From positions 2,418,001 to 2,482,000 of the forward strand of contig NC_135263.1 of the NCBI RefSeq assembly GCF_964204865.1: DNA of 64,000 bases, given 5' to 3'. The notes under the pieces were generated by a model. The model did not search any database and was not told the DNA's origin. It worked only from the letters and a program-made list of their open reading frames with translations. The translations under genes and the position numbers were made by a program. Each line of letters opens with the position of its first letter. Position 1 is the stretch's first letter. Of this stretch, positions 1 to 64,000 are shown in pieces. Source of the DNA: Styela clava (taxonomy: Eukaryota).

Positions 1-522
1 ATGGTACCCTCCGAGGAAGAAAATACTCTTTCGACCTAGTTGTCTTCGTCTCGACAGTTCATGAACTAAGGAGGCTCAGTGAACAGGTTTCAATTATTAG
101 CCACAGGGTGACTTTTACACAAAGATAACTGCGAAATGAACAGCGATCAAAATAAACTGGCACTTTTGGAACAATTTTCTCTCTACAATATTGCTGCCGG
201 ATTCCCCTGCATTGGCAATGATTCATAATGGGCGCCGACCGGCTTGTTTTTAGTAAAGGCGACCAATCGCTTCCCTATTTTGCTATTACTTGAATATTTG
301 TTCGGTTCCAATTTTGTTCTAGTTTTGAGAGAAATTGCGCCACAGCGCAACTTTTCAATAAATTAACATTGCTCTCTCGTTTTATCAATATCGTCTTTTT
401 CAGTGGTAAACAAATGGGAGTTTGATATGATTCTTTAAAAAGGATGTAATCATGGAATATACCGAAGTTATAGCCTAAAAAATGCTGTACTTTTTAGTAT
501 TATTAATAAATCTACTACTCAC

Positions 523-789
523 CTGAAGATTAACGTTTCTCTGGATAGCTTGAAGTACTCGCAGAGTGTGCGCAGGATGGATTAAACAATTCGCCAGCAT
601 AATTTTTTCCAACTTCGAATTTTCCAAAACTGATATCAATTTTTCGAAGCAATACTTTGGGATATGGGCAAGTTTTATCACGCGACCGCATTGCTCCGGA
701 TGAATTGACATTAACCTGTCTTCATCGTAAACATTTTTAAAAATAGATATTCTAGGAAAGTACTTGGTCCGCACTTGCTTGAAATTCAT
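523..789 (-). CDS. Gene 3, first coding exon (exon A) of the LRR+IDR family; rest of the gene lies left of the window
   Basis: ATG in aaaATGa context; 267 nt, same length as gene 1 exon A; MNFKQVRTKY...CGRVIKLAHIP...SKLEKIMLANC...IQRNVNLQ aligns with exons A at 63698-63964 and 35588-35866; donor CAG|GTGAGT; upstream acceptor ttgacag| at 819-820. Confidence 0.85.
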
Positions 790-2056
790 TTTGTAACAAA
801 AATTAGGAATCAGTATGCCTGTCAAACAAGAAAACATAATATGGTGGTTGCTGTCAGTGTTGGAGGGAGGGGGGCGGTAGGGGATAATTGATTCCAGTTA
901 TCTGAATGAAATGACAAGGATTCGTCATCAACTAACCTCCAGAGACATTGAACTTAGTGATTGACTCGAGTCCCGCCTTTTATGAATCGTGACTCGACTT
1001 GACTCGGGTCTTCCAGTGAACACTAATTGCTAATAATGGTTTCTTCCAGGTTTACTAATAATAGGTATTCAATAACTGTACTAACAGTCACCTTTTTTAA
1101 TTGTATACACAGACGTTGTCCATAAGGAAATATGCTTATACATTTGTATATATTATTTTCAAAGCTTATAAGAAAGTAAAGCATTCAATACCTATACTAG
1201 AAGCGAACTTTGCAATTTTTTTAATTGTACACGCACAGGCAGTCCATATGAAAATGATACAGTTACATATCTATTTTGTTTTGAAACAATAATAAAATGG
1301 ATTGCCATAGTCATGGTCAAAAATCAAAGAAAGTTATATTGTTTGCTTCTCGTCAGCTGTGTTGTGTCATAGGGATTATTGGTGATATTTGAAGAAGAGA
1401 AATCTCAAAAAAAGTTAGTCATTAAATTTAAAATCATTTTTATCAGCATCTAGGCCATGGTGATTATTTTTAACAATACAAAACAATTGGCTTTGGGGTT
1501 ATTCCTGTTCTCAAGACATAACAAGTTTCAATAAAAATATATTTCTGTAATTCGGAAAATAGTTCAAAACAAGGCACAGAATAAACTTAACTGATACCTG
1601 TCCCCTTCATATATATCCTGTATATATTCGGCTATATATAATCACCGTGATCTCCTATGCAACAAAGAATGCGTTGCATGAGCCGTTGTAAATCTAATAG
1701 GCTGCTGTAAATTTTTATGCTATTGAATCACAAATATTAAAACCCTTTGAACATTTTGCTACTCTTGACTGTAGTTAAATGACACGCATCCATAACTGTA
1801 TCACGCTCAGCCGTACTAAATTGAGCGGTAATCTCTTACCCTGCATATGTATTCAAAAAGCATTAAAAATTGATTGAGATTTATTCAACGAGGACAAGTC
1901 TTTGTTTGAGTCTGCATTGATTTAGTTAATCATAAATCCATTCTGCAAGCGACTTCAACGAAACACAGGTATCTTTATCTCAATTACTTATGACAAATAA
2001 AATATCCATATTTGATCGACTATGAAGAGATGATGTCGAATCTTGTCGACACAAAT

Positions 2057-2439
2057 CAGTGGTTCTCAAACGGTGGGGCGCGCCCTACAAGGGGAGCGTA
2101 GAAGCTAATTAAATATAAAAAAAATATTAGATTTTATCTTGCTCGCCTTATTTTGGATATTTACGATGTGCATTGTCCACCACAACATTTCGAAATAAAC
2201 ATCTTGTCAGTCAAAAACAACTTCACTATTAAAATACCAACAAGTTTTGCTTATTTTCAAAACTCTTAATTTATTTCATTATTTACGTCCCATCCACGTA
2301 TTTTCAACATGTTTTGGAATAACATACTTTCGCTTTATATTTGTTATTTATAGCTTGTTGGCTAGTTATTTTTAAAATGGTGTGCTAGACTCACAAATTC
2401 TAAGAAGGGGACGAGGCTTGAAAAATTCGAGAAGCACTG
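2057..2439. mobile_element. hAT-type MITE family 1 (CAGTGGTTCTCAAA ends)
   Basis: TIR-like ends; interior shared with copies at 4769, 9660, 28775, 54829 and 58824. Confidence 0.75.
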
Positions 2440-2670
2440 AATTAAATAATGACCTCAGTTCAACATGTTGAGTTTATGCAAATTACATGTTAAACCAAGT
2501 CGAAACTATTCTCTAACATAGTCATATAAATCTGGAATAAGTGTGGTTATACAGACATTTAGGCCCACGGACATTTGTAATCAAACATTTCGATCCACGC
2601 AGGCTTGAGCACAAAATTACGTTTATCAGTGGCTTGTGCCATGGGCACAATTTAGACAGCGGCGAAAAGT

Positions 2671-2958
2671 TTCAATTGTGAAAAGTTCTGATAATCTGAT
2701 TTAAACCTAAATTAAATAATACACGCATTTTTACTTTAATAACGTACAATGATTTCCAACAACAGCCATTAATAAATATTGTTAATAAACAATCAATCAA
2801 TCTTTAATAACCAATTCAATTGTGAAAAGTTCTGATAATCTGATTTAAACCTAAATTAAATAATACACGCATTTTTACTTTAATAACGTACAATGATTTC
2901 CAACAACAGCCATTAATAAATATTGTTAATAAACGATCAATCAATCTTTAATAACCAA
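2671..2958. repeat. Near-perfect 144-bp tandem duplication
   Basis: ttcaattgtgaaaagttctg...taataaccaa starts at 2671 and again at 2815. Confidence 0.9.
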
Positions 2959-3508
2959 TTCAGGAAGCCACAACTCAAATCCTACCACCCAAAGCCGCGT
3001 CTGATTACCAACCTTAGTAGGCTTAGTAGGAAGTTGTTGAGCCTCGTTGCATTTTCAAACTATGGGCGCCATTTAACGTTGATACGCTACTGACGTTCAT
3101 CAACAATGTGCGACGTGTGGTCCGAAACGTTTGCAAGCGTAAGTACGTATTAGCGTCGTTTCATATGCGGACGTAATAAACGGACGTATTGACGAAAAGC
3201 ATGACCCGAGACATCCACCTAATAGGTACCATGTTTCAGTATTGCGAAAATTCGACGATGAGTAAATATTGGCAACTTCGATTGTGTTTATTGTAAGACA
3301 GAGTGGAAAAGTTATGACTCGCGTCTTCTAAAACGATGACTGGACGACGCGTATAAACATGCCAGGCTTAAATTCGTTTGGAATCGTTTAAATATATAAA
3401 ATACGCACATACATAACCTTTGGTGAGTTTGGAAATGGTTCTTCTGGAGGTGCGCTTTGTATTTTACAGAATAGCTGCCAGCACAGCACAGACTTAGAAT
3501 AACCTATT

Positions 3509-4414
3509 CAGGTTGTCCAAGGTTGTCGGCCTCGCGGGCTACACTCATATTTCTGCATAATTCGCGAGCCACAATAGTGCCAAAAATAGGTAAACAGTGC
3601 AATACAAACGAAACACCTTATTGTCCAAACACATTATTCATTATTTGTCATTTATCAAGCTAAAACATGCAGAAACCACCAAAAAAACTCACTAAAACGT
3701 GCAAAAATCTTACTATATCTACATTTAGTGACTTTAGTGTAAGGTTTCAAACTCTTCATAACGGATAAAGTGTCACAAGGAGAAATGCCGTTTCAGATTG
3801 TACAATCCAATACAACTTGCAGACATACCACGCGAGCATTGTGGTATTTTTCCTCCCATGTCTAGTAAAAAATCTGTTTGAATTGATCAGCTTTCTTTTC
3901 AAACTCATGATTACAAAATAACTGCAGATTGATTGATTACCGAATTTGACCAAATTTTAGATACAGGAGGTTAATTACAAAATTTTCCGACTTATAGGCA
4001 GCATTTTTTTCTAATACTCTTTAGGCTTTAGGCAAAAAAACATCCGGCAGGAATTATATTGTTCGGCCATAACATTGATATTTCGTTATCATGCATAGTC
4101 AACCTAGGCTACTAGATTCCTCATTCGATTTTTATTTTCGTATGAAGCCTATTTAGTTAGCATATATTCCCAACCAAAAAGATAGAAACTCAGTTAACAA
4201 TTTAGACTAGCCAAACACATTATTCAACCTCGCTAGTTGCCCAGCTAGCCATAACACTAGTCAATTCAGTGACATTAGTGATTTAGCAATATGTCAAAAG
4301 ATTTTTCTGGTTATTTTTATGACGAAACAACACCAAATGCGATTTTTTGTTCACCCTCCCGCAAATGCGAAGCGGACCACATGTGGCCCGCGGGCCTGGG
4401 TTTGGAGCACCCTG
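3509..4414. mobile_element. Degenerate hAT-type non-autonomous element
   Basis: CAGG...CCTG ends with ggcccgcgggcc subterminal motifs; TSD eroded. Confidence 0.55.
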
Positions 4415-4768
4415 AGCTATGTATTCTAATCTGCACAAGGTTGATAAAATCATACATCTAACGTGAAATAAAAAGTTCTAAACATTTTACAATAGAAGGA
4501 AAACTATTACCAAAAAAAAATTTATCAGCTCATTTACAAGATACCAAACTCAATATGTTGATATAGTACTTACACAATAAATGTTTGCGCTACAAATGAG
4601 ATTCAATGTGTACCAGCTGATTCTTGCCTAAAGCCCTGTTTTTTTCTGGTGAAGATACCGCATAAAAATATTTCTTTATGATCCTCGCTGTGTTTCTTGT
4701 TGGTTAGCTGTTGTTTAATTGATTCTACTGTTTTCTATAATATAAATCAAGCACTTTAGTTTCTAAAC

Positions 4769-5083
4769 TAGTGTTTCTTAAACGGTGGGACGCGCCCCAC
4801 AAGGGGGCTGTAGACAATTTGTCGAGAGGGCGTGAAGCTAATTAAAAATAAAAATATTTGTTAGATTTAATCTTGCCCGCCCTATTTTAGATATTTACAT
4901 GTCTTTATTATTTACATTTCTATATTATGTACACGTATTTTCAACGTGTTTTTGAATAAAACATACTCCCGCCATACGATCTGTTATTTGTAGTTTATTG
5001 TTAACTAGATATTTTAGGGGTTGGGCGCGAAACTTGAAAAATTTCAGAAAGAGTGCTCGGCTCAAAAAGTTCGAAAACCACTG
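4769..5083. mobile_element. MITE family 1 copy
   Basis: TSD ttctaaac / ttttaaac. Confidence 0.8.
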
Positions 5084-5218
5084 TTTTAAACGTTTTGTGT
5101 TTGACATATACTTGAAAAAGCGTGAAATTTTGTGTCATAGTGAAGAATATATGGCATAATGTATTTCAGAGCAGGCTTAACAATTGCGAAGCCCCAAGCG
5201 AAGTGGATTGTTCTAGGC

Positions 5219-6863
5219 CAGGGATGGCGGACCTTTTTCAATGAATGGGTCAAAAATCATATTTTTATCGCGGAACAGAAGAGAGTGGGTCACAGATATT
5301 TAATCAATGTTTGAATATATAAGAAACTTCTGAAACAAATCGTAATACAACGGTTCTGTTAATATTGGTGTAGTTTAGTGCTTTACTTTACAGGCCTTTA
5401 TCAGGAACTTTTTATGGCACTCGATTAAGAGTGCGAAAACACACATATGAATTACGTTTAGGATGATGCGCCAAATTATTTTACGGTTCCAAAGAGTTTG
5501 AAGGGAACTTCAATCTGATAGTGCTATATTTTTATATCAGCTTTAACCATATTAAAAGCACTTTCACACTGCCCCATTGTTATTCCAGATTTCTAGGTTT
5601 TTATTTCAAGTCTGAAAGATTTTGTATTCTCAACGGCTTTGTATGCGAGAAACTAATAAAATGCAAAGTAGCATCTCGTTCTCGTACAACCTGCAGATGC
5701 ACTTCTGAAAGAGACAAGACGTTGCGAGGAATGAACATGCATTGGATTGTTATGTCATAAACGATGTCAGAGCCAATAGCTGAATATAGGGTTTTATCAA
5801 TTCTAAAAAAACTCTTTAATTGGATAAAAAAAAACATCGTGTTTTAAAACAAAGGCTTGTTTTAAATCCCTTTTTTCTGTATTTTTTGTATTTTTTTTAT
5901 TGAAATACCCCTTGCATCGCCGCGAAACTACGCCAAAACGTTGCATTCGATCAGCTGAACACGCAGCCGGAATTATAATTTTAAAAATGTAAGTAAAAAT
6001 TCCTATTTGGATTTTTACTTCTATTGCGTACATTTATCACCATTTTCGTATCTCCACAAAAGTCATAAGATTTTAACCGGAATGTTTATCAGAGATATCA
6101 AAGAGACGAAAAATCATGAAAATTGGCTCACAAGCCTACTACGAAATTATTTAGAAGAATGGCAGCCTTCGACAAAAAGAGTGGTTTGCGATAATAAAGA
6201 AAAAGCTTACATCGACGGCGGATGAGACACGCTAGCCTGGCCTATGTTAATTGTAAGTCCTCTGATGCAAAGACGCCTCAACTAATCTGTTATGACGCCA
6301 TGATGTGGATTTCGAGTTCATGTATTGACATTTTTTTCATAAAATGAAGGCATTATTACGGTTAATACTGTTCGGTTAATTTATGCTTAGCAAGCTTTGT
6401 TTATAAGGTTGAAGTTATAGAGTTTTTCAAGATTATACAAACTCATTTATTCGATCGCATTTCAATTTTCGCAAGGTGGTTTCGTCGCGGGGTCGTTTAC
6501 GTAATGGCGTTACGTTATCGGTTGCGTCGTACTGCGCCAACCACTGAGATACAACCTGAGAAAGTGTGCATGAGCCTCTATCGTTATTTGTGGCGTTTTG
6601 AAGAATTTATTGCAAATAAGAAGCGCTTGGCAAGTTTTTGCATCCCTTTTCTTCAACCTATCCAATACAAAAAAAATAGTACAGCCATTTTGAACAAAAC
6701 AGGCAAAAAAACTTGATTTAGAACAATTGTTTTAAAACTATTCTTTTTGAACAAATCACTATGAATAACGGCACACAACGGTTAGCATGTTATCATTTTT
6801 TCTATTTTATTCGTGCCTTGGCGGGTCACGAATAAACCGCGAGTCAGTGGTTCGCCATCCCTG
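5219..6863. mobile_element. hAT (Buster-like) non-autonomous element
   Basis: TIR CAGGGATGGCG...CGCCATCCCTG; perfect 8-bp TSD ttctaggc. Confidence 0.88.
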
Positions 6864-9659
6864 TTCTAGGCCCTGTTCAGATAGAAGAAACAAAATATTC
6901 GACAATCCAGGTTTTGTAATTAAAATGCTATCCGCCTAAACGCGCCATAAAAACCAAATGTGCTGTAAAAAATGGGAGCCAATCAATTGGGGATTATAAG
7001 CATCCTTAAACCTTAATGCTTATTGTTCAAACGATAATTTGCTCACCTAGTTTAGTCATATTTTAGCATTTTTCTATTCGATTATGAAAATCTGTATATA
7101 TGTAACCAGGGTTGTGAGCAAAATTCGTATTTTCTGGTAGAGAATATGAAACGTAATGCTATTCACAAATTATACTGACAATACTGTACTTTTAGCGACC
7201 AGAAAAATTGCCTACATTGCCAAGCATAACACGACTTGATTGCACTCAACTTGGCTGATTTAAACCGAATTAATAACCAACTCAGGAAGCCTAAGCTCAA
7301 AACCAACCACATAAAAAAAGCTGCGTCCGACTAGCAACCTCAGTAAGCTATTAATAGGAAGTTGTTCCGCTCCCCTTGCTAAAACAGAAATACTCAATAT
7401 GCACAAATGTTTGAACAGTGAATCTCGTGATTTATTGTTTGTCGACAATGAAAGGTGTGTCACCACAAAGGTCAATATCGGTCAATAGGTGCATACTTTA
7501 TATTAGTTATAGTCAACTCTATCAAAATTCAATTATATTGAAAATGAACGTTACAAAGTTGCTATACGATGCTATAGTTTCCACCATGGTAAAGTCCGTC
7601 AGTTGTCGATGAGCAATAATTTACTCAACGTGTTTAATATATGATTCTCGTCTCGCATGAAATAAAAGAAACACTTTGTATCATTCAAAATATTACTTAT
7701 GGGCCGATTGTCTGACTCATTAATATATAAAGGAACTTGTCTTTTTGTTTTATTATAAAAAATGAAAAAAGAGTGTTTGCATAAAATGATTACTCACGGA
7801 TTAATTGAAAGTTTTTCTTACAAAACAAATTTCTTTGTACCAGCAGTACCTTCTTTCATAGAGCTTTGTTCGAAGCTGTAGGAAACCTAATAAAAAGATT
7901 ACCTGGACAAAAAGTTCCCCCGTATATACTTGATCAAGGCAATCCCAAACTGTTTTATACCTTAAGTTACTTATTGTTAATTCTATCAAATTAATCATAT
8001 AATATCTAAGTAACTTTATAACTGTAACATGAATTCCTATTCGTAATACGATTATATTGTTTTTCTCAGGTTAAAATTCCTCGAATATCGCTGAGCAATG
8101 ATTTACTCGTCGTGTTTAAATATATTCCGTATGCAATGAAATAGACAAGACACTTCGTTCCGTTCAAAATATTACTACTGGGCCGATTGCTTGACTCACA
8201 AATATATCGGAAATTTTTATCTCCTATTCATGGGCACGCAGTGTACATATCGAGTGCTTTTCTCGTTGGCTACTGGACCAATTGCTTCGAAATGTTTAGT
8301 GATTGAAAATTGTATTTTTTCTCCATAAGGGTATTACTTTTACTTAGTTAAAAATTTCTTTTGGTTCTAAGGGATCCGTGTTTGTGTGTGCGGTGACGTC
8401 ATCATAATAGAAAACTGTGCACCTTGTGGAGATTCCGCGTTCGCGATCTGGTGGCCAGGTGAGTGAAGAATGCGGTACCGGTAGTCGACTGTAAGAAATT
8501 GCATACCCGTACCACCCGCCTATATATTTGAGCATCGATCACTTATTAATATAAAATAATAGGAATGGTTGCGAAGAATGAACAAATAATTTTCAGAAAG
8601 GCTGAAGAATTAAAAAACGTTTTTATGCGACTCTCGACTCAGATTAGAAAATTCCAGTTTCAAATATCAGTAAGGATATATATAATCGCTTTCAGGTCCT
8701 TGACAATAGTAGATGTCTGTGTCGGTTAAATAAGCCTTTCATAAAATCTGAATATAATATAAGTTTGAACCGGGCGCTATCAGACACCGATATTGGTTTA
8801 CTTAGATCGGGTGTACAGGGTAAACTGCAATGGGAGTACAGAGCTCACGATTACATGCATTTTTAAACATGAATATATTCTTATCTTTTTCGTAAACGCT
8901 ATTAGTGTGAAAAGATTGATGATCTCAATAAAAGAATTCGACTTGTTTAATAGCATTTGCATTTTAACTTTGGAGCCGTGCCTGTCCTAAAACAATTTAT
9001 TATTATCGTTTTTTGATTTCTATTTATAAATTTTTTCCAAGGTTTTCAGTAACTGTCCACCCATCGTAGACAGATTTCGAATTCGGAAAGCATATCGCCA
9101 CTGATGCTAGTGATTTCTTGAAATCTGCGATAAATGTTTAAAAAATGAAAAGAGTCGAAGTGACTCCAGTGATTTAAATGAAAATAATCGGACTCCTCTT
9201 CAACTAACACCCAACTAACCAAGGTTGTGAGCAAAATTCGTATGTCATGATAGAGATTATGAAACGTAATTATATTCACAAATTGTACTGTACCCTTAGC
9301 GAGCAGAAAAATTTTCTACATTGCCAAGCAAAACACGACTTAATTGAACTCAAATTGACTGTATAACTATAAAATCATACGTCTAACGTGAAATAAAACT
9401 GCTTTCAACAATTCACCATAGAAAAAAAAACTATTTAAAAAATATTAATCAGCTCATTTACAAGATACCAAACTTAATGTGTTGATTTGCGCTACAAAGG
9501 AGATTCAATATGTACCAGCTGATGCTTGCCTTGTTCTAAGATGAAGATACCAAATGAAAAAATTTATGTATGATCCTCGCTGTGTTTCTTGTTAGTTAGC
9601 TGTTGTTTAATTGATTCTACTGCGTTTCATAATATAAATAAGCACTTCAGTTTTTGAAC

Positions 9660-10211
9660 TAGTGGTTCTCAAACAGTGGGGAGCGTCCCATAAGAGGGAC
9701 AAAGACAATTTTTTGGGCGCTCCCGTATTATGTGCAATATGATGGCGGACACCTGAACGTAGTGTGTGTACCAGCAGAGGGTTAGGTCATAATTTTATTC
9801 CAAATTTCATTATTTTAGTTCTATTACGAGTTCGTGAACTACCCAAGTGACTCCCGTAATATTTGTACCTGGAATTATGATCTAATCCTAACCTGTTATA
9901 CATATCACGTTCCGGTGTCCGTCATCTTGTTGCACATACTACGGAAGTACTATTTTTTGAGAAGGGCGTGAAGCTAGTTGAAGCTAAAAAAAAAATTGGC
10001 TGGATTTAATCTTGCCCACCATGTTTTGGATATTTACATTTCTTTATTGTTTACATTTCTATATTATGTACACGTGTTTTTGAACAAAACATACTTTTGT
10101 CTTACTATCTGTTATTTGTAGATTATTGTTAGCTAGATATTTTTGAAGTGGAGCGCGAGACTTGACAAATTCTAGAAAGAGAACACGGATTAAAAAGTTT
10201 GAGAACCACTG
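9660..10211. mobile_element. MITE family 1 copy interrupted by a foldback MITE
   Basis: Colinear with 4769-5083 apart from the insertion at 9716-9951. Confidence 0.8.
9716..9951. mobile_element. Foldback MITE family 2 (GG-ended, 8-bp TSD; Merlin-like)
   Basis: Long TIRs; TSD attttttg on both sides. Confidence 0.8.
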
Positions 10212-12414
10212 TTCTAAATGTTTTTTTTGTGACTCGTACTTAAAATAGCGTAAATTTTTTCTGGTAGAGATTATAAAGCATAATGCATTTTAGGACAGGA
10301 AATATTTTATCGCTTTCAGGTCCTTTTTAATTTATATTTATAAATTCTTCCAAGATTTTCAGTAACTGTCCACTCATTGTATATAGATTTCGAATTTGTA
10401 AAGCATACACTACCGATGCGAATGATTTTTTGAAATCTGCGATGAATGTTTTTAAAAAATGATCATATTATATAAAATGTACGCAAGGCAAACTTTAAAT
10501 CAGAACATTTTAACCGCGATAAAGTCATGACGACGGCGACATGTAGCGGTGGTAAATTCAGCGCACCTGACACAGCCACTCAATACAGGTAAACTATCAA
10601 GCGTCCATGTATTTATCACCTTTCAAATGAGAGATTTGGGATGCACATTGTTTCAGATAGATATAAAAACCAAACCTAATGCACATAGCCATGGGAAGGT
10701 ACTTAGGAATTGACTACCAAGCTAATATTGCTGATGTATTTGTACCGAGTACCTAAACCTATAGTACACGCTCACTCATAGACTAGAAAAGGCGAATGCC
10801 ATGCATACTATATTTTATTTTCTGGATTTGGTTGGTATGGACGCCAGAATATAAAATTCGTTTCACAAAAAATAGAATCATAGTTATGATTGGTACACAC
10901 ATTTCTAGAACGCCATATACTTGACCCCCGGGAACCTTAAAAGCACTGTAGAAACTAGTGAATTATGTAGATCCTGATTGGCGAGTTACGCGATAGTTGC
11001 CAGCCCGAAAAAAAATATTTCAGTATTTCATGACCCCGCTATTAATTTTAAATTGGATACTCAATAGATGCTATTCAATATGTCATTAATCGGACAAAAA
11101 TTATTAAGATTAATTAAATGCGTACTCTGAGCGACCCCTGGTAACTCTTGTCGGACTGTGGACAATTAAAAAAGGAAATTGTCTCGCGTATAGGTTTTTA
11201 AGAATTCATAAATTTTCAGCAAATAACTCATTTGTTTGCGCTATTCCGAGTAAATATTGTCACAAACACTCAATACTGCAATATCGGTTTAATACTTGTA
11301 ATTTGTTTTGTTCGGATCAAAAGGTTGAAGTTCATATACATAATTGCACTGAATACAATTATGATAAATATTTTAATATTGCTATCAATGTGAAAGCATG
11401 AAAAAACGTTTCAAAATGCCGCAGAAAACACCAGAACCGAATAACGCCAACATTTCGTTCAGCGAACAATATGTCAATGAATGCCTCTTACGCCTTCAGG
11501 AATTTCCCATAGGTAAAAAATGTTTTGGTTGTTGGTAACGCATGCCAGTCTTAAACTATATTAAACCTTCGTACTAACTGAACACGAAATGGACCTATAG
11601 ATCGTTCTGTTATTATGTCCTTGTTGTTCATGGTATTTTCCCCCATAACTACTGGACCAATTACCTTAAAATTTTAAGTGTTCAAAGTATTTTTTGCTAC
11701 AAAGTTATTACTTTCATTTTCTGCAAGATCTGATATTTCATCTGGAATTCGCTTTATAATTTTGGTATAAAGTCTGGGAACTTAACTTTATGACATTGTA
11801 ATTGATGCCTTCAACGGTTTATGACATCGTGAAGGCTGGTACCGTTAGTCTACTCATGATCTGTAAGTCTGTGACAGATTTAATTGCATGCCCGCGCTAC
11901 GGCGTTTTGAATTTCGTATCCGTATATTTGAGCAACGCTCTTTTTTGTTTCAAATAAGTAATCAAATATGCCACTCGGAGAAATATAACGGCAAATGATT
12001 ATGATTCGACAAAATGCGGATCGGCAAATCGAAATCAGAAAAGAATGAAAAGCATTCCAGGCACTGCCCTATTAGTGCACCACCAGTTTAGCAAGACAGG
12101 AAAATTCAGTTTTCTGTAAATAGTTCAAGAATGGAGTAAAATGTTGTTGGAAAAATCGTAAGGATTTATGTTTTACCGCAAATGCCACAAAATTGTATTT
12201 AAAAAAAAGAATGTTGAACATTTTGGGGCCCGCTCCCTACCCCTAGCTACGCCTATGTAAGGTACTGTTATTGCTCCACCAATAATTTCAAAAATCGTTT
12301 CTTCAATTATGTTTATCTCTGGTTAAGTTATGGTTATGTTAGTGTGGCGACGCATTGTTTGCTCAGAATTTAAATTTAGTGTGTTATTGTTTGCAACACC
12401 GAGGGCATTGGAGC

Positions 12415-13668
12415 CAAGGTTGCCATATTGGCTTTTTACCGCCAAATTTCACAATTTTGGCTTTTTTGAAACACGTTTGGCATCAGAATTTTTGTTTGGC
12501 TTTTTGATGTTCATTCTACTGCCTATTATAAAAATCAAATAAAATACAATGTCGGTATTTTGTGTGCAACAATAGCAAGCTTACCTACTCAACATTTACA
12601 TTTTCCCTTAGCCACAAGCCACAACCAATCAAAAATAAGTCAACAATGGCATACCAATTGCAATTGTTGCAGCCGCTCAGATAGATGTTCAAGCAGGCCT
12701 CGTTTTCATCGTTTTGCGTGTTATTTGTCAGTTTATTTCTTCAACACTTCATGACAATGGACCTTTCCCCGAGCATCGACTTCCTTGTTTACTTCGTGAC
12801 ATTGGCCAATCAGCAAGATGCAAAAAAGTGACGTAACAATGCCCCCTTTTCGCATCCGCTCAGACACTTTTCTTACTCAGACAGATTTTCAAGCGTGGTT
12901 GTAAACATTACCTCGTTTTCGCGTTTTTGAACTCTATTCGTTAGTTTTCAGTTGTGTTTCGGAAACTTAAATAAAAATCAGATAATTCAATGATCACTCT
13001 GTCTTCCTAGGAGTTTTAATTTAATTGCAGTAATAAAAATTAGTGTAGAAATAGCTGTGATAGACTAGCCTGAAATTCTTTACCGGTACTTTTAAAAAAC
13101 AGATTGTTGTATGCGATGAATCATAATGATGGTTTGAAACACAAACCCCATTTTACAGGCGCCAACTCGTAAAAGCACTCTTAAAATAGCCCTGAAAACT
13201 TTGCAATGGCAAAGTATAGGAAGAATTTTCCGGGGGTCAAAGGTCGGGGAAAGGTCCATTATAAAATAAGCATAAAATATTTTTCAATATTGAAATATCG
13301 GAAGAATTTTCTGAGGTATATATGTATATCGCAAGCTTTAAGATGTTTTTAAATTGTTATGTAGATGTCAGCTTGATAGATGCCGGATATACATTTAATT
13401 CTTCCTTTCAATAATCTTTCTTATATGTAAACCTTCATCGTCATGGTAGCAACCGAAACTTCAACTTTCAGTGGGAAAAGACATTTGGTGTGGCTCGCGA
13501 AATCAACTGATGACTCTAAAATTCTAAATCAACATATTGAAAATTGTGCAAATCCACTATTGTGCTCGGAGTTTTAAATCTGTCAAATCATGTGACTTAC
13601 TTATTAAAATTGTTGGCTTTGTTCTGTTTTGATCTGGCTTTTTTCATCAGTGGGATCTGGCAACCCTG
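12415..13668. mobile_element. Non-autonomous DNA transposon with CAGGGTTGCCA-type ends
   Basis: TIR caaggttgcca...tggcaaccctg; TSD attggagc / attagagc. Confidence 0.78.
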
Positions 13669-15350
13669 ATTAGAGCATTGCTATTCGGTATTTTGTTACT
13701 AGGTTAGGCTACGCGATGCAGCATTTCCGTTTGTGTGTATTGTTTATATTTAGGACTTTCTAAGGTCTTTTATTTCGCTATATTTGTCATAAATTACTAA
13801 TTAAACTATGGGGACTGCTTGTTTCTGATTTAATGATCAGTAGCCCTGTATAGAGCACTCCTGTTAGACATTTTGTTGACTAGGCTACCGGTACAAAAAT
13901 GCGGGTGGCATGAATGTCGTTTGTACTGTATTGTTGAGATGTATTATTAAGAGCAGTTAGTTAAGGATGGTGTACCTGACTTTATTGCCCAGATTCCTGG
14001 CTGTTTTGTTTTATGTAATATTTCTTATTATATATATACATATATGTATTTGGCGCTCGATCAAGCATTTCGGAATAAGCACAGCCACTGATATCTGGCG
14101 ATATGTGAAGAGCTACTATTATTTGGAAAAACAGATACTTTGCGGTTCGGTATCGCCAAGATGTGTAACCTGCGTCTTAACCTAAGTCTTACGCTATTAC
14201 TACTAGGCCATTGCGATATCTGTTACATGATTATTTTTTATGATATTCTTTTTGTTATGGTTTATTCGTTGGAGTATTTAGCTGTATAATGTTGTACCTC
14301 AGCGATCGGAATTGAAATGGAATTAATTGTATTATTGTGGAGAAGAAGCTTGACATCACACTATATAAGGAAATGTTTGGACACATGATAAAGAGAATAG
14401 AGGTACGTTATATTTTGTTACATTATTGACATATTCCTCCATCGTTAGTCTTACGAACATTCAACTTTGGGATTGGCAATGGCGAGGTATATTAAACTAA
14501 TTATATTTAACTAGTAGCTACACTATTTCGGAATTATGGGAACTCGTGTAGTTTCTTACCTCAATCACTTCTAGTGGGCGTGACGTAACAATTTTTAAAC
14601 ATATCACTAATGATCCACAACTGACTACGTCATTCAAAATTACGTCACTACGACGTCACAATCGCGAAATGGAGCTTGCGAAAGTATAGAAACGGTCAGC
14701 CGAAATGATGCCTGTGAGAACGAACTCTGAATCCCAAGAACGACGCTACTCTCTCACCTTGACCTCCCACGGCGTCGCATCGATTCGACGCGTTCAAAAT
14801 TTGTAATATTCATATTTTTAAATCAATGTAACTTCTAAACCAGGGTCACCAAACTATGGCCCGCGTGCCGGATCCGGTCCGCGTCGTCATTTTACCCGGT
14901 CCGCAATAACACGTAATGATGGCCAAATATTTTACTAAAGATTAGTGCGTAAAGCTTTGCGTGAGGTAGATTGCGCAATTGTGCATCTGGTCGTTCACAG
15001 CTTGATTTCAAATTGTGCCATCATTGCATCAGTATCATATCCTGGGCCGCAGATAAAACCTCTATATTTAGACGAATCTCAATCGAACATAGATAAAATG
15101 GCTAGGAATAGGAAGACCATCGTATATACGTTTATTATCTGAATATGGAATGCAAATGAATGGCCAAAGTGAAATATTTGATCCTCATGCGTTTATGAGG
15201 TTCCGCCGGAAATCAAGGCTAATTCTTCACCGTTGGATATCATGAAGATTTAAAAAAAAATCGATAACAGGAACGTGGAAGACATGGTGGCACCGGTATC
15301 TAATTTACAATATTTATATTCTACATTATTTACATATTGCTATATTTACA

Positions 15351-15614
15351 ATGGATTCTAAACGAAAGTATTTTTCCGACGAAATATTGGATAGTATTCA
15401 TCTATCGAAAGAAGAAAATCTGAACGATTCCAACAATCCTGACAGTGACGAATTCGAATCGGAATTTGATGACCATCTGATGGAAGATGATGTTTTTACG
15501 TTAACGTCTGTGACCGTGCGGTCTTATGAACCGGCCAATAATATGCCAGCAAGGGCCTATGCATATATGTCATCAGGAAGCGTTGAACCGGCATGGGACT
15601 TTTGCCATTACTGA
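15351..15614 (+). pseudogene. Relic resembling the acidic N-terminus of a piggyBac-type transposase
   Basis: MDSKRKYFSDEILDSIHLS...DSDEFESEFDDHL; no catalytic core follows; recognised by pattern only. Confidence 0.4.
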
Positions 15615-16701
15615 TTTTAATATTTTATGCAATTAAACGGCAATAACCCTGCATATTCTGTGTTTTCGTCGAACAAATTTTGACGCTGGATGTAATGCGT
15701 AAATTCCCCGTGTTTCGTTTACAAGTCGTTGGTCGCTTCACGAGTACGAACTCACCTAAATGACTTTACGAGCTTGCGGGGAAAAGTGTTTTTCGTATGG
15801 AACGTAAACGTGCCAAGTGACGACGTAATTGCGTAACGTCGCTGCGTAACGGCGTAAATGTGTTAGGTCGTTTATGTTGCGACAAAGAAAATCACGAATA
15901 AAAATGCTTCTAAAATTTAAATGGTGCAACATAATTTCAATCTAATGGTATCATTGAAAAGCTATCTTCAACTTCTACAAATGTTGTCGATGTTCTACTG
16001 GGTTAAATCGAGAACAAATTAAAGATTTTTCAATTTGATTTTGGAGTTTTTCAGAAATTTTTTATGCTCTTCAATTTTCATAAGATGATCACAATATTTT
16101 ATTTTAAAATTATATGTAGTCTTGTAGATTATCTTTCACACGATATAAAACTTGTCTTTATAATATATGGTTCGCGAGATATGAGGGTTTCAAAGTTGCA
16201 TACCTCGTACGGGACTTCAAAGTTGCATACCTCGTACGGGACGCTAAAGCCGCTATAGCTGCTTTCAGCGTCAGAAGACGTTCTCGGGAAGCGGGTTTCA
16301 GGGTTCAAAGTGCAGAAACCCGACAGAAACCTCTCTCGTAGCGAGATCTTTTCGCAGAGTTGAAAATAAATACGAATTATGTTACATTTACGTAATTTTA
16401 CAATTTGGGAATCGATTAGGAATTTTGAAATGGAATTAAAGCTCTAGAAACATTGTCTCTGGTGGTTAACTCAACATTTTCGCAGTGAAAGTAAATAGTC
16501 ATGTAGTCCAGCGTTTCCCAAACTGTGTTCCGCGGAACACTAGTGTTCCGTGAGCGTCTTCCGAGTGTTCCGTGGAAAATGGATCAAAATTACCACTAAA
16601 CTGGTCTCCATCGCAATCGCGAAGTTGGCGACCGTTCAATATCGCGTCACCGTCGGTGGTATTATCGTTAACTGTCCGCCTAGCTTGTTTACTGTCTAGT
16701 T

Positions 16702-18596
16702 CAGGGGTCATCAAACTTTTTTGACCGCGGGCCGGGTATGACTCAAACTGTGTTGAAACGGGCCGGATGAATATTTTTGTCAATGCAATACAATAAATTC
16801 ACAAAAGTTGGGAAATTCATCAAATTTATTTAACAATATATATTCTACATTTCTGAAGACTTGAATATTTAATTCTATCTATATCGCAGAATATAGATCA
16901 AAAACATTCTAGGAAAACAACTATACAAGATTTCTATATCTAGACAACTATCCTGAGTTTAGCTGTTATCAAAACGTTGCTGTCATGAATTAGGAATGTT
17001 ACAAAATCGACTATTTCGCGCCAAAATAATGTACGCTTCACCTCTGCTAAGTACTGTTATGCCGTGTTGGAATACCGCTACTGCTAAAAACGACTACGGA
17101 CTGCCTGCTGTAGCTTGGAATTCCATGAAATTTTGACATAATTTAGATAAAATAAACAACATATCTGGTATTTGATTTTTTTCATTAGCGCATACATTTC
17201 TCAGCTTTCGACGCTTTTAAAAATTCCGCCTCCCCCCTTTTATACGTAGTGCAAATTAAACTATCATGCACAACTCCAGCGTTCATTTGCGACGATCTTT
17301 CGGCGGTGTCAATGATCGTTGCCAGAATAAAATCCCGAAATAGTCTCAATATTAGTGATTGATATGTGTTATTTTTTCAGTTCTTATCAAAAAAGTAACA
17401 CAATCCTTATGAAAATTATTGCCCTGTCGGGCGGTACTAAAATTCCGATATCTTGGTTATTTCTTGACCGTTTTTACTTATCGATCTTAAGATCGGTAAG
17501 TATATTGATAGGTATTTGTATGTATGTCTGTCTGTGTGTGTGTGTGTCTGTTAGATGCACACGATATCTCACGAAAGCGGGATTGAATCTGCTCCAGATT
17601 TTGCATGTGCATTCATCTTATCTCGGACCAGAATTCTATTGATTTTGGGCGAATTATGTCGTATAATTAGCGAGTTATCAATCAATTATTGATATAGTGA
17701 TCTAGATTTTTGTAAAGCGAGAGAATTTTGGAACCCGCCGAGTGTGTGTGTGCGATGCGCAGTGCGCAAGTTACAAGAGCGGATGAATCGAAACTGCAGT
17801 TTCTGTTTTGGGGGATCCCCTAACTATCGATCGATAAGTCTTCGGTTTCCAACCGATATTCTCGTTTATAAACTTAGTACTGTTTTCTATTTTCACTCAG
17901 ATCTATCCACTGGCGCAGTTTTTATTTAAATCGGATGAACTTAAATTTTTTTTGTAACATACTACATGAATATCCGCATTTGAGCAGTACAAAAGTTAGT
18001 GTGACTTGTGAAATTGGAGCAGTACGCCAGGGATTATAGTACTGTTAGCGCAAAATGCACATTCAACATTTATTTTAGCACAAGAAACGAAAACAGTTTC
18101 GTCGAAAGCACGCGCCACGAGTGTACAAGTGCATCTTTCGCAGAAAACGTTGCGTACCGGTGGAGAATTTTAGCCTATTTTTTCACAGCTATTTCTAGAC
18201 TAATTTTTTATTACTACTAATTACTATTAAAACTACAACTCCTAAGGATGCAAATGATAGTTGACTTATTTGATTCCTTCCCAAATTTCCGAAACTCAAT
18301 CAAAAACTAACAAATAGCATTCAAAGTCGCAAAAACGAAGTATTGTTTACAACCACGACTGGAAATCTGTCAGGATGACCGAAGTTATCTGAGCTGAGTT
18401 GCGAAGAGGCTTTTTATTACGTCACGTTTTTTTGCATCTTGCTGATTGGTCAATGTTACGAAATAAACAAGGAAGACGATGCTCGGAGAAATCTTCCTTG
18501 GAAAAAAATTTAGCCATTTTTGCGAGTTATTGCGGGCTGGATAAAATGACGCCGCGGGCCGGATCCGGCCCGCGGGCCGTAGTTTGGTGACCCCTG
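16702..18596. mobile_element. hAT non-autonomous element Y nested in X
   Basis: TIR CAGGGGTCA.CAAACT...AGTTTGGTGACCCCTG; perfect TSD gtctagtt; a truncated end of the same family lies near 14841. Confidence 0.9.
17472..17867 (+). mobile_element. Helentron-associated (DINE-1/HINE-like) element nested in Y
   Basis: Subterminal inverted repeat acttatcgat (17476) / atcgataagt (17830); tgtc/tg microsatellite; 3-prime stem-loop tcggtt-tcc-aaccga; T-rich insertion site. Confidence 0.72.
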
Positions 18597-18653
18597 GTCT
18601 AGTTCATTATCAAGTTGACACTAATCATTTTGGTTTTGCTATTTGCTATAGGC

Positions 18654-19143
18654 CAGTGGTTCTCAAACTTTTTGAAAAGTTATGCATAACGGCCCCCGTA
18701 CAATTTTTCTGATGACTTGCGGTCCACTAAAGAAATGGAAGCAAACAGCAACGCGGTATATCAAGCATTCATATATTGAATGACATTAACACAGTTCAAT
18801 GAGATGAGTGCTCTTGCTTGGCTCCAGTTCTTCTATCTTGGGTTCTGTTTTGGATAATGCAACTTTCATATCGTAATTCACGTCCATTTTGTTTCAACAT
18901 TTTGTTTCAATAGCGAGTAATGAAGAAAAAGCTGCCTCACATTCGTAAGTTGTTGCAAATGGAATGATCATTTTAGTGCCATCTCGACACCAGCGACATC
19001 AGGATAAGACTGTGGTTTTTGTTTTCAAAATTTTACAGTAAAATCAAAGTGCTTCCTCGCCGAGGTTAAAGTTGTTTCGCGGTCCCCCTAAAATCGCTTC
19101 ACGGACCCCTAAGCGACCTCGGACCACAGTTTGTGAACCAATG
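18654..19143 (-). mobile_element. hAT/Buster element Z nested in X, with a transposase C-terminal relic
   Basis: TSD ctataggc; minus strand reads IIPFATTYECEAAFSSLL...DMKVALSKTEPKI (hATC dimerisation motif) with an internal stop. Confidence 0.88.
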
Positions 19144-21458
19144 CTATAGGCAAACGTGTAAAGATAAAAAGTCAGCTCTTCACTCCCCATCTCTGCCTGA
19201 TTTTACTTTAAAAATGCTGAAAAAATTACTCATGTTCGCTAAACTTGATTCAGCAGATAAATAAACTGCAGGCCTGCAGCTCGCGAAATTGCAACAAGAA
19301 CTTCTATCTTTCTTGTTACGTAACATAAAAGGCATTATGTAATAGAAAGTTAACGACATAGAAAGGAAAAATGGATACCGGTATATTGATTCATATACAG
19401 AGCATTTACAATATGTAAAACATTCATTCATATTTTAGTTATGTTTAACACAATTTTGTTAGTTTTTGCGGTGCGTTTGACGACTTTAGTGCGTCGCGGC
19501 ACACCCTTTGGGAACCGCTGAATTACACCATTTTTACCCTTCCATTTTTTGGTGTTCCGCGAGGCGAGATAAAAAGCGTAAGTGTTCCGTGGTCAAAAAA
19601 GTTTGGGAAACGCTGATGTAGTCCATTAGAATGAGCATAATTGGCGGTGCAGTGATATGTAATTACGCGATACTTACAATATAGGGACGTAATATTGGGT
19701 TACTGGCGGTGTTCAGAGTCGTTATTCGTTTCACTTTGTATCGGGTGTTTTTTTGAATATACAGGTCGCCTCAAAGTGGTTTGACGTAAACATTTTTATA
19801 ACTGTTGTTTGATTTTTTATGCTTTTATCGAAGTATACTGCTAGGCACTATTCGGGGTGTCGCTGTTTGATGACCACTATTAGCTTTCGGCGAAAAATGA
19901 ACTACTGGAGTTTTTACATTAAAACATTCATCTACCGTGTTTTTCCTAAAACATACAGCGTCTTATTTCAAATTTTTTTTCGAAAAATATCACTAGGCAT
20001 TTGGGGCGATGTACTTATTTTTCTATACCTATTATATATAAAAACAAAATTGCAAAGTAGAGAATTACAAGATTTCAAAATATACAAAATATGAAAACTG
20101 ATAGCTGTTTACTTATAAATAATGTTCTGTTTAAAATAACTGCTAAACATAGATTATTGATCTTTTAAAACGAATGGGAAAGATTTCTAGCCGTAGACTA
20201 GGTATAAAAAAATTGCGCTAACGACTGGGATTTATATTAAGGCGAGGGCTTATATGAAAATCATTTAAAAAATTCCATCGACTGAAGGGCCAGGGGCTAT
20301 TGCGACTTTAAATCATTAATTTATTCAATTCAAGAGTCTTGCTACACACTTACACAAATACATTTCTGTAACGATTTGTCTGATCGAGACTCTTGAATTG
20401 AATGGAATAGTCATTTTCACTCTTGCTATAGCATCCTTGCGTTATACGCATACGGATCCATCTGCGCAAAGGCATAGCCATAGAGCAAGGAAAGGTAGTT
20501 AGTTTCACGTAACCCCAGCTGTTAGGTAAATTATCAAGTTATAAAATTGCGCGTTAGTTGGTGTCAATGCGACCAGGAAAACAGCATTATAACTGAAGTT
20601 CTTGAACAAAATGTGTGAAAAAATAATGATTATTTGGCTGATGGGTATGCTCACAGTGAACGAGTGAGACCTCCCAGCCGATCGAATTTGATTACCGTAT
20701 TTCTCCGTGTGCGTAGATAACTCCATGCATAATACGCATATAAAAATTCCATCCTCTCTTGCTGCCTTGTAGGTGTTTTTTTCCGGGCATTTCAGGCATT
20801 CTGTCTGCTTGCCTTTTGTTAACTATATATATATCTGGTAATATGTTTTCTGTATTTTCCTGTGAAACATCTGCCAATCATGATGTGATGTTATTTGACA
20901 TTAAAGTATTTTGTGAAGTAATTTGTCACTCCCCCTTTAAAAGCTGACAAGGTCCGATACCAGAACGTGTTTTCAGACACCGCACTTCAAAGAGAAGCCA
21001 TAGGTCACTCATATGGTAATTTATTATGGTAAAGTTTTGCCGATTCAGTGACCACCATTTCCGCTGTTAAAATTAGGATATCAAAAATTATTTTTTTATC
21101 TTTTGAAAATCATTTCATTGATTTGAAAAGGGGCTGATGCCGAAAAAGATATTATAGAAAAATCATAATACTTGCGAACACATTCCAAAGTATTTTTATG
21201 AAACGATAAAAAGTCAAGTCTATTGAGAAAAAAGCAATTCTAGCGCGGTTTTTAAAAAAAAAAATTGATATAATTATTGAGAATAAGAAACAGGCTGACA
21301 CTAATCACATAATCGATTTGAAGAAATACATACATTTCCTCTAATATTTATACAGTTTGAACACACCATGGTCCAAAAAAAATAAAATATACACAAAATT
21401 AGGTAACGGTTGTTATTTCCGTTATAATTTCAGTATTTCAAATAGTTTTTGAGTCCCT

Positions 21459-21808
21459 TCACTCTGAAAAGCTCAGATATGCAGCTTGACCACCATCGTC
21501 TCCCGAATCATGTCCCGAGTCACCATCGCTAATATTTGGCGAAGGTGCAAAAGAATCTCTTCCAGACCAAGCGTTTACGGAGAATTTTTCCGTTGCCCAG
21601 CTGCCCGAGATAGACTGCAGTTCTGCGCTTGATGCATTCCCACTGTTTCCTGTTTCGACCGACAACACACTTTGTGTAAGCGACATTAAGTCTGTTCTGA
21701 GTGAAGCTGTCGAGAAATTAGAGATTCTTCTTCTGGTTGCGCATAGTTGAAGCGAATCCAATACTCCAGTATTGAATCTACCCGTTTCAACCCAATGACG
21801 AACTGGGT
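21459..21808 (-). CDS. Gene 2 terminal exon, Ser/Gly/Asp-rich disordered tail
   Basis: ttttttcag| phase 1, (D)PVRHWVETGRF...SDGDSGHDSGDDGGQAAYLSFSE then TGA; phase matches upstream donors; higher GC than flanks. Confidence 0.78.
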
Positions 21809-24339
21809 CTGAAAAAATAAAAGAAAGATAAAGCAAAGACAAAGTGGACCCCTATACCTATAAAAAAATATTTGAGCGCTTTGTGATTTCTTTTTTATAT
21901 CAGTAAAAAGTATAAAAATAATCGGTAAAAAGTATGAAAATAATAGTTCCTAGAAGATAAAGAATGATAATTTGAACAAAGCGATCCATAAATCCATTTT
22001 TTAACTATGTTGTTTTATCTAAAAAAATTTTTAAACTACGCAAATCAAGCTAAAGTTGAAAGTTGTATTGAATTTGACTGATCGTAAGTCCGTAATCGTA
22101 ATGCCAAGTCGCTGATTTTGTAAAACAAATCGCGCACGATTCAGAGATGATGAAATTACTTTTTAATTGATGGTGTTAACTCAGTTTTTAAGACATTAAC
22201 AGAGAGTAATTTTCTGATACTGTTCGTTCTGCTTGCAATGAAGCCAGATGGAGCATTTATCAAAAAATACCTCTGGATCTTAAAATTAAACTGAACGTCG
22301 AATGTGCATTTTGCGCTTATAGTACAAGCCACGTTAACTTTTATATTTCTTACATGCGGATATTCATGACATCAATTGTTTTTTAACAGCTAACCTCAGG
22401 ATAGTTGTCTACAAATCTTGTATATTTGTTTCGCTATGCTGTTCTTGATCTATATTCTACGATATAGAATTTAATATTCAAAACCTCAGAAATGTAGAAT
22501 ATATATTGCTGAACAAATTTCCAAAATTTTGGGAATTTATTGTATTGCATTGGCAAAAAAAATTCGGATGGTCTATCAGTTCATCACGACAAATACGGCT
22601 GGGTATTTTCGAATACCTGATAATTTCAGAATGAAATCGAATATTTTTTTTAATCGAATCTCGAATACTTGGGAGTCAATGAGAGCAATGTACATGTATG
22701 CGACTGTTTTATTGTAATTGGTCCTATCGACACATGAATTACAGAAGACATAGAATACATCACCCTGACAGATTGTTTACCGGTCACACACAATGGCATA
22801 CACTTTTTTGTCAATAGAAATGTCAGAATTGCGTTGAAAAATATGACTTCAGAAAAAAAAAATTGGGGAATTCACCTCGACCATTGGCGAAAAGAAAGAA
22901 AGATGGCGGCGATTCGAAATTTTGCTCTGATTCGATTCGAATAATTTACTATTCGAAATTCCTAGCCATAACGACAACCATTGAATATGGACGAAGGTAT
23001 TACTGAATCAGTACATGTCGTACACGCCTCAATTTAGAAAGGTCAGGAAAAAAGTTTGCTTACTCCTTTAGGTAAATAAATATCATCCCTTCTTTAAGGT
23101 ACGGCGGCTCCGGCTGATCGCCGTGACATAGTATTGGCCAGCTTTTATTGATATTTTACTTTTATGAAGTAAATTACTCTGGGTACCACCCTTTTACTGA
23201 CCTGCCTTCAACTTTCTGATTTTTTTCTTTCTATTAGGTTTGTTCTAGGTTAGATTAGATTGTTGACCGAAAAAAAGAAATGAAAATTTATGGCTGTACA
23301 CGGACAAGATATATGACTCTTGACGATGTTTCTTGCAAGAACCGGTACTTTTATTCGGCGTTGCTTACCAATTAAGCAGAGATCGTGTTATTAAAAACAG
23401 TTACAAGCTTTTAAAAGGCCGGAAACACATAATGTTCCGGCGCATTTTATGGCTACTTCCCTAAAACGTGTTCAATATGGCACAAACCTTGTCTAGGATT
23501 GGCTATACGCTCGTTCCTTTGAGGTTCAGCCGAAAACAATAGAGAACGACTGTTTCGAGGTTGATTTCTTCCTGTAAAAAAAGATGGGGAATTGCAATGC
23601 GTATCGATAAAAATAGAAATTTGTTGCTTGTTAGCAACGGCTATTACTTTTTTTCAAGTCGAAATGAATTCATATCACCCACTTCCAGAAGTGCATGGTA
23701 TCTCGCCGCCGAAGTGACTCCGTGCCAGTGGGCCAATCGGTTTCGCATTTTCCATTACTTTATATAGAAAAGTGTCTAGAAGGCTATTACTTTTTTCAAG
23801 ATTCAAGTTTGACCCGTTGAATGAATTCATACCACCCACTCGATAGAGTGCATGGTACCTGGCCCCAAGGTAGCTCCGTGCGTCCAAAAGCTTTGGCAGG
23901 ACGTCGATTAATCATTTACTTAAGCCACCAATCACCATCTGGATGAATGAAAAAATGCCACTCTATTCAAATGTAATCTAATGCTGAGAAATTGCGTTTG
24001 CCACAACTTTACTTTTTTACTAACCTCTATCTGGGTTCACAAAATGAGAGGACATAGGTGCAGAACGACTGGCGGGCCGAACCGGCGGGTCTGTGTGAGC
24101 TAAAAAGATTAAAAGGATGTAAGTCAATTTTTTATAACACTGTACAAAAAAATTGGTACTAATTTTTGTCTAGATTTCTTGTTAGCTTTCGATATGCACT
24201 TTGGAAAAGTTACGTTATTATTTTCCTAAATTTTGGTTTAGTAAAAAATGGGTGAGATATAAGATTTCTTACCTAGAATATAAAGGTTACACCCCAACAA
24301 AAAATACAAGTAATATCAAAAACTATGTTATATTTTTAC

Positions 24340-24447
24340 CTTGGTGATCGGGTTGTTCATCTGTATACAGGAACTGATACCTGGAGCGGAAATCAGAACT
24401 GGCCCTTGGTCTCTCCATAGTGTGCAGTAATTCTCGTTCCCGTTGGG
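24340..24447 (-). CDS. Gene 2 tail exon G, copy 2 (recent duplicate)
   Basis: Same splice sites as 26941-27048; reads ...SSDFRSRYQ... (G to R change). Confidence 0.58.
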
Positions 24448-26940
24448 CTGTATGAGCAAACGTAAAAGTCAATCGTAAAATTGTTGATCCAGATATCGAA
24501 GCAGTAAATACCATAGTTTCCAGCGATAAAAAGCTTTTTGGAGCAAATCTGTGATTTCTGAGGACTTTTTGCGTATCCACCACAGGTAGTTCGAGTAGTA
24601 AAGTAAGCACTGATGCGTAAGTATTTACTATGTTCCGGGATATTAGCTATCTTTTTTTATGTACAATATATATATGTCGAGATTAGACATTTCATATTCT
24701 GATAAGAATGCAATAAATATTCAAGTACTATTCACTACTAGTCAAGTAGAAAACTATTTACGGAATATTGCAATTCCAATTACTACGGCTGACGTTGATC
24801 GAAAATTTCCAACAAATATTTTTGAAAATCTGTTTTTATTGCTCTCTAGCACCAGCACGTAGAAAGCGACCTGATTGGTGATTAACACCTTTATACACAC
24901 ACAATGGCATACACTTTTTTGTCAATAGAAATGTCAGAATTGCGTTGAAAAATATGACTTCAGAAAAAAAAAATTGGGGAATTCACCTCGACCATTGGCG
25001 AAAAGAAAGAAAGATGGCGGCGATTCGAAATTTTGCTCTGATCCGATTCGAATAATTTACTATTCGAAATTCCTAGCCATAACGACAACCATTGAATATG
25101 GACGAAGGTATTACTGAATCAGTACATGTTGTACACGCCTCAATTTAGAAAGGTCAGGAAAAAAGTTTGCTTACTCCTTTAGGTAAATAAATATCATCCC
25201 TTACTTTAAGGTACGGCGGCTCCGGCTGATCTTCGTGACATAGTATTGGCCAGCTTTTATTCATATTTTACTTTTATGAAGTAAATTACTCTGGGTACCA
25301 CCCTTTTACTGACCTGCCTTCAACTTTCTGATTTTTTTCTTCCCATTAGGTTTGTTCTAGGTTAGATTAGATTGTTGACCGAAAAAAAGAAATGAAAATT
25401 TATGGCTGTACACGGACAAGATATATGACTCTTGACGATGTTTCTTGCAAGAACCGGTACTTTTATTCGGCGTTGCTTGCCAATTAAGCAGAGATCGTGT
25501 TATTAAAAACAGTTACAAGCTTTTAAAAGGCCGGAAACACATAATGTTCCGGCACATTTTATGGCTACTTCCCTAAAACGTGTTCAAAATGGCACAAACC
25601 TTGTCTAGGATTGGCTATACGCTCGTTCCTTTGAGGTTCAGCCGAAAACAATAGAGAACGACTGTTTCGAGGTTGATTTCTTCCTGTAAAAAAAGATGGG
25701 GAATTGCAATGCGTATCGATAAAAATAGAAATTTGTTGCTTGTTAGCAACGGCTATTATTTTTTTCAAGTCGAAATGAATTCTCTGGGTACCACCCTTTT
25801 ACTGACCTGCCTTCAACTTTCTGATTTTTTTCTTTCTATTAGGTTTGTTCTAGGTTAGATTAGATTGTTGACCGAGAAAAAGAAATGAAAATTTATGGCT
25901 GTACACGGACAAGATATATGACTCTTGACGATGTTTCAAGAACCGGTACTTTTATTCGGCGTTGCTTACCAATTAAGCAGAGATCGTGTTATTAAAAACA
26001 GTTACAAGCTTTTAAAAGGCCGGAAACACATAATGTTCCGGCACATTTTATGGCTACTTCCCTAAAACGTGTTCAAAATGGCACAAACCTTGTCTAGGAT
26101 TGGCTATACGCTCGTTCCTTTGAGGTTCAGCCGAAAACAATAGAGAACGACTGTTTCGAGGTTGATTTCTTCCTGTAAAAAAAGATGGGGAATTGCAATG
26201 CGTATCGATAAAAATAGAAACTTGTTGCTTGTTAGCAACGGCTATTACTTTTTTTCAAGTCGAAATGAATTCATATCACCCACTTCCAGAAGTGCATGGT
26301 ATCTCGCCGCCGAAGTGACTCCGTGCCAGTGGGCCAATCGGTTTCGCATTTTCCATTACTTTATATAGAAAAGTGTCTAGAAGGCTATTACTTTTTTCAA
26401 GATTCAAGTTTGACCCGTTGAATGAATTCATACCACCCACTCGATAGAGTGCATGGTACCTGGCCCCAAGGTAGCTCCGTGCGTCCAAAAGGTTTGGCAG
26501 GACGTCGATTAATCATTTACTTAAGCCACCAATCACCATCTGGATGAATGAAAAAATGCCACTCTATTCAAATGTAATCTAATGCTGAGAAATTGCGTTT
26601 GCCACAACTTTACTTTTTTACTAACCTCTATCTGGGTTCACAAAATGAGAGGACATAGGTGCAGAACGACTGGCGGGCCGAACCGGCGGGTCTGTGTGAG
26701 CTAAAAAGATTAAAAGGATGTAAGTCAATTTTTTATAACACTGTACAAAAAAATTGGTACTAATTTTTGTCTAGATTTCTTATTAGCTTTCGATATGCAC
26801 TTTGGAAAAGTTACGTTATTGTTTTCTTAAATTTTGGTTTAGTAAAAATTGGGTAAGATATAAGATTTCTTACCTAGAATATAAAGGTTACACCCCAACA
26901 AAAAATACAAGTAATATCAAAAACTATGTTATATTTTTAC

Positions 26941-27048
26941 CTTGGTGATCGGGTTGTTCATCTGTATACAGGAACTGATACCTGGAGCCGAAATCAGAAC
27001 TGGCCCTTGGTCTCTCCATAGTGTGCAGTAATTCTCTTTCCCGTTGGG
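26941..27048 (-). CDS. Gene 2 tail exon G, copy 1
   Basis: ctcatacag| (A)QRERELLHTMERPRASSDFGSRYQFLYTDEQPDHQ+G |GTAAAA; 108 nt, phase 1-1. Confidence 0.62.
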
Positions 27049-28652
27049 CTGTATGAGCAAACGTAAAAGTCAATCGTAAAATTGTTGATCCAGATATCGA
27101 AGCAGTAAATACCATAGTTTCCAGCGATAAAAAGCTTTTTGGAGCAAATTTGTGATTTCTGAGGGCTTTTTGCGTATCCACCACAGGTAGTTCGAGTAGT
27201 AAAGTAAGCACTGATGCGTAAGTATTTACTATGTTCCGAGATATTAGCTATCTTTTTTTATGTACAATATATATATGTCGAGATTAGACATTTCATATTC
27301 TGATAAGAATGCAATAAATATTCAAGTACTATTCACTACTAGTCAAGTAGAAAACTATTTACGGTATATTGCAATTCCAATTACTACGGCTGACGTTGAT
27401 CGAAAATTTTCAACAAATATTTTCGAAAATCTGTTTTTATTGCTCTCCAGCACCAGCACGTAGAAAGCGACCTGATTGGTGATTCTAGCACATTCGTACG
27501 GCGAGAAAAAATGTTTTTATAAAAGATGTCAAATGTCCCTGAGGACCATTCCGTTATATATGGTCCAAATTAGCTTTTAGCGAATTACCCGATATTTGGG
27601 GCATTGTTCGAACTTATTCTTTAGGAAACTGCTCTCTTAGTGCTTTTTATTTAAAGCAGGGGTCGGCAAACTGCGGCCCGGAGGCCAAATGTGGCCCGCG
27701 AGCTAATTTATTGTGGCCCTCGAACGACCCTACATTTAATACATGAAACAAAAATTGATCCTAAATTTATTATTGTCTCCACACATATTTATGTGGTATA
27801 TAAGTGCTGCTGTACGGCACTTGTTTTGTAACAAGCAGCGTCAGTAATATGTCGTTCGAGTTAATATTGATTTCTAAATTCAAAATCGAAGGGAAGCTTG
27901 CGATGTCGGTTGAGCATTCCAAAGTGCATGGACGAAAAAATATTTTTCTTTTGTGTTCATTCCAAAACCAGTGTTCTCGATATGCTCAGTCAGCATCGCA
28001 GTTATTAAGAGATTCAACGTTAAACTCGGATTAAACGGATTTTGGGTTTCCTTCAACCTGAAGCCAGAATCGAAATCAATATTTTTCGTCAGGAATTAGG
28101 ATTTGTTTCTGGTCATTTCTAGGAGAGTCACTTAGCCAGTCACCGAACTCGTAATACAACTAAAAAGGGGAAAATTGGAATAAAATTATGGCATAACCCG
28201 AACCTGGTACACATACTATGTTCTGGTGTCCGCCATCTATGTTTACATACTTCGGGAGCGGCCGGGCTAGTACTATTAGACTAAATAGGATATTGATTGC
28301 ACTGTATGTAATACTCACTCGCAAATCCGAAGCTTTCCTCTTTTTGCTCCAAGCCCCGGTCTTAATTTTTTTCCATTTTGACGATTCTTTTTTGTCTAAA
28401 TTATCATTGCATAAAATTTATTTAGTTTCATACACAAATATGTTTGTTATATGATGAACTTGTGTGTAAATTTTATCTATTTCAGTGCGCGATGGCCCAG
28501 TTGAATTCAAACCTCATTCGCATGACCCGATGTTCATTTAATCAATTGAAGTCCGAATTGAGGAGGGGACATCCTCAACTCTACGGCGCTGCTCCTCAGC
28601 CGAATTTCAAGTATGCATAATCTCAGCTTTTTATAAAAGTATTTTAACCGAC

Positions 28653-28725
28653 CTGAAATTTTCTGGGAAGCTAATTGCTCGGAAATTCTCACCATTTCGT
28701 CGTCCATCCCAGATCTTTTCGCTGC
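28653..28725 (-). CDS. Gene 2 exon F
   Basis: gttcag| AAKRSGMDDEMVRISEQLASQKIS+G |GTCGGT, phase 0-1; homologous to 56521-56602. Confidence 0.72.
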
Positions 28726-28774
28726 CTGAACATAAGTATCAAATTCACTATATAGTATAAGTAGAAAAATTATG

Positions 28775-29086
28775 CAGTGAGTATCAATTGGTGGGGCGCG
28801 GCACACAAGTGGGGCATAGGCAATTAGATGTGGGGGCGTTAAGCTATTAAAAAATATTAATATTTGGTAAATTTAATCTTTCCCGCCTTATTTAGGATAT
28901 TTACATTTCTCTATTTTTTTTTCTCGTTTCGTCCACGTATTTTCAACGTGTTTTTTTGAATAAAACATACTTTCGCTTTATTATATGTTATTTGTAGCTT
29001 ATTGTTAGCTGGATACTATTGAGTTGTGGCGCGAGACTTGAAAAATTCTAAAAAGGGGGCACGACTAAAAAAGCTGTGAACCAGTG
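28775..29086. mobile_element. MITE family 1 copy in the gene 2 E-F intron
   Basis: Interior matches the other copies; ends degenerate. Confidence 0.7.
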
Positions 29087-29186
29087 AATAATTGGGTTTG
29101 GTAAAAGCTCAAAGTATTTGCTCAAATTCTCCAACGTAACAATATGATATGTTTGCGTCTTATTTCATTGATACGTCTACACTTAC

Positions 29187-29336
29187 TATGTTTGCGTTAT
29201 CAGATCGGTTGCTCCGTTTGCTCCCTGGCTTGTATTGCTGCCAAGCATCTAGTCCAATTCTAGTCACCAATGTTATTACTTTCTTTTCCCTGCACTTAGT
29301 TGCTCGATTATATACCATTCTGACTGCTTCTTTGAA
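29187..29336 (-). CDS. Gene 2 exon E (helical linker, first half of NLS)
   Basis: ttctag| FKEAVRMVYNRATKCREKKVITLVTRIGLDAWQQYKPGSKRSNRSDNANI |GTAAGT; homologous to 57443-57583; not in the ORF track. Confidence 0.82.
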
Positions 29337-30027
29337 CTAGAAAAAATGAATAAATAAAAACAAGTGGAAAAATAATGTCAAAACGACACGAGGCAATTTA
29401 TAAATTATAATTTTTGATGAAGGAATAAGCATGTACTATAGAATTACTAGATTGCAACCAATTTTAACTTAGGTCAAGGACTTATTTCAAGTTGTAATTA
29501 TAACGGGTATAACTTGGATATGGGTTTTTCGCTACAGCCTATAGATCTGGTCAAAGGGCACGATAGTCTTATAAATAGTTGACAGCGCCATGGCCTATGT
29601 TTGTATCATGGGATATAAATCTTTGATTCACTTCCATGCTCAACACCTTTTTTTTTCGAAGTGTAGTAAATAGATAGGCAGTTTCGAATCAAAAAAAAAT
29701 TTAGTTATTAATATAGTAACATAATTCTTATATACCAGTGGCTACTTCCACAAAGCTTTCTTTGGCCTGTAAAAACGCCGCCTATGGAAATATATGCGCT
29801 GAATTCAGAGCGAGTACACGGGGAAATATACCTTTCACTGGAGATATTCGTGGAAACTCCCCGTTTTCTATATCGACTGCAGCCCAACTTCAGACGTTTT
29901 TGCAGTCTTACGTGTTTAACCGGAATACTAGTATACTGCAGCATCATGAACACAATTGGCAAAAGATAGAACGAAACCAGCAGACTCAATATCACGACTC
30001 TCTGTCGCATTCTCGTAAAAGACTCAC

Positions 30028-30114
30028 CGAGACGCTTAATTTGCCGCGATAAACGTCAACGTCTTCCATGTGCTTCACAGCTTCAAACCACTTAACTTCG
30101 GGGCTTTTTCTTGT
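30028..30114 (-). CDS. Gene 2 exon D (probable LRR C-cap)
   Basis: ttgtag| TRKSPEVKWFEAVKHMEDVDVYRGKLSVS |GTGAGT; aligns with gene 1 KLKIEWF. Confidence 0.8.
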
Positions 30115-30215
30115 CTACAATAACAAAATAAACAATCATGATATAGCGGAGTCGGAAAATTTGCACCCAGCTGCGACTCAAAACTCCGATTATTTTAAAA
30201 TATGAATCCGATACA

Positions 30216-30390
30216 AAAAAATTAATCCCAACTCTGGCGTTTTGTCGACTCTTTCGAATATACATCGAAAAATGTTGTAATATAAAAAGATAACGTCATC
30301 ATTTAAAAATTAATCCCGACTCTGGCGTTTTGTCGACTCTTTCGAATATACATCGAAAAATGTTGTAATATAAAAAGATAACGTCATCAT
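30216..30390. repeat. ~90-bp tandem duplication
   Basis: aaaaattaatccc.actctggcgttttgtcgac...aacgtcatc occurs twice. Confidence 0.85.
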
Positions 30391-30764
30391 ACAGAATAGT
30401 TACGCATGGTATAAAAATTGACGTCATAATGCAAATACATAAATAATACAAAAAGTTTCAATAATTACGACGTCATAATGCAAAAAAGTTTTTATGATTT
30501 TAAAAAAGACATCATAAAAAAAAATTGAATAAGATTACGCCATAATACAAAAAGTTTCAATAATTACGACGTCATAATACAGATTTTATGATTTCGAAAA
30601 AATTTAAGTCATAATATAAAAAGATGAAGTAATAACAAGCGATGAAGACGTATCACAGTTTTTAAATAATTATCATCGCATATCGAAATGACTTTAAATA
30701 AACCATGGTATGATATGTCGGTCGCCCAAAAACAAGTTAACAGAATACTGAGGACGTTTCTCAC

Positions 30765-30953
30765 CTGTTTCTTACCCAAGGTTAATGCCTGTTGGAGAAC
30801 AGCTTTGTCCTTTGTTGTTAATTTTGACTTACATACGCCTTGACAGTTTGCCAAGTTGAGTTCTTTGGAGATTCTTCCTTTGGCCAATAATTCGTGTAAG
30901 TGGATGAAAGCTGTAGTGTTGAGAGTACAGCCATTCAAATTGACAATCTTCAA
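30765..30953 (-). CDS. Gene 2 exon C (LRR)
   Basis: tttcag| LKIVNLNGCTLN...GRISKELNLANCQGVC...GKKQ |GTGAGA; 189 nt, phase 0-0, same length as 59155-59343. Confidence 0.88.
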
Positions 30954-31647
30954 CTGAAAGCATTTGAAAAAAAACAAGATAACAGTGCTATATATGAACA
31001 CGAAAACTGAAACGACGTATGTTATTAATGTCGTTTAGTTATATTGTTAATATTTATAGATACATTATAACTATTTAACTGTGCAAAAGCCAGGATGTGA
31101 GATGTGCGTATCACTGGATAAGGATTTACTAGACAAGGGGAGTGCAACCTATACAAATAAATAGGTGAAAACGCGGGTCGGCCTTTATTCAACATAGGCT
31201 ATCTAGTAGTTGCAGGCTTAAAAATTTGGATTATTGATCTTATGATAGGCGCTGTTCGCTTCGCACAAGCTAGTTGTTAGGGCAGTATAAAGTCATGGGC
31301 AAAAATAAAAAGTCGCACCCCCGCTTTCGTACAGTTCAAGTAGTTTATATATGTGCATAAATAAGTATCATAGTAATTATAAAAAAGTGAGGAATATTAA
31401 TAATACAGCGAATACGAAGCAAACTTCCTTCCCAGGTACGACAAAGTTCGTCATCGGGCACGAAATGCTCCGCGATTTAGAAACGTTGCAATAATATATT
31501 ATATGATATATATGATGTACGATATATATCACTATTTATTTACCGATGTTTTTACCTATGCCGTTTAGTTAATAGTATTACTTAATATTTATGCACAAAT
31601 TATAAACTGTACAAAATCCGGAGTGCGAATTGTTCGGAACACTGGGT

Positions 31648-32510
31648 CAGGGGTGGGCAACCCGTGGTAGGCGTGCCAAACTTGGCACGCGAGCCCATTT
31701 ATTCGGCACGCGAGTGAGGCCTCAGAAACGAGATAATTCTTCTTTAGATAAAACGTTTCGAGACTCTAAATTATATGATGAAATTCGGTGTTCGTTTATT
31801 CATTATATATCGTTTGTTAATAATCCGCTCTTTATTTAAATTCATTTTGTCCTTTCATGACATATGACCACAATAAAAAATATTATGACATAACAAATGA
31901 GTGGGCTTTCGAGATATTTTGTCGAGAAGAGCGCAGCACTCATTTGGCTATACTCTAGCGTAATACCAGTATAGTTCATCTGTGCCATCTTTTTCTATGT
32001 TCATGCAGTTCTACAGCTCATGTTGGTTAGAGTTACTTGCTAACTTACTGTTATAAATTGATTTCAAATGAAATATTAGCGATTAGAGAATGGAATACAA
32101 GAGAGAAGTGCAGAAAACGAACTATTGCGTGATTGGGATGTCATTTCCGAAAATTTTTCGTGTCTTAAAAACTTTGCAACTGCATTACTCTCCATGTTTT
32201 CATCTACATATGCTTGTTAATCTCTGTTCTCAGGTATGAACTTTATTAAGTCTCGTAATGGGAGTAGCCTGAAAGATGAAACCAGTAGTTCGTGTATTCC
32301 TTTGAAATTTACAAAATACAAACCCAATGTAAAATCTCTATCTGCGGTAATGCTGCAGCAGAAGTCTCACTGATATTGGATAGGAAAAGTAATCGAATCT
32401 ATTTCGGACTGATATTTTCCCGAATCGTGAATCTGTCTGCACGCGAGAGAATTTTGTCGTTAAATTTAGCCGATTTTGACACGCGAGCCGAAAAAGGTTG
32501 CCCACCCCTG
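31648..32510 (+). mobile_element. hAT non-autonomous element with a transposase C-terminal relic
   Basis: TIR CAGGGGTGGGCAACC; TSD cactgggt / cactagat; reads LSMFSSTYAC*SLFSGMNFIKS; inverted sister copy at 44435-45370. Confidence 0.88.
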
Positions 32511-32754
32511 CACTAGATAATGATCTATTACAATATTTATTTACTCATCTTTATATGTGTTTTACTTATCCGATTCACACTTCAAACTAGGCTCTAAGCA
32601 GTCACTGATTCGTGAAGAACTCTTTTAAAAAGAGGAATTTCATCGGTTGGGCATGACCCATGACCTTCCTAATTTATTACAACCAGGGTGAGGAAGTTAA
32701 TTCTTATTGTATGAACTTTATTACTCTGAAAAAAAAAATGTAAGGAGCTCTCAC

Positions 32755-32919
32755 TTCTCTTTGGCAGTTCAATATTCCGGCCAACAACCTTTCAGAGTTT
32801 TCTTCGTTAAGTTCTCTTGGAACTTCGATGGAATTGACAACCCCGCGGGTGATAAGGTCTATAATAGCATCAACACACTCATTGTTGTGAACGTTGTCCA
32901 TCAAGTTCAAATGTACGCT
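32755..32919 (-). CDS. Gene 2 exon B (LRR)
   Basis: tttcag| SVHLNLMDNVHNNECVDAIIDLITRGVVNSIEVPRELNEENSERLLAGILNCQRE |GTGAGA; 165 nt, phase 0-0, same length as 61551-61715. Confidence 0.88.
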
Positions 32920-33222
32920 CTGAAATTATAAAATAGGAATATTTAGAGAAGATATGCTCAATGAATAAACTGAATAAAATAGGCTGAGGGCTCCAGAAGG
33001 TAGTGTACCAATATCGAGGTAACTAATTTTGTTCGCCTATTTTACATCAATTTATATAAAGTTGGACTGAAGCCTATGGGCAGGGGGTATATTTACTTGG
33101 CTAACACAGACAGTCGTCGAACTCGTAATAGAACTAAAATATTCACAGTTCAACCGGAAATCTCAAGGAAAATCGGATCAAAATTATGACCCAACCCAAA
33201 CCTTGTACATATATTACGGGAG

Positions 33223-34975
33223 CAGGTTCGAAATTACGATGGCTCCGGCTCCGGAGTCGCAGTGTATTCAATCTTTGGCTCCAACTCCGGCGCTTTATTT
33301 TTTTATGCCGGAGCTGGCTCCAGCTCCGGCTCCATGGCCATCATCAGTGGGGCAGCCCAATAACGCACTTTGCTAATTGTTTTCTAAGCGTGGAATGTTA
33401 TTTAGGCTGTAAACAACCTTTAAGTCGGTGTCATGATAATTCCTTTTTGTTCCTGCATGTAACTTGTGAATCCACTGAGAGTTATTATTTGCTTTATTTC
33501 CGGGCGAATCGGTCTACCCAGCATATATGGATTTTACATGTAACCCTACAATAAGACGGGAAGAAAAATCGACTTCTGGAATGATCGCAGCGTTTGCGCA
33601 TTCGGTAAAATAGCTCATAATGACTTTTTCTACCACATATTTACTGTCTTTCTATTTTATTTAAATTTTTTTCAACATAACTGGCAATCATGTCGGCCAA
33701 ATTAAATTTGTCGTGGGCCATTCTAAAGCAAAACTTGGTGTTTTCTGTTTTATTTTTAGTATTTTATAATGTCGCTTTTTGATCAGGAAAATTTGGTTTG
33801 CGAATTCACTTTTTTATTTATCTTAGAATTTCATCACCGATGAATATGTAATATTTTGTTTTCTCACAAATATGGTGCGCGACACAAAACACATGTTTTG
33901 AGAAATTGTGATTAAGGGAAAAAAAAACACTGAAATAAAAGATGTTATGGCCTAATCTTTATGCCGACGAAAATAATTTACGCTTTTCACAAAATCCAAC
34001 GCACATGTGATAGTAACGACAATAGCCTTTCATCTCATGATACATACACGAATTCGGGCAACTCAAATATGATAATAAAAGCGTTGATATTCCAGATACA
34101 CAGAGCGAGAAAGCCAATTAATTTAAACAGGCCTGACGGGGAGGCAGTATTTTACGGTCCAAATTGAATAAGCAGACCCAAAATAATGAAAATTACCATT
34201 GTCACCCAATTAAACGCCGTCCCCTCTCCCAAATCAGGCCAAAAGTTGGTTCTAGAATCGAGGCGTATTCATAATTATCAGCGATGAGATGTTAAAGATG
34301 AATAGAGGAGTCAATTCGCAAGCCGAATTTCCACATTGGAGAGTTATTATAAGATACTAAAATGAAACGGGGAAATACTATAAACTTTGTTCTAGGAGAC
34401 TCCCAACAGCTAAAAAAAAATGCCTTGTTAATCTCATTATTTTTTCGCCTACGACATATTATTTACCGGTTGACTTTGAAAATTATACAGTCACTAAAAT
34501 AAATCTAATCACAATCAATCTTGCTTGCAATATACTTTTTATATATTCAAAAAATAACAACGGCCGCGGTGCATTTTGGAGTAGTTAAACCTTTCTTTTG
34601 TCGTAAAACGACTCAATCTCGAGATACGTTGAGCAGAATTAAGGACATTTGAAATGGATTGGATAATTCGCCACGAAAAAATCATAATATGTTACATGGA
34701 AATTCCAAAATCACTTCTTTGAAGCTCGACCGCAATCATGAAAAATTGCAGCTTAGTGGGAATGAGATTCAAAATTTTGATATAAGCGAGTAAAAAGCGA
34801 CCGCTTCAAATTTTGATTCTGAACTTTCAAACATACAGGATAACTGGAAACTTTTTAAATAATATTAGGAACTAAAATTTTTAAAATGAATTATAAGCTG
34901 AAAAGGAAAGATTTTATCATTTGTAACACTATCAGAAAACGGCTCCATGGCTCCGACTCCAACTCCCCAGCGCTG
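33223..34975. mobile_element. Non-autonomous element with ggctcc subterminal repeats
   Basis: Perfect 8-bp TSD tacgggag; ggctccggctcc arrays near both ends. Confidence 0.72.
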
Positions 34976-35587
34976 TACGGGAGTACCATAAGTTGTTTTA
35001 ATATATATGATTAGGTTCGAAAATATGAGAATCCATAATCTCTGATTCAGAACTTAAAGATCTTTTGTACGAAGCCCCCGCCACTCATGCAAAAATGCGT
35101 GATTTGAGAAAAAACACCACTGCCACGTTTTAAAGTAAGGAGTTAGTTATTATCCAGTTAGAATTAGGAATGATTTGAATATGTACGAGGAAATCTGCAT
35201 CCTAACCCCAACCACGACTGCATAAATGGTAATTTTCATATTTTAAGCAATGGTGGGGGGGGAAATTTATTTGGATTTTATTACATCGGATTATAACAAA
35301 CGAGATAAAATTGAGGTTCGATCCCCATAGAACCATAGAACACATACAATTTCAAATATATATACATATAAAAAATCAAAAAAGCTATATGGCGCATCGT
35401 GCTCAACCGTAAGAAAACGCTCGTCACCGCGCCTCTAATTACCCTTTGTGAACTCGCAGGTTGAAATTTGCGAAAGGATTGCTGGACTGCCCTCGCCGTA
35501 ACCGCAGATCGGTCTAAACGGCTTTCCTCTCATCCGGAATAAATAGGTGAATCCTGTCCTATTTCCTATGCACTAAATTGTACTTAC

Positions 35588-35866
35588 AAGTAAGCAATCA
35601 TTTCTTTGCATCGATTCAAGAATTTGTAGTGTCTGGAATGGATCGTTGAAACAGGCGATCAAAGATATTTTTTCCATTTGGGAATGTAAAATGACGGATT
35701 TCAATTTGTTGAACAGAGTATAAGGAACATGACTTAAACAAAGTTCCCGTCCACATTTTTCTGGCAAAATAGATTTTAGTCGTCCCAAGTCCTTGACATT
35801 TTTCATTGTACGATCCTTACTGATAAAAGAGTGTCTGTTGTGAGCGTAGGAAAGACATGATTTCAT
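35588..35866 (-). CDS. Gene 2 exon A (start; LRR N-cap and first repeats)
   Basis: MKSCLSY...KCGRELCLSHVP...MEKISLIACF...MQRNDCLL; donor CTT|GTAAGT phase 0; homologous to the other two A exons. Confidence 0.85.
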
Positions 35867-38800
35867 GGCCACATTTCACCAGAATAAAATATTTTTAAGG
35901 TTTATATTTCCAGGGGATAATACTCCTAAATATAATTAGTCAAGTCTGTGAACAAAACGAACAATTTTCATTATTATTTGGTGACATTTGTCAGCGCAAT
36001 ACGTGGTTGATGCCTAGTAGTGGATAAAAATTTGTACTTCAGTTGTGTTTCCATAGCTACAAACCCCATGTCCGTCATCTCATACAGTGTGTAATAAACT
36101 GGGTATGCAACCTACTTGGCCACAATAGGCCCTCTGATTTTTCAGCATTTATCATTGACTATGTTTAATCGCATAGCAAATGAAAATAATAAAAGATAAA
36201 TATACAGACAATCGTCTAATTGGACATCCTAACGCTTCAAAAATGGCAAGGCTAATAAATATAGCATTACTCAAACAAGCGTTCTTCTTGGAATTGTGAT
36301 GTAAATATTTGCTATTTATTCTAAGCGTTTTTCTGCCAACTACACAATTACTCAGCAATTTTGGTAATGACAATAAGAAATATGCATTAGGATGCTAAAC
36401 AACTCGCAATACATACAATACATAGAGTAAGGCCGTGAGTCCCCTAGCATGTCACGCGACCGAGACGAGTCGGGACGTCAGCGGTGGTGAAAGCCATCCA
36501 TAACAGTAGAGCCTGCCGTTCGATGTCGAGAACGGTCAAACCGAGAATAGTAATGGAATATATTACACCCTGGGTGAGGTGGGTGGCATGGGATTTAAAG
36601 CTGAGATGTACAATCCGGGATGTCAACGCAGTTCAGCTCAAAACGCTTCTCCTCTAGCCATTGCATCGCCAAATAAGATTGTGCCGTGTAAGACAGATAT
36701 GTCATATAACCCTAATAGTTAATTTGTGACCTTGATACTGCTTACTTATCATCTGTATTTTAAGTCATGATAATAATACCCAGTGCATCTAGAAATAGAT
36801 GGATTTATCCCGACAAGCCGCCAATTTGTTTTAGGTATTAATAATTTCAAAGAACCTACCTAGCTTACCGCGCCTTTCAATACTCTAGTCTAAAATACAT
36901 TACTCACTGAGGGTTTAACTAGGGCAGGTAATAACTCGATTCTAGCATTGTTTATATATTAGAGAAGAAATTTAAACTTAAATCTAATAAAATCTATTTT
37001 GGATGCAAATTTTCAATACTAATACACATTGTCAAGGGATATCGAGTCATCGACTCGTCTCAAGTTGAACACCTAAATGGAATGACACGGACTCGTCACC
37101 AACTAACTGTCAAAGAGACTTAACTCAGTGGTCGACTTGATTTCAGACTTGGATAAAATAGTAATGATCAAATTTTAATGCTACTATATTTAATTACTTC
37201 TATTATATCTACAACTCTGTACTAACTAAATCTTTTGTGGCAAAGAAATTATACAAACTATATATAAAAAAAAAAATTCTTGCAACCTCGAAAAATCTAA
37301 ATTACTTCCGCATAGCCTTGATTATTCAGAAGGAAACAACATTTTATATTCGTTTTCTGAGAGCTTCTCTCTCTATAGATCATTGAAGAACTACGACTGC
37401 AGAGAAAAATATTAAGTAGCACATGTACATCTACAAACAAAGCATAGAACAAAGCTAATACATGGACTGTGGAAATGGACTCGGAATTTTAGACTATCAA
37501 TGGTGAAAATTGAATTGTACAGCGATTCAAAAATAAAATGAAAGAAAGCTTGCACACCCAAAGTTTTTATTAGTTGAATTTGAATTTCAAAAGAGCTGCA
37601 AAAAGGGTAGAATTTTGAGTCGAAAGTCTCTACATATACACATATAAATGAGTATTTACACACAGTGTCTCAGTTAAAGCATAATCCTTTTCCAGTTTTT
37701 GCGCTGTTTTGATGATTGAGATCCTGAGCTATGTTTAATTTAAGTGTTTGTGTCTTAATTATAAGTATATAAATAAATGATATTTATTAGTGATGAGGAA
37801 TGCAGTCGCAGAACTCACGCTATAGCACTGGTTTGGTGTACGTCTAGCGCTAAAATTTGGTAGACCTCACGCTTATTGTTCTGGCGTGGGCTACATCTCA
37901 CGGCAATGTTTGATGACTCACGATATACTGCTCAAACAATGTAGATCTCACACTATACTACTAACCTCAGCTAAACCTCACTATAAACTACTAACCTTCG
38001 AATAATTCCATGATAACCTACTAGACCAGTAGATATTGCGCTATAGTACTATCCTGAGATGGCATCGCGCTATTCTAGCTCAGCGTTTCTCAAACTGTGT
38101 GCGACGGTGCCGTGAGAGGTGTGTCGCGGCGCTTTTGGAAAATAAGCTATTCGTGCTAATGATTATGTTTCTGTGGGACTAAATATCTATCCTTCTTCTT
38201 ACCTTTGGTCCCTGTGGATCCATATTCATGTATTGCAAGAGTAAAGATAACTATTCTAGGCGATTCAAGAGTCTTGCTGCTCACTAACACAAACATAGTT
38301 CTGTATATATATTCTGACCAAGACCAGATGAAACGTTACAGAAATGCATTTAGTCTTAGTGTGACGTGAAAAAAAAAACGCGCTACCAAAACTGCCAGTT
38401 CATATTTGGCGCTGCAGTGGAATATGGGGCTTTCATACAGACTAACTAAGCATTGCGATTAATAAAACACCATTCTACCTTGGCTGTGCAATGATATAGT
38501 GAACCCTCCTTGTTCGCGGTCTGAATTCTTTAAAAATTGTAGTTCTTCAGTTAAAATGTTTAGTATTCTTTGTTTGTCTAAAATTCTAAATCGTGCAAAT
38601 ATATCGACTAAAAAATCACTAGACCGTAGATTAATGGGATGACGAATCATACCCTTGCTGAGAACGTGATTGGATAATAGACATTCATTGCGGGCGTGAT
38701 CTTGCTTGAATTCCGCGATATTTACCGAATATGGGGTTTAGTTATAGATTAAGCGTTGTGATTAATAAAGCACAACTCTACCTTGGCCACGCGATTATGA

Positions 38801-40429
38801 TACTTAACACACAAAATTGCGGATATATAAATCATATAGTAATTTGAAACATATATCCATTCCTCTTACTAACCTGCTGTCTATAGGGCAGCCCAATAAC
38901 ATATAATTCTATATATGAGAGGGAAATCAAATGACAATTAGGTTAGATGAGAGAGGCATTATTCTTATCTAACATTTCTAGATCTAACCCAAGAAAAATG
39001 AAATGAAAGAAACAGATCAGAAAATGAATTGTGAGACAATAACAGGATTGTACCGACTTTGTTATGACTAATTGAATTATCTGCCAAGCAATTTTGCGCT
39101 TGAAGTTTTATTTGAAAAATAAATTAACTCAAACTTGCATAGCGTGCATGAGCTTCATAAAACAAGAATGCAATGTCTCAGATATTCGGACACAATTTCA
39201 AATAACGACTTCAGAATTCAGCCAAAAGTTTTACCGAATATCATGTGTTCCGAATGTCACGTGAAGATGTTATGTTGACTTATGAAAGAATTCTGGAATT
39301 AGGAATGGAATATCAGACATTCAAATGCGAATTTACATCTGAATTACACATACATTTGTATATTTTTATTGGCCGGCTATATAAATGGTAGTGTTGATTT
39401 CACAAGCTGTTGCGCAAGGATATTGAAACTCAATACACCGAGATGCCTACGTCATAAGATATGCTAAACTATTTGCTTGTCCAGATCCTTGTAAGAGATA
39501 ATGAGATGTCGCATTATATTTTATTTCACAGGAGGTTCAACAATATTTTTCCAAAGCTTCGTTTAAATGATCATACTTTCGTCTAGAGCAGGGGTGGGTC
39601 TTTGGCCAGCATCCGTAGTTTGCCCATGTCTGATCTGATGCCTTTGTAAGAGTGAATGTGATGTGGGTGTCATTTTCTCGATAGTCGATAATCGATTTCT
39701 ATCTTACGCTTGTCTACAGTCTAAGTCAGAGCGAATACAATCTAAATATTTACAGATATAACCAAAGCTTGCAAACTAGATTCCCAAAATGGGATGGCTA
39801 ACCATTCACCCGCAGGTTTCAAAGTTACCAAACATATTTTTGGTGACCGTCCAAATCAAGAATTGATACTAAAAATCAGTAACATATCCCTGGGGCGTAG
39901 GGCTTATTACAGTGAGAGTAAACGGTTCCGTCTGCTGCGACTATAAAAATTTACATGACTCGTAGTTCGGAAATGAATTTCCTGGCGTGGTTGAAAATTT
40001 GATAATTCGATTCGGAAAATTTCAATGTGATTTTAGATAAAATAGCTATTAAAATTTATTTATTTATGTCAGTACTTGTTGAAGGTTAGGAATAGGGATG
40101 ACTGATTAGCTCCAATTGCCATTTGAACGGAGACCTTTGTAGAGGTCTATTGGTCTGTCACATAAACAGAAGGTAATTTGGGGGTGTATAGCCTTTAATG
40201 TCATTCGAATGATATCATCCGTGAAGTAATATTGGGCTGTCCTATAGACAAAAGTTTAGAACGGGGATCTTATTGCCGTTCGAACGGTGTACAATGTACG
40301 AAGTTATTATCATTTATCGTTATCATTCACAAATTTCCAAGCATTGCTTCGCATACGGAAATAAACGTTTACGAAATTGCTCCGCGGAAATAATCAAGGA
40401 TGAAGAACATAAGCATATGCTTCTAAAAA

Positions 40430-40900
40430 GCCGTGAATGAATTTAAGGCCCTGATGAGTACGTAGTGGACAACATAGCTAAATCGTTGTTGTTGTTAGGG
40501 TATGAAAAAAACGCTTCAATGGATCGGTATATATTAAACTGTCAATACTTCGATATGAAAGAAGTTGCTGAAATGCTATTACTTTATAGTCTGAACCCGA
40601 TACTTCCCAAATTAATTCTGTTTTTATTTAAATCATGGGCACACTTTCGTATGACATTTGTCCGACATTATGCTGAGAGTGCGTTATTCATTTGAATTTT
40701 GTGTTCATATATTTGAACTTTGCCATCTTGTTAAAAAGGCAACTGATGGACATAAACTGACCGCGATTTCCATTAGATATAGGTATATTACGAGATGTTT
40801 TACTGAATTAACCGCAATTGACACTATGTACAAACAGTCTCTGATACATTTGGAGGTTTATTTTCGAAAGAATCGGGAATCTTCCCTATCAGTAATCTTC
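40430..40900. repeat. Dispersed repeat with an inverted copy at about 56000-56460
   Basis: cattagatataggtatatt and atcatgggcacactt match reverse complements in the second copy; track ORFs 40658+ and 56002- are similar. Confidence 0.75.
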
Positions 40901-41577
40901 TACCTATAGTCAACAAACACCAACTTATTTATAATCTTCTCTTCGACTACTACATATACAGTATTCCATTATTTCTATTTATTGTTCCACCTATTACGAC
41001 AGCGTACTGCCTTGGCCGTGCTACCTGAACTGCCAGATCAATTGAGCGCTACGCGTGTCATCGGTATTCTTGAGGGAGTGGTATGCTGTGGGTAATAATT
41101 AAAACATGTTGAAATTTTTAGGGCTTCTCTCGTTTTAAGGATTATCGAGATGAAAAATATCTTGTTCAGAGGAATATTTTCGTCCGCGGAGCGTTCTCTG
41201 AATTCAGTTTTTCAATATAGTGATCAAAGGTGACAACATTAGAAATTGAGAAAGTACGGAGTAAACAAGGAAAAAAGACTTTCAGTATAATATACAATAT
41301 CCTAGTACTGTCCGAACTTCTTTTACTGAATCTTTTCCAAAGAACCTTCGTTTTGTAAAGCCCTTTTTCAACCTCTAAGTTTTTCCGGCTAGAGCGGTTT
41401 TCTTTCATTTTCAAGTTTCTTTCCTGTCGTATACTATCACAAGAGAGCAATGCCTAAATATATGGACACGAAGAGCAAAACGGAGTAGTACGGTTATGTA
41501 ATCTTTCGCAGTGAACTATTGGCACTGCAGCCTTTACTACTTCGCCTGACTAACAAAAAAATTAACGCAAACGCGGA

Positions 41578-41806
41578 TGTACTCAGAAAGTATGTGAACT
41601 AAGATGGCCGACACCGGAACGTAGTATGTGTACCAGGTAAGGGTTAGGCCATAATTTCGGGTACAAATACTACGGGAGTCATTTGGCTAGTCCTCGTACT
41701 GGAACTAGAATAAGGAAAATTGGATAAAATTATGACCTAACTCAAATCGGGTACACATACTACGTTCCGTTGTCCGCCATTTTGGTTCACATACTTCGGG
41801 AGTACC
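41578..41806. mobile_element. Foldback MITE family 2
   Basis: TSD aacgcgga; long TIRs. Confidence 0.85.
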
Positions 41807-42361
41807 AACGCGGAACAGCTACAAGTTGCGAAAATTTCAATTTTGATGACGCCATTGCGCACCAAAAACGAATTCCATAGAGGCCACATTTTTTTCAAAT
41901 AAATGAAAAAGTAATAACCTTCTAACGACATATATCATTTTTAACAACTAAAAATGTCAAAGCAATCGGTCCTGTGATTTTACCATTTGCATGCTTTCGC
42001 TTTACTAATTTTGTTGAGGTTCGAGCCATTACTCTAAACTATCTCCAAAAACCTTTGTCAGCCATCCATATCGTAATGTAACAAACATGAGTTTTGAATT
42101 TGAGAATTTGACTTATAAACACTGGAATCGGACTCTTTTTAAAGAGGAAACTGAAGTAAAAGCGCAGTGAGGCGTAGAAAAAGTAGTAACAAAGCGTGAC
42201 GCTGTTGTATTAAAAAACCACACTTCAGTAACTTCTGGATTTTACGAAGAAACTCTATTGAAAGCCTACGTCATGATTGAAACGCTGGGTAAACTCTAAT
42301 TCTCATATATAAAGCATAACCTTGAATCAACACTTACCGTGAAGTATATTAAAAAAAAAGT

Positions 42362-42471
42362 GGACCTCCTGAAGTATGCGCACCAAGATGGCGCACATCC
42401 CGAACTCAGGTTGCGTACCAGGTTAAGGTTCAGTTAATGCGACATATTGGTGCGCATACTTCAGGAGTACC
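42362..42471. mobile_element. Short relative of foldback MITE family 2
   Basis: ctcctgaagtatgcgcacca ... tggtgcgcatacttcaggag; TSD aaaaaagt. Confidence 0.8.
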
Positions 42472-44434
42472 AAAAAAGTTTTACTCGAATTATCTACCCA
42501 ACCTAGTGGAATTGATTGGACTATCATGTTATTGCTCACCATTATTTTTCTAATCTATTTTCGTATATTTTCTATGTTAAAATAATTTTTTTTCAAATTT
42601 TCGTTGCTCCTTTTTCTGTTTACCTCACCGAAAACTATTGCCTAACCTATTTTGTTTTAATCTAAGATAAAATTATGATTAGTGCTAGTTTTGTATTAAT
42701 TTACGACACTCGTAGTCTTGCGAAATGACGAAATAAAACGGCGACGACGCGGATACAAAGACTCGTTTTTTCATAAATAGGAACACAATGCGTTTGTTTG
42801 TTCATGTTTTATCTATCGGGTACGTTACAAAGGAACCCCTTGGTTCGCGGTATGGCGTGTTTAACATTTTGTGATCCATTCATAAAGGGTCGCGTTGTCC
42901 TTGTAGGTATGACTTATGACATATGGAACTTTCATACTGACTTGCGATTAATAAAGCACCATTCTACCTTGGCTGTGCAATGATATACTCATTATATTGA
43001 ATATTTCGTGTTCGCGGTCTGGCTTCTTTGCACAAATTGTATTATCTACTGGATGGGCGAGGCGGCTCTTATTTTCAGCTCGGATTCGCCTAGTGCATTC
43101 TAGTCTTTAGAATCCATTAACAATCATCAGGCCATGCCTAATTGAGAATCTTAATTGAAAGGTATGTGAAGATGGGATGTTGACTTACGAAAGAATTCTG
43201 AAACTTGGAATGGAATATCGGACCTTCAAAAACGAATTGACATCTGGATAACACATACATTTGTATATTTTTATTTGCCGGCCATATAAACGGTAGTATT
43301 GGTTTCACAAGCTGTTGCTCAAGGATATTGAAACTCAATACACCGAGATGCCTACGTCATAAAATATGCTAAACATCATTGTTTATGTTTTTAATTCCAG
43401 TCAATTCAACTATTTGCTTGTTCAGATCCTTGTACAAGATAATGAGATGTCGCATTATATTTTATTTCACAGGAGGTTCAACAATAATTTTCTAAAGCTT
43501 CGTTTAAATGATCATACTTTTGTTTTCTAGAGCAAGGGTGGGCAAGGTCTTTGGCCAGCGGCCGTAGTTTGCCCATGTCTGATATGAAGCCCATATGAGA
43601 GTGAATGTGATGTTGGTGGCATTTTTTCGATAGTCGATAATTCGTTTCTATCTTACGCTTGTCTACAGCCTAAGTCAGAGCGAATACAGTCTAAATATTC
43701 ACAGATATAACCAACGCTTGCAAACTAGACTCCCAAGCTGGGATGGCGAACCATTCACCCGCGGGTCTCAAAGTGACCAAACATATTTTTGCTGACCGTC
43801 CAAATCAAGAATTGATATTGAAAATCAGTATTACAGTGAGAGTAAACGGTTCCGTCTGCCGCGACTATAAAAATCTACATGGCTCGTAGTTCGGAAATGA
43901 AGTTCTGGGCGTGGTTGAAAAGGCTTCCATAATCCAATTCAAAAAAATTCAATGTGATTTTAGAAGAAATAGCTATAAAAGTTTTGGTATTTATTTCAGT
44001 ACTTGTTGAAGGTTAGGAATAGGGATGAATATATAGCCCCAATCGCTATTTGAACGGAGACCTTCGTAGTGGTATATTGGCCTGTCGCATAGACATAAGG
44101 TTACAGGTTAGTTGTGGGTGTATGGTTTTCATCGTCATTTGAATAATCCTTTCCGTGAAGTAACATTGGGCTGTCATATAGACAAAAATTCGGAACGGAA
44201 ATGTATACGTGGATCTTATCGCCGTTCGAACGATGTACAATGCACAGAATTATTTAACTGAATATATGTTTCAAATAAACAACTGAATAACATCCTTTGT
44301 AATGGGCAGATATAAAGACGAAAGTATCCATTTCACACCCTTTCATTGTTTAAGGCACTTGAAACCCAATCCACCGATATACCTACGTCAGAAAGTAATA
44401 CTAAGCAATAAGCAAGTAGGTAGAGTTTATAGAC

Positions 44435-45370
44435 CAGGGGTGGGCAACCTTTTTCGTCTCGCGTGCCAAAATCGGCTAAATTTGATCACAAAAATTCTTC
44501 TGCGTGCCGACCAAAATTAAAAACAATGCTTTCCTATCTTCAAAGCAAAAATACACAATAATAAACCATTTAAACATGTACAGACAGATTCACTATTCGG
44601 AAATATATCAATCCGACAAATAGTATTGTTCACTTTTCTTATTCTATATCAGTGAGACTTCTGCTGCTGCATTACCGCTGATAGAAATTTTACTTTGGGT
44701 TTATATTTTTCAATTTCAAAGAAATACACGAACTACTGGTTTCATCTTTCAGGCAACTCCTATTACAAGACTTAATAAAGTTCATAACTGAGAACAGAAA
44801 TTCACAAGCATATGTAGATGAAAAACATGGAGAATAATTCAGTTGCAACTATTTTAAGATATGAAAAATTCTCGGTAATAGCATCCCAATCACGCAATAA
44901 TTCGTTTTGTGCACTTCTCTCTTGTATTCCTATCCCTAATCGCTCATATTTCTTTGGAAATCAATTTTAACAGTTAAGTTAGTAAGTAACTCCATCCAAC
45001 ATCAGCTGTACAACTTCATAAATCAATCAGAAATGAAGAAAAAGGGTGGCACAGACGATGTACGTAACAATGTAGCCAAATGAATGGAGTGTTCTTCGCG
45101 ACAAAATTCGTCGAAAGCTCACTCAGTTAATACGTCATAATATATTTCTTTCTAGCCATATGTCATGAAAAGACAAAACGAGGTCGAATGAATAACGGAT
45201 TGTTAAGAAACAATAATGAATAAACGAACACCGAGTTTCATCACATAATTCAGAGTCTCGAAACTTTTTATCTGAAAGAGAATGTTCTCGTTTCTGAGGC
45301 CTCGCTCGCGTGCCGAATAAATGGGCTTGCTTGCCAAGTTCGCACGCGTGCCAGGGGTTGCCCACCCCTG
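44435..45370 (-). mobile_element. hAT non-autonomous element (sister of 31648-32510)
   Basis: TIR CAGGGGTGGGCAACC; perfect TSD ttatagac. Confidence 0.9.
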
Positions 45371-48356
45371 TTATAGACTAATATATAAAAAGTCAGTTTT
45401 GGAGGTTTTTCTCTTTAATATATAGCATACGAATGGGACCAATAAATCGATTTTCCTATGGTAAATTTCTGTTATAGCGGCTGTAGAAAAAAATAAAAAT
45501 GCTGTGTATTGCAGCTGGTGCCCGTAAATTTGCTCTGGAATAAGACCAATTCACTTATGAGTGAGTGAGTGCATCACCGTAATTTTATATAGTTTCAGTA
45601 CCCTTGGCATTTAGGTGTCCGCCTGTAACATTGCTCGTAGATGAGTTCTTGAGCGTGGATGTTCTTTGTAAAAGTCTATGAAAAATTTACCTAGCAAGAC
45701 ATGAGGGTGTCTACTAGAATGGTTTTCATTTATTTACATTTTCAAAATTTTGATGATCTTTTAATATTCCTGCCAGAATCAGCCTCCATTTTGTTTTGAA
45801 TACAAAATAACTAGGAAAATGGCGACTCGCTGTCTATACGATTGTTGGACACACAGCCTCTCATTCCGCTATCTCATCATAGTTAGCATATGATAATGTC
45901 CCCTATAAGCAGTTTATTTTCATTTATTTTTAGCACTCGACAAAATTTGATATTCTTGCTCTCTGTGGTGAAATATGTCTAGGCGCAGACTCATTTATGC
46001 AAAAATAATTGTCGTTTTAGGTATAGAAATCAAAATGGCGGTCGTAGACACGTATTTTCAATCAATCATTTAGTATTCAATTCGCTATTCTTCGATGGTC
46101 AACATGTGGCAGTGTACCCTAGACGCCTATTTTTCTGAAATGACTACGATTTTTAAGGTACGCATAACGCTCTTTTTAAAGTTAGATCATCTCAATTTAT
46201 TTTGGTGAAGGCAAAATAATTTTCGTCTTATTTCCATATTCTAGAAATATTAGAAATTTAAATATATTTTACTTCGTCCACAATATGATACGAACGCTAA
46301 CTACGGCACGAAGTAGAGAGGTGTTTAAAGTGTTATTTTGATTGTTAGATTCCGAATCCCAATATGATATAAATCGTAATAGACGCACCGTCTCCGTCAA
46401 TTTCATGCTCATATTCAACTTTTTATTACAAGTTAAATATCTCCGACTCATACCATATTTTCACAAACTAACCCAGGAGGTAGTAAATTGCATATTGAAT
46501 GCAAATTATATTCAAAAATATGTGTTCTAATTTGAATAAATAATAAGAGTATCTTATAATAATACGTCTTATATTAAACGACTGTGGTGAAGTATAAATA
46601 GCTTCGATTTGAAAATGCTGAATAAAAGCTCTGAAAAGCTCTGTCGCTGTAACGGCACACCTTGGTTTTTTACGACTCGCTGCGAAAATTAGGGTCGACA
46701 ATTATTACATTCGCTGTTTTTCGAAGCTTTTATGCAGAAGTAATTAGGTCGTAATGTCATAAAATCGTTGAGTGAAGTGTCAAATTTGCATACAAACAAT
46801 TGTGAACTTCTCGGTTGTATTTCAGGTATGACATTGACTGTGGCATTGTTTTATTGGAAAATAACACAATAAAAAAGTAAAACTAACTAGTTATAGTTAG
46901 TGATTAATCCTCTTCTATCCGGCGCAATACCACTCAAGTTCAAGGTTTTTAACTACAATTTTTTACCACTAACTTGCATATTTTAAATACTATTGTAAAC
47001 ACGCTAATTAGCGTCATCTCGCGGAAAATAACTTTAGCATAAGCTTTTTGTACCGAGTTAGATTATTCGTATATATATATATATATAATAATATATATAT
47101 GCAATAACGCATTAAATGTTCAATTTAATTATTTTATATAAGTTAATAAGATAAAAACCAAATGAAGAAAAGTGAATTGAGCATAATGAACTGTCGCACT
47201 TCCTGTCACTAGAATTGGAATGAGCAGATATATTTGTTATGACCCTAATAGTTATTTTGAAGTGAGACTTGACAAATTTAATAAAGAGGGGAATGACTTA
47301 AAAAGATTGAGAACCCCTGGGCCATAGTCAATAACCCGAGCTTTAAATAACAACGTTTTACATTTTATTTTTCAGACTTCGTCATATAAAACTTGAAATA
47401 AACAGTAGATCTAAGCTATTTACCTATCGCACCATAAACGATAAATTTAGAAAAAGAATATCTTGTGACCAGTTGTGAGATTCAGAAATTTCACGCGGGT
47501 ACACGCGAACCCGTTCTCGAAGCGGCATGATAATTCGCGAACCTGTTCCTTTTTATTTTTTCAGACTTTAGACGACCGTGAGTGGACGACAAGCGCTATA
47601 CCTGGTGTTTCAGAAGTTAAGTATTAGATTTATGTTAAATGTAGCTTACTTAGTGACATACATATATTTTCTAAAATGAGAGAACCTGTTGTTGGTGAGT
47701 TCAATACAAAATGGGCTGCGTTTTTAAAATTTATTACAAGAAAGTATATATATAAAGACCATTTTGACGTTATATGTAAGCATAACAAAAACACCACAAA
47801 GTCAATTATTAATAAAAAGAAGTAAATGCATAATATAATTAGTGTACTGATATACGAGCGAGCAAGACACAGAATAAATTTTGTAGGGCCTTATTCCTAA
47901 TATGACACCCAGAGTGTAATCAATTGGTAGATAGCTGAAAATTTAAAAGTATGATAAATATACTTTTTTAAAAGCCTGTGAACTTTGGAATAAAGATTAT
48001 CAATATATTGATTCACGGTGCGATTAGTCTAGGCATGGTATTAGCCATTGGTACGCTTTCAAAGTCGCAGGCAAAGTGCTTTTTCTGCCTCGAAGATAAA
48101 GAGAGGGGAATGGCGAAAAAATTTTACTTTCAATCTGCAAAGTACGTCAGTACAGGAATAAGGACACGCATAGTAGGCAATGAACTGGGGTTCTGGAAGC
48201 TATTGATTTGAACATGGTATACGCGCCACGTACACGTCAGCCAAAGCATTAGTTTCTGAATTGTCCTAAAGACACAATCCATGCCATGCCTCTTTTACTT
48301 CGAACCGACGAGTTTCGGCAAGGAATTTCTTCTCTCTTCTTTAACGTCATGAACTA

Positions 48357-48423
48357 CTACATTCGTTCCTCAGGTGCATCTTCAAACCTTTCATCGTCGG
48401 AATCATTATCTCCGTGTGGATGT
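48357..48423 (-). CDS. Gene 1 probable terminal exon (acidic, FFAT-like)
   Basis: ttttcag| phase 2, (R)HPHGDNDSDDERFEDAPEERM then TAG TAG; phase matches the 49021 donor. Confidence 0.55.
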
Positions 48424-49020
48424 CTGAAAAGCCAATTGAAGTAATGAATTTAACTTTATATCGACTCTCCATTGAGAGTTTTAAGAATATGACAAAAAAT
48501 GAATTCTCAAATAAAAAATGCGAAAGTTCTTCACGGTGTCGGTAAACATATGAGCTCATAGGCCACTCCTCTAAAATCAGTGAATTCAATCCGCATGGTG
48601 GCGCGTTTGTTTCAAAATGGCGAAGTTTTATATAAAACAATGGGCCATGAAAAGTCAAAATATGTTTAACTGCTGAAATTTTGTTTTCGAACTCTGAAAA
48701 TTATTCAATGAATGGTTCTAGTGCTTGCATAAAAAACAACTTTGGTGTATGTATGGCTTCATAGTCGCACACCAAGGTAAAACTCGCATTGTATTATGAC
48801 GCAAATGTACGTTAATAGGCGACTTCAGAGAGGACATGTATCTTTGGAGTTTTGATATTTACCTTGCTACGCGAAATTGTGGCCATCCTGTAAAATTAAA
48901 GCTGCAGGCTTCTGTGAGAAATTTTCGTCATTAACCATTGACAATTTGAAAGATATAATTACAGAGAAAAACGATTTTTTATAACAAGAACAACAACAAG
49001 AATTCCAGCACACGAATTAC

Positions 49021-49090
49021 CTGATACTATCTTGAGGTTGTCGTGGCATTTGTAGATTGTCATGATTTTGTGCTGGTTGATCTTGAGAGA
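49021..49090 (-). CDS. Gene 1 penultimate exon
   Basis: tctacag| (V)SQDQPAQNHDNLQMPRQPQDSI+AG |GTAATT; phase 1-2; Q/P composition matches the tail. Confidence 0.62.
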
Positions 49091-49835
49091 CTGTAGAACA
49101 ACAAAGCAATGTTCAAATATAAATAAATGTGGGTTTAGGTCATATAAAAGCCCCCTCATTTATCACTTAGCAATGTTCTCGTGAATTTTACGATAATTTT
49201 TTTGATTGAGACATTGAGCTCATTGAAAAAAATTAAAAACTGTCGCATTCCAGAAACTTTCAGCCTAAATATATATACATGTAAGTTGAGGTCATGTCAA
49301 AATTTTACATTTATCCAATGAAATAAAACCGCGAAATTTGGAGTTGAAAATATCCCGCATCATTAAAAAAAAAAGTAATAGACTTTTGAGACATCTTCAA
49401 ACGATTAATAGACTCTCTCGGTTCAAAAAAGAAAAATACATATGATTTAATCCTTATAGATAAAATTACTCATATGCGGAGTGGAAATCATATGCAGTGT
49501 GCTGAGCGTCCCCAATAAAATGTTTCGTCAATAACTCATTAGAACATATGTCAGAATAATATTGTGAAATATTGTTGCAATAAAAAAAATCATTTCGGCT
49601 ATTGGGGGACAAAATAAAACAAGATGGTGGAGATTCGAAATATTAGTCCGAGCCGATTTGAATAATTTATCATTCGATTTGAATATTCGGTTCGAATGCC
49701 CAGTCCTTTTCATAAGGTTCAAGTTACTTAAGCCTGTGGAACAACTGTAGTGATCTAATGCTAGATCTAATGTCAAACTTGCTTTTCATAAGCTGAAGCG
49801 ACAAAATTCTATTAAAAGCAAAAACATTAGTTTAC

Positions 49836-49931
49836 CTTCGGGAGGTGCAGTACGAAGAAAACCGTTTCCGAGCATGTTCGGTCCATTTGTTTGCATCTCC
49901 AATCCTGGGACAGCTACGGATGACCCAATAA
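49836..49931 (-). CDS. Gene 1 tail exon
   Basis: tttttag| (I)IGSSVAVPGLEMQTNGPNMLGNGFLRTAPPE+G |GTAAAC; 96 nt, phase 1-1. Confidence 0.7.
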
Positions 49932-51014
49932 CTAAAAACAGAAATTTATTTTGAGATGTCTTACTCATAATTAAATTTCAGAATTGAACTTTTTTTTTCA
50001 AATATTTACAGTTTCGATGACCTTGGAGTAGGAGCAGGAATTACAGAATTTTAATGGTGTTGATCGACTTCAAAACAGAAACGAAAAGCGGACTATTATT
50101 ATTAACAGACAATTAAAGAATTGCACAAGCCAATCTTTTATGTTTAACAAAATGTCACACGTGCGTTGGGTATGCAAACACATGTATGTTTTCATAAAAT
50201 AACTTACTTCCACCATTGCGATAAAAAGAAAACTACCCTGGTCACTGGCACGTGAAAAAGTTCGATTTTTTGAAAAGTTTTCTTGTTGGGGTTCTGGCAT
50301 ATATCTGAATCTGCGTTTGAGCTAATTATCGTTAAACTGGGATTTCAAAAGAGTTGACACGCGTGGCCACATTGTTAGCGCTTCTAGAACATATCATCTG
50401 TTATTCCGAATGAAATTAAACAGATTAACAAAATACTCACGGATATTTGAGTTTATCATAAAAGGTATTTTCGTGTCCCCGAATCTCGTAACTGAAATAC
50501 AAACAACAACGTTATAGAATTCGCTTCTTATGCAACAGTACAAAGTACCGTAAGTTAAATTCATATATTGAATAATTAAATATGACTTCACCTACCTACG
50601 TTTTAATGACTGCTTGAAAATAGCCTTGTGATTAAAAAAAGGGTGTAAAATTATCTCATAAAATCTTCTGGTTCGCGTAAGTTCGTATATCCAATTTAAT
50701 CTTATGACATGGGTTTCTGTTATTTTATTAGAAGTGGGCAACAGTCAGCAGATTCATGGCACTCATGAGAACACCCTGGCAATTCCCCAAACGTGAATTA
50801 ATTTTGTGCATTCGCTCGAACCAAGACAACAATCTGTTACTAAAAGGCGGACAACAATCAATTCTAAATAATGCCGCAAGTAGTCGCTAATGAGCAGATG
50901 TGATTCTTTTAAGAGAGCACCCTAAAGAAAATAAAATGAGTTCCTGGCGTACAAATTCCAATTCTGTCACAAAACTTCAAACTTCAAAACTGAAACAATA
51001 GATTTCAAACTTAC

Positions 51015-51101
51015 TTGCACTAGCTAATTGTAACATGTCATTTTGATTGTGCTGCAAATCTTGATAACGCGGCGCTTCTACGGTTCCCACGTTCGGTTGA
51101 C
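51015..51101 (-). CDS. Gene 1 tail exon
   Basis: ttttcag| (G)QPNVGTVEAPRYQDLQHNQNDMLQLASA+A |GTAAGT; 87 nt, phase 1-1. Confidence 0.7.
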
Positions 51102-51477
51102 CTGAAAATGAATAATCGTCAACGGGTAATAATCTCGATATTTGTGGAAATATTATAGCACGGTGTTGGTAAGAAGTTCCAAAACCACGAGTCACGAGTC
51201 ACAGACTATTCGAGTCGAGCCCGAATTCCAAGTTTTACAGACTGTCAGTTGAAGACGAGTCTGTTTTTTGTGTTTAGACGACTTGAGGCACTTCAAGTCT
51301 TCGATAGACGTGGATCTTTTTCATCTCGAGTCGATTCAATGAATTGACAGACCTCCCCCCACACCGCTAAGCACATTTAATAGATTCACAACTGCTAGAA
51401 TGGGATATTTTACTACGCGTTTTCCTCCATCAGGGCAGGAATAAAAACAAATGAGATAACTTGTCATTTATATACCA

Positions 51478-51643
51478 CCGTATTTTACAGACCATAAGAC
51501 GCGCTTCGATTGTTTTCCCTCAAAAATTGATCGCGCATCTTATAATGAGCCGACGCGCCTAATGTATGAATCAGGTAGTGCTTTGTTGCCTACACCTAAA
51601 ACCAGCATCGGTGCCGGTGCGGCTTATGGTCCGTAAAATACAG
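51478..51643. mobile_element. Tc1/pogo-type MITE
   Basis: ccgtattttac.gaccataag ... cttatggtccgtaaaatacag inverted ends. Confidence 0.65.
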
Positions 51644-51742
51644 CAAGTAAATGCACAATTTATAAAGTGCAGACGAGCTTTCTGGAGTTTCTTCACACTG
51701 TAGGTCTGTAATGAAGATTTAAGCTTGTTGTTGTATACCTAC

Positions 51743-51823
51743 CTTGTGGTATCCTAGCTTCGGCGCACTGATGAACAGTATTGTTGACGTTGTGTTGATC
51801 TCTCGAAGCATTCGCTGGTCGCT
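51743..51823 (-). CDS. Gene 1 tail exon
   Basis: gtaacag| (E)RPANASRDQHNVNNTVHQCAEARIPQ+G |GTAGGT; 81 nt, phase 1-1. Confidence 0.68.
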
Positions 51824-51901
51824 CTGTTACAAAATACATTCACATGTTTGTGTATTTTAGCATAAAATAGGATATTTGTGTTTATTCCTGGGACAAAATT
51901 C

Positions 51902-52112
51902 GGTACTCCCTGTGAATTCAAGTATGTGTACCAGGTTTAAAGTTAGGACATAATTTCAGGTACAAATACTTCGGGAGTCACTTGGCTAGTCCCCGAACTC
52001 GTAATAGAACTAAAATTAGGAAAATTGGAATAAAATTTTGGCCTAACCCTAATCTGGTACACATACTACGTTCCGGCGTTCGCCATCTTGGTTCACATAC
52101 TTTGGGAGTACC
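51902..52112. mobile_element. Foldback MITE family 2
   Basis: GGTACTCCC...GGGAGTACC; TSD caaaattc. Confidence 0.87.
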
Positions 52113-52545
52113 CAAAATTCGATCACAGGGCTAGTCATTGTCACAGACTACGTATTCGTCAGGTTTCAAATTTTCATTACTCACAGGAGAAGTCGCTAGA
52201 GAGCTAATAATTTCATTGTTTTTGAATTCACGGGGACACTGTTATACAGCACATATTCGCGTGACATTTGGTACAATACAATCGTCTGGAATTGAACTGA
52301 TTTTGCAGTGATCCTATTAGTGAATTTCAGGCTTGTCCATGGGACATATTTGTCTGTCCTATACCATCTCATAACAGTATATATATGCTTGTCCCATTTA
52401 CACGGGCACGCCAGAGGTTTTTCATGGGAATCCCATTCTCATGGACAACCCTGGCGGTGTTCCACCACAAAATAAATAATAGTTACAAGTATTTGAAGAA
52501 GTTTTTGGTTCATGTCAAATTTTAAACCTCAAGTAAATTACAAAC

Positions 52546-52614
52546 CTGGTGGGTTCACATGCGGTCTTGGGCTATGCCAGTGAGACGGAGGTTGTAATTG
52601 GCCATGGTGCCCCA
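52546..52614 (-). CDS. Gene 1 tail exon, Q/P/H repeat 3
   Basis: tttcag| (V)GHHGQLQPPSHWHSPRPHVNPP+G |GTTTGT; 69 nt, phase 1-1. Confidence 0.75.
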
Positions 52615-53024
52615 CTGAAACATATAAGGGTTTTAGACTTCATTCTATCTTTCTAGAGTCTCTGTCTAGACACTATTAAAAACTTGAAATAATTTCGAAC
52701 TAAGCATTGTTTTGTTAAACTGCTGTGGCTGGGGTTGTTGCTTTTCTGCTCAACTGCTCAAAGTCTTCGGTTGCAAAATGTCAGTACCTACAGTCTCAGA
52801 AAATCTATTATTTTCATTTTTAATTCATGAGAACACGGGTATATGACATCTGGCACACACTTTCGGGCGACGTGACGTACCATTTGATTGGAATTTAGGT
52901 GGCATTGCATTGGCCATATTAGGTATTTGACACTAGTTATATAAAATATGTACATCAATCTATCCCACTAATCTAGATTTTGTAAGTTGTGTGCGTTATG
53001 AAAAATCTTGAATAAATGCCAAAC

Positions 53025-53093
53025 CTGGTGACTTCATATGCGGTCCTGAGATCTGCCACGGAGACGGAGGTTGGGATTGGCCTTGGTGCCCCA
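53025..53093 (-). CDS. Gene 1 tail exon, Q/P/H repeat 2
   Basis: tttcag| (V)GHQGQSQPPSPWQISGPHMKSP+G |GTTTGG; 69 nt, phase 1-1. Confidence 0.75.
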
Positions 53094-53541
53094 CTGAAAC
53101 ATAAAAGGGTTTTAGGCGTTATTTTATCTATTCTAGAAGCTCTAGACATTATTAAAACTTGAAATAATTTCGTTCAAAAGTGGAAAACAATTGTTTTCTC
53201 AAACTTCTGTTGCTGGGATCAATTGCTTTTTGCCGTGCTCGACTGAGCAATCAATTCCAAAAATTCAGTACTCACACAAGACGTCGCAAGAAAGCTAGTA
53301 TTTTAATTTTTAATTTACGGGAACACTTTTATATGACATCTTGCACACACCTTTACCCAAATTGACGTAACATTTGATTGCAAATCAGGTGACATTGCAG
53401 TGTCCATATTACTCATTTGGCATGAGTGTCTATATATTTGAACATAACTTCCTTTTATTGTTCTAAGTTTTGGAATTTGTGCACATTATAATAAATTTCC
53501 AAATCTGATCAGTGACGAAAAAAGTTGAGTAATTGACAAAC

Positions 53542-53622
53542 CTTGTTGATTCATATATTGTTCCTGGTTCAGCCATTGAGACGATGGTGGCAAGGAGCGG
53601 CCATGTTGAGGATGTTGTCTCT
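53542..53622 (-). CDS. Gene 1 tail exon, Q/P/H repeat 1
   Basis: gttttag| (E)RQHPQHGRSLPPSSQWLNQEQYMNQQ+G |GTTTGT; 81 nt, phase 1-1. Confidence 0.72.
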
Positions 53623-54442
53623 CTAAAACAAAAGGTGAAGTGTAAAATGCAAAATGCAACATTATTATTGTTGCTCTTGACATTTTCGCTGTTATTGTAA
53701 AAAAATCGCTTTTCTACTAAACGAATAGACCAAAGGAATTTAAATTTTCAATGCTTTAGTTAGATTTAAACCACTAGGCTACTATTACTCTTACCTATTT
53801 TCTATTTCTTCAGAGTCTGATCGGGTATGATATTCCACCACACAATATCTGTTTGTTCATATACCACCTCGTGGGAGTCTGTGAAACTCGGTGCTAATCT
53901 AAGGCCGCTGTACCAACTATGTATGAATTGAATATTTTAAACGGGTAATCGTCTATATTTTCAAATGATTAATTTTGGCAATCACATATTAAATGAACTC
54001 TTTATGTATGCGAAGCTACGCCCACCGGTAGCCGGACTTGGCACAAAATTTCCATTCGAAGCCGAGGGCTACTTTATTTGCCTCGACGTCGTGATATAAA
54101 GTTACAAACATGAAATGTAAATAAGGTAGTAAAATCAGCAAGGTTTTTATGCTCAAAATTGGGTATTCCCCCAGTATGTGTATCAGGGTGGGGTTAGGAC
54201 ATATGTGGATATCCATGTGGATATACCCCTGCCCATTAGTTTCAGTTCCTTTACACAACTTGATGTAAAGTGGGCGAACGAAATAAGTTACCTCAATAAT
54301 AGTACACATACTACTGAAGTGCCCAAAATTGGTCTTTTCTCGTGTTCATATGTTAGGGCATACCGCCCTTGAAATATCATTAGTTTATGCAGGGTAATTT
54401 CTTACCTAATAGGATGACAAAATTTTTTAAAGCTTCACTAAC

Positions 54443-54508
54443 CTTGACCAAGGTTCACAAATAAGGACTCTGGATTTGTGCGAGAATGTCCAACTACCTG
54501 GTTGTCAA
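54443..54508 (-). CDS. Gene 1 tail exon
   Basis: attccag| (V)DNQVVGHSRTNPESLFVNLGQ+G |GTTAGT; 66 nt, phase 1-1. Confidence 0.62.
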
Positions 54509-54828
54509 CTGGAATAAAAAAATCAAGAATAATAAATATTCTTCTGAATGTTATAAACTTCAACTATAGCTTTGTACTCAGATAAGAGGATTTACATGAA
54601 AGCTATGGATACGATGTTGCTCATAAAGAATTCAGATTTTAGTTTGATTAAGGATATCTATCTGGACAAAATGTTTCTCTAGTCTCGAGGAAAATGAGTT
54701 GATAGCATGAGCAACAGTACACTTGAAACTTTGCATTATACTCATACTGATCCACCACAGCAAAATCACAGGAGAAATATGAGTAATTAGCCGATCAGAA
54801 GAAATATAGTATTGTATTTGCGTTAGTG

Positions 54829-55131
54829 CAGTGGTTCTCAAACAGCGAGGCGCTCCCCACAATGGGGCGTAGACTATTTTGAGGGGGCGTGAAGCTAGTT
54901 AAAATAAAAAATAATGGTTAGATTTCATCTTGTCCGCCTAATTTTGGATATTTACATTTCTTTATTCTTTAGAGATTGCAGAGAGCTGTTGTGCTTGTAT
55001 CTTCACTATTCTTAGCGTGGAGCTTTACTATCTGTTATTTGTACATTATTGTTAGCCTATTTTTGAGGTGGGTCGCGCGATGTGAGAAATTGTAAAAAGG
55101 GGACGCGGCTTTAAAAGTTTGATAACCACTG
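54829..55131. mobile_element. MITE family 1 copy
   Basis: TSD cgttagtg / tgttagtg. Confidence 0.82.
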
Positions 55132-55176
55132 TGTTAGTGAGAAGCAAGACCAGTGCAAAAACATAGAACATTAAGG

Positions 55177-55410
55177 GGCGCTCCCCTAGTATGTGCACCA
55201 AGATGGCGGACACCGGAACGTAGTATGTGTACCAGGTTAGGGTTAGGACATAATTTTATTCCGATTTCCTTATTTTAGTTCTATTATAAGTTTAGGGACT
55301 AGCCAAGTGACTCCTGTAGTATTTGGACCTGGAATCATGGCCTAACCCTAATCTGGTACACATGCTACGTTCCGGTGTCCGCCATCTTGGTTTCCATACT
55401 ACAGGAGTAC
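55177..55410. mobile_element. Foldback MITE family 2
   Basis: About 70-bp near-perfect inverted arms; TSD not clear. Confidence 0.8.
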
Positions 55411-55886
55411 CGAATAATGAATGGTTGAATCGATAGCACTATTCAATATTGAAATACTAACCAGCGCTGGATTGGTCGGGAATAGGATTTGCTTTACATT
55501 CTTGAGGCTGTGATTCGTCGCGTTCTCTCGTAATTGAGGCTGAAATAAATAATTGCACTCAGTTTGATTTCATTTTACACTATAGGGCATAGGCCATGGT
55601 TTCTTTAAATTGGCCCTTTGTTGGCTTTTCAATATTAAACTTAGCGAGTAAAAAAGCTGATGGAATCTGTTAAAAACAAAACTAGGTATTATTATTTTAA
55701 AGAACGGGGGCCCCAAGGAGTGTTGAGAGTTTCGTCAAATATGACTTCGATCCGGGTTCCCGGAAATATGAAACAAACGACTCCGACTTGAAAATCATGT
55801 AACAAAGACTTCAAACGCCAACTGCACGACTTTTAAAATTGTTAAGTTAATCGAAATTAACTTACTTTCACACACAAATTGCTTAC

Positions 55887-55949
55887 CAGAACAGGAAGCT
55901 TCTTGCTGCCTATTTCGTCCAAATATGCCTTTCTTTGATCGCTTTTTAT
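55887..55949 (-). CDS. Gene 1 tail exon (basic)
   Basis: ttattaag| (D)KKRSKKGIFGRNRQQEASCS+G |GTAAGC; 63 nt, phase 1-1; the AAG acceptor is weaker than usual. Confidence 0.5.
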
Positions 55950-56520
55950 CTTAATAAAAGAATAGTTAAAGCGAGGATTATAAATACGTTGGCATAACTG
56001 ACTAAAGGGAAAAGATCACGAAAAGGGGAGATCCTCGATTCTTCAAAAATAGCACTTTCAAATGTACTAGTGACTGTTTGTAGATAGCCCTAATTGCGGT
56101 TGAATGAGTAAAACACCCCGCAATATACCTATATCTAATGAAAATCGCAGTCAGTTTAGGTCCGAATGCTGAATTTTGAACAAGATTTTGAACAACGTTC
56201 AAATATATGAGCACGAAAGCCAATTGACTAATGCACCCGCAGCAAAATGTTGGTCAAAAGTCATAGGGAAGTGTGCCCATGATTTAAAAAAAAACCGGAA
56301 TTAATTTGAGTTGAAATATCGGACTCCGACTATAAAATAAATAACTTTTCAGGAATTTCGTTCGTATTCAAGTACTAGAAGTTTAATAAAGATTGATCCA
56401 ATGAAGCGTTTTTTCTATGCTTCAACAACAATAACGATTTGGTAAAAATGGTCCATTTCGTGCCCAATAAGCGCCGACCATTTTGCAAGGGCTTAAATGC
56501 ATTTGAACTTCTTTACTAAC

Positions 56521-56602
56521 CAAATAAAGTCTGTGATTCAATTTGCTTCGTGATGTCTTCAAGTTCCTTGTCTTCTATCTTTGGCTTCTTAGCGTTTGAA
56601 GT
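56521..56602 (-). CDS. Gene 1 exon F
   Basis: ttccag| TSNAKKPKIEDKELEDITKQIESQTLF+G |GTTAGT; phase 0-1. Confidence 0.8.
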
Positions 56603-57442
56603 CTGGAATAATTTAAGGATTTTTTGAAAACCGTGTATGACAAATTGCCTCTAATTTGGAAACTTGAAAATAAAGTAATTGTGCCTCTGATATTCAGCGA
56701 TATATTAAAAGATACTATATTTTTTTCCCTACTCGCGCCTTCCACATTGAACGAGAAGGCCCTGTATAAGAAACCATTGGTATTTAAAGTTATGTAAGTA
56801 ACTGTTGTTTTTGAATAAACCAGAAACTTTTCGGTTCGTCATTGATTACCCAAGAAAATTGAACTAGATATTTACCCTACGATGCCATGATAGTTAGGCA
56901 TAATGCTTCAAATCCCATGGGGGTATAATTATGTATGTGAAATAGTACTGCTGGGCTAGTCGCGTCGAAGGGTCGGTTATGGCTTTTTCCGCCATCAAGT
57001 ACATGCATCTGAAACGAATAATTGGTCAAATATTACCATGGACTAGTAACCGGACGAGCGGCTGTTGTTCGCTATATGATTAAGTCCTCTCATCGGCCTT
57101 TTGAAACTAGTCTCAAATTTTTTCTGCAATATTTCACCAGCTGCCCTACTCATTACGACACAGAACAGATAGTATGACAGTCTCATCAACTTTCCTTTCC
57201 CTCGAAAGAATCAAAATTTTAAACCTATCCTAAGGCCTCATCGTTAACCCTTTTTGAACTCGTGGTTGTATATTTCATATCGGGCTTAGGGTGGTGGGAC
57301 TGGACTCTCTGAAAGCCACGGGCAAAATTCTTAACGATTCGTGCTATTGTGATGACCGCGTTAATTCAAAGTACATTGTTATTTGTTTGTTTAAGAATTT
57401 ATTGTTTTGCTTTTGTTTGTTGACTTACTGATTTATACTTAC

Positions 57443-57583
57443 AGAAGCTGTAGTTATTTTGTTTCTTTTCTTCCCTGATTTCAGAATCTGGTACGCCGCG
57501 CGACCGGTGCGAACGAGAGATACGACAGTTCTTTCTCTCCTATTCGTCGTTCGATTGAAAATCCATCTGATATCATCGAAAAA
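57443..57583 (-). CDS. Gene 1 exon E
   Basis: ttttag| FFDDIRWIFNRTTNRRERTVVSLVRTGRAAYQILKSGKKRNKITTAS |GTAAGT; 141 nt. Confidence 0.83.
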
Positions 57584-58173
57584 CTAAAATAAAAGGATTA
57601 CATAATAGTAGTTTTATATTAATCGCTAGAGGCTGAATAGCCTATAAAACAGTCTGATTATACATTTGACGAGCCATTGCCTCTCGTCCGGTTACCAGTC
57701 CATGTTGGGTGTGAGAAGAGTTCACCCGTTTCACAGGGCCTCTTCCTCATGTAAATTTTTCCGTCACTCTATCTATACGTTTCGGATGCATGAACATCCG
57801 ATTCCCCTATCGGGGCGTTAGGTGTCTTTCCTTCAAAATAAATGAAAATCACTTCTTCACTACGACACGATCTTTATAAGCAGATACCGGTATACGAGGA
57901 GATACTACTTTAAGAATGCTCATAAACTTACTGGCTCAACATCCCCTAACTAATAAACAATCAAAAACGGTCATAAAAGCAATAATAACATATTTGGGTT
58001 CAACGCTCGAAACCAGGAGTGTGCGACATTTTTTATGCACCGAGCAAAATCGCGAAGGATTTAGCGCCGCGACAAGAGCAAAAATCATTAAATATTTTAT
58101 CCATGTGAGCGGGCCGCGGGCCGTCTTTTGCACACCCCTGCTTCAAACTAAACACAAGGTTACCAAAACGTAC

Positions 58174-58263
58174 CTCAAAGTTTCTCCTATTGACCTTGGC
58201 GATGTCCTTTTCTCCAATATATTCAACGAAGGGAAACCATTCAATTTTCAGTTTCTTGCTCAA
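58174..58263 (-). CDS. Gene 1 exon D
   Basis: ttctag| LSKKLKIEWFPFVEYIGEKDIAKVNRRNFE |GTACGT; 90 nt, phase 0-0. Confidence 0.82.
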
Positions 58264-58295
58264 CTAGAAAGTGTATAGCCAATATAATAATTATA

Positions 58296-58498
58296 CAGGG
58301 TGTCCATAAAGTTTTAAAATTGCAAAGGGAATTTATCGATACCATATCAGACCATTTGATTTGGCCCTCACTGATGTATTATGTGAAGTAAAAGTACTTG
58401 AACAATTACTGACTAAAAACAACAAACCTGGATAAGACATATTGAGAACTGACTTCATAACAAATTTGAAATTGTAAAGGGACTTTATGAACACCCTG
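58296..58498. mobile_element. Tc1/mariner-type MITE
   Basis: TA|CAGGGTGT.CATAAAGT...ACTTTATG.ACACCCTG|TA. Confidence 0.82.
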
Positions 58499-58823
58499 TA
58501 CTTTATAAAAGTAAACAAAAACAACATAAAAATAAAATTTTTTAAGTATAAATATTATTGCTCTCTAGGACAATAGCACTAAAATTTATTTGTCTTATTT
58601 GAGAATAATTGTTTGATTGGCTATTATAATTATCATCACTATTTTTTTCATTTAGCCCGATATTGCCACTCCATTTTGCTGGTTTTTTTTTAATTCACAT
58701 TGGCGCTAAGAATACGAGAACACATTTTTTCTGTCACACTTGTCTGTCGATATTTTCAGCGAACCTGACGCTCAGCTAGGCAGCTAAGCCTATACTGTTA
58801 CCATGGCGCATAAAATTGGACTG

Positions 58824-59114
58824 CGGTGGTTCTCAAATAGTGGGGCGCGTCCCACAAAGGGGGCGTAAAGAATTCTTTGAGGGGGCGTGAAACTCATTGA
58901 AAATAAAAATATTTGTTAGATTTATTTTTGCCCGCTTTATTTTCGATCATTACGTTTCATCAATGTATTTTTAACATGTATTTTGAATAAAACTTAGTTT
59001 CACCTTAATATTTGTTATTTGTAGGTTTTTGTCAGCTAGTCATTTTCAAGGCGGGGCGCGATATTTGACAAATTCTAAAAATGTGGCGCGGCTTGAAAAG
59101 TATGAGAACCACTG
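58824..59114. mobile_element. MITE family 1 copy
   Basis: Ends and interior match the other copies. Confidence 0.78.
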
Positions 59115-59154
59115 TATAAAAGAGCATTGGTTTTTTGTATAAATTGTTACGTAC

Positions 59155-59343
59155 AAAGCTTCTACTGGACTTTTCAGCTTTCGCAAGTTCATCTTTTTCT
59201 TTTGTCGTCAAAGATGAATAGCATAATCCTTTGCAATTCGACAAATTAAGAAATTTGTTGATCCTTCCCTTTTGTAAAAGCTCCTTTAGCAGTTCGATTG
59301 ATTTTTCGTTCAATGTACTGCCGTTGAGGTTCAAGATCTTCAT
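59155..59343 (-). CDS. Gene 1 exon C (LRR)
   Basis: tttttag| MKILNLNGSTLN...GRINKFLNLSNCKGLC...SSRSF |GTACGT; 189 nt. Confidence 0.88.
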
Positions 59344-60134
59344 CTAAAAACAAAATTTCGGTGGTTAAGTGGTTGCCAGTGTTCAAGTTGCCGTGTTCGA
59401 GTAATCAGAGGCCTTCCATGGTCATGTTTTTCGAAGTAATTTTGGGTGGAAATCTCTATATTTAAAGTAGCGAGTCAATTCGAGTCACAGGTCATCATAT
59501 TAGACAAGGGCCATAAAACCTCGCTATTTTGTTTCTAAATCACTGATATTCGTTGTAGATAACGAAAAATGTTATTTTAATATGATACAAATTAAGGGGA
59601 AATTGCGGTAGGGCCATAATGCCGCATTTCGTCCACGGGGTAATCGCGAATTGAATACTGATTGCTTGATTTGGTATATGTTTTAAAGCCGCCATTTTGA
59701 TTTCTATGTATAAAACTACAATTATTTCGCACAAATAATTTTGCACTAAAACAAATTTTACCGACAGAGAGCGAAAATCACAAAATTTGTCGAATAAATG
59801 CGAAAAATAACAAAGAAATAGGCTTTTAGGGACATTTCCATAAGCTAACTATGGAGAGATAGCCATTAAATAGACAGCGAGCCGCCATTTTTTTTATTCA
59901 AGTTAAAATCCTCGAGGCTGATTCTGGCGAGGATCGAAAGTTATGAGACCAAAATTTGGGGAACTATGAAAAATATAGCGCGTTTTTGTAGACATCTCCA
60001 TGTACGGTGGGGTAGATTTTTTAAAGCAGTTTTTTTTTGTAATATTTAAGTTGTAAGCACTCACGCAGAAGTAAGGAAAACAAATTATGGCAATGCAATA
60101 CGTACCAATAAATGGCACAACACGGAAAGATTAA

Positions 60135-60620
60135 AGGAGACACTGAAATGCCAGACGCTACCCAAACTATGTAGAATTATGGCGGCACACTCACTAATAA
60201 ATAAGTTAGTCCAATCCCAAAGCAATTTACAGGAAGCCACTAAACAACCAATAGCTACAGAAACTATATAGAATTATGGTAGTTCACTCAATCATAAGTA
60301 AATCAGTCTAATCTCTGCCAAAGTTACAAGGGGCCACTGGTATGCCAATGGCTACTGAAACTATATAAAAATATGGTGATGAACTCACTCATAAGATAAG
60401 GAGATTCATCTCTGAAAAGATTACAGGGGACACTGAAAGGCCAGAAGATACCCAAACTATATAAAATCATGGCGTCGCACTTACTCATAAATAAATAGTC
60501 CCATCCTTAAGGAATTTACAGAAAGCCACTAAATAGTCAATTGCTACAGAAACTATATAGAATTATGGTAATTTACTCAATCATAAGTAAATTGATCTCA
60601 CCTTTGAGCGGGCTTATAAG
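60135..60620. repeat. Degenerate minisatellite, ~96-bp unit, about 5 copies; more units at about 61140-61390
   Basis: aaactatatagaattatgg recurs near 60163, 60261, 60358, 60454 and 60549. Confidence 0.8.
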
Positions 60621-61550
60621 AAAACACTGATACTAGTACTGATACTAGTAATTAAGGTGACTGCTGTATATAATTTAATCATTCATTTTACAATTGTTCA
60701 GCTTATTTCAGTGTTATGTCATCAAGAAGTCACGGTTAGCGAAACATGTCTAATGCACAAATTGCAACTCACTCCTATTTGACTGAACCATACAGATGTA
60801 TCGTTTTTATTGAAAAATATATTTGCTTGAATTACATCCGTTTCCAGTTTTGGACGAAGCCGACATGCTTACAATAGCCTTCTATATTAGAACGCCTTGG
60901 TTTTCGGTAAATCACGGGACAACCGTAGCCCAGCCCGGGACACGGGACGCTAGACGTCAATTACGGGACTGTACTGGCCATTTCGGAACGGTTGGTAGCC
61001 CTACCTCTACCGCACCCGACGAAATGGTTAGCAATGTTATCGAACCGTCTTGTCGGTCATATTTCCCCCGTTGGTGAATATGACAACCCATTTCCCTTTT
61101 TTTCGGAAGTTAAATTTTTAAAAGTTACGTGCTCCATCTCGTATATAGAATTAAGGTAGTTCACTCAGTCCTGAGTAAATCAGTCTCATTTCTGAGCAAA
61201 GTTACACTGGAATACCAAGAGATATACTGAAGCTATATATATGAAATTATTGCGGTGCATTAGAATTATGGTAGTGAACTCACTGATAAGTAAAGGAGAT
61301 TCATCTCTTAAAAAAATTACAGGGGGCACTAAAATACCACGGGTTATACTGAAGCTATATGCAATAATCATGACGCATTATGCCTCAATCTCAATCACAC
61401 AATCAAAAAGAAAGCGCCATTATTTTTCCCACAGCAGCGATAATCGAATTTAACATAGGAAAACCATTGGTCCCATTCGTATACTATATCATAAAAAGAA
61501 ATTACCAAATTGACTTTGTTTTCATATATTAGTCTATAAACTCCAGCTAC

Positions 61551-61715
61551 CTGTTTATTGCTTGTTAATATTTCACTGAGAAATCTCTCTGTATTTTCGT
61601 CATTCATTTCGAGCGGAACTTCGACTGAGTTAACGATGCCACAACATATTAGGTTTATCAAAGTAGCAATACATGCTTCATTGTGAGTGTTATGCTGTAT
61701 GTCAAGATGAACATT
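61551..61715 (-). CDS. Gene 1 exon B (LRR)
   Basis: ttccag| NVHLDIQHNTHNEACIATLINLICCGIVNSVEVPLEMNDENTERFLSEILTSNKQ |GTAGCT; 165 nt. Confidence 0.88.
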
Positions 61716-61950
61716 CTGGAAAAAAAGAAAAATTCAAGCTCTGCGACGCTTTCAAAGCCTCTAATCAAGCAACAAGAACTAATACGAAAGTACCCATCTT
61801 TTTTACCAGACTCTTTCCAGTTTGGCATTTAGTACCCGATTTATTTTTCCTACAACATCAATGACGTCTTTCTAACAGTCACTGATATCTAACCATATGG
61901 AAGGATTTTCAAATACCTGAAGATGTCAGTGTCGAATCAAATACATTACT

Positions 61951-63565
61951 ACCATCTTAATACAACCAAACATCCATCTGCATCGTAATACAACCAAATA
62001 TCTCATCCCATCTTAATACAACTAAATATCCCATTTTCATTTTAATACAACCAACGTTGAACGTTATATTATATTATTATAAGATGGGAATTAGTTTTTG
62101 GTTGTATTAAGAGGATAAATTAATTTTTGGTTGTATCAAGATGAGAATAGGAATTTTGGTTGTATTGAGATGGGATAGGTATTTTGTAGTATTACCATGA
62201 GAATTGTGTTTGGTTGTATTAATTGGGAAAGTTATATTTTGTTGTATTAAGATGAGAATAGGATTTTGGTTTTATTAAGATGGAATAGGTGGTTGGTTGT
62301 ATTAAGTTGGGATTGGATGTTTGGTTGTATTAATTGGAAAAGTTATATTTTGTTGTATTAAGATGAGAAAAGGAAATTTGGTTTTATTAAGATGGAATAG
62401 GTGGTTGGTTGTATTAAGATGAGAATTGGATGTTTGGTTGTATTAAGATGGGACAGGTGTTTGGAATAAGTGGTTGGTTGTATTAAGATGTGAATTGGAT
62501 GTTTGGTTGTATTAAGATGAGATGGATTTTTGGTTGTATTAAGATGGGACATATGTTTGGTTGTATTAAGATGTGAATTGGATGTTTGGTTCTATTAAGG
62601 TGGGAAAGTTATATTTCGTTGTCTTAAGATGGCAAATAATTTTTGGTTGTATTAGGATGAGAAAAGGAAATTTGGTTTTAATAAGATAAAATAGGTGGTT
62701 GGTTGTATTAAAATGAGAATTAGGTGTTTGGTTGTATTAAGATGAGGATTGAACGTTTGGTTGTATTAATTGGGAATGTTACATTTGGTTGTATTACGAT
62801 GAGTAATGGATATTTGGGTATATTAAGATGTGCAATGTATGTTTGGGTGTATCAAGATGGGAAACGGATATTTAGTTATATTAAAATGGGAAAGTTGGAT
62901 TTGGTTGTGTTAAGTTGGGACAGGTATTTGCTTGTATTAAGATTATAATTGGATGTTTGGTTGTAATAAGTTGCGAAAGTTGTATTTGGTTGTATTAGGA
63001 TGAGAATTGGTAATTTGGTTGTATTAAGTTGGGAATGATATTTTTGGTTGTATTAAGATGGGAATTGAATAGATGGTTTTATTAAAATGAGAATTGGTTC
63101 TATTAATACAACCAAATACAACATTCCCAATCTATACCATTCCCATCTTAATACAATCAAATATTTAATTTCCATCTTAATACAACCAAATATCCTATCT
63201 TATCTCAGTACGACCAATTATCCAATTCCCATCTTAATACAACCCAATATCCAATTTTCATCTCAATATAACCAAATACTATATTCGCATCTCAATACAA
63301 CGAAATATCCTTTCCCAACTTGATACAGCCAAATATCCAATTCTCCTATCTCATCTCCGGAACAACCAAACACAACATTTCCACTTAATACAACCAAACA
63401 TATCATTCGCTTCTTAATACAACCAAATATGATTTTCTCATCTTAATACAACCAAAAACCTTGTCCCATCTTAATACAATCAAATATCTAATTTCCATCT
63501 CAATACAACTAAACATCCCATTCTCCCTATTCAAATACACTATTCCCATCTTAATACAACCAAAC
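61951..63565. repeat. Satellite of ~24-bp units (core CATCTTAATACAACCAAA) in three blocks of alternating orientation
   Basis: Forward about 61951-62055, reverse about 62080-63097, forward about 63101-63565. Confidence 0.93.
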
Positions 63566-63697
63566 TGTACTTCCCTATCAGTGAATCCACCCAAATTCGA
63601 GGATTCTAGCGTATGAACCGGGAAACACAAGAACGACTATCGTATTTCCAACGTCTAACACAATAGGCCAACTGGAAGGAATCAAAGTCATACTTAC

Positions 63698-63964
63698 TTT
63701 CAAGCTAGTATTCTTCTGTATTACTCCAAGAACTTTTGATAGCAAACGTGCATCTTTGAAACATTCTTTTAATTCAATTTTCTCGAGTTTTGAATATTCC
63801 AACACTTCCAAAAGTTTTTCAAAAGACTCCTGAGGTACAGAGCTCAAAGATAGTTCTCTTCCACACTTATGTGGTGCAATAGAATGAAGAGTCTGTATAT
63901 TGTACACGTTTCTCGCCTTGCTGTCTCGCTGGGCATATCTTGATTGTATTTCATTGAACGCCAT
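63698..63964 (-). CDS. Gene 1 exon A (start; LRR N-cap and first repeats)
   Basis: aaaATGg with upstream in-frame TAA; MAFNEIQSRY...KCGRELSLSSVP...SKLEKIELKECF...IQKNTSLK |GTAAGT; 267 nt. Confidence 0.87.
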
Positions 63965-64000
63965 TTTGCTATGAGCGCTACCGCGAGTTTATATTAGTTT

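Follow-up and report, generated by a model that had tools for sequence, protein, structure and literature searches.

Does a 64,000-nt stretch of the Styela clava genome (hereafter the window) hold a rapidly diversifying sensor system, in which a shared leucine-rich repeat (LRR) head without a NACHT domain is coupled to swappable tails, or a gene family of another kind? The first alternative was the original prediction for three paralogous genes on the minus strand. Our analysis supports part of that interpretation only: the LRR head, the lack of NACHT, the absence of a family name and the lineage restriction stand, whereas rapid diversification and the swapping of unrelated tails are not supported. 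The window contains three members of a real, transcribed and unnamed S. clava gene family.

An unnamed family and its exon structure

The three paralogues lie on the minus strand, with starts at 63964, 35866 and 789, and their exon A copies (63698–63964, 35588–35866 and 523–789) share 37–44% protein identity, with E values of 1e-17 to 1e-22 within the window. The exons have the lengths, order and phases originally predicted: exon A measures 267, 279 and 267 nt in genes 1, 2 and 3, and in genes 1 and 2 exon B measures 165 nt, exon C 189 nt, exon D 90 and 87 nt, and exons E and F together 223 nt (141 + 82 vs. 150 + 73). All of these lengths were recovered with canonical AG/GT borders; exons A to E are phase 0 throughout, and exon F ends in phase 1.

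In gene 1, exon A (63698–63964, 267 nt, ATG at 63964, phase 0–0, donor GTAAGT) encodes an N-terminal cap and the first LRRs, exon B (61551–61715, 165 nt, 55 aa; 48% identity to gene 2 exon B) two further repeats, and exon C (59155–59343, 189 nt; 54–59% identity to its gene 2 counterpart) two repeats and a capping helix. A conserved I-E-W-F segment lies in exon D (58174–58263, 90 nt), and a basic patch ends exon E (57443–57583, 141 nt), which is represented by contig pieces. Exon F (56521–56602, 82 nt, phase 0 to 1) is joined to its neighbors in four of four runs (junctions 56602/57443 and 55949/56521). Transcript contigs connect the head to seven phase-1 tail exons of 63–81 nt: the Lys/Arg-rich, nuclear localization signal (NLS)-like exon G (55887–55949, 63 nt, phase 1–1), exons H (55462–55539, 78 nt, phase 1–1) and I (54443–54508, 66 nt, phase 1–1), the Q/P/H-rich exon J (53542–53622, 81 nt), exons K (53025–53093) and L (52546–52614), which are 69-nt duplicates of each other, and exon M (51743–51823, 81 nt, donor GTAGGT), beyond which the contigs continue for at least 252 nt. 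All eight junctions from E through M read CT..AC on the plus strand in spliced contigs from four runs, and transcription and splicing of gene 1 thus extend from the head into the tail, over 13 exons.

For gene 2 the support comes from a protein model: its exons A to F match RefSeq XP_077976366.1 (hereafter P0003) residue for residue. Exon A (35588–35866, 279 nt, minus strand, as are all that follow) is identical to P0003 residues 1–93, and the match extends through exons B (32755–32919, 165 nt), C (30765–30953, 189 nt), D (30028–30114, 87 nt), E (29187–29336, 150 nt) and F (28653–28725, 73 nt, phase 0 to 1). Gene 3 enters the window with exon A only (523–789, minus strand, 267 nt), its exons B, C and E lying just beyond (L011), and a gene at a distance of 188 kb (L013) is nearly identical to it.

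A family of three turned out to be an underestimate, as at least 10 loci occupy 2.415–3.307 Mb of the same chromosome and two further S. clava chromosomes carry four more distant ones; at all 10 loci the head exons are open and their splice sites intact. The cluster is of the birth-and-death type, with a recent duplicate pair (genes 3 and 7, dS 0.02) and one shortened member, and the three window genes are old paralogues, since dS is saturated among them. RefSeq calls the family members "uncharacterized protein", and no Pfam domain was matched in eight family proteins. The view that the family has no name and is lineage-specific gained support from a profile run against 1.84 billion representatives: it returned nine matches, which include no RefSeq protein of gene 1, gene 3 or gene 7. 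Members were seen solely in S. clava and in three fragments in the searches run here, and to judge from these matches the family is multigene and apparently restricted to S. clava and a few relatives.

An LRR head without NACHT

That the head would consist of LRRs was upheld by AlphaFold and structure search. The AlphaFold2 model of P0003, built on an alignment of six sequences only, reaches a pLDDT of about 90 for residues 20–225 and contains six strand–helix units between residues 38 and 212. In VIA comparisons, the ribonuclease inhibitor RNH1 gives a Z of 17.3 (rmsd 3.0 Å, 195 residues aligned), followed by CARMIL (16.6), RanGAP1 (16.2) and the whole 197-residue NLRP1 LRR (15.8). Foldseek places the LRRs of NLRP1, NLRP2, NLRP3 and NLRP14 at the top, hhalign pairs the head with a fish NLR-type LRR (88% probability, E 3e-6), and the ESM Atlas neighbors all belong to RNI-like LRR clusters, including the tropomodulin/leiomodin type. 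The LxxLxLxx(N/C)xL motif can be seen in exons A to C, where it is conserved, and the models show these phase-0 exons to encode a predicted ribonuclease inhibitor/NLR-type solenoid of ~225 residues and about six beta–alpha repeats.

The likeness to RNH1 and NLRP1 is one of fold, with alternating beta-strand/alpha-helix repeats of about 28–29 residues. RNH1 and NLRP LRR exons hold exactly two repeats each in symmetric phase, as exon B does here. Unlike RNH1, NLRP1 and similar LRR domains, however, the family has about six repeats only and matches no Pfam LRR model even up to an E value of 1, and its LRR is N-terminal, followed by the basic patch and a disordered tail of 300–550 residues. CARMIL, RanGAP1 and leiomodin offer a parallel in arrangement, since in each of them a long disordered region bearing short linear motifs comes after an RNI-like LRR, but there is no sequence kinship past generic LRR, and the family lacks their PH domain, WH2, CPI motif and RanGAP C-terminal domain (no Pfam match).

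Could a NACHT domain be encoded by further exons upstream? Six paralogues have RefSeq models that start at the conserved Met of exon A and carry no Pfam domain. In gene 1, an in-frame stop lies eight codons 5′ of the ATG (open frame from 63988), and by arithmetic on contig coordinates the transcript contig has only ~66 nt ahead of the ATG. NACHT, PYD, CARD and death domains were not found by Pfam in the eight proteins, and a genome search places no NACHT match inside the cluster, the nearest on the chromosome being at 3.42 and 3.44 Mb, with Death–NACHT genes about 113 kb past the last family member; the NACHT repertoire of S. clava is very large (97 matches scored). The description of the family as NACHT-less therefore holds, and it differs from NLR proteins in having neither a NACHT N-terminal to the LRR nor a death-fold effector domain. 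The conserved segment encoded by exons D to G, moreover, lacks an NLR counterpart. Its D–E portion, directly after the LRR, has no confident fold, and a Lys/Arg-rich patch extends from the final part of E through F and G. Neither a signal peptide nor a transmembrane segment nor an effector domain was found in the family proteins.

The head is under purifying selection. Its dN/dS is 0.23 for genes 8 and 9 (dS 0.69) and 0.11 for genes 2 and 4; the value of 0.71 for genes 3 and 7 comes from very few changes. Conservation is highest at the beta-strand positions that form the concave face, where the commonest residue has a mean frequency of 0.69, as compared to 0.54 at helical positions and 0.48 at those in loops. 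A rapidly diversifying sensor was not what these values revealed, given the low dN/dS over saturated dS and the conserved strand face.

Related tails and an acidic tip

The tails are long, polar and of low complexity, are encoded by many exons of 60–100 nt (phase-1 symmetric in gene 1) and begin with the common Lys-rich, NLS-like exon G. They are rich in S, Q, N, P and R, and hydrophobic residues make up 16–19% in the five other RefSeq models counted vs. 31% in P0003, the end of whose tail is read out of the ancestral frame. The claim that genes 1 and 2 share nothing after exon F was too strong, and that of swappable, unrelated tails is not supported either: exon G is common, genes 1 and 4 have the same acidic last exon (putative in gene 1), and the tail of gene 2 retains exons homologous to that of gene 4, frameshifted and tandemly duplicated. 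The tails are related by descent, and comparison of their exons shows duplication, loss and shifts of frame.

In gene 2, the Lys-rich exon G (28319–28395, minus strand, 77 nt) ends in phase 0 and not in phase 1, so that the later tail exons fall out of the ancestral frame. Those exons, homologous to the tails of gene 4 and of an older RefSeq model with gene 2's gene id (P0018), lie at 22600–27500 (minus strand) in two or three copies owing to a tandem duplication with an offset of about 2.6 kb and an inner 489-bp repeat. In the RefSeq model, two of these exons are read in a different frame, and the stop falls at 26641 or 24040. By the wrong phase at the end of exon G, gene 2 in this assembly is shown to encode a predicted shortened protein comprising the head and the basic patch.

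Gene 1 has a putative last exon at 48363–48424 (minus strand, stop at 48363–48365) that encodes an acidic tip with an FFAT-like F-E-D-A-P-E core and is homologous to the last exon of the gene 4 RefSeq model (L022, 7781–7843). Across 281 kb read in six frames, F[EFYK]DA.E has just two occurrences, one at the 3′ end of gene 1 and the other at that of gene 4, in both cases after "RHP" at the acceptor and two to three codons ahead of the stop. The tips read R-F-E-D-A-P-E in gene 1 and N-F-E-D-A-R-E in gene 4, each with five to seven acidic residues among the 10 upstream. In FFAT proteins, which are VAP ligands at the ER, the consensus is EFFDAxE with an acidic flank (PMC8306308). The tips of genes 1, 4 and P0018, an acidic tract followed by x-F-E-D-A-x-E, agree with it at positions 2, 4, 5 and 7, but have Glu and not Phe/Tyr at position 3. 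The RefSeq models of genes 5, 6, 9 and 10 lack the F-E-D-A core, which is confined to a subset of paralogues. An acidic, activation domain-like tip would be an equally simple reading.

Adaptors, sensors or remnants

The conserved strand face, the constraint on the head and the turnover of tail exons, together with our readings of the basic patch and the tip, make it most likely (a probability of roughly 0.7) that the family members are conserved LRR adaptors or scaffolds and not receptors for variable ligands. The LRR face would bind one common partner, the basic patch would serve as an NLS, the disordered tail would give each paralogue multivalent contacts of its own, and the acidic tip of some members may act as a short linear motif, perhaps an FFAT-like one that binds VAP. 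A fast-diversifying sensor, allorecognition or germ-line system, with one LRR head, exchangeable tails and variation among paralogues or individuals as its very point, appears unlikely. Such a system would fit the clustered birth-and-death organization with its recent pair and shortened member, the duplicated tail exons, the Death–NACHT genes nearby, and the divergence of several sequences: the transcript contigs of gene 1 deviate from the reference by as much as 4–6% in exons J to L vs. 0–2% in E to F, exon A of gene 1 has 78% identity to P0001, a sequence taken from an ENA contig, and P0018 is only 75–88% identical to gene 2 exon by exon, with no closer copy in this genome. It sits poorly, however, with a head dN/dS of 0.11–0.23 at saturated dS among the window genes, a strand face that is conserved and not hypervariable, first and last tail exons held in common, homologous tails in genes 2 and 4, and proteins that carry no detected signal peptide, transmembrane segment or effector domain. 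The divergence between P0018 and gene 2 could be strong haplotype variation, which would favor a recognition role. In that variant, to which we attach only a slim chance, individuals would carry different gene sets or very divergent alleles, and the tails would be paralogue-specific signaling or condensation modules.

Two further explanations concern the tails or the whole family. The original prediction assigned to gene 2 a Ser/Gly/Asp-rich tail mostly in one large exon, and exon shuffling could have captured that C-terminal exon from an unrelated gene. The open reading frame in question (21459–21842) does share the strand of gene 2 and lies downstream of it, and its only relatives in the genome are at two places on chromosome C4, the better of which is the C-terminus of a 509-aa ORF (46% identity over 80 aa) with no further similarity to the window found. 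Yet it is absent from the RefSeq gene 2 model, which ends upstream, at 26641 or 24040, it sits behind the stop codon of the only supported transcript model with no read linking it to gene 2, and it would be explained equally well as part of a pseudogene or as a small gene of its own; we thus set the large exon aside as the gene 2 tail and regard capture as very unlikely. Least credible of all, at long odds, are decaying NLR remnants, LRR ends that lost their NACHT part and drift without function. Their appeal lies in a fold and profile closest to NLR-type LRRs, a genome so rich in NACHT matches, the frameshifted gene 2 tail, the dN/dS of genes 3 and 7 and the failure to turn up RefSeq proteins for genes 1, 3 and 7. 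Drift would hardly leave open head exons with intact splice sites at 10 loci, dN/dS well below 1 over saturated dS, a gene 1 transcript with correct splicing across 13 exons, six RefSeq models that start at the same Met, and a conserved D–G segment without counterpart in NLRs.

Among invertebrates, tunicates are the nearest relatives of vertebrates, and reasoning on the origin of innate immunity often draws on their LRR and NLR repertoires. On present evidence the family is not a new mechanism, although haplotype-variable recognition, if true, would give tunicates a new intracellular family without NACHT that serves self/non-self discrimination or immunity. Its members, which have neither a name nor a Pfam model, show that an NLR-type LRR module can stand alone at the N-terminus, with a basic patch and a long low-complexity tail fused to it, and can multiply beyond a dozen copies. 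They also provide a compact case in which disordered tails evolve through the duplication of small symmetric exons while the folded head stays constrained, and the C-terminal tip supplies a short motif that can be tested.

Gene models and transcripts of genes 1 and 2

The window, positions 2418001–2482000 of chromosome C18, holds no runs of N and carries one exon, exon A, in three minus-strand copies, at 63698–63964 (gene 1), 35588–35866 (gene 2) and 523–789 (gene 3), which share 37–44% protein identity in a self-comparison of its stop-free segments. From the sequence flanking each conserved block, we delimited the further exons of genes 1 and 2, likewise on the minus strand: B at 61551–61715 and 32755–32919 (165 nt in both), C at 59155–59343 and 30765–30953 (189 nt in both), D at 58174–58263 and 30028–30114 (90 and 87 nt), E at 57443–57583 and 29187–29336 (141 and 150 nt), and F at 56521–56602 and 28653–28725 (82 and 73 nt). 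All of them have AG/GT borders, with phase 0 throughout A–E and phase 1 at the end of F, and the exon lengths of the original prediction were recovered number for number. The RefSeq protein of gene 2 (XP_077976366.1, 396 aa) contains the exact translation of exons A–F.

Gene 1 exons were searched one at a time, full-length work being done on database proteins, and intron-free contigs were found in four runs of one study, compared over a 6-kb stretch of the gene. The RNA origin of these runs is guessed, not stated; because the contigs lack introns and have canonical borders in the direction of the gene, they can derive only from spliced RNA. Together they span the head-to-tail junctions from exon E to exon M (57443/56602, 56521/55949, 55887/55539, 55462/54508, 54443/53622, 53542/53093, 53025/52614 and 52546/51823), all eight of which read CT..AC on the plus strand and hence GT..AG for a minus-strand gene. 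A 1427-nt contig carries exon E at contig positions 772–918, and arithmetic on its coordinates leaves space before E for D, C, B, A and ~66 nt. At the other end, exon M (51743–51823) is followed by the donor GTAGGT, and other contigs extend at least 252 nt past it.

The introns harbor repeats of two kinds. Intron 1 of gene 1 contains a 29-bp minisatellite of ~35 copies with ~70% match (62080–63097) and then a reverse-complement array (63139–63522), so that the pair makes up one large inverted repeat, though an imperfect one. Introns on both strands also carry a family of short interspersed repeats (51900–52300, 54100–54300, 54900–55500, 41540–41934, 28123–28417 and 9663–10006). Its sites reach a summed depth of 6,000–20,000 in transcript contigs, as compared to ~10 for gene 1 exons, and thus copies elsewhere in the genome must be highly abundant in RNA.

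A solitary leucine-rich repeat head

Neither the single exons nor eight full-length family proteins match any Pfam model, those for LRRs included, and phmmer searches of single exons against PDB sequences gave only a weak match to RanGAP1 (E 0.13). With Pfam silent, structural and profile evidence identifies the head, encoded by exons A–C, as an LRR. AlphaFold2, given the gene 2 protein and an alignment of five paralogues, models residues 20–225 at a pLDDT of ~90 as six strand–helix units. The best Foldseek matches of this model are the LRR domains of NLRP1, NLRP2, NLRP14 and NLRP3, and its VIA-align Z scores are 17.3 with ribonuclease inhibitor, 16.6 with CARMIL, 16.2 with RanGAP1 and 15.8 with the whole NLRP1 LRR. 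The family profile aligns with a fish NLR-type LRR in the LRR register (hhalign, 88% probability), and the ESM Atlas neighbours are, without exception, RNI-like LRR clusters. The profile, AlphaFold and Foldseek checks proposed earlier for a 310-aa shared head therefore support an LRR fold, which accounts for 225 residues; the remainder is the segment of exons D–E, which is conserved in sequence (with I-E-W-F and A-W-Q..K-P-G-S-K-R blocks) and modelled with low confidence. Some RefSeq isoforms (P0004, P0006 and P0002, of genes 10, 9 and 4) lack exon B, in two genes, or exon D, in a third, skipping that is possible because these exons are phase 0. As exon B encodes exactly two LRRs, its omission would shorten the solenoid and leave the reading frame intact.

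The RNI/NLR-type LRR of this family stands alone at the N-terminus, followed by a basic patch (the end of exon E, F and G) and a long disordered tail. RefSeq models of family members begin at exon A, the ATG of gene 1 is preceded, eight codons upstream, by an in-frame stop, and a six-frame search that scored 97 NACHT hits genome-wide placed the nearest ones on chromosome C18 at 3.42 and 3.44 Mb, ~113 kb past the last family member. The family thus contains no NACHT domain, as originally proposed. The hit at 3.42 Mb was read and is a Death–NACHT gene (C18:3418757–3421807, positions 2757–5807 of the extracted locus); both domains lie in one open frame of 1016 aa, and that frame encodes no LRR. 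On chromosome C2, more than 50 NACHT hits lie between 0.02 and 8.9 Mb in open frames of nearly equal length (~467 aa), many of them ~80–100 kb apart, suggesting that almost identical NACHT genes form a very large and regular array there.

Related tails built from small exons

All members have polar tails with few hydrophobic residues. In gene 1, the junction-confirmed exons G, H, I, J, K, L and M measure 63, 78, 66, 81, 69, 69 and 81 nt, all of phase 1–1; they encode Q/P/S/H/N-rich sequence, K being a duplicate of L. The RefSeq tail of gene 4 is likewise a chain of 63–102-nt exons, spread over 12 kb. Directly after exon F, every member has a Lys-rich exon (S-K-K-R-K in gene 2, K runs in genes 5 and 6) resembling a nuclear localisation signal. 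Genes 1 and 4 and P0018, an older RefSeq protein filed under the gene id of gene 2, also end alike, with an acceptor, R-H-P, an acidic run, F-E-D-A-x-E and a stop 2–3 codons on. In six frames of 281 kb, this C-terminal pattern occurs in only two places, the 3′ ends of genes 1 and 4, and no such last exon was found in the window for gene 2. The acidic tip resembles the FFAT consensus, EFFDAxE with an acidic flank (PMC8306308), and could, judging from sequence, be a putative VAP-binding motif, which we regard only as a lead.

The tail region of gene 2 (22.6–27.5 kb of the window) holds exons that are 44–71% identical to the gene 4 tail and 61–71% to that of P0018. Considering this homology, the shared Lys-rich exon and the common acidic end, the tails are not the unrelated modules for which they had been taken. 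Gene 2 tail exons are present in two or three copies owing to a tandem duplication of 2.6 kb, inside which lies a 489-bp repeat. The RefSeq model reads two of them in another frame and ends after ~55 residues richer in hydrophobics, because the 77-nt exon G of gene 2 ends in phase 0, out of step with the phase-1 exons of the ancestral tail. As a result of this mismatch, gene 2 in this assembly encodes the head, the basic patch and little else.

The Ser/Gly/Asp-rich "large exon" (21459–21842, minus strand) that had been assigned to gene 2 is absent from its RefSeq model, and this ORF bears no similarity to the gene 4 tail. Within the genome it has relatives only at two sites, both on chromosome C4. 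The stronger match is to the last 80 residues of a 509-aa ORF that contains long hydrophobic stretches (4484–6013, minus strand, of the C4 locus), and the second lies 22 kb from this ORF. The common Ser/Asp-rich segment (I-S-N-F-S-T-A-S ... A-W-S-G) is the only match of the 509-aa ORF to the window, and neither ORF matches Pfam.

Family size, selection and function

Rather than a family of three, whole-genome searches of the 377-Mb genome with exons A, B and C reveal a larger set that includes the window paralogues: ten loci on C18 (2.415–3.307 Mb, both strands), each matched by two or more exons, an additional match to exon B alone at 3.12 Mb, and four more distant copies, three on C17 and one on C2. 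Two of the latter were read, and each contains ORFs resembling exon A, with a starting Met, and exon C. A search of 1.84 billion representative proteins with a profile built from nine exon A sequences returned six S. clava RefSeq proteins, every one "uncharacterized", two short fragments from ENA/Logan contigs (P0008 and P0009) and a fish NLR-type protein, "ribonuclease inhibitor-like", at E 8e-4. As this genome has no near-identical locus for either fragment, they must stem from other organisms. A word-based protein search found one 102-aa ENA fragment with exon A and only S. clava proteins with the family alignment. RefSeq already lists the family, in the form of unnamed models; a literature search on leucine-rich repeats in S. 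clava turned up nothing on it, and the paucity of profile matches shows it to be rare and lineage-restricted.

The original prediction envisaged a rapidly diversifying sensor, possibly in allorecognition, and had proposed dN/dS as a check. Calculated exon by exon (Nei–Gojobori), dN/dS is 0.23 for genes 8 and 9 (dN 0.16, dS 0.69) and 0.11 for genes 2 and 4 (dN 0.28, dS ~2.5), indicating purifying selection on the head. Between all three window genes, pS is 0.78–0.81; with synonymous sites thus saturated, they are old paralogues under purifying selection. The ratio of 0.71 for genes 3 and 7 (dN 0.015, dS 0.021) has very few changes behind it. Exon A of gene 3 (523–789) and the locus holding the rest of the gene are 94–98% identical in protein, exon by exon, to the gene 7 locus 188 kb away (C18:2598001–2608000), with dS 0.02 and intron segments 90–100% identical when translated; the pair is a recent segmental duplicate, introns included.

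Among nine paralogues, the mean frequency of the commonest residue is 0.69 in β-strand columns, against 0.54 for helix and 0.48 for loop columns, and exposed strand residues are kept, for example in H-L-D-L and L-N-L-N-G. LRR receptors whose ligand face diversifies show the reverse, and such conservation suggests one common partner for the LRR face. Together with purifying selection, the conserved strand face leads us not to favor a sensor or allorecognition system. Divergence of another kind is seen in P0018 (703 aa), which has an intact 400-residue tail and the acidic tip, is 75–88% identical to gene 2 per exon (28319–35866) and has no closer locus in this genome, and in the ENA fragment P0001, which is 78% identical to gene 1 exon A and continues into the intron. 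Transcript contigs lie much nearer the reference, from which they differ by 0–2% in exons E–F and by up to 4–6% in J–L. P0018 and P0001 may reflect either gene content that differs between individuals or sequences from close relatives.

This is a real, expressed and unnamed family whose proteins carry an RNI/NLR-type LRR, alone at the N-terminus, then a basic patch and finally a long disordered tail. It is best interpreted as an intracellular adaptor, probably targeted to the nucleus, whose conserved LRR face would bind a common partner and which has a tail that varies through exon turnover.
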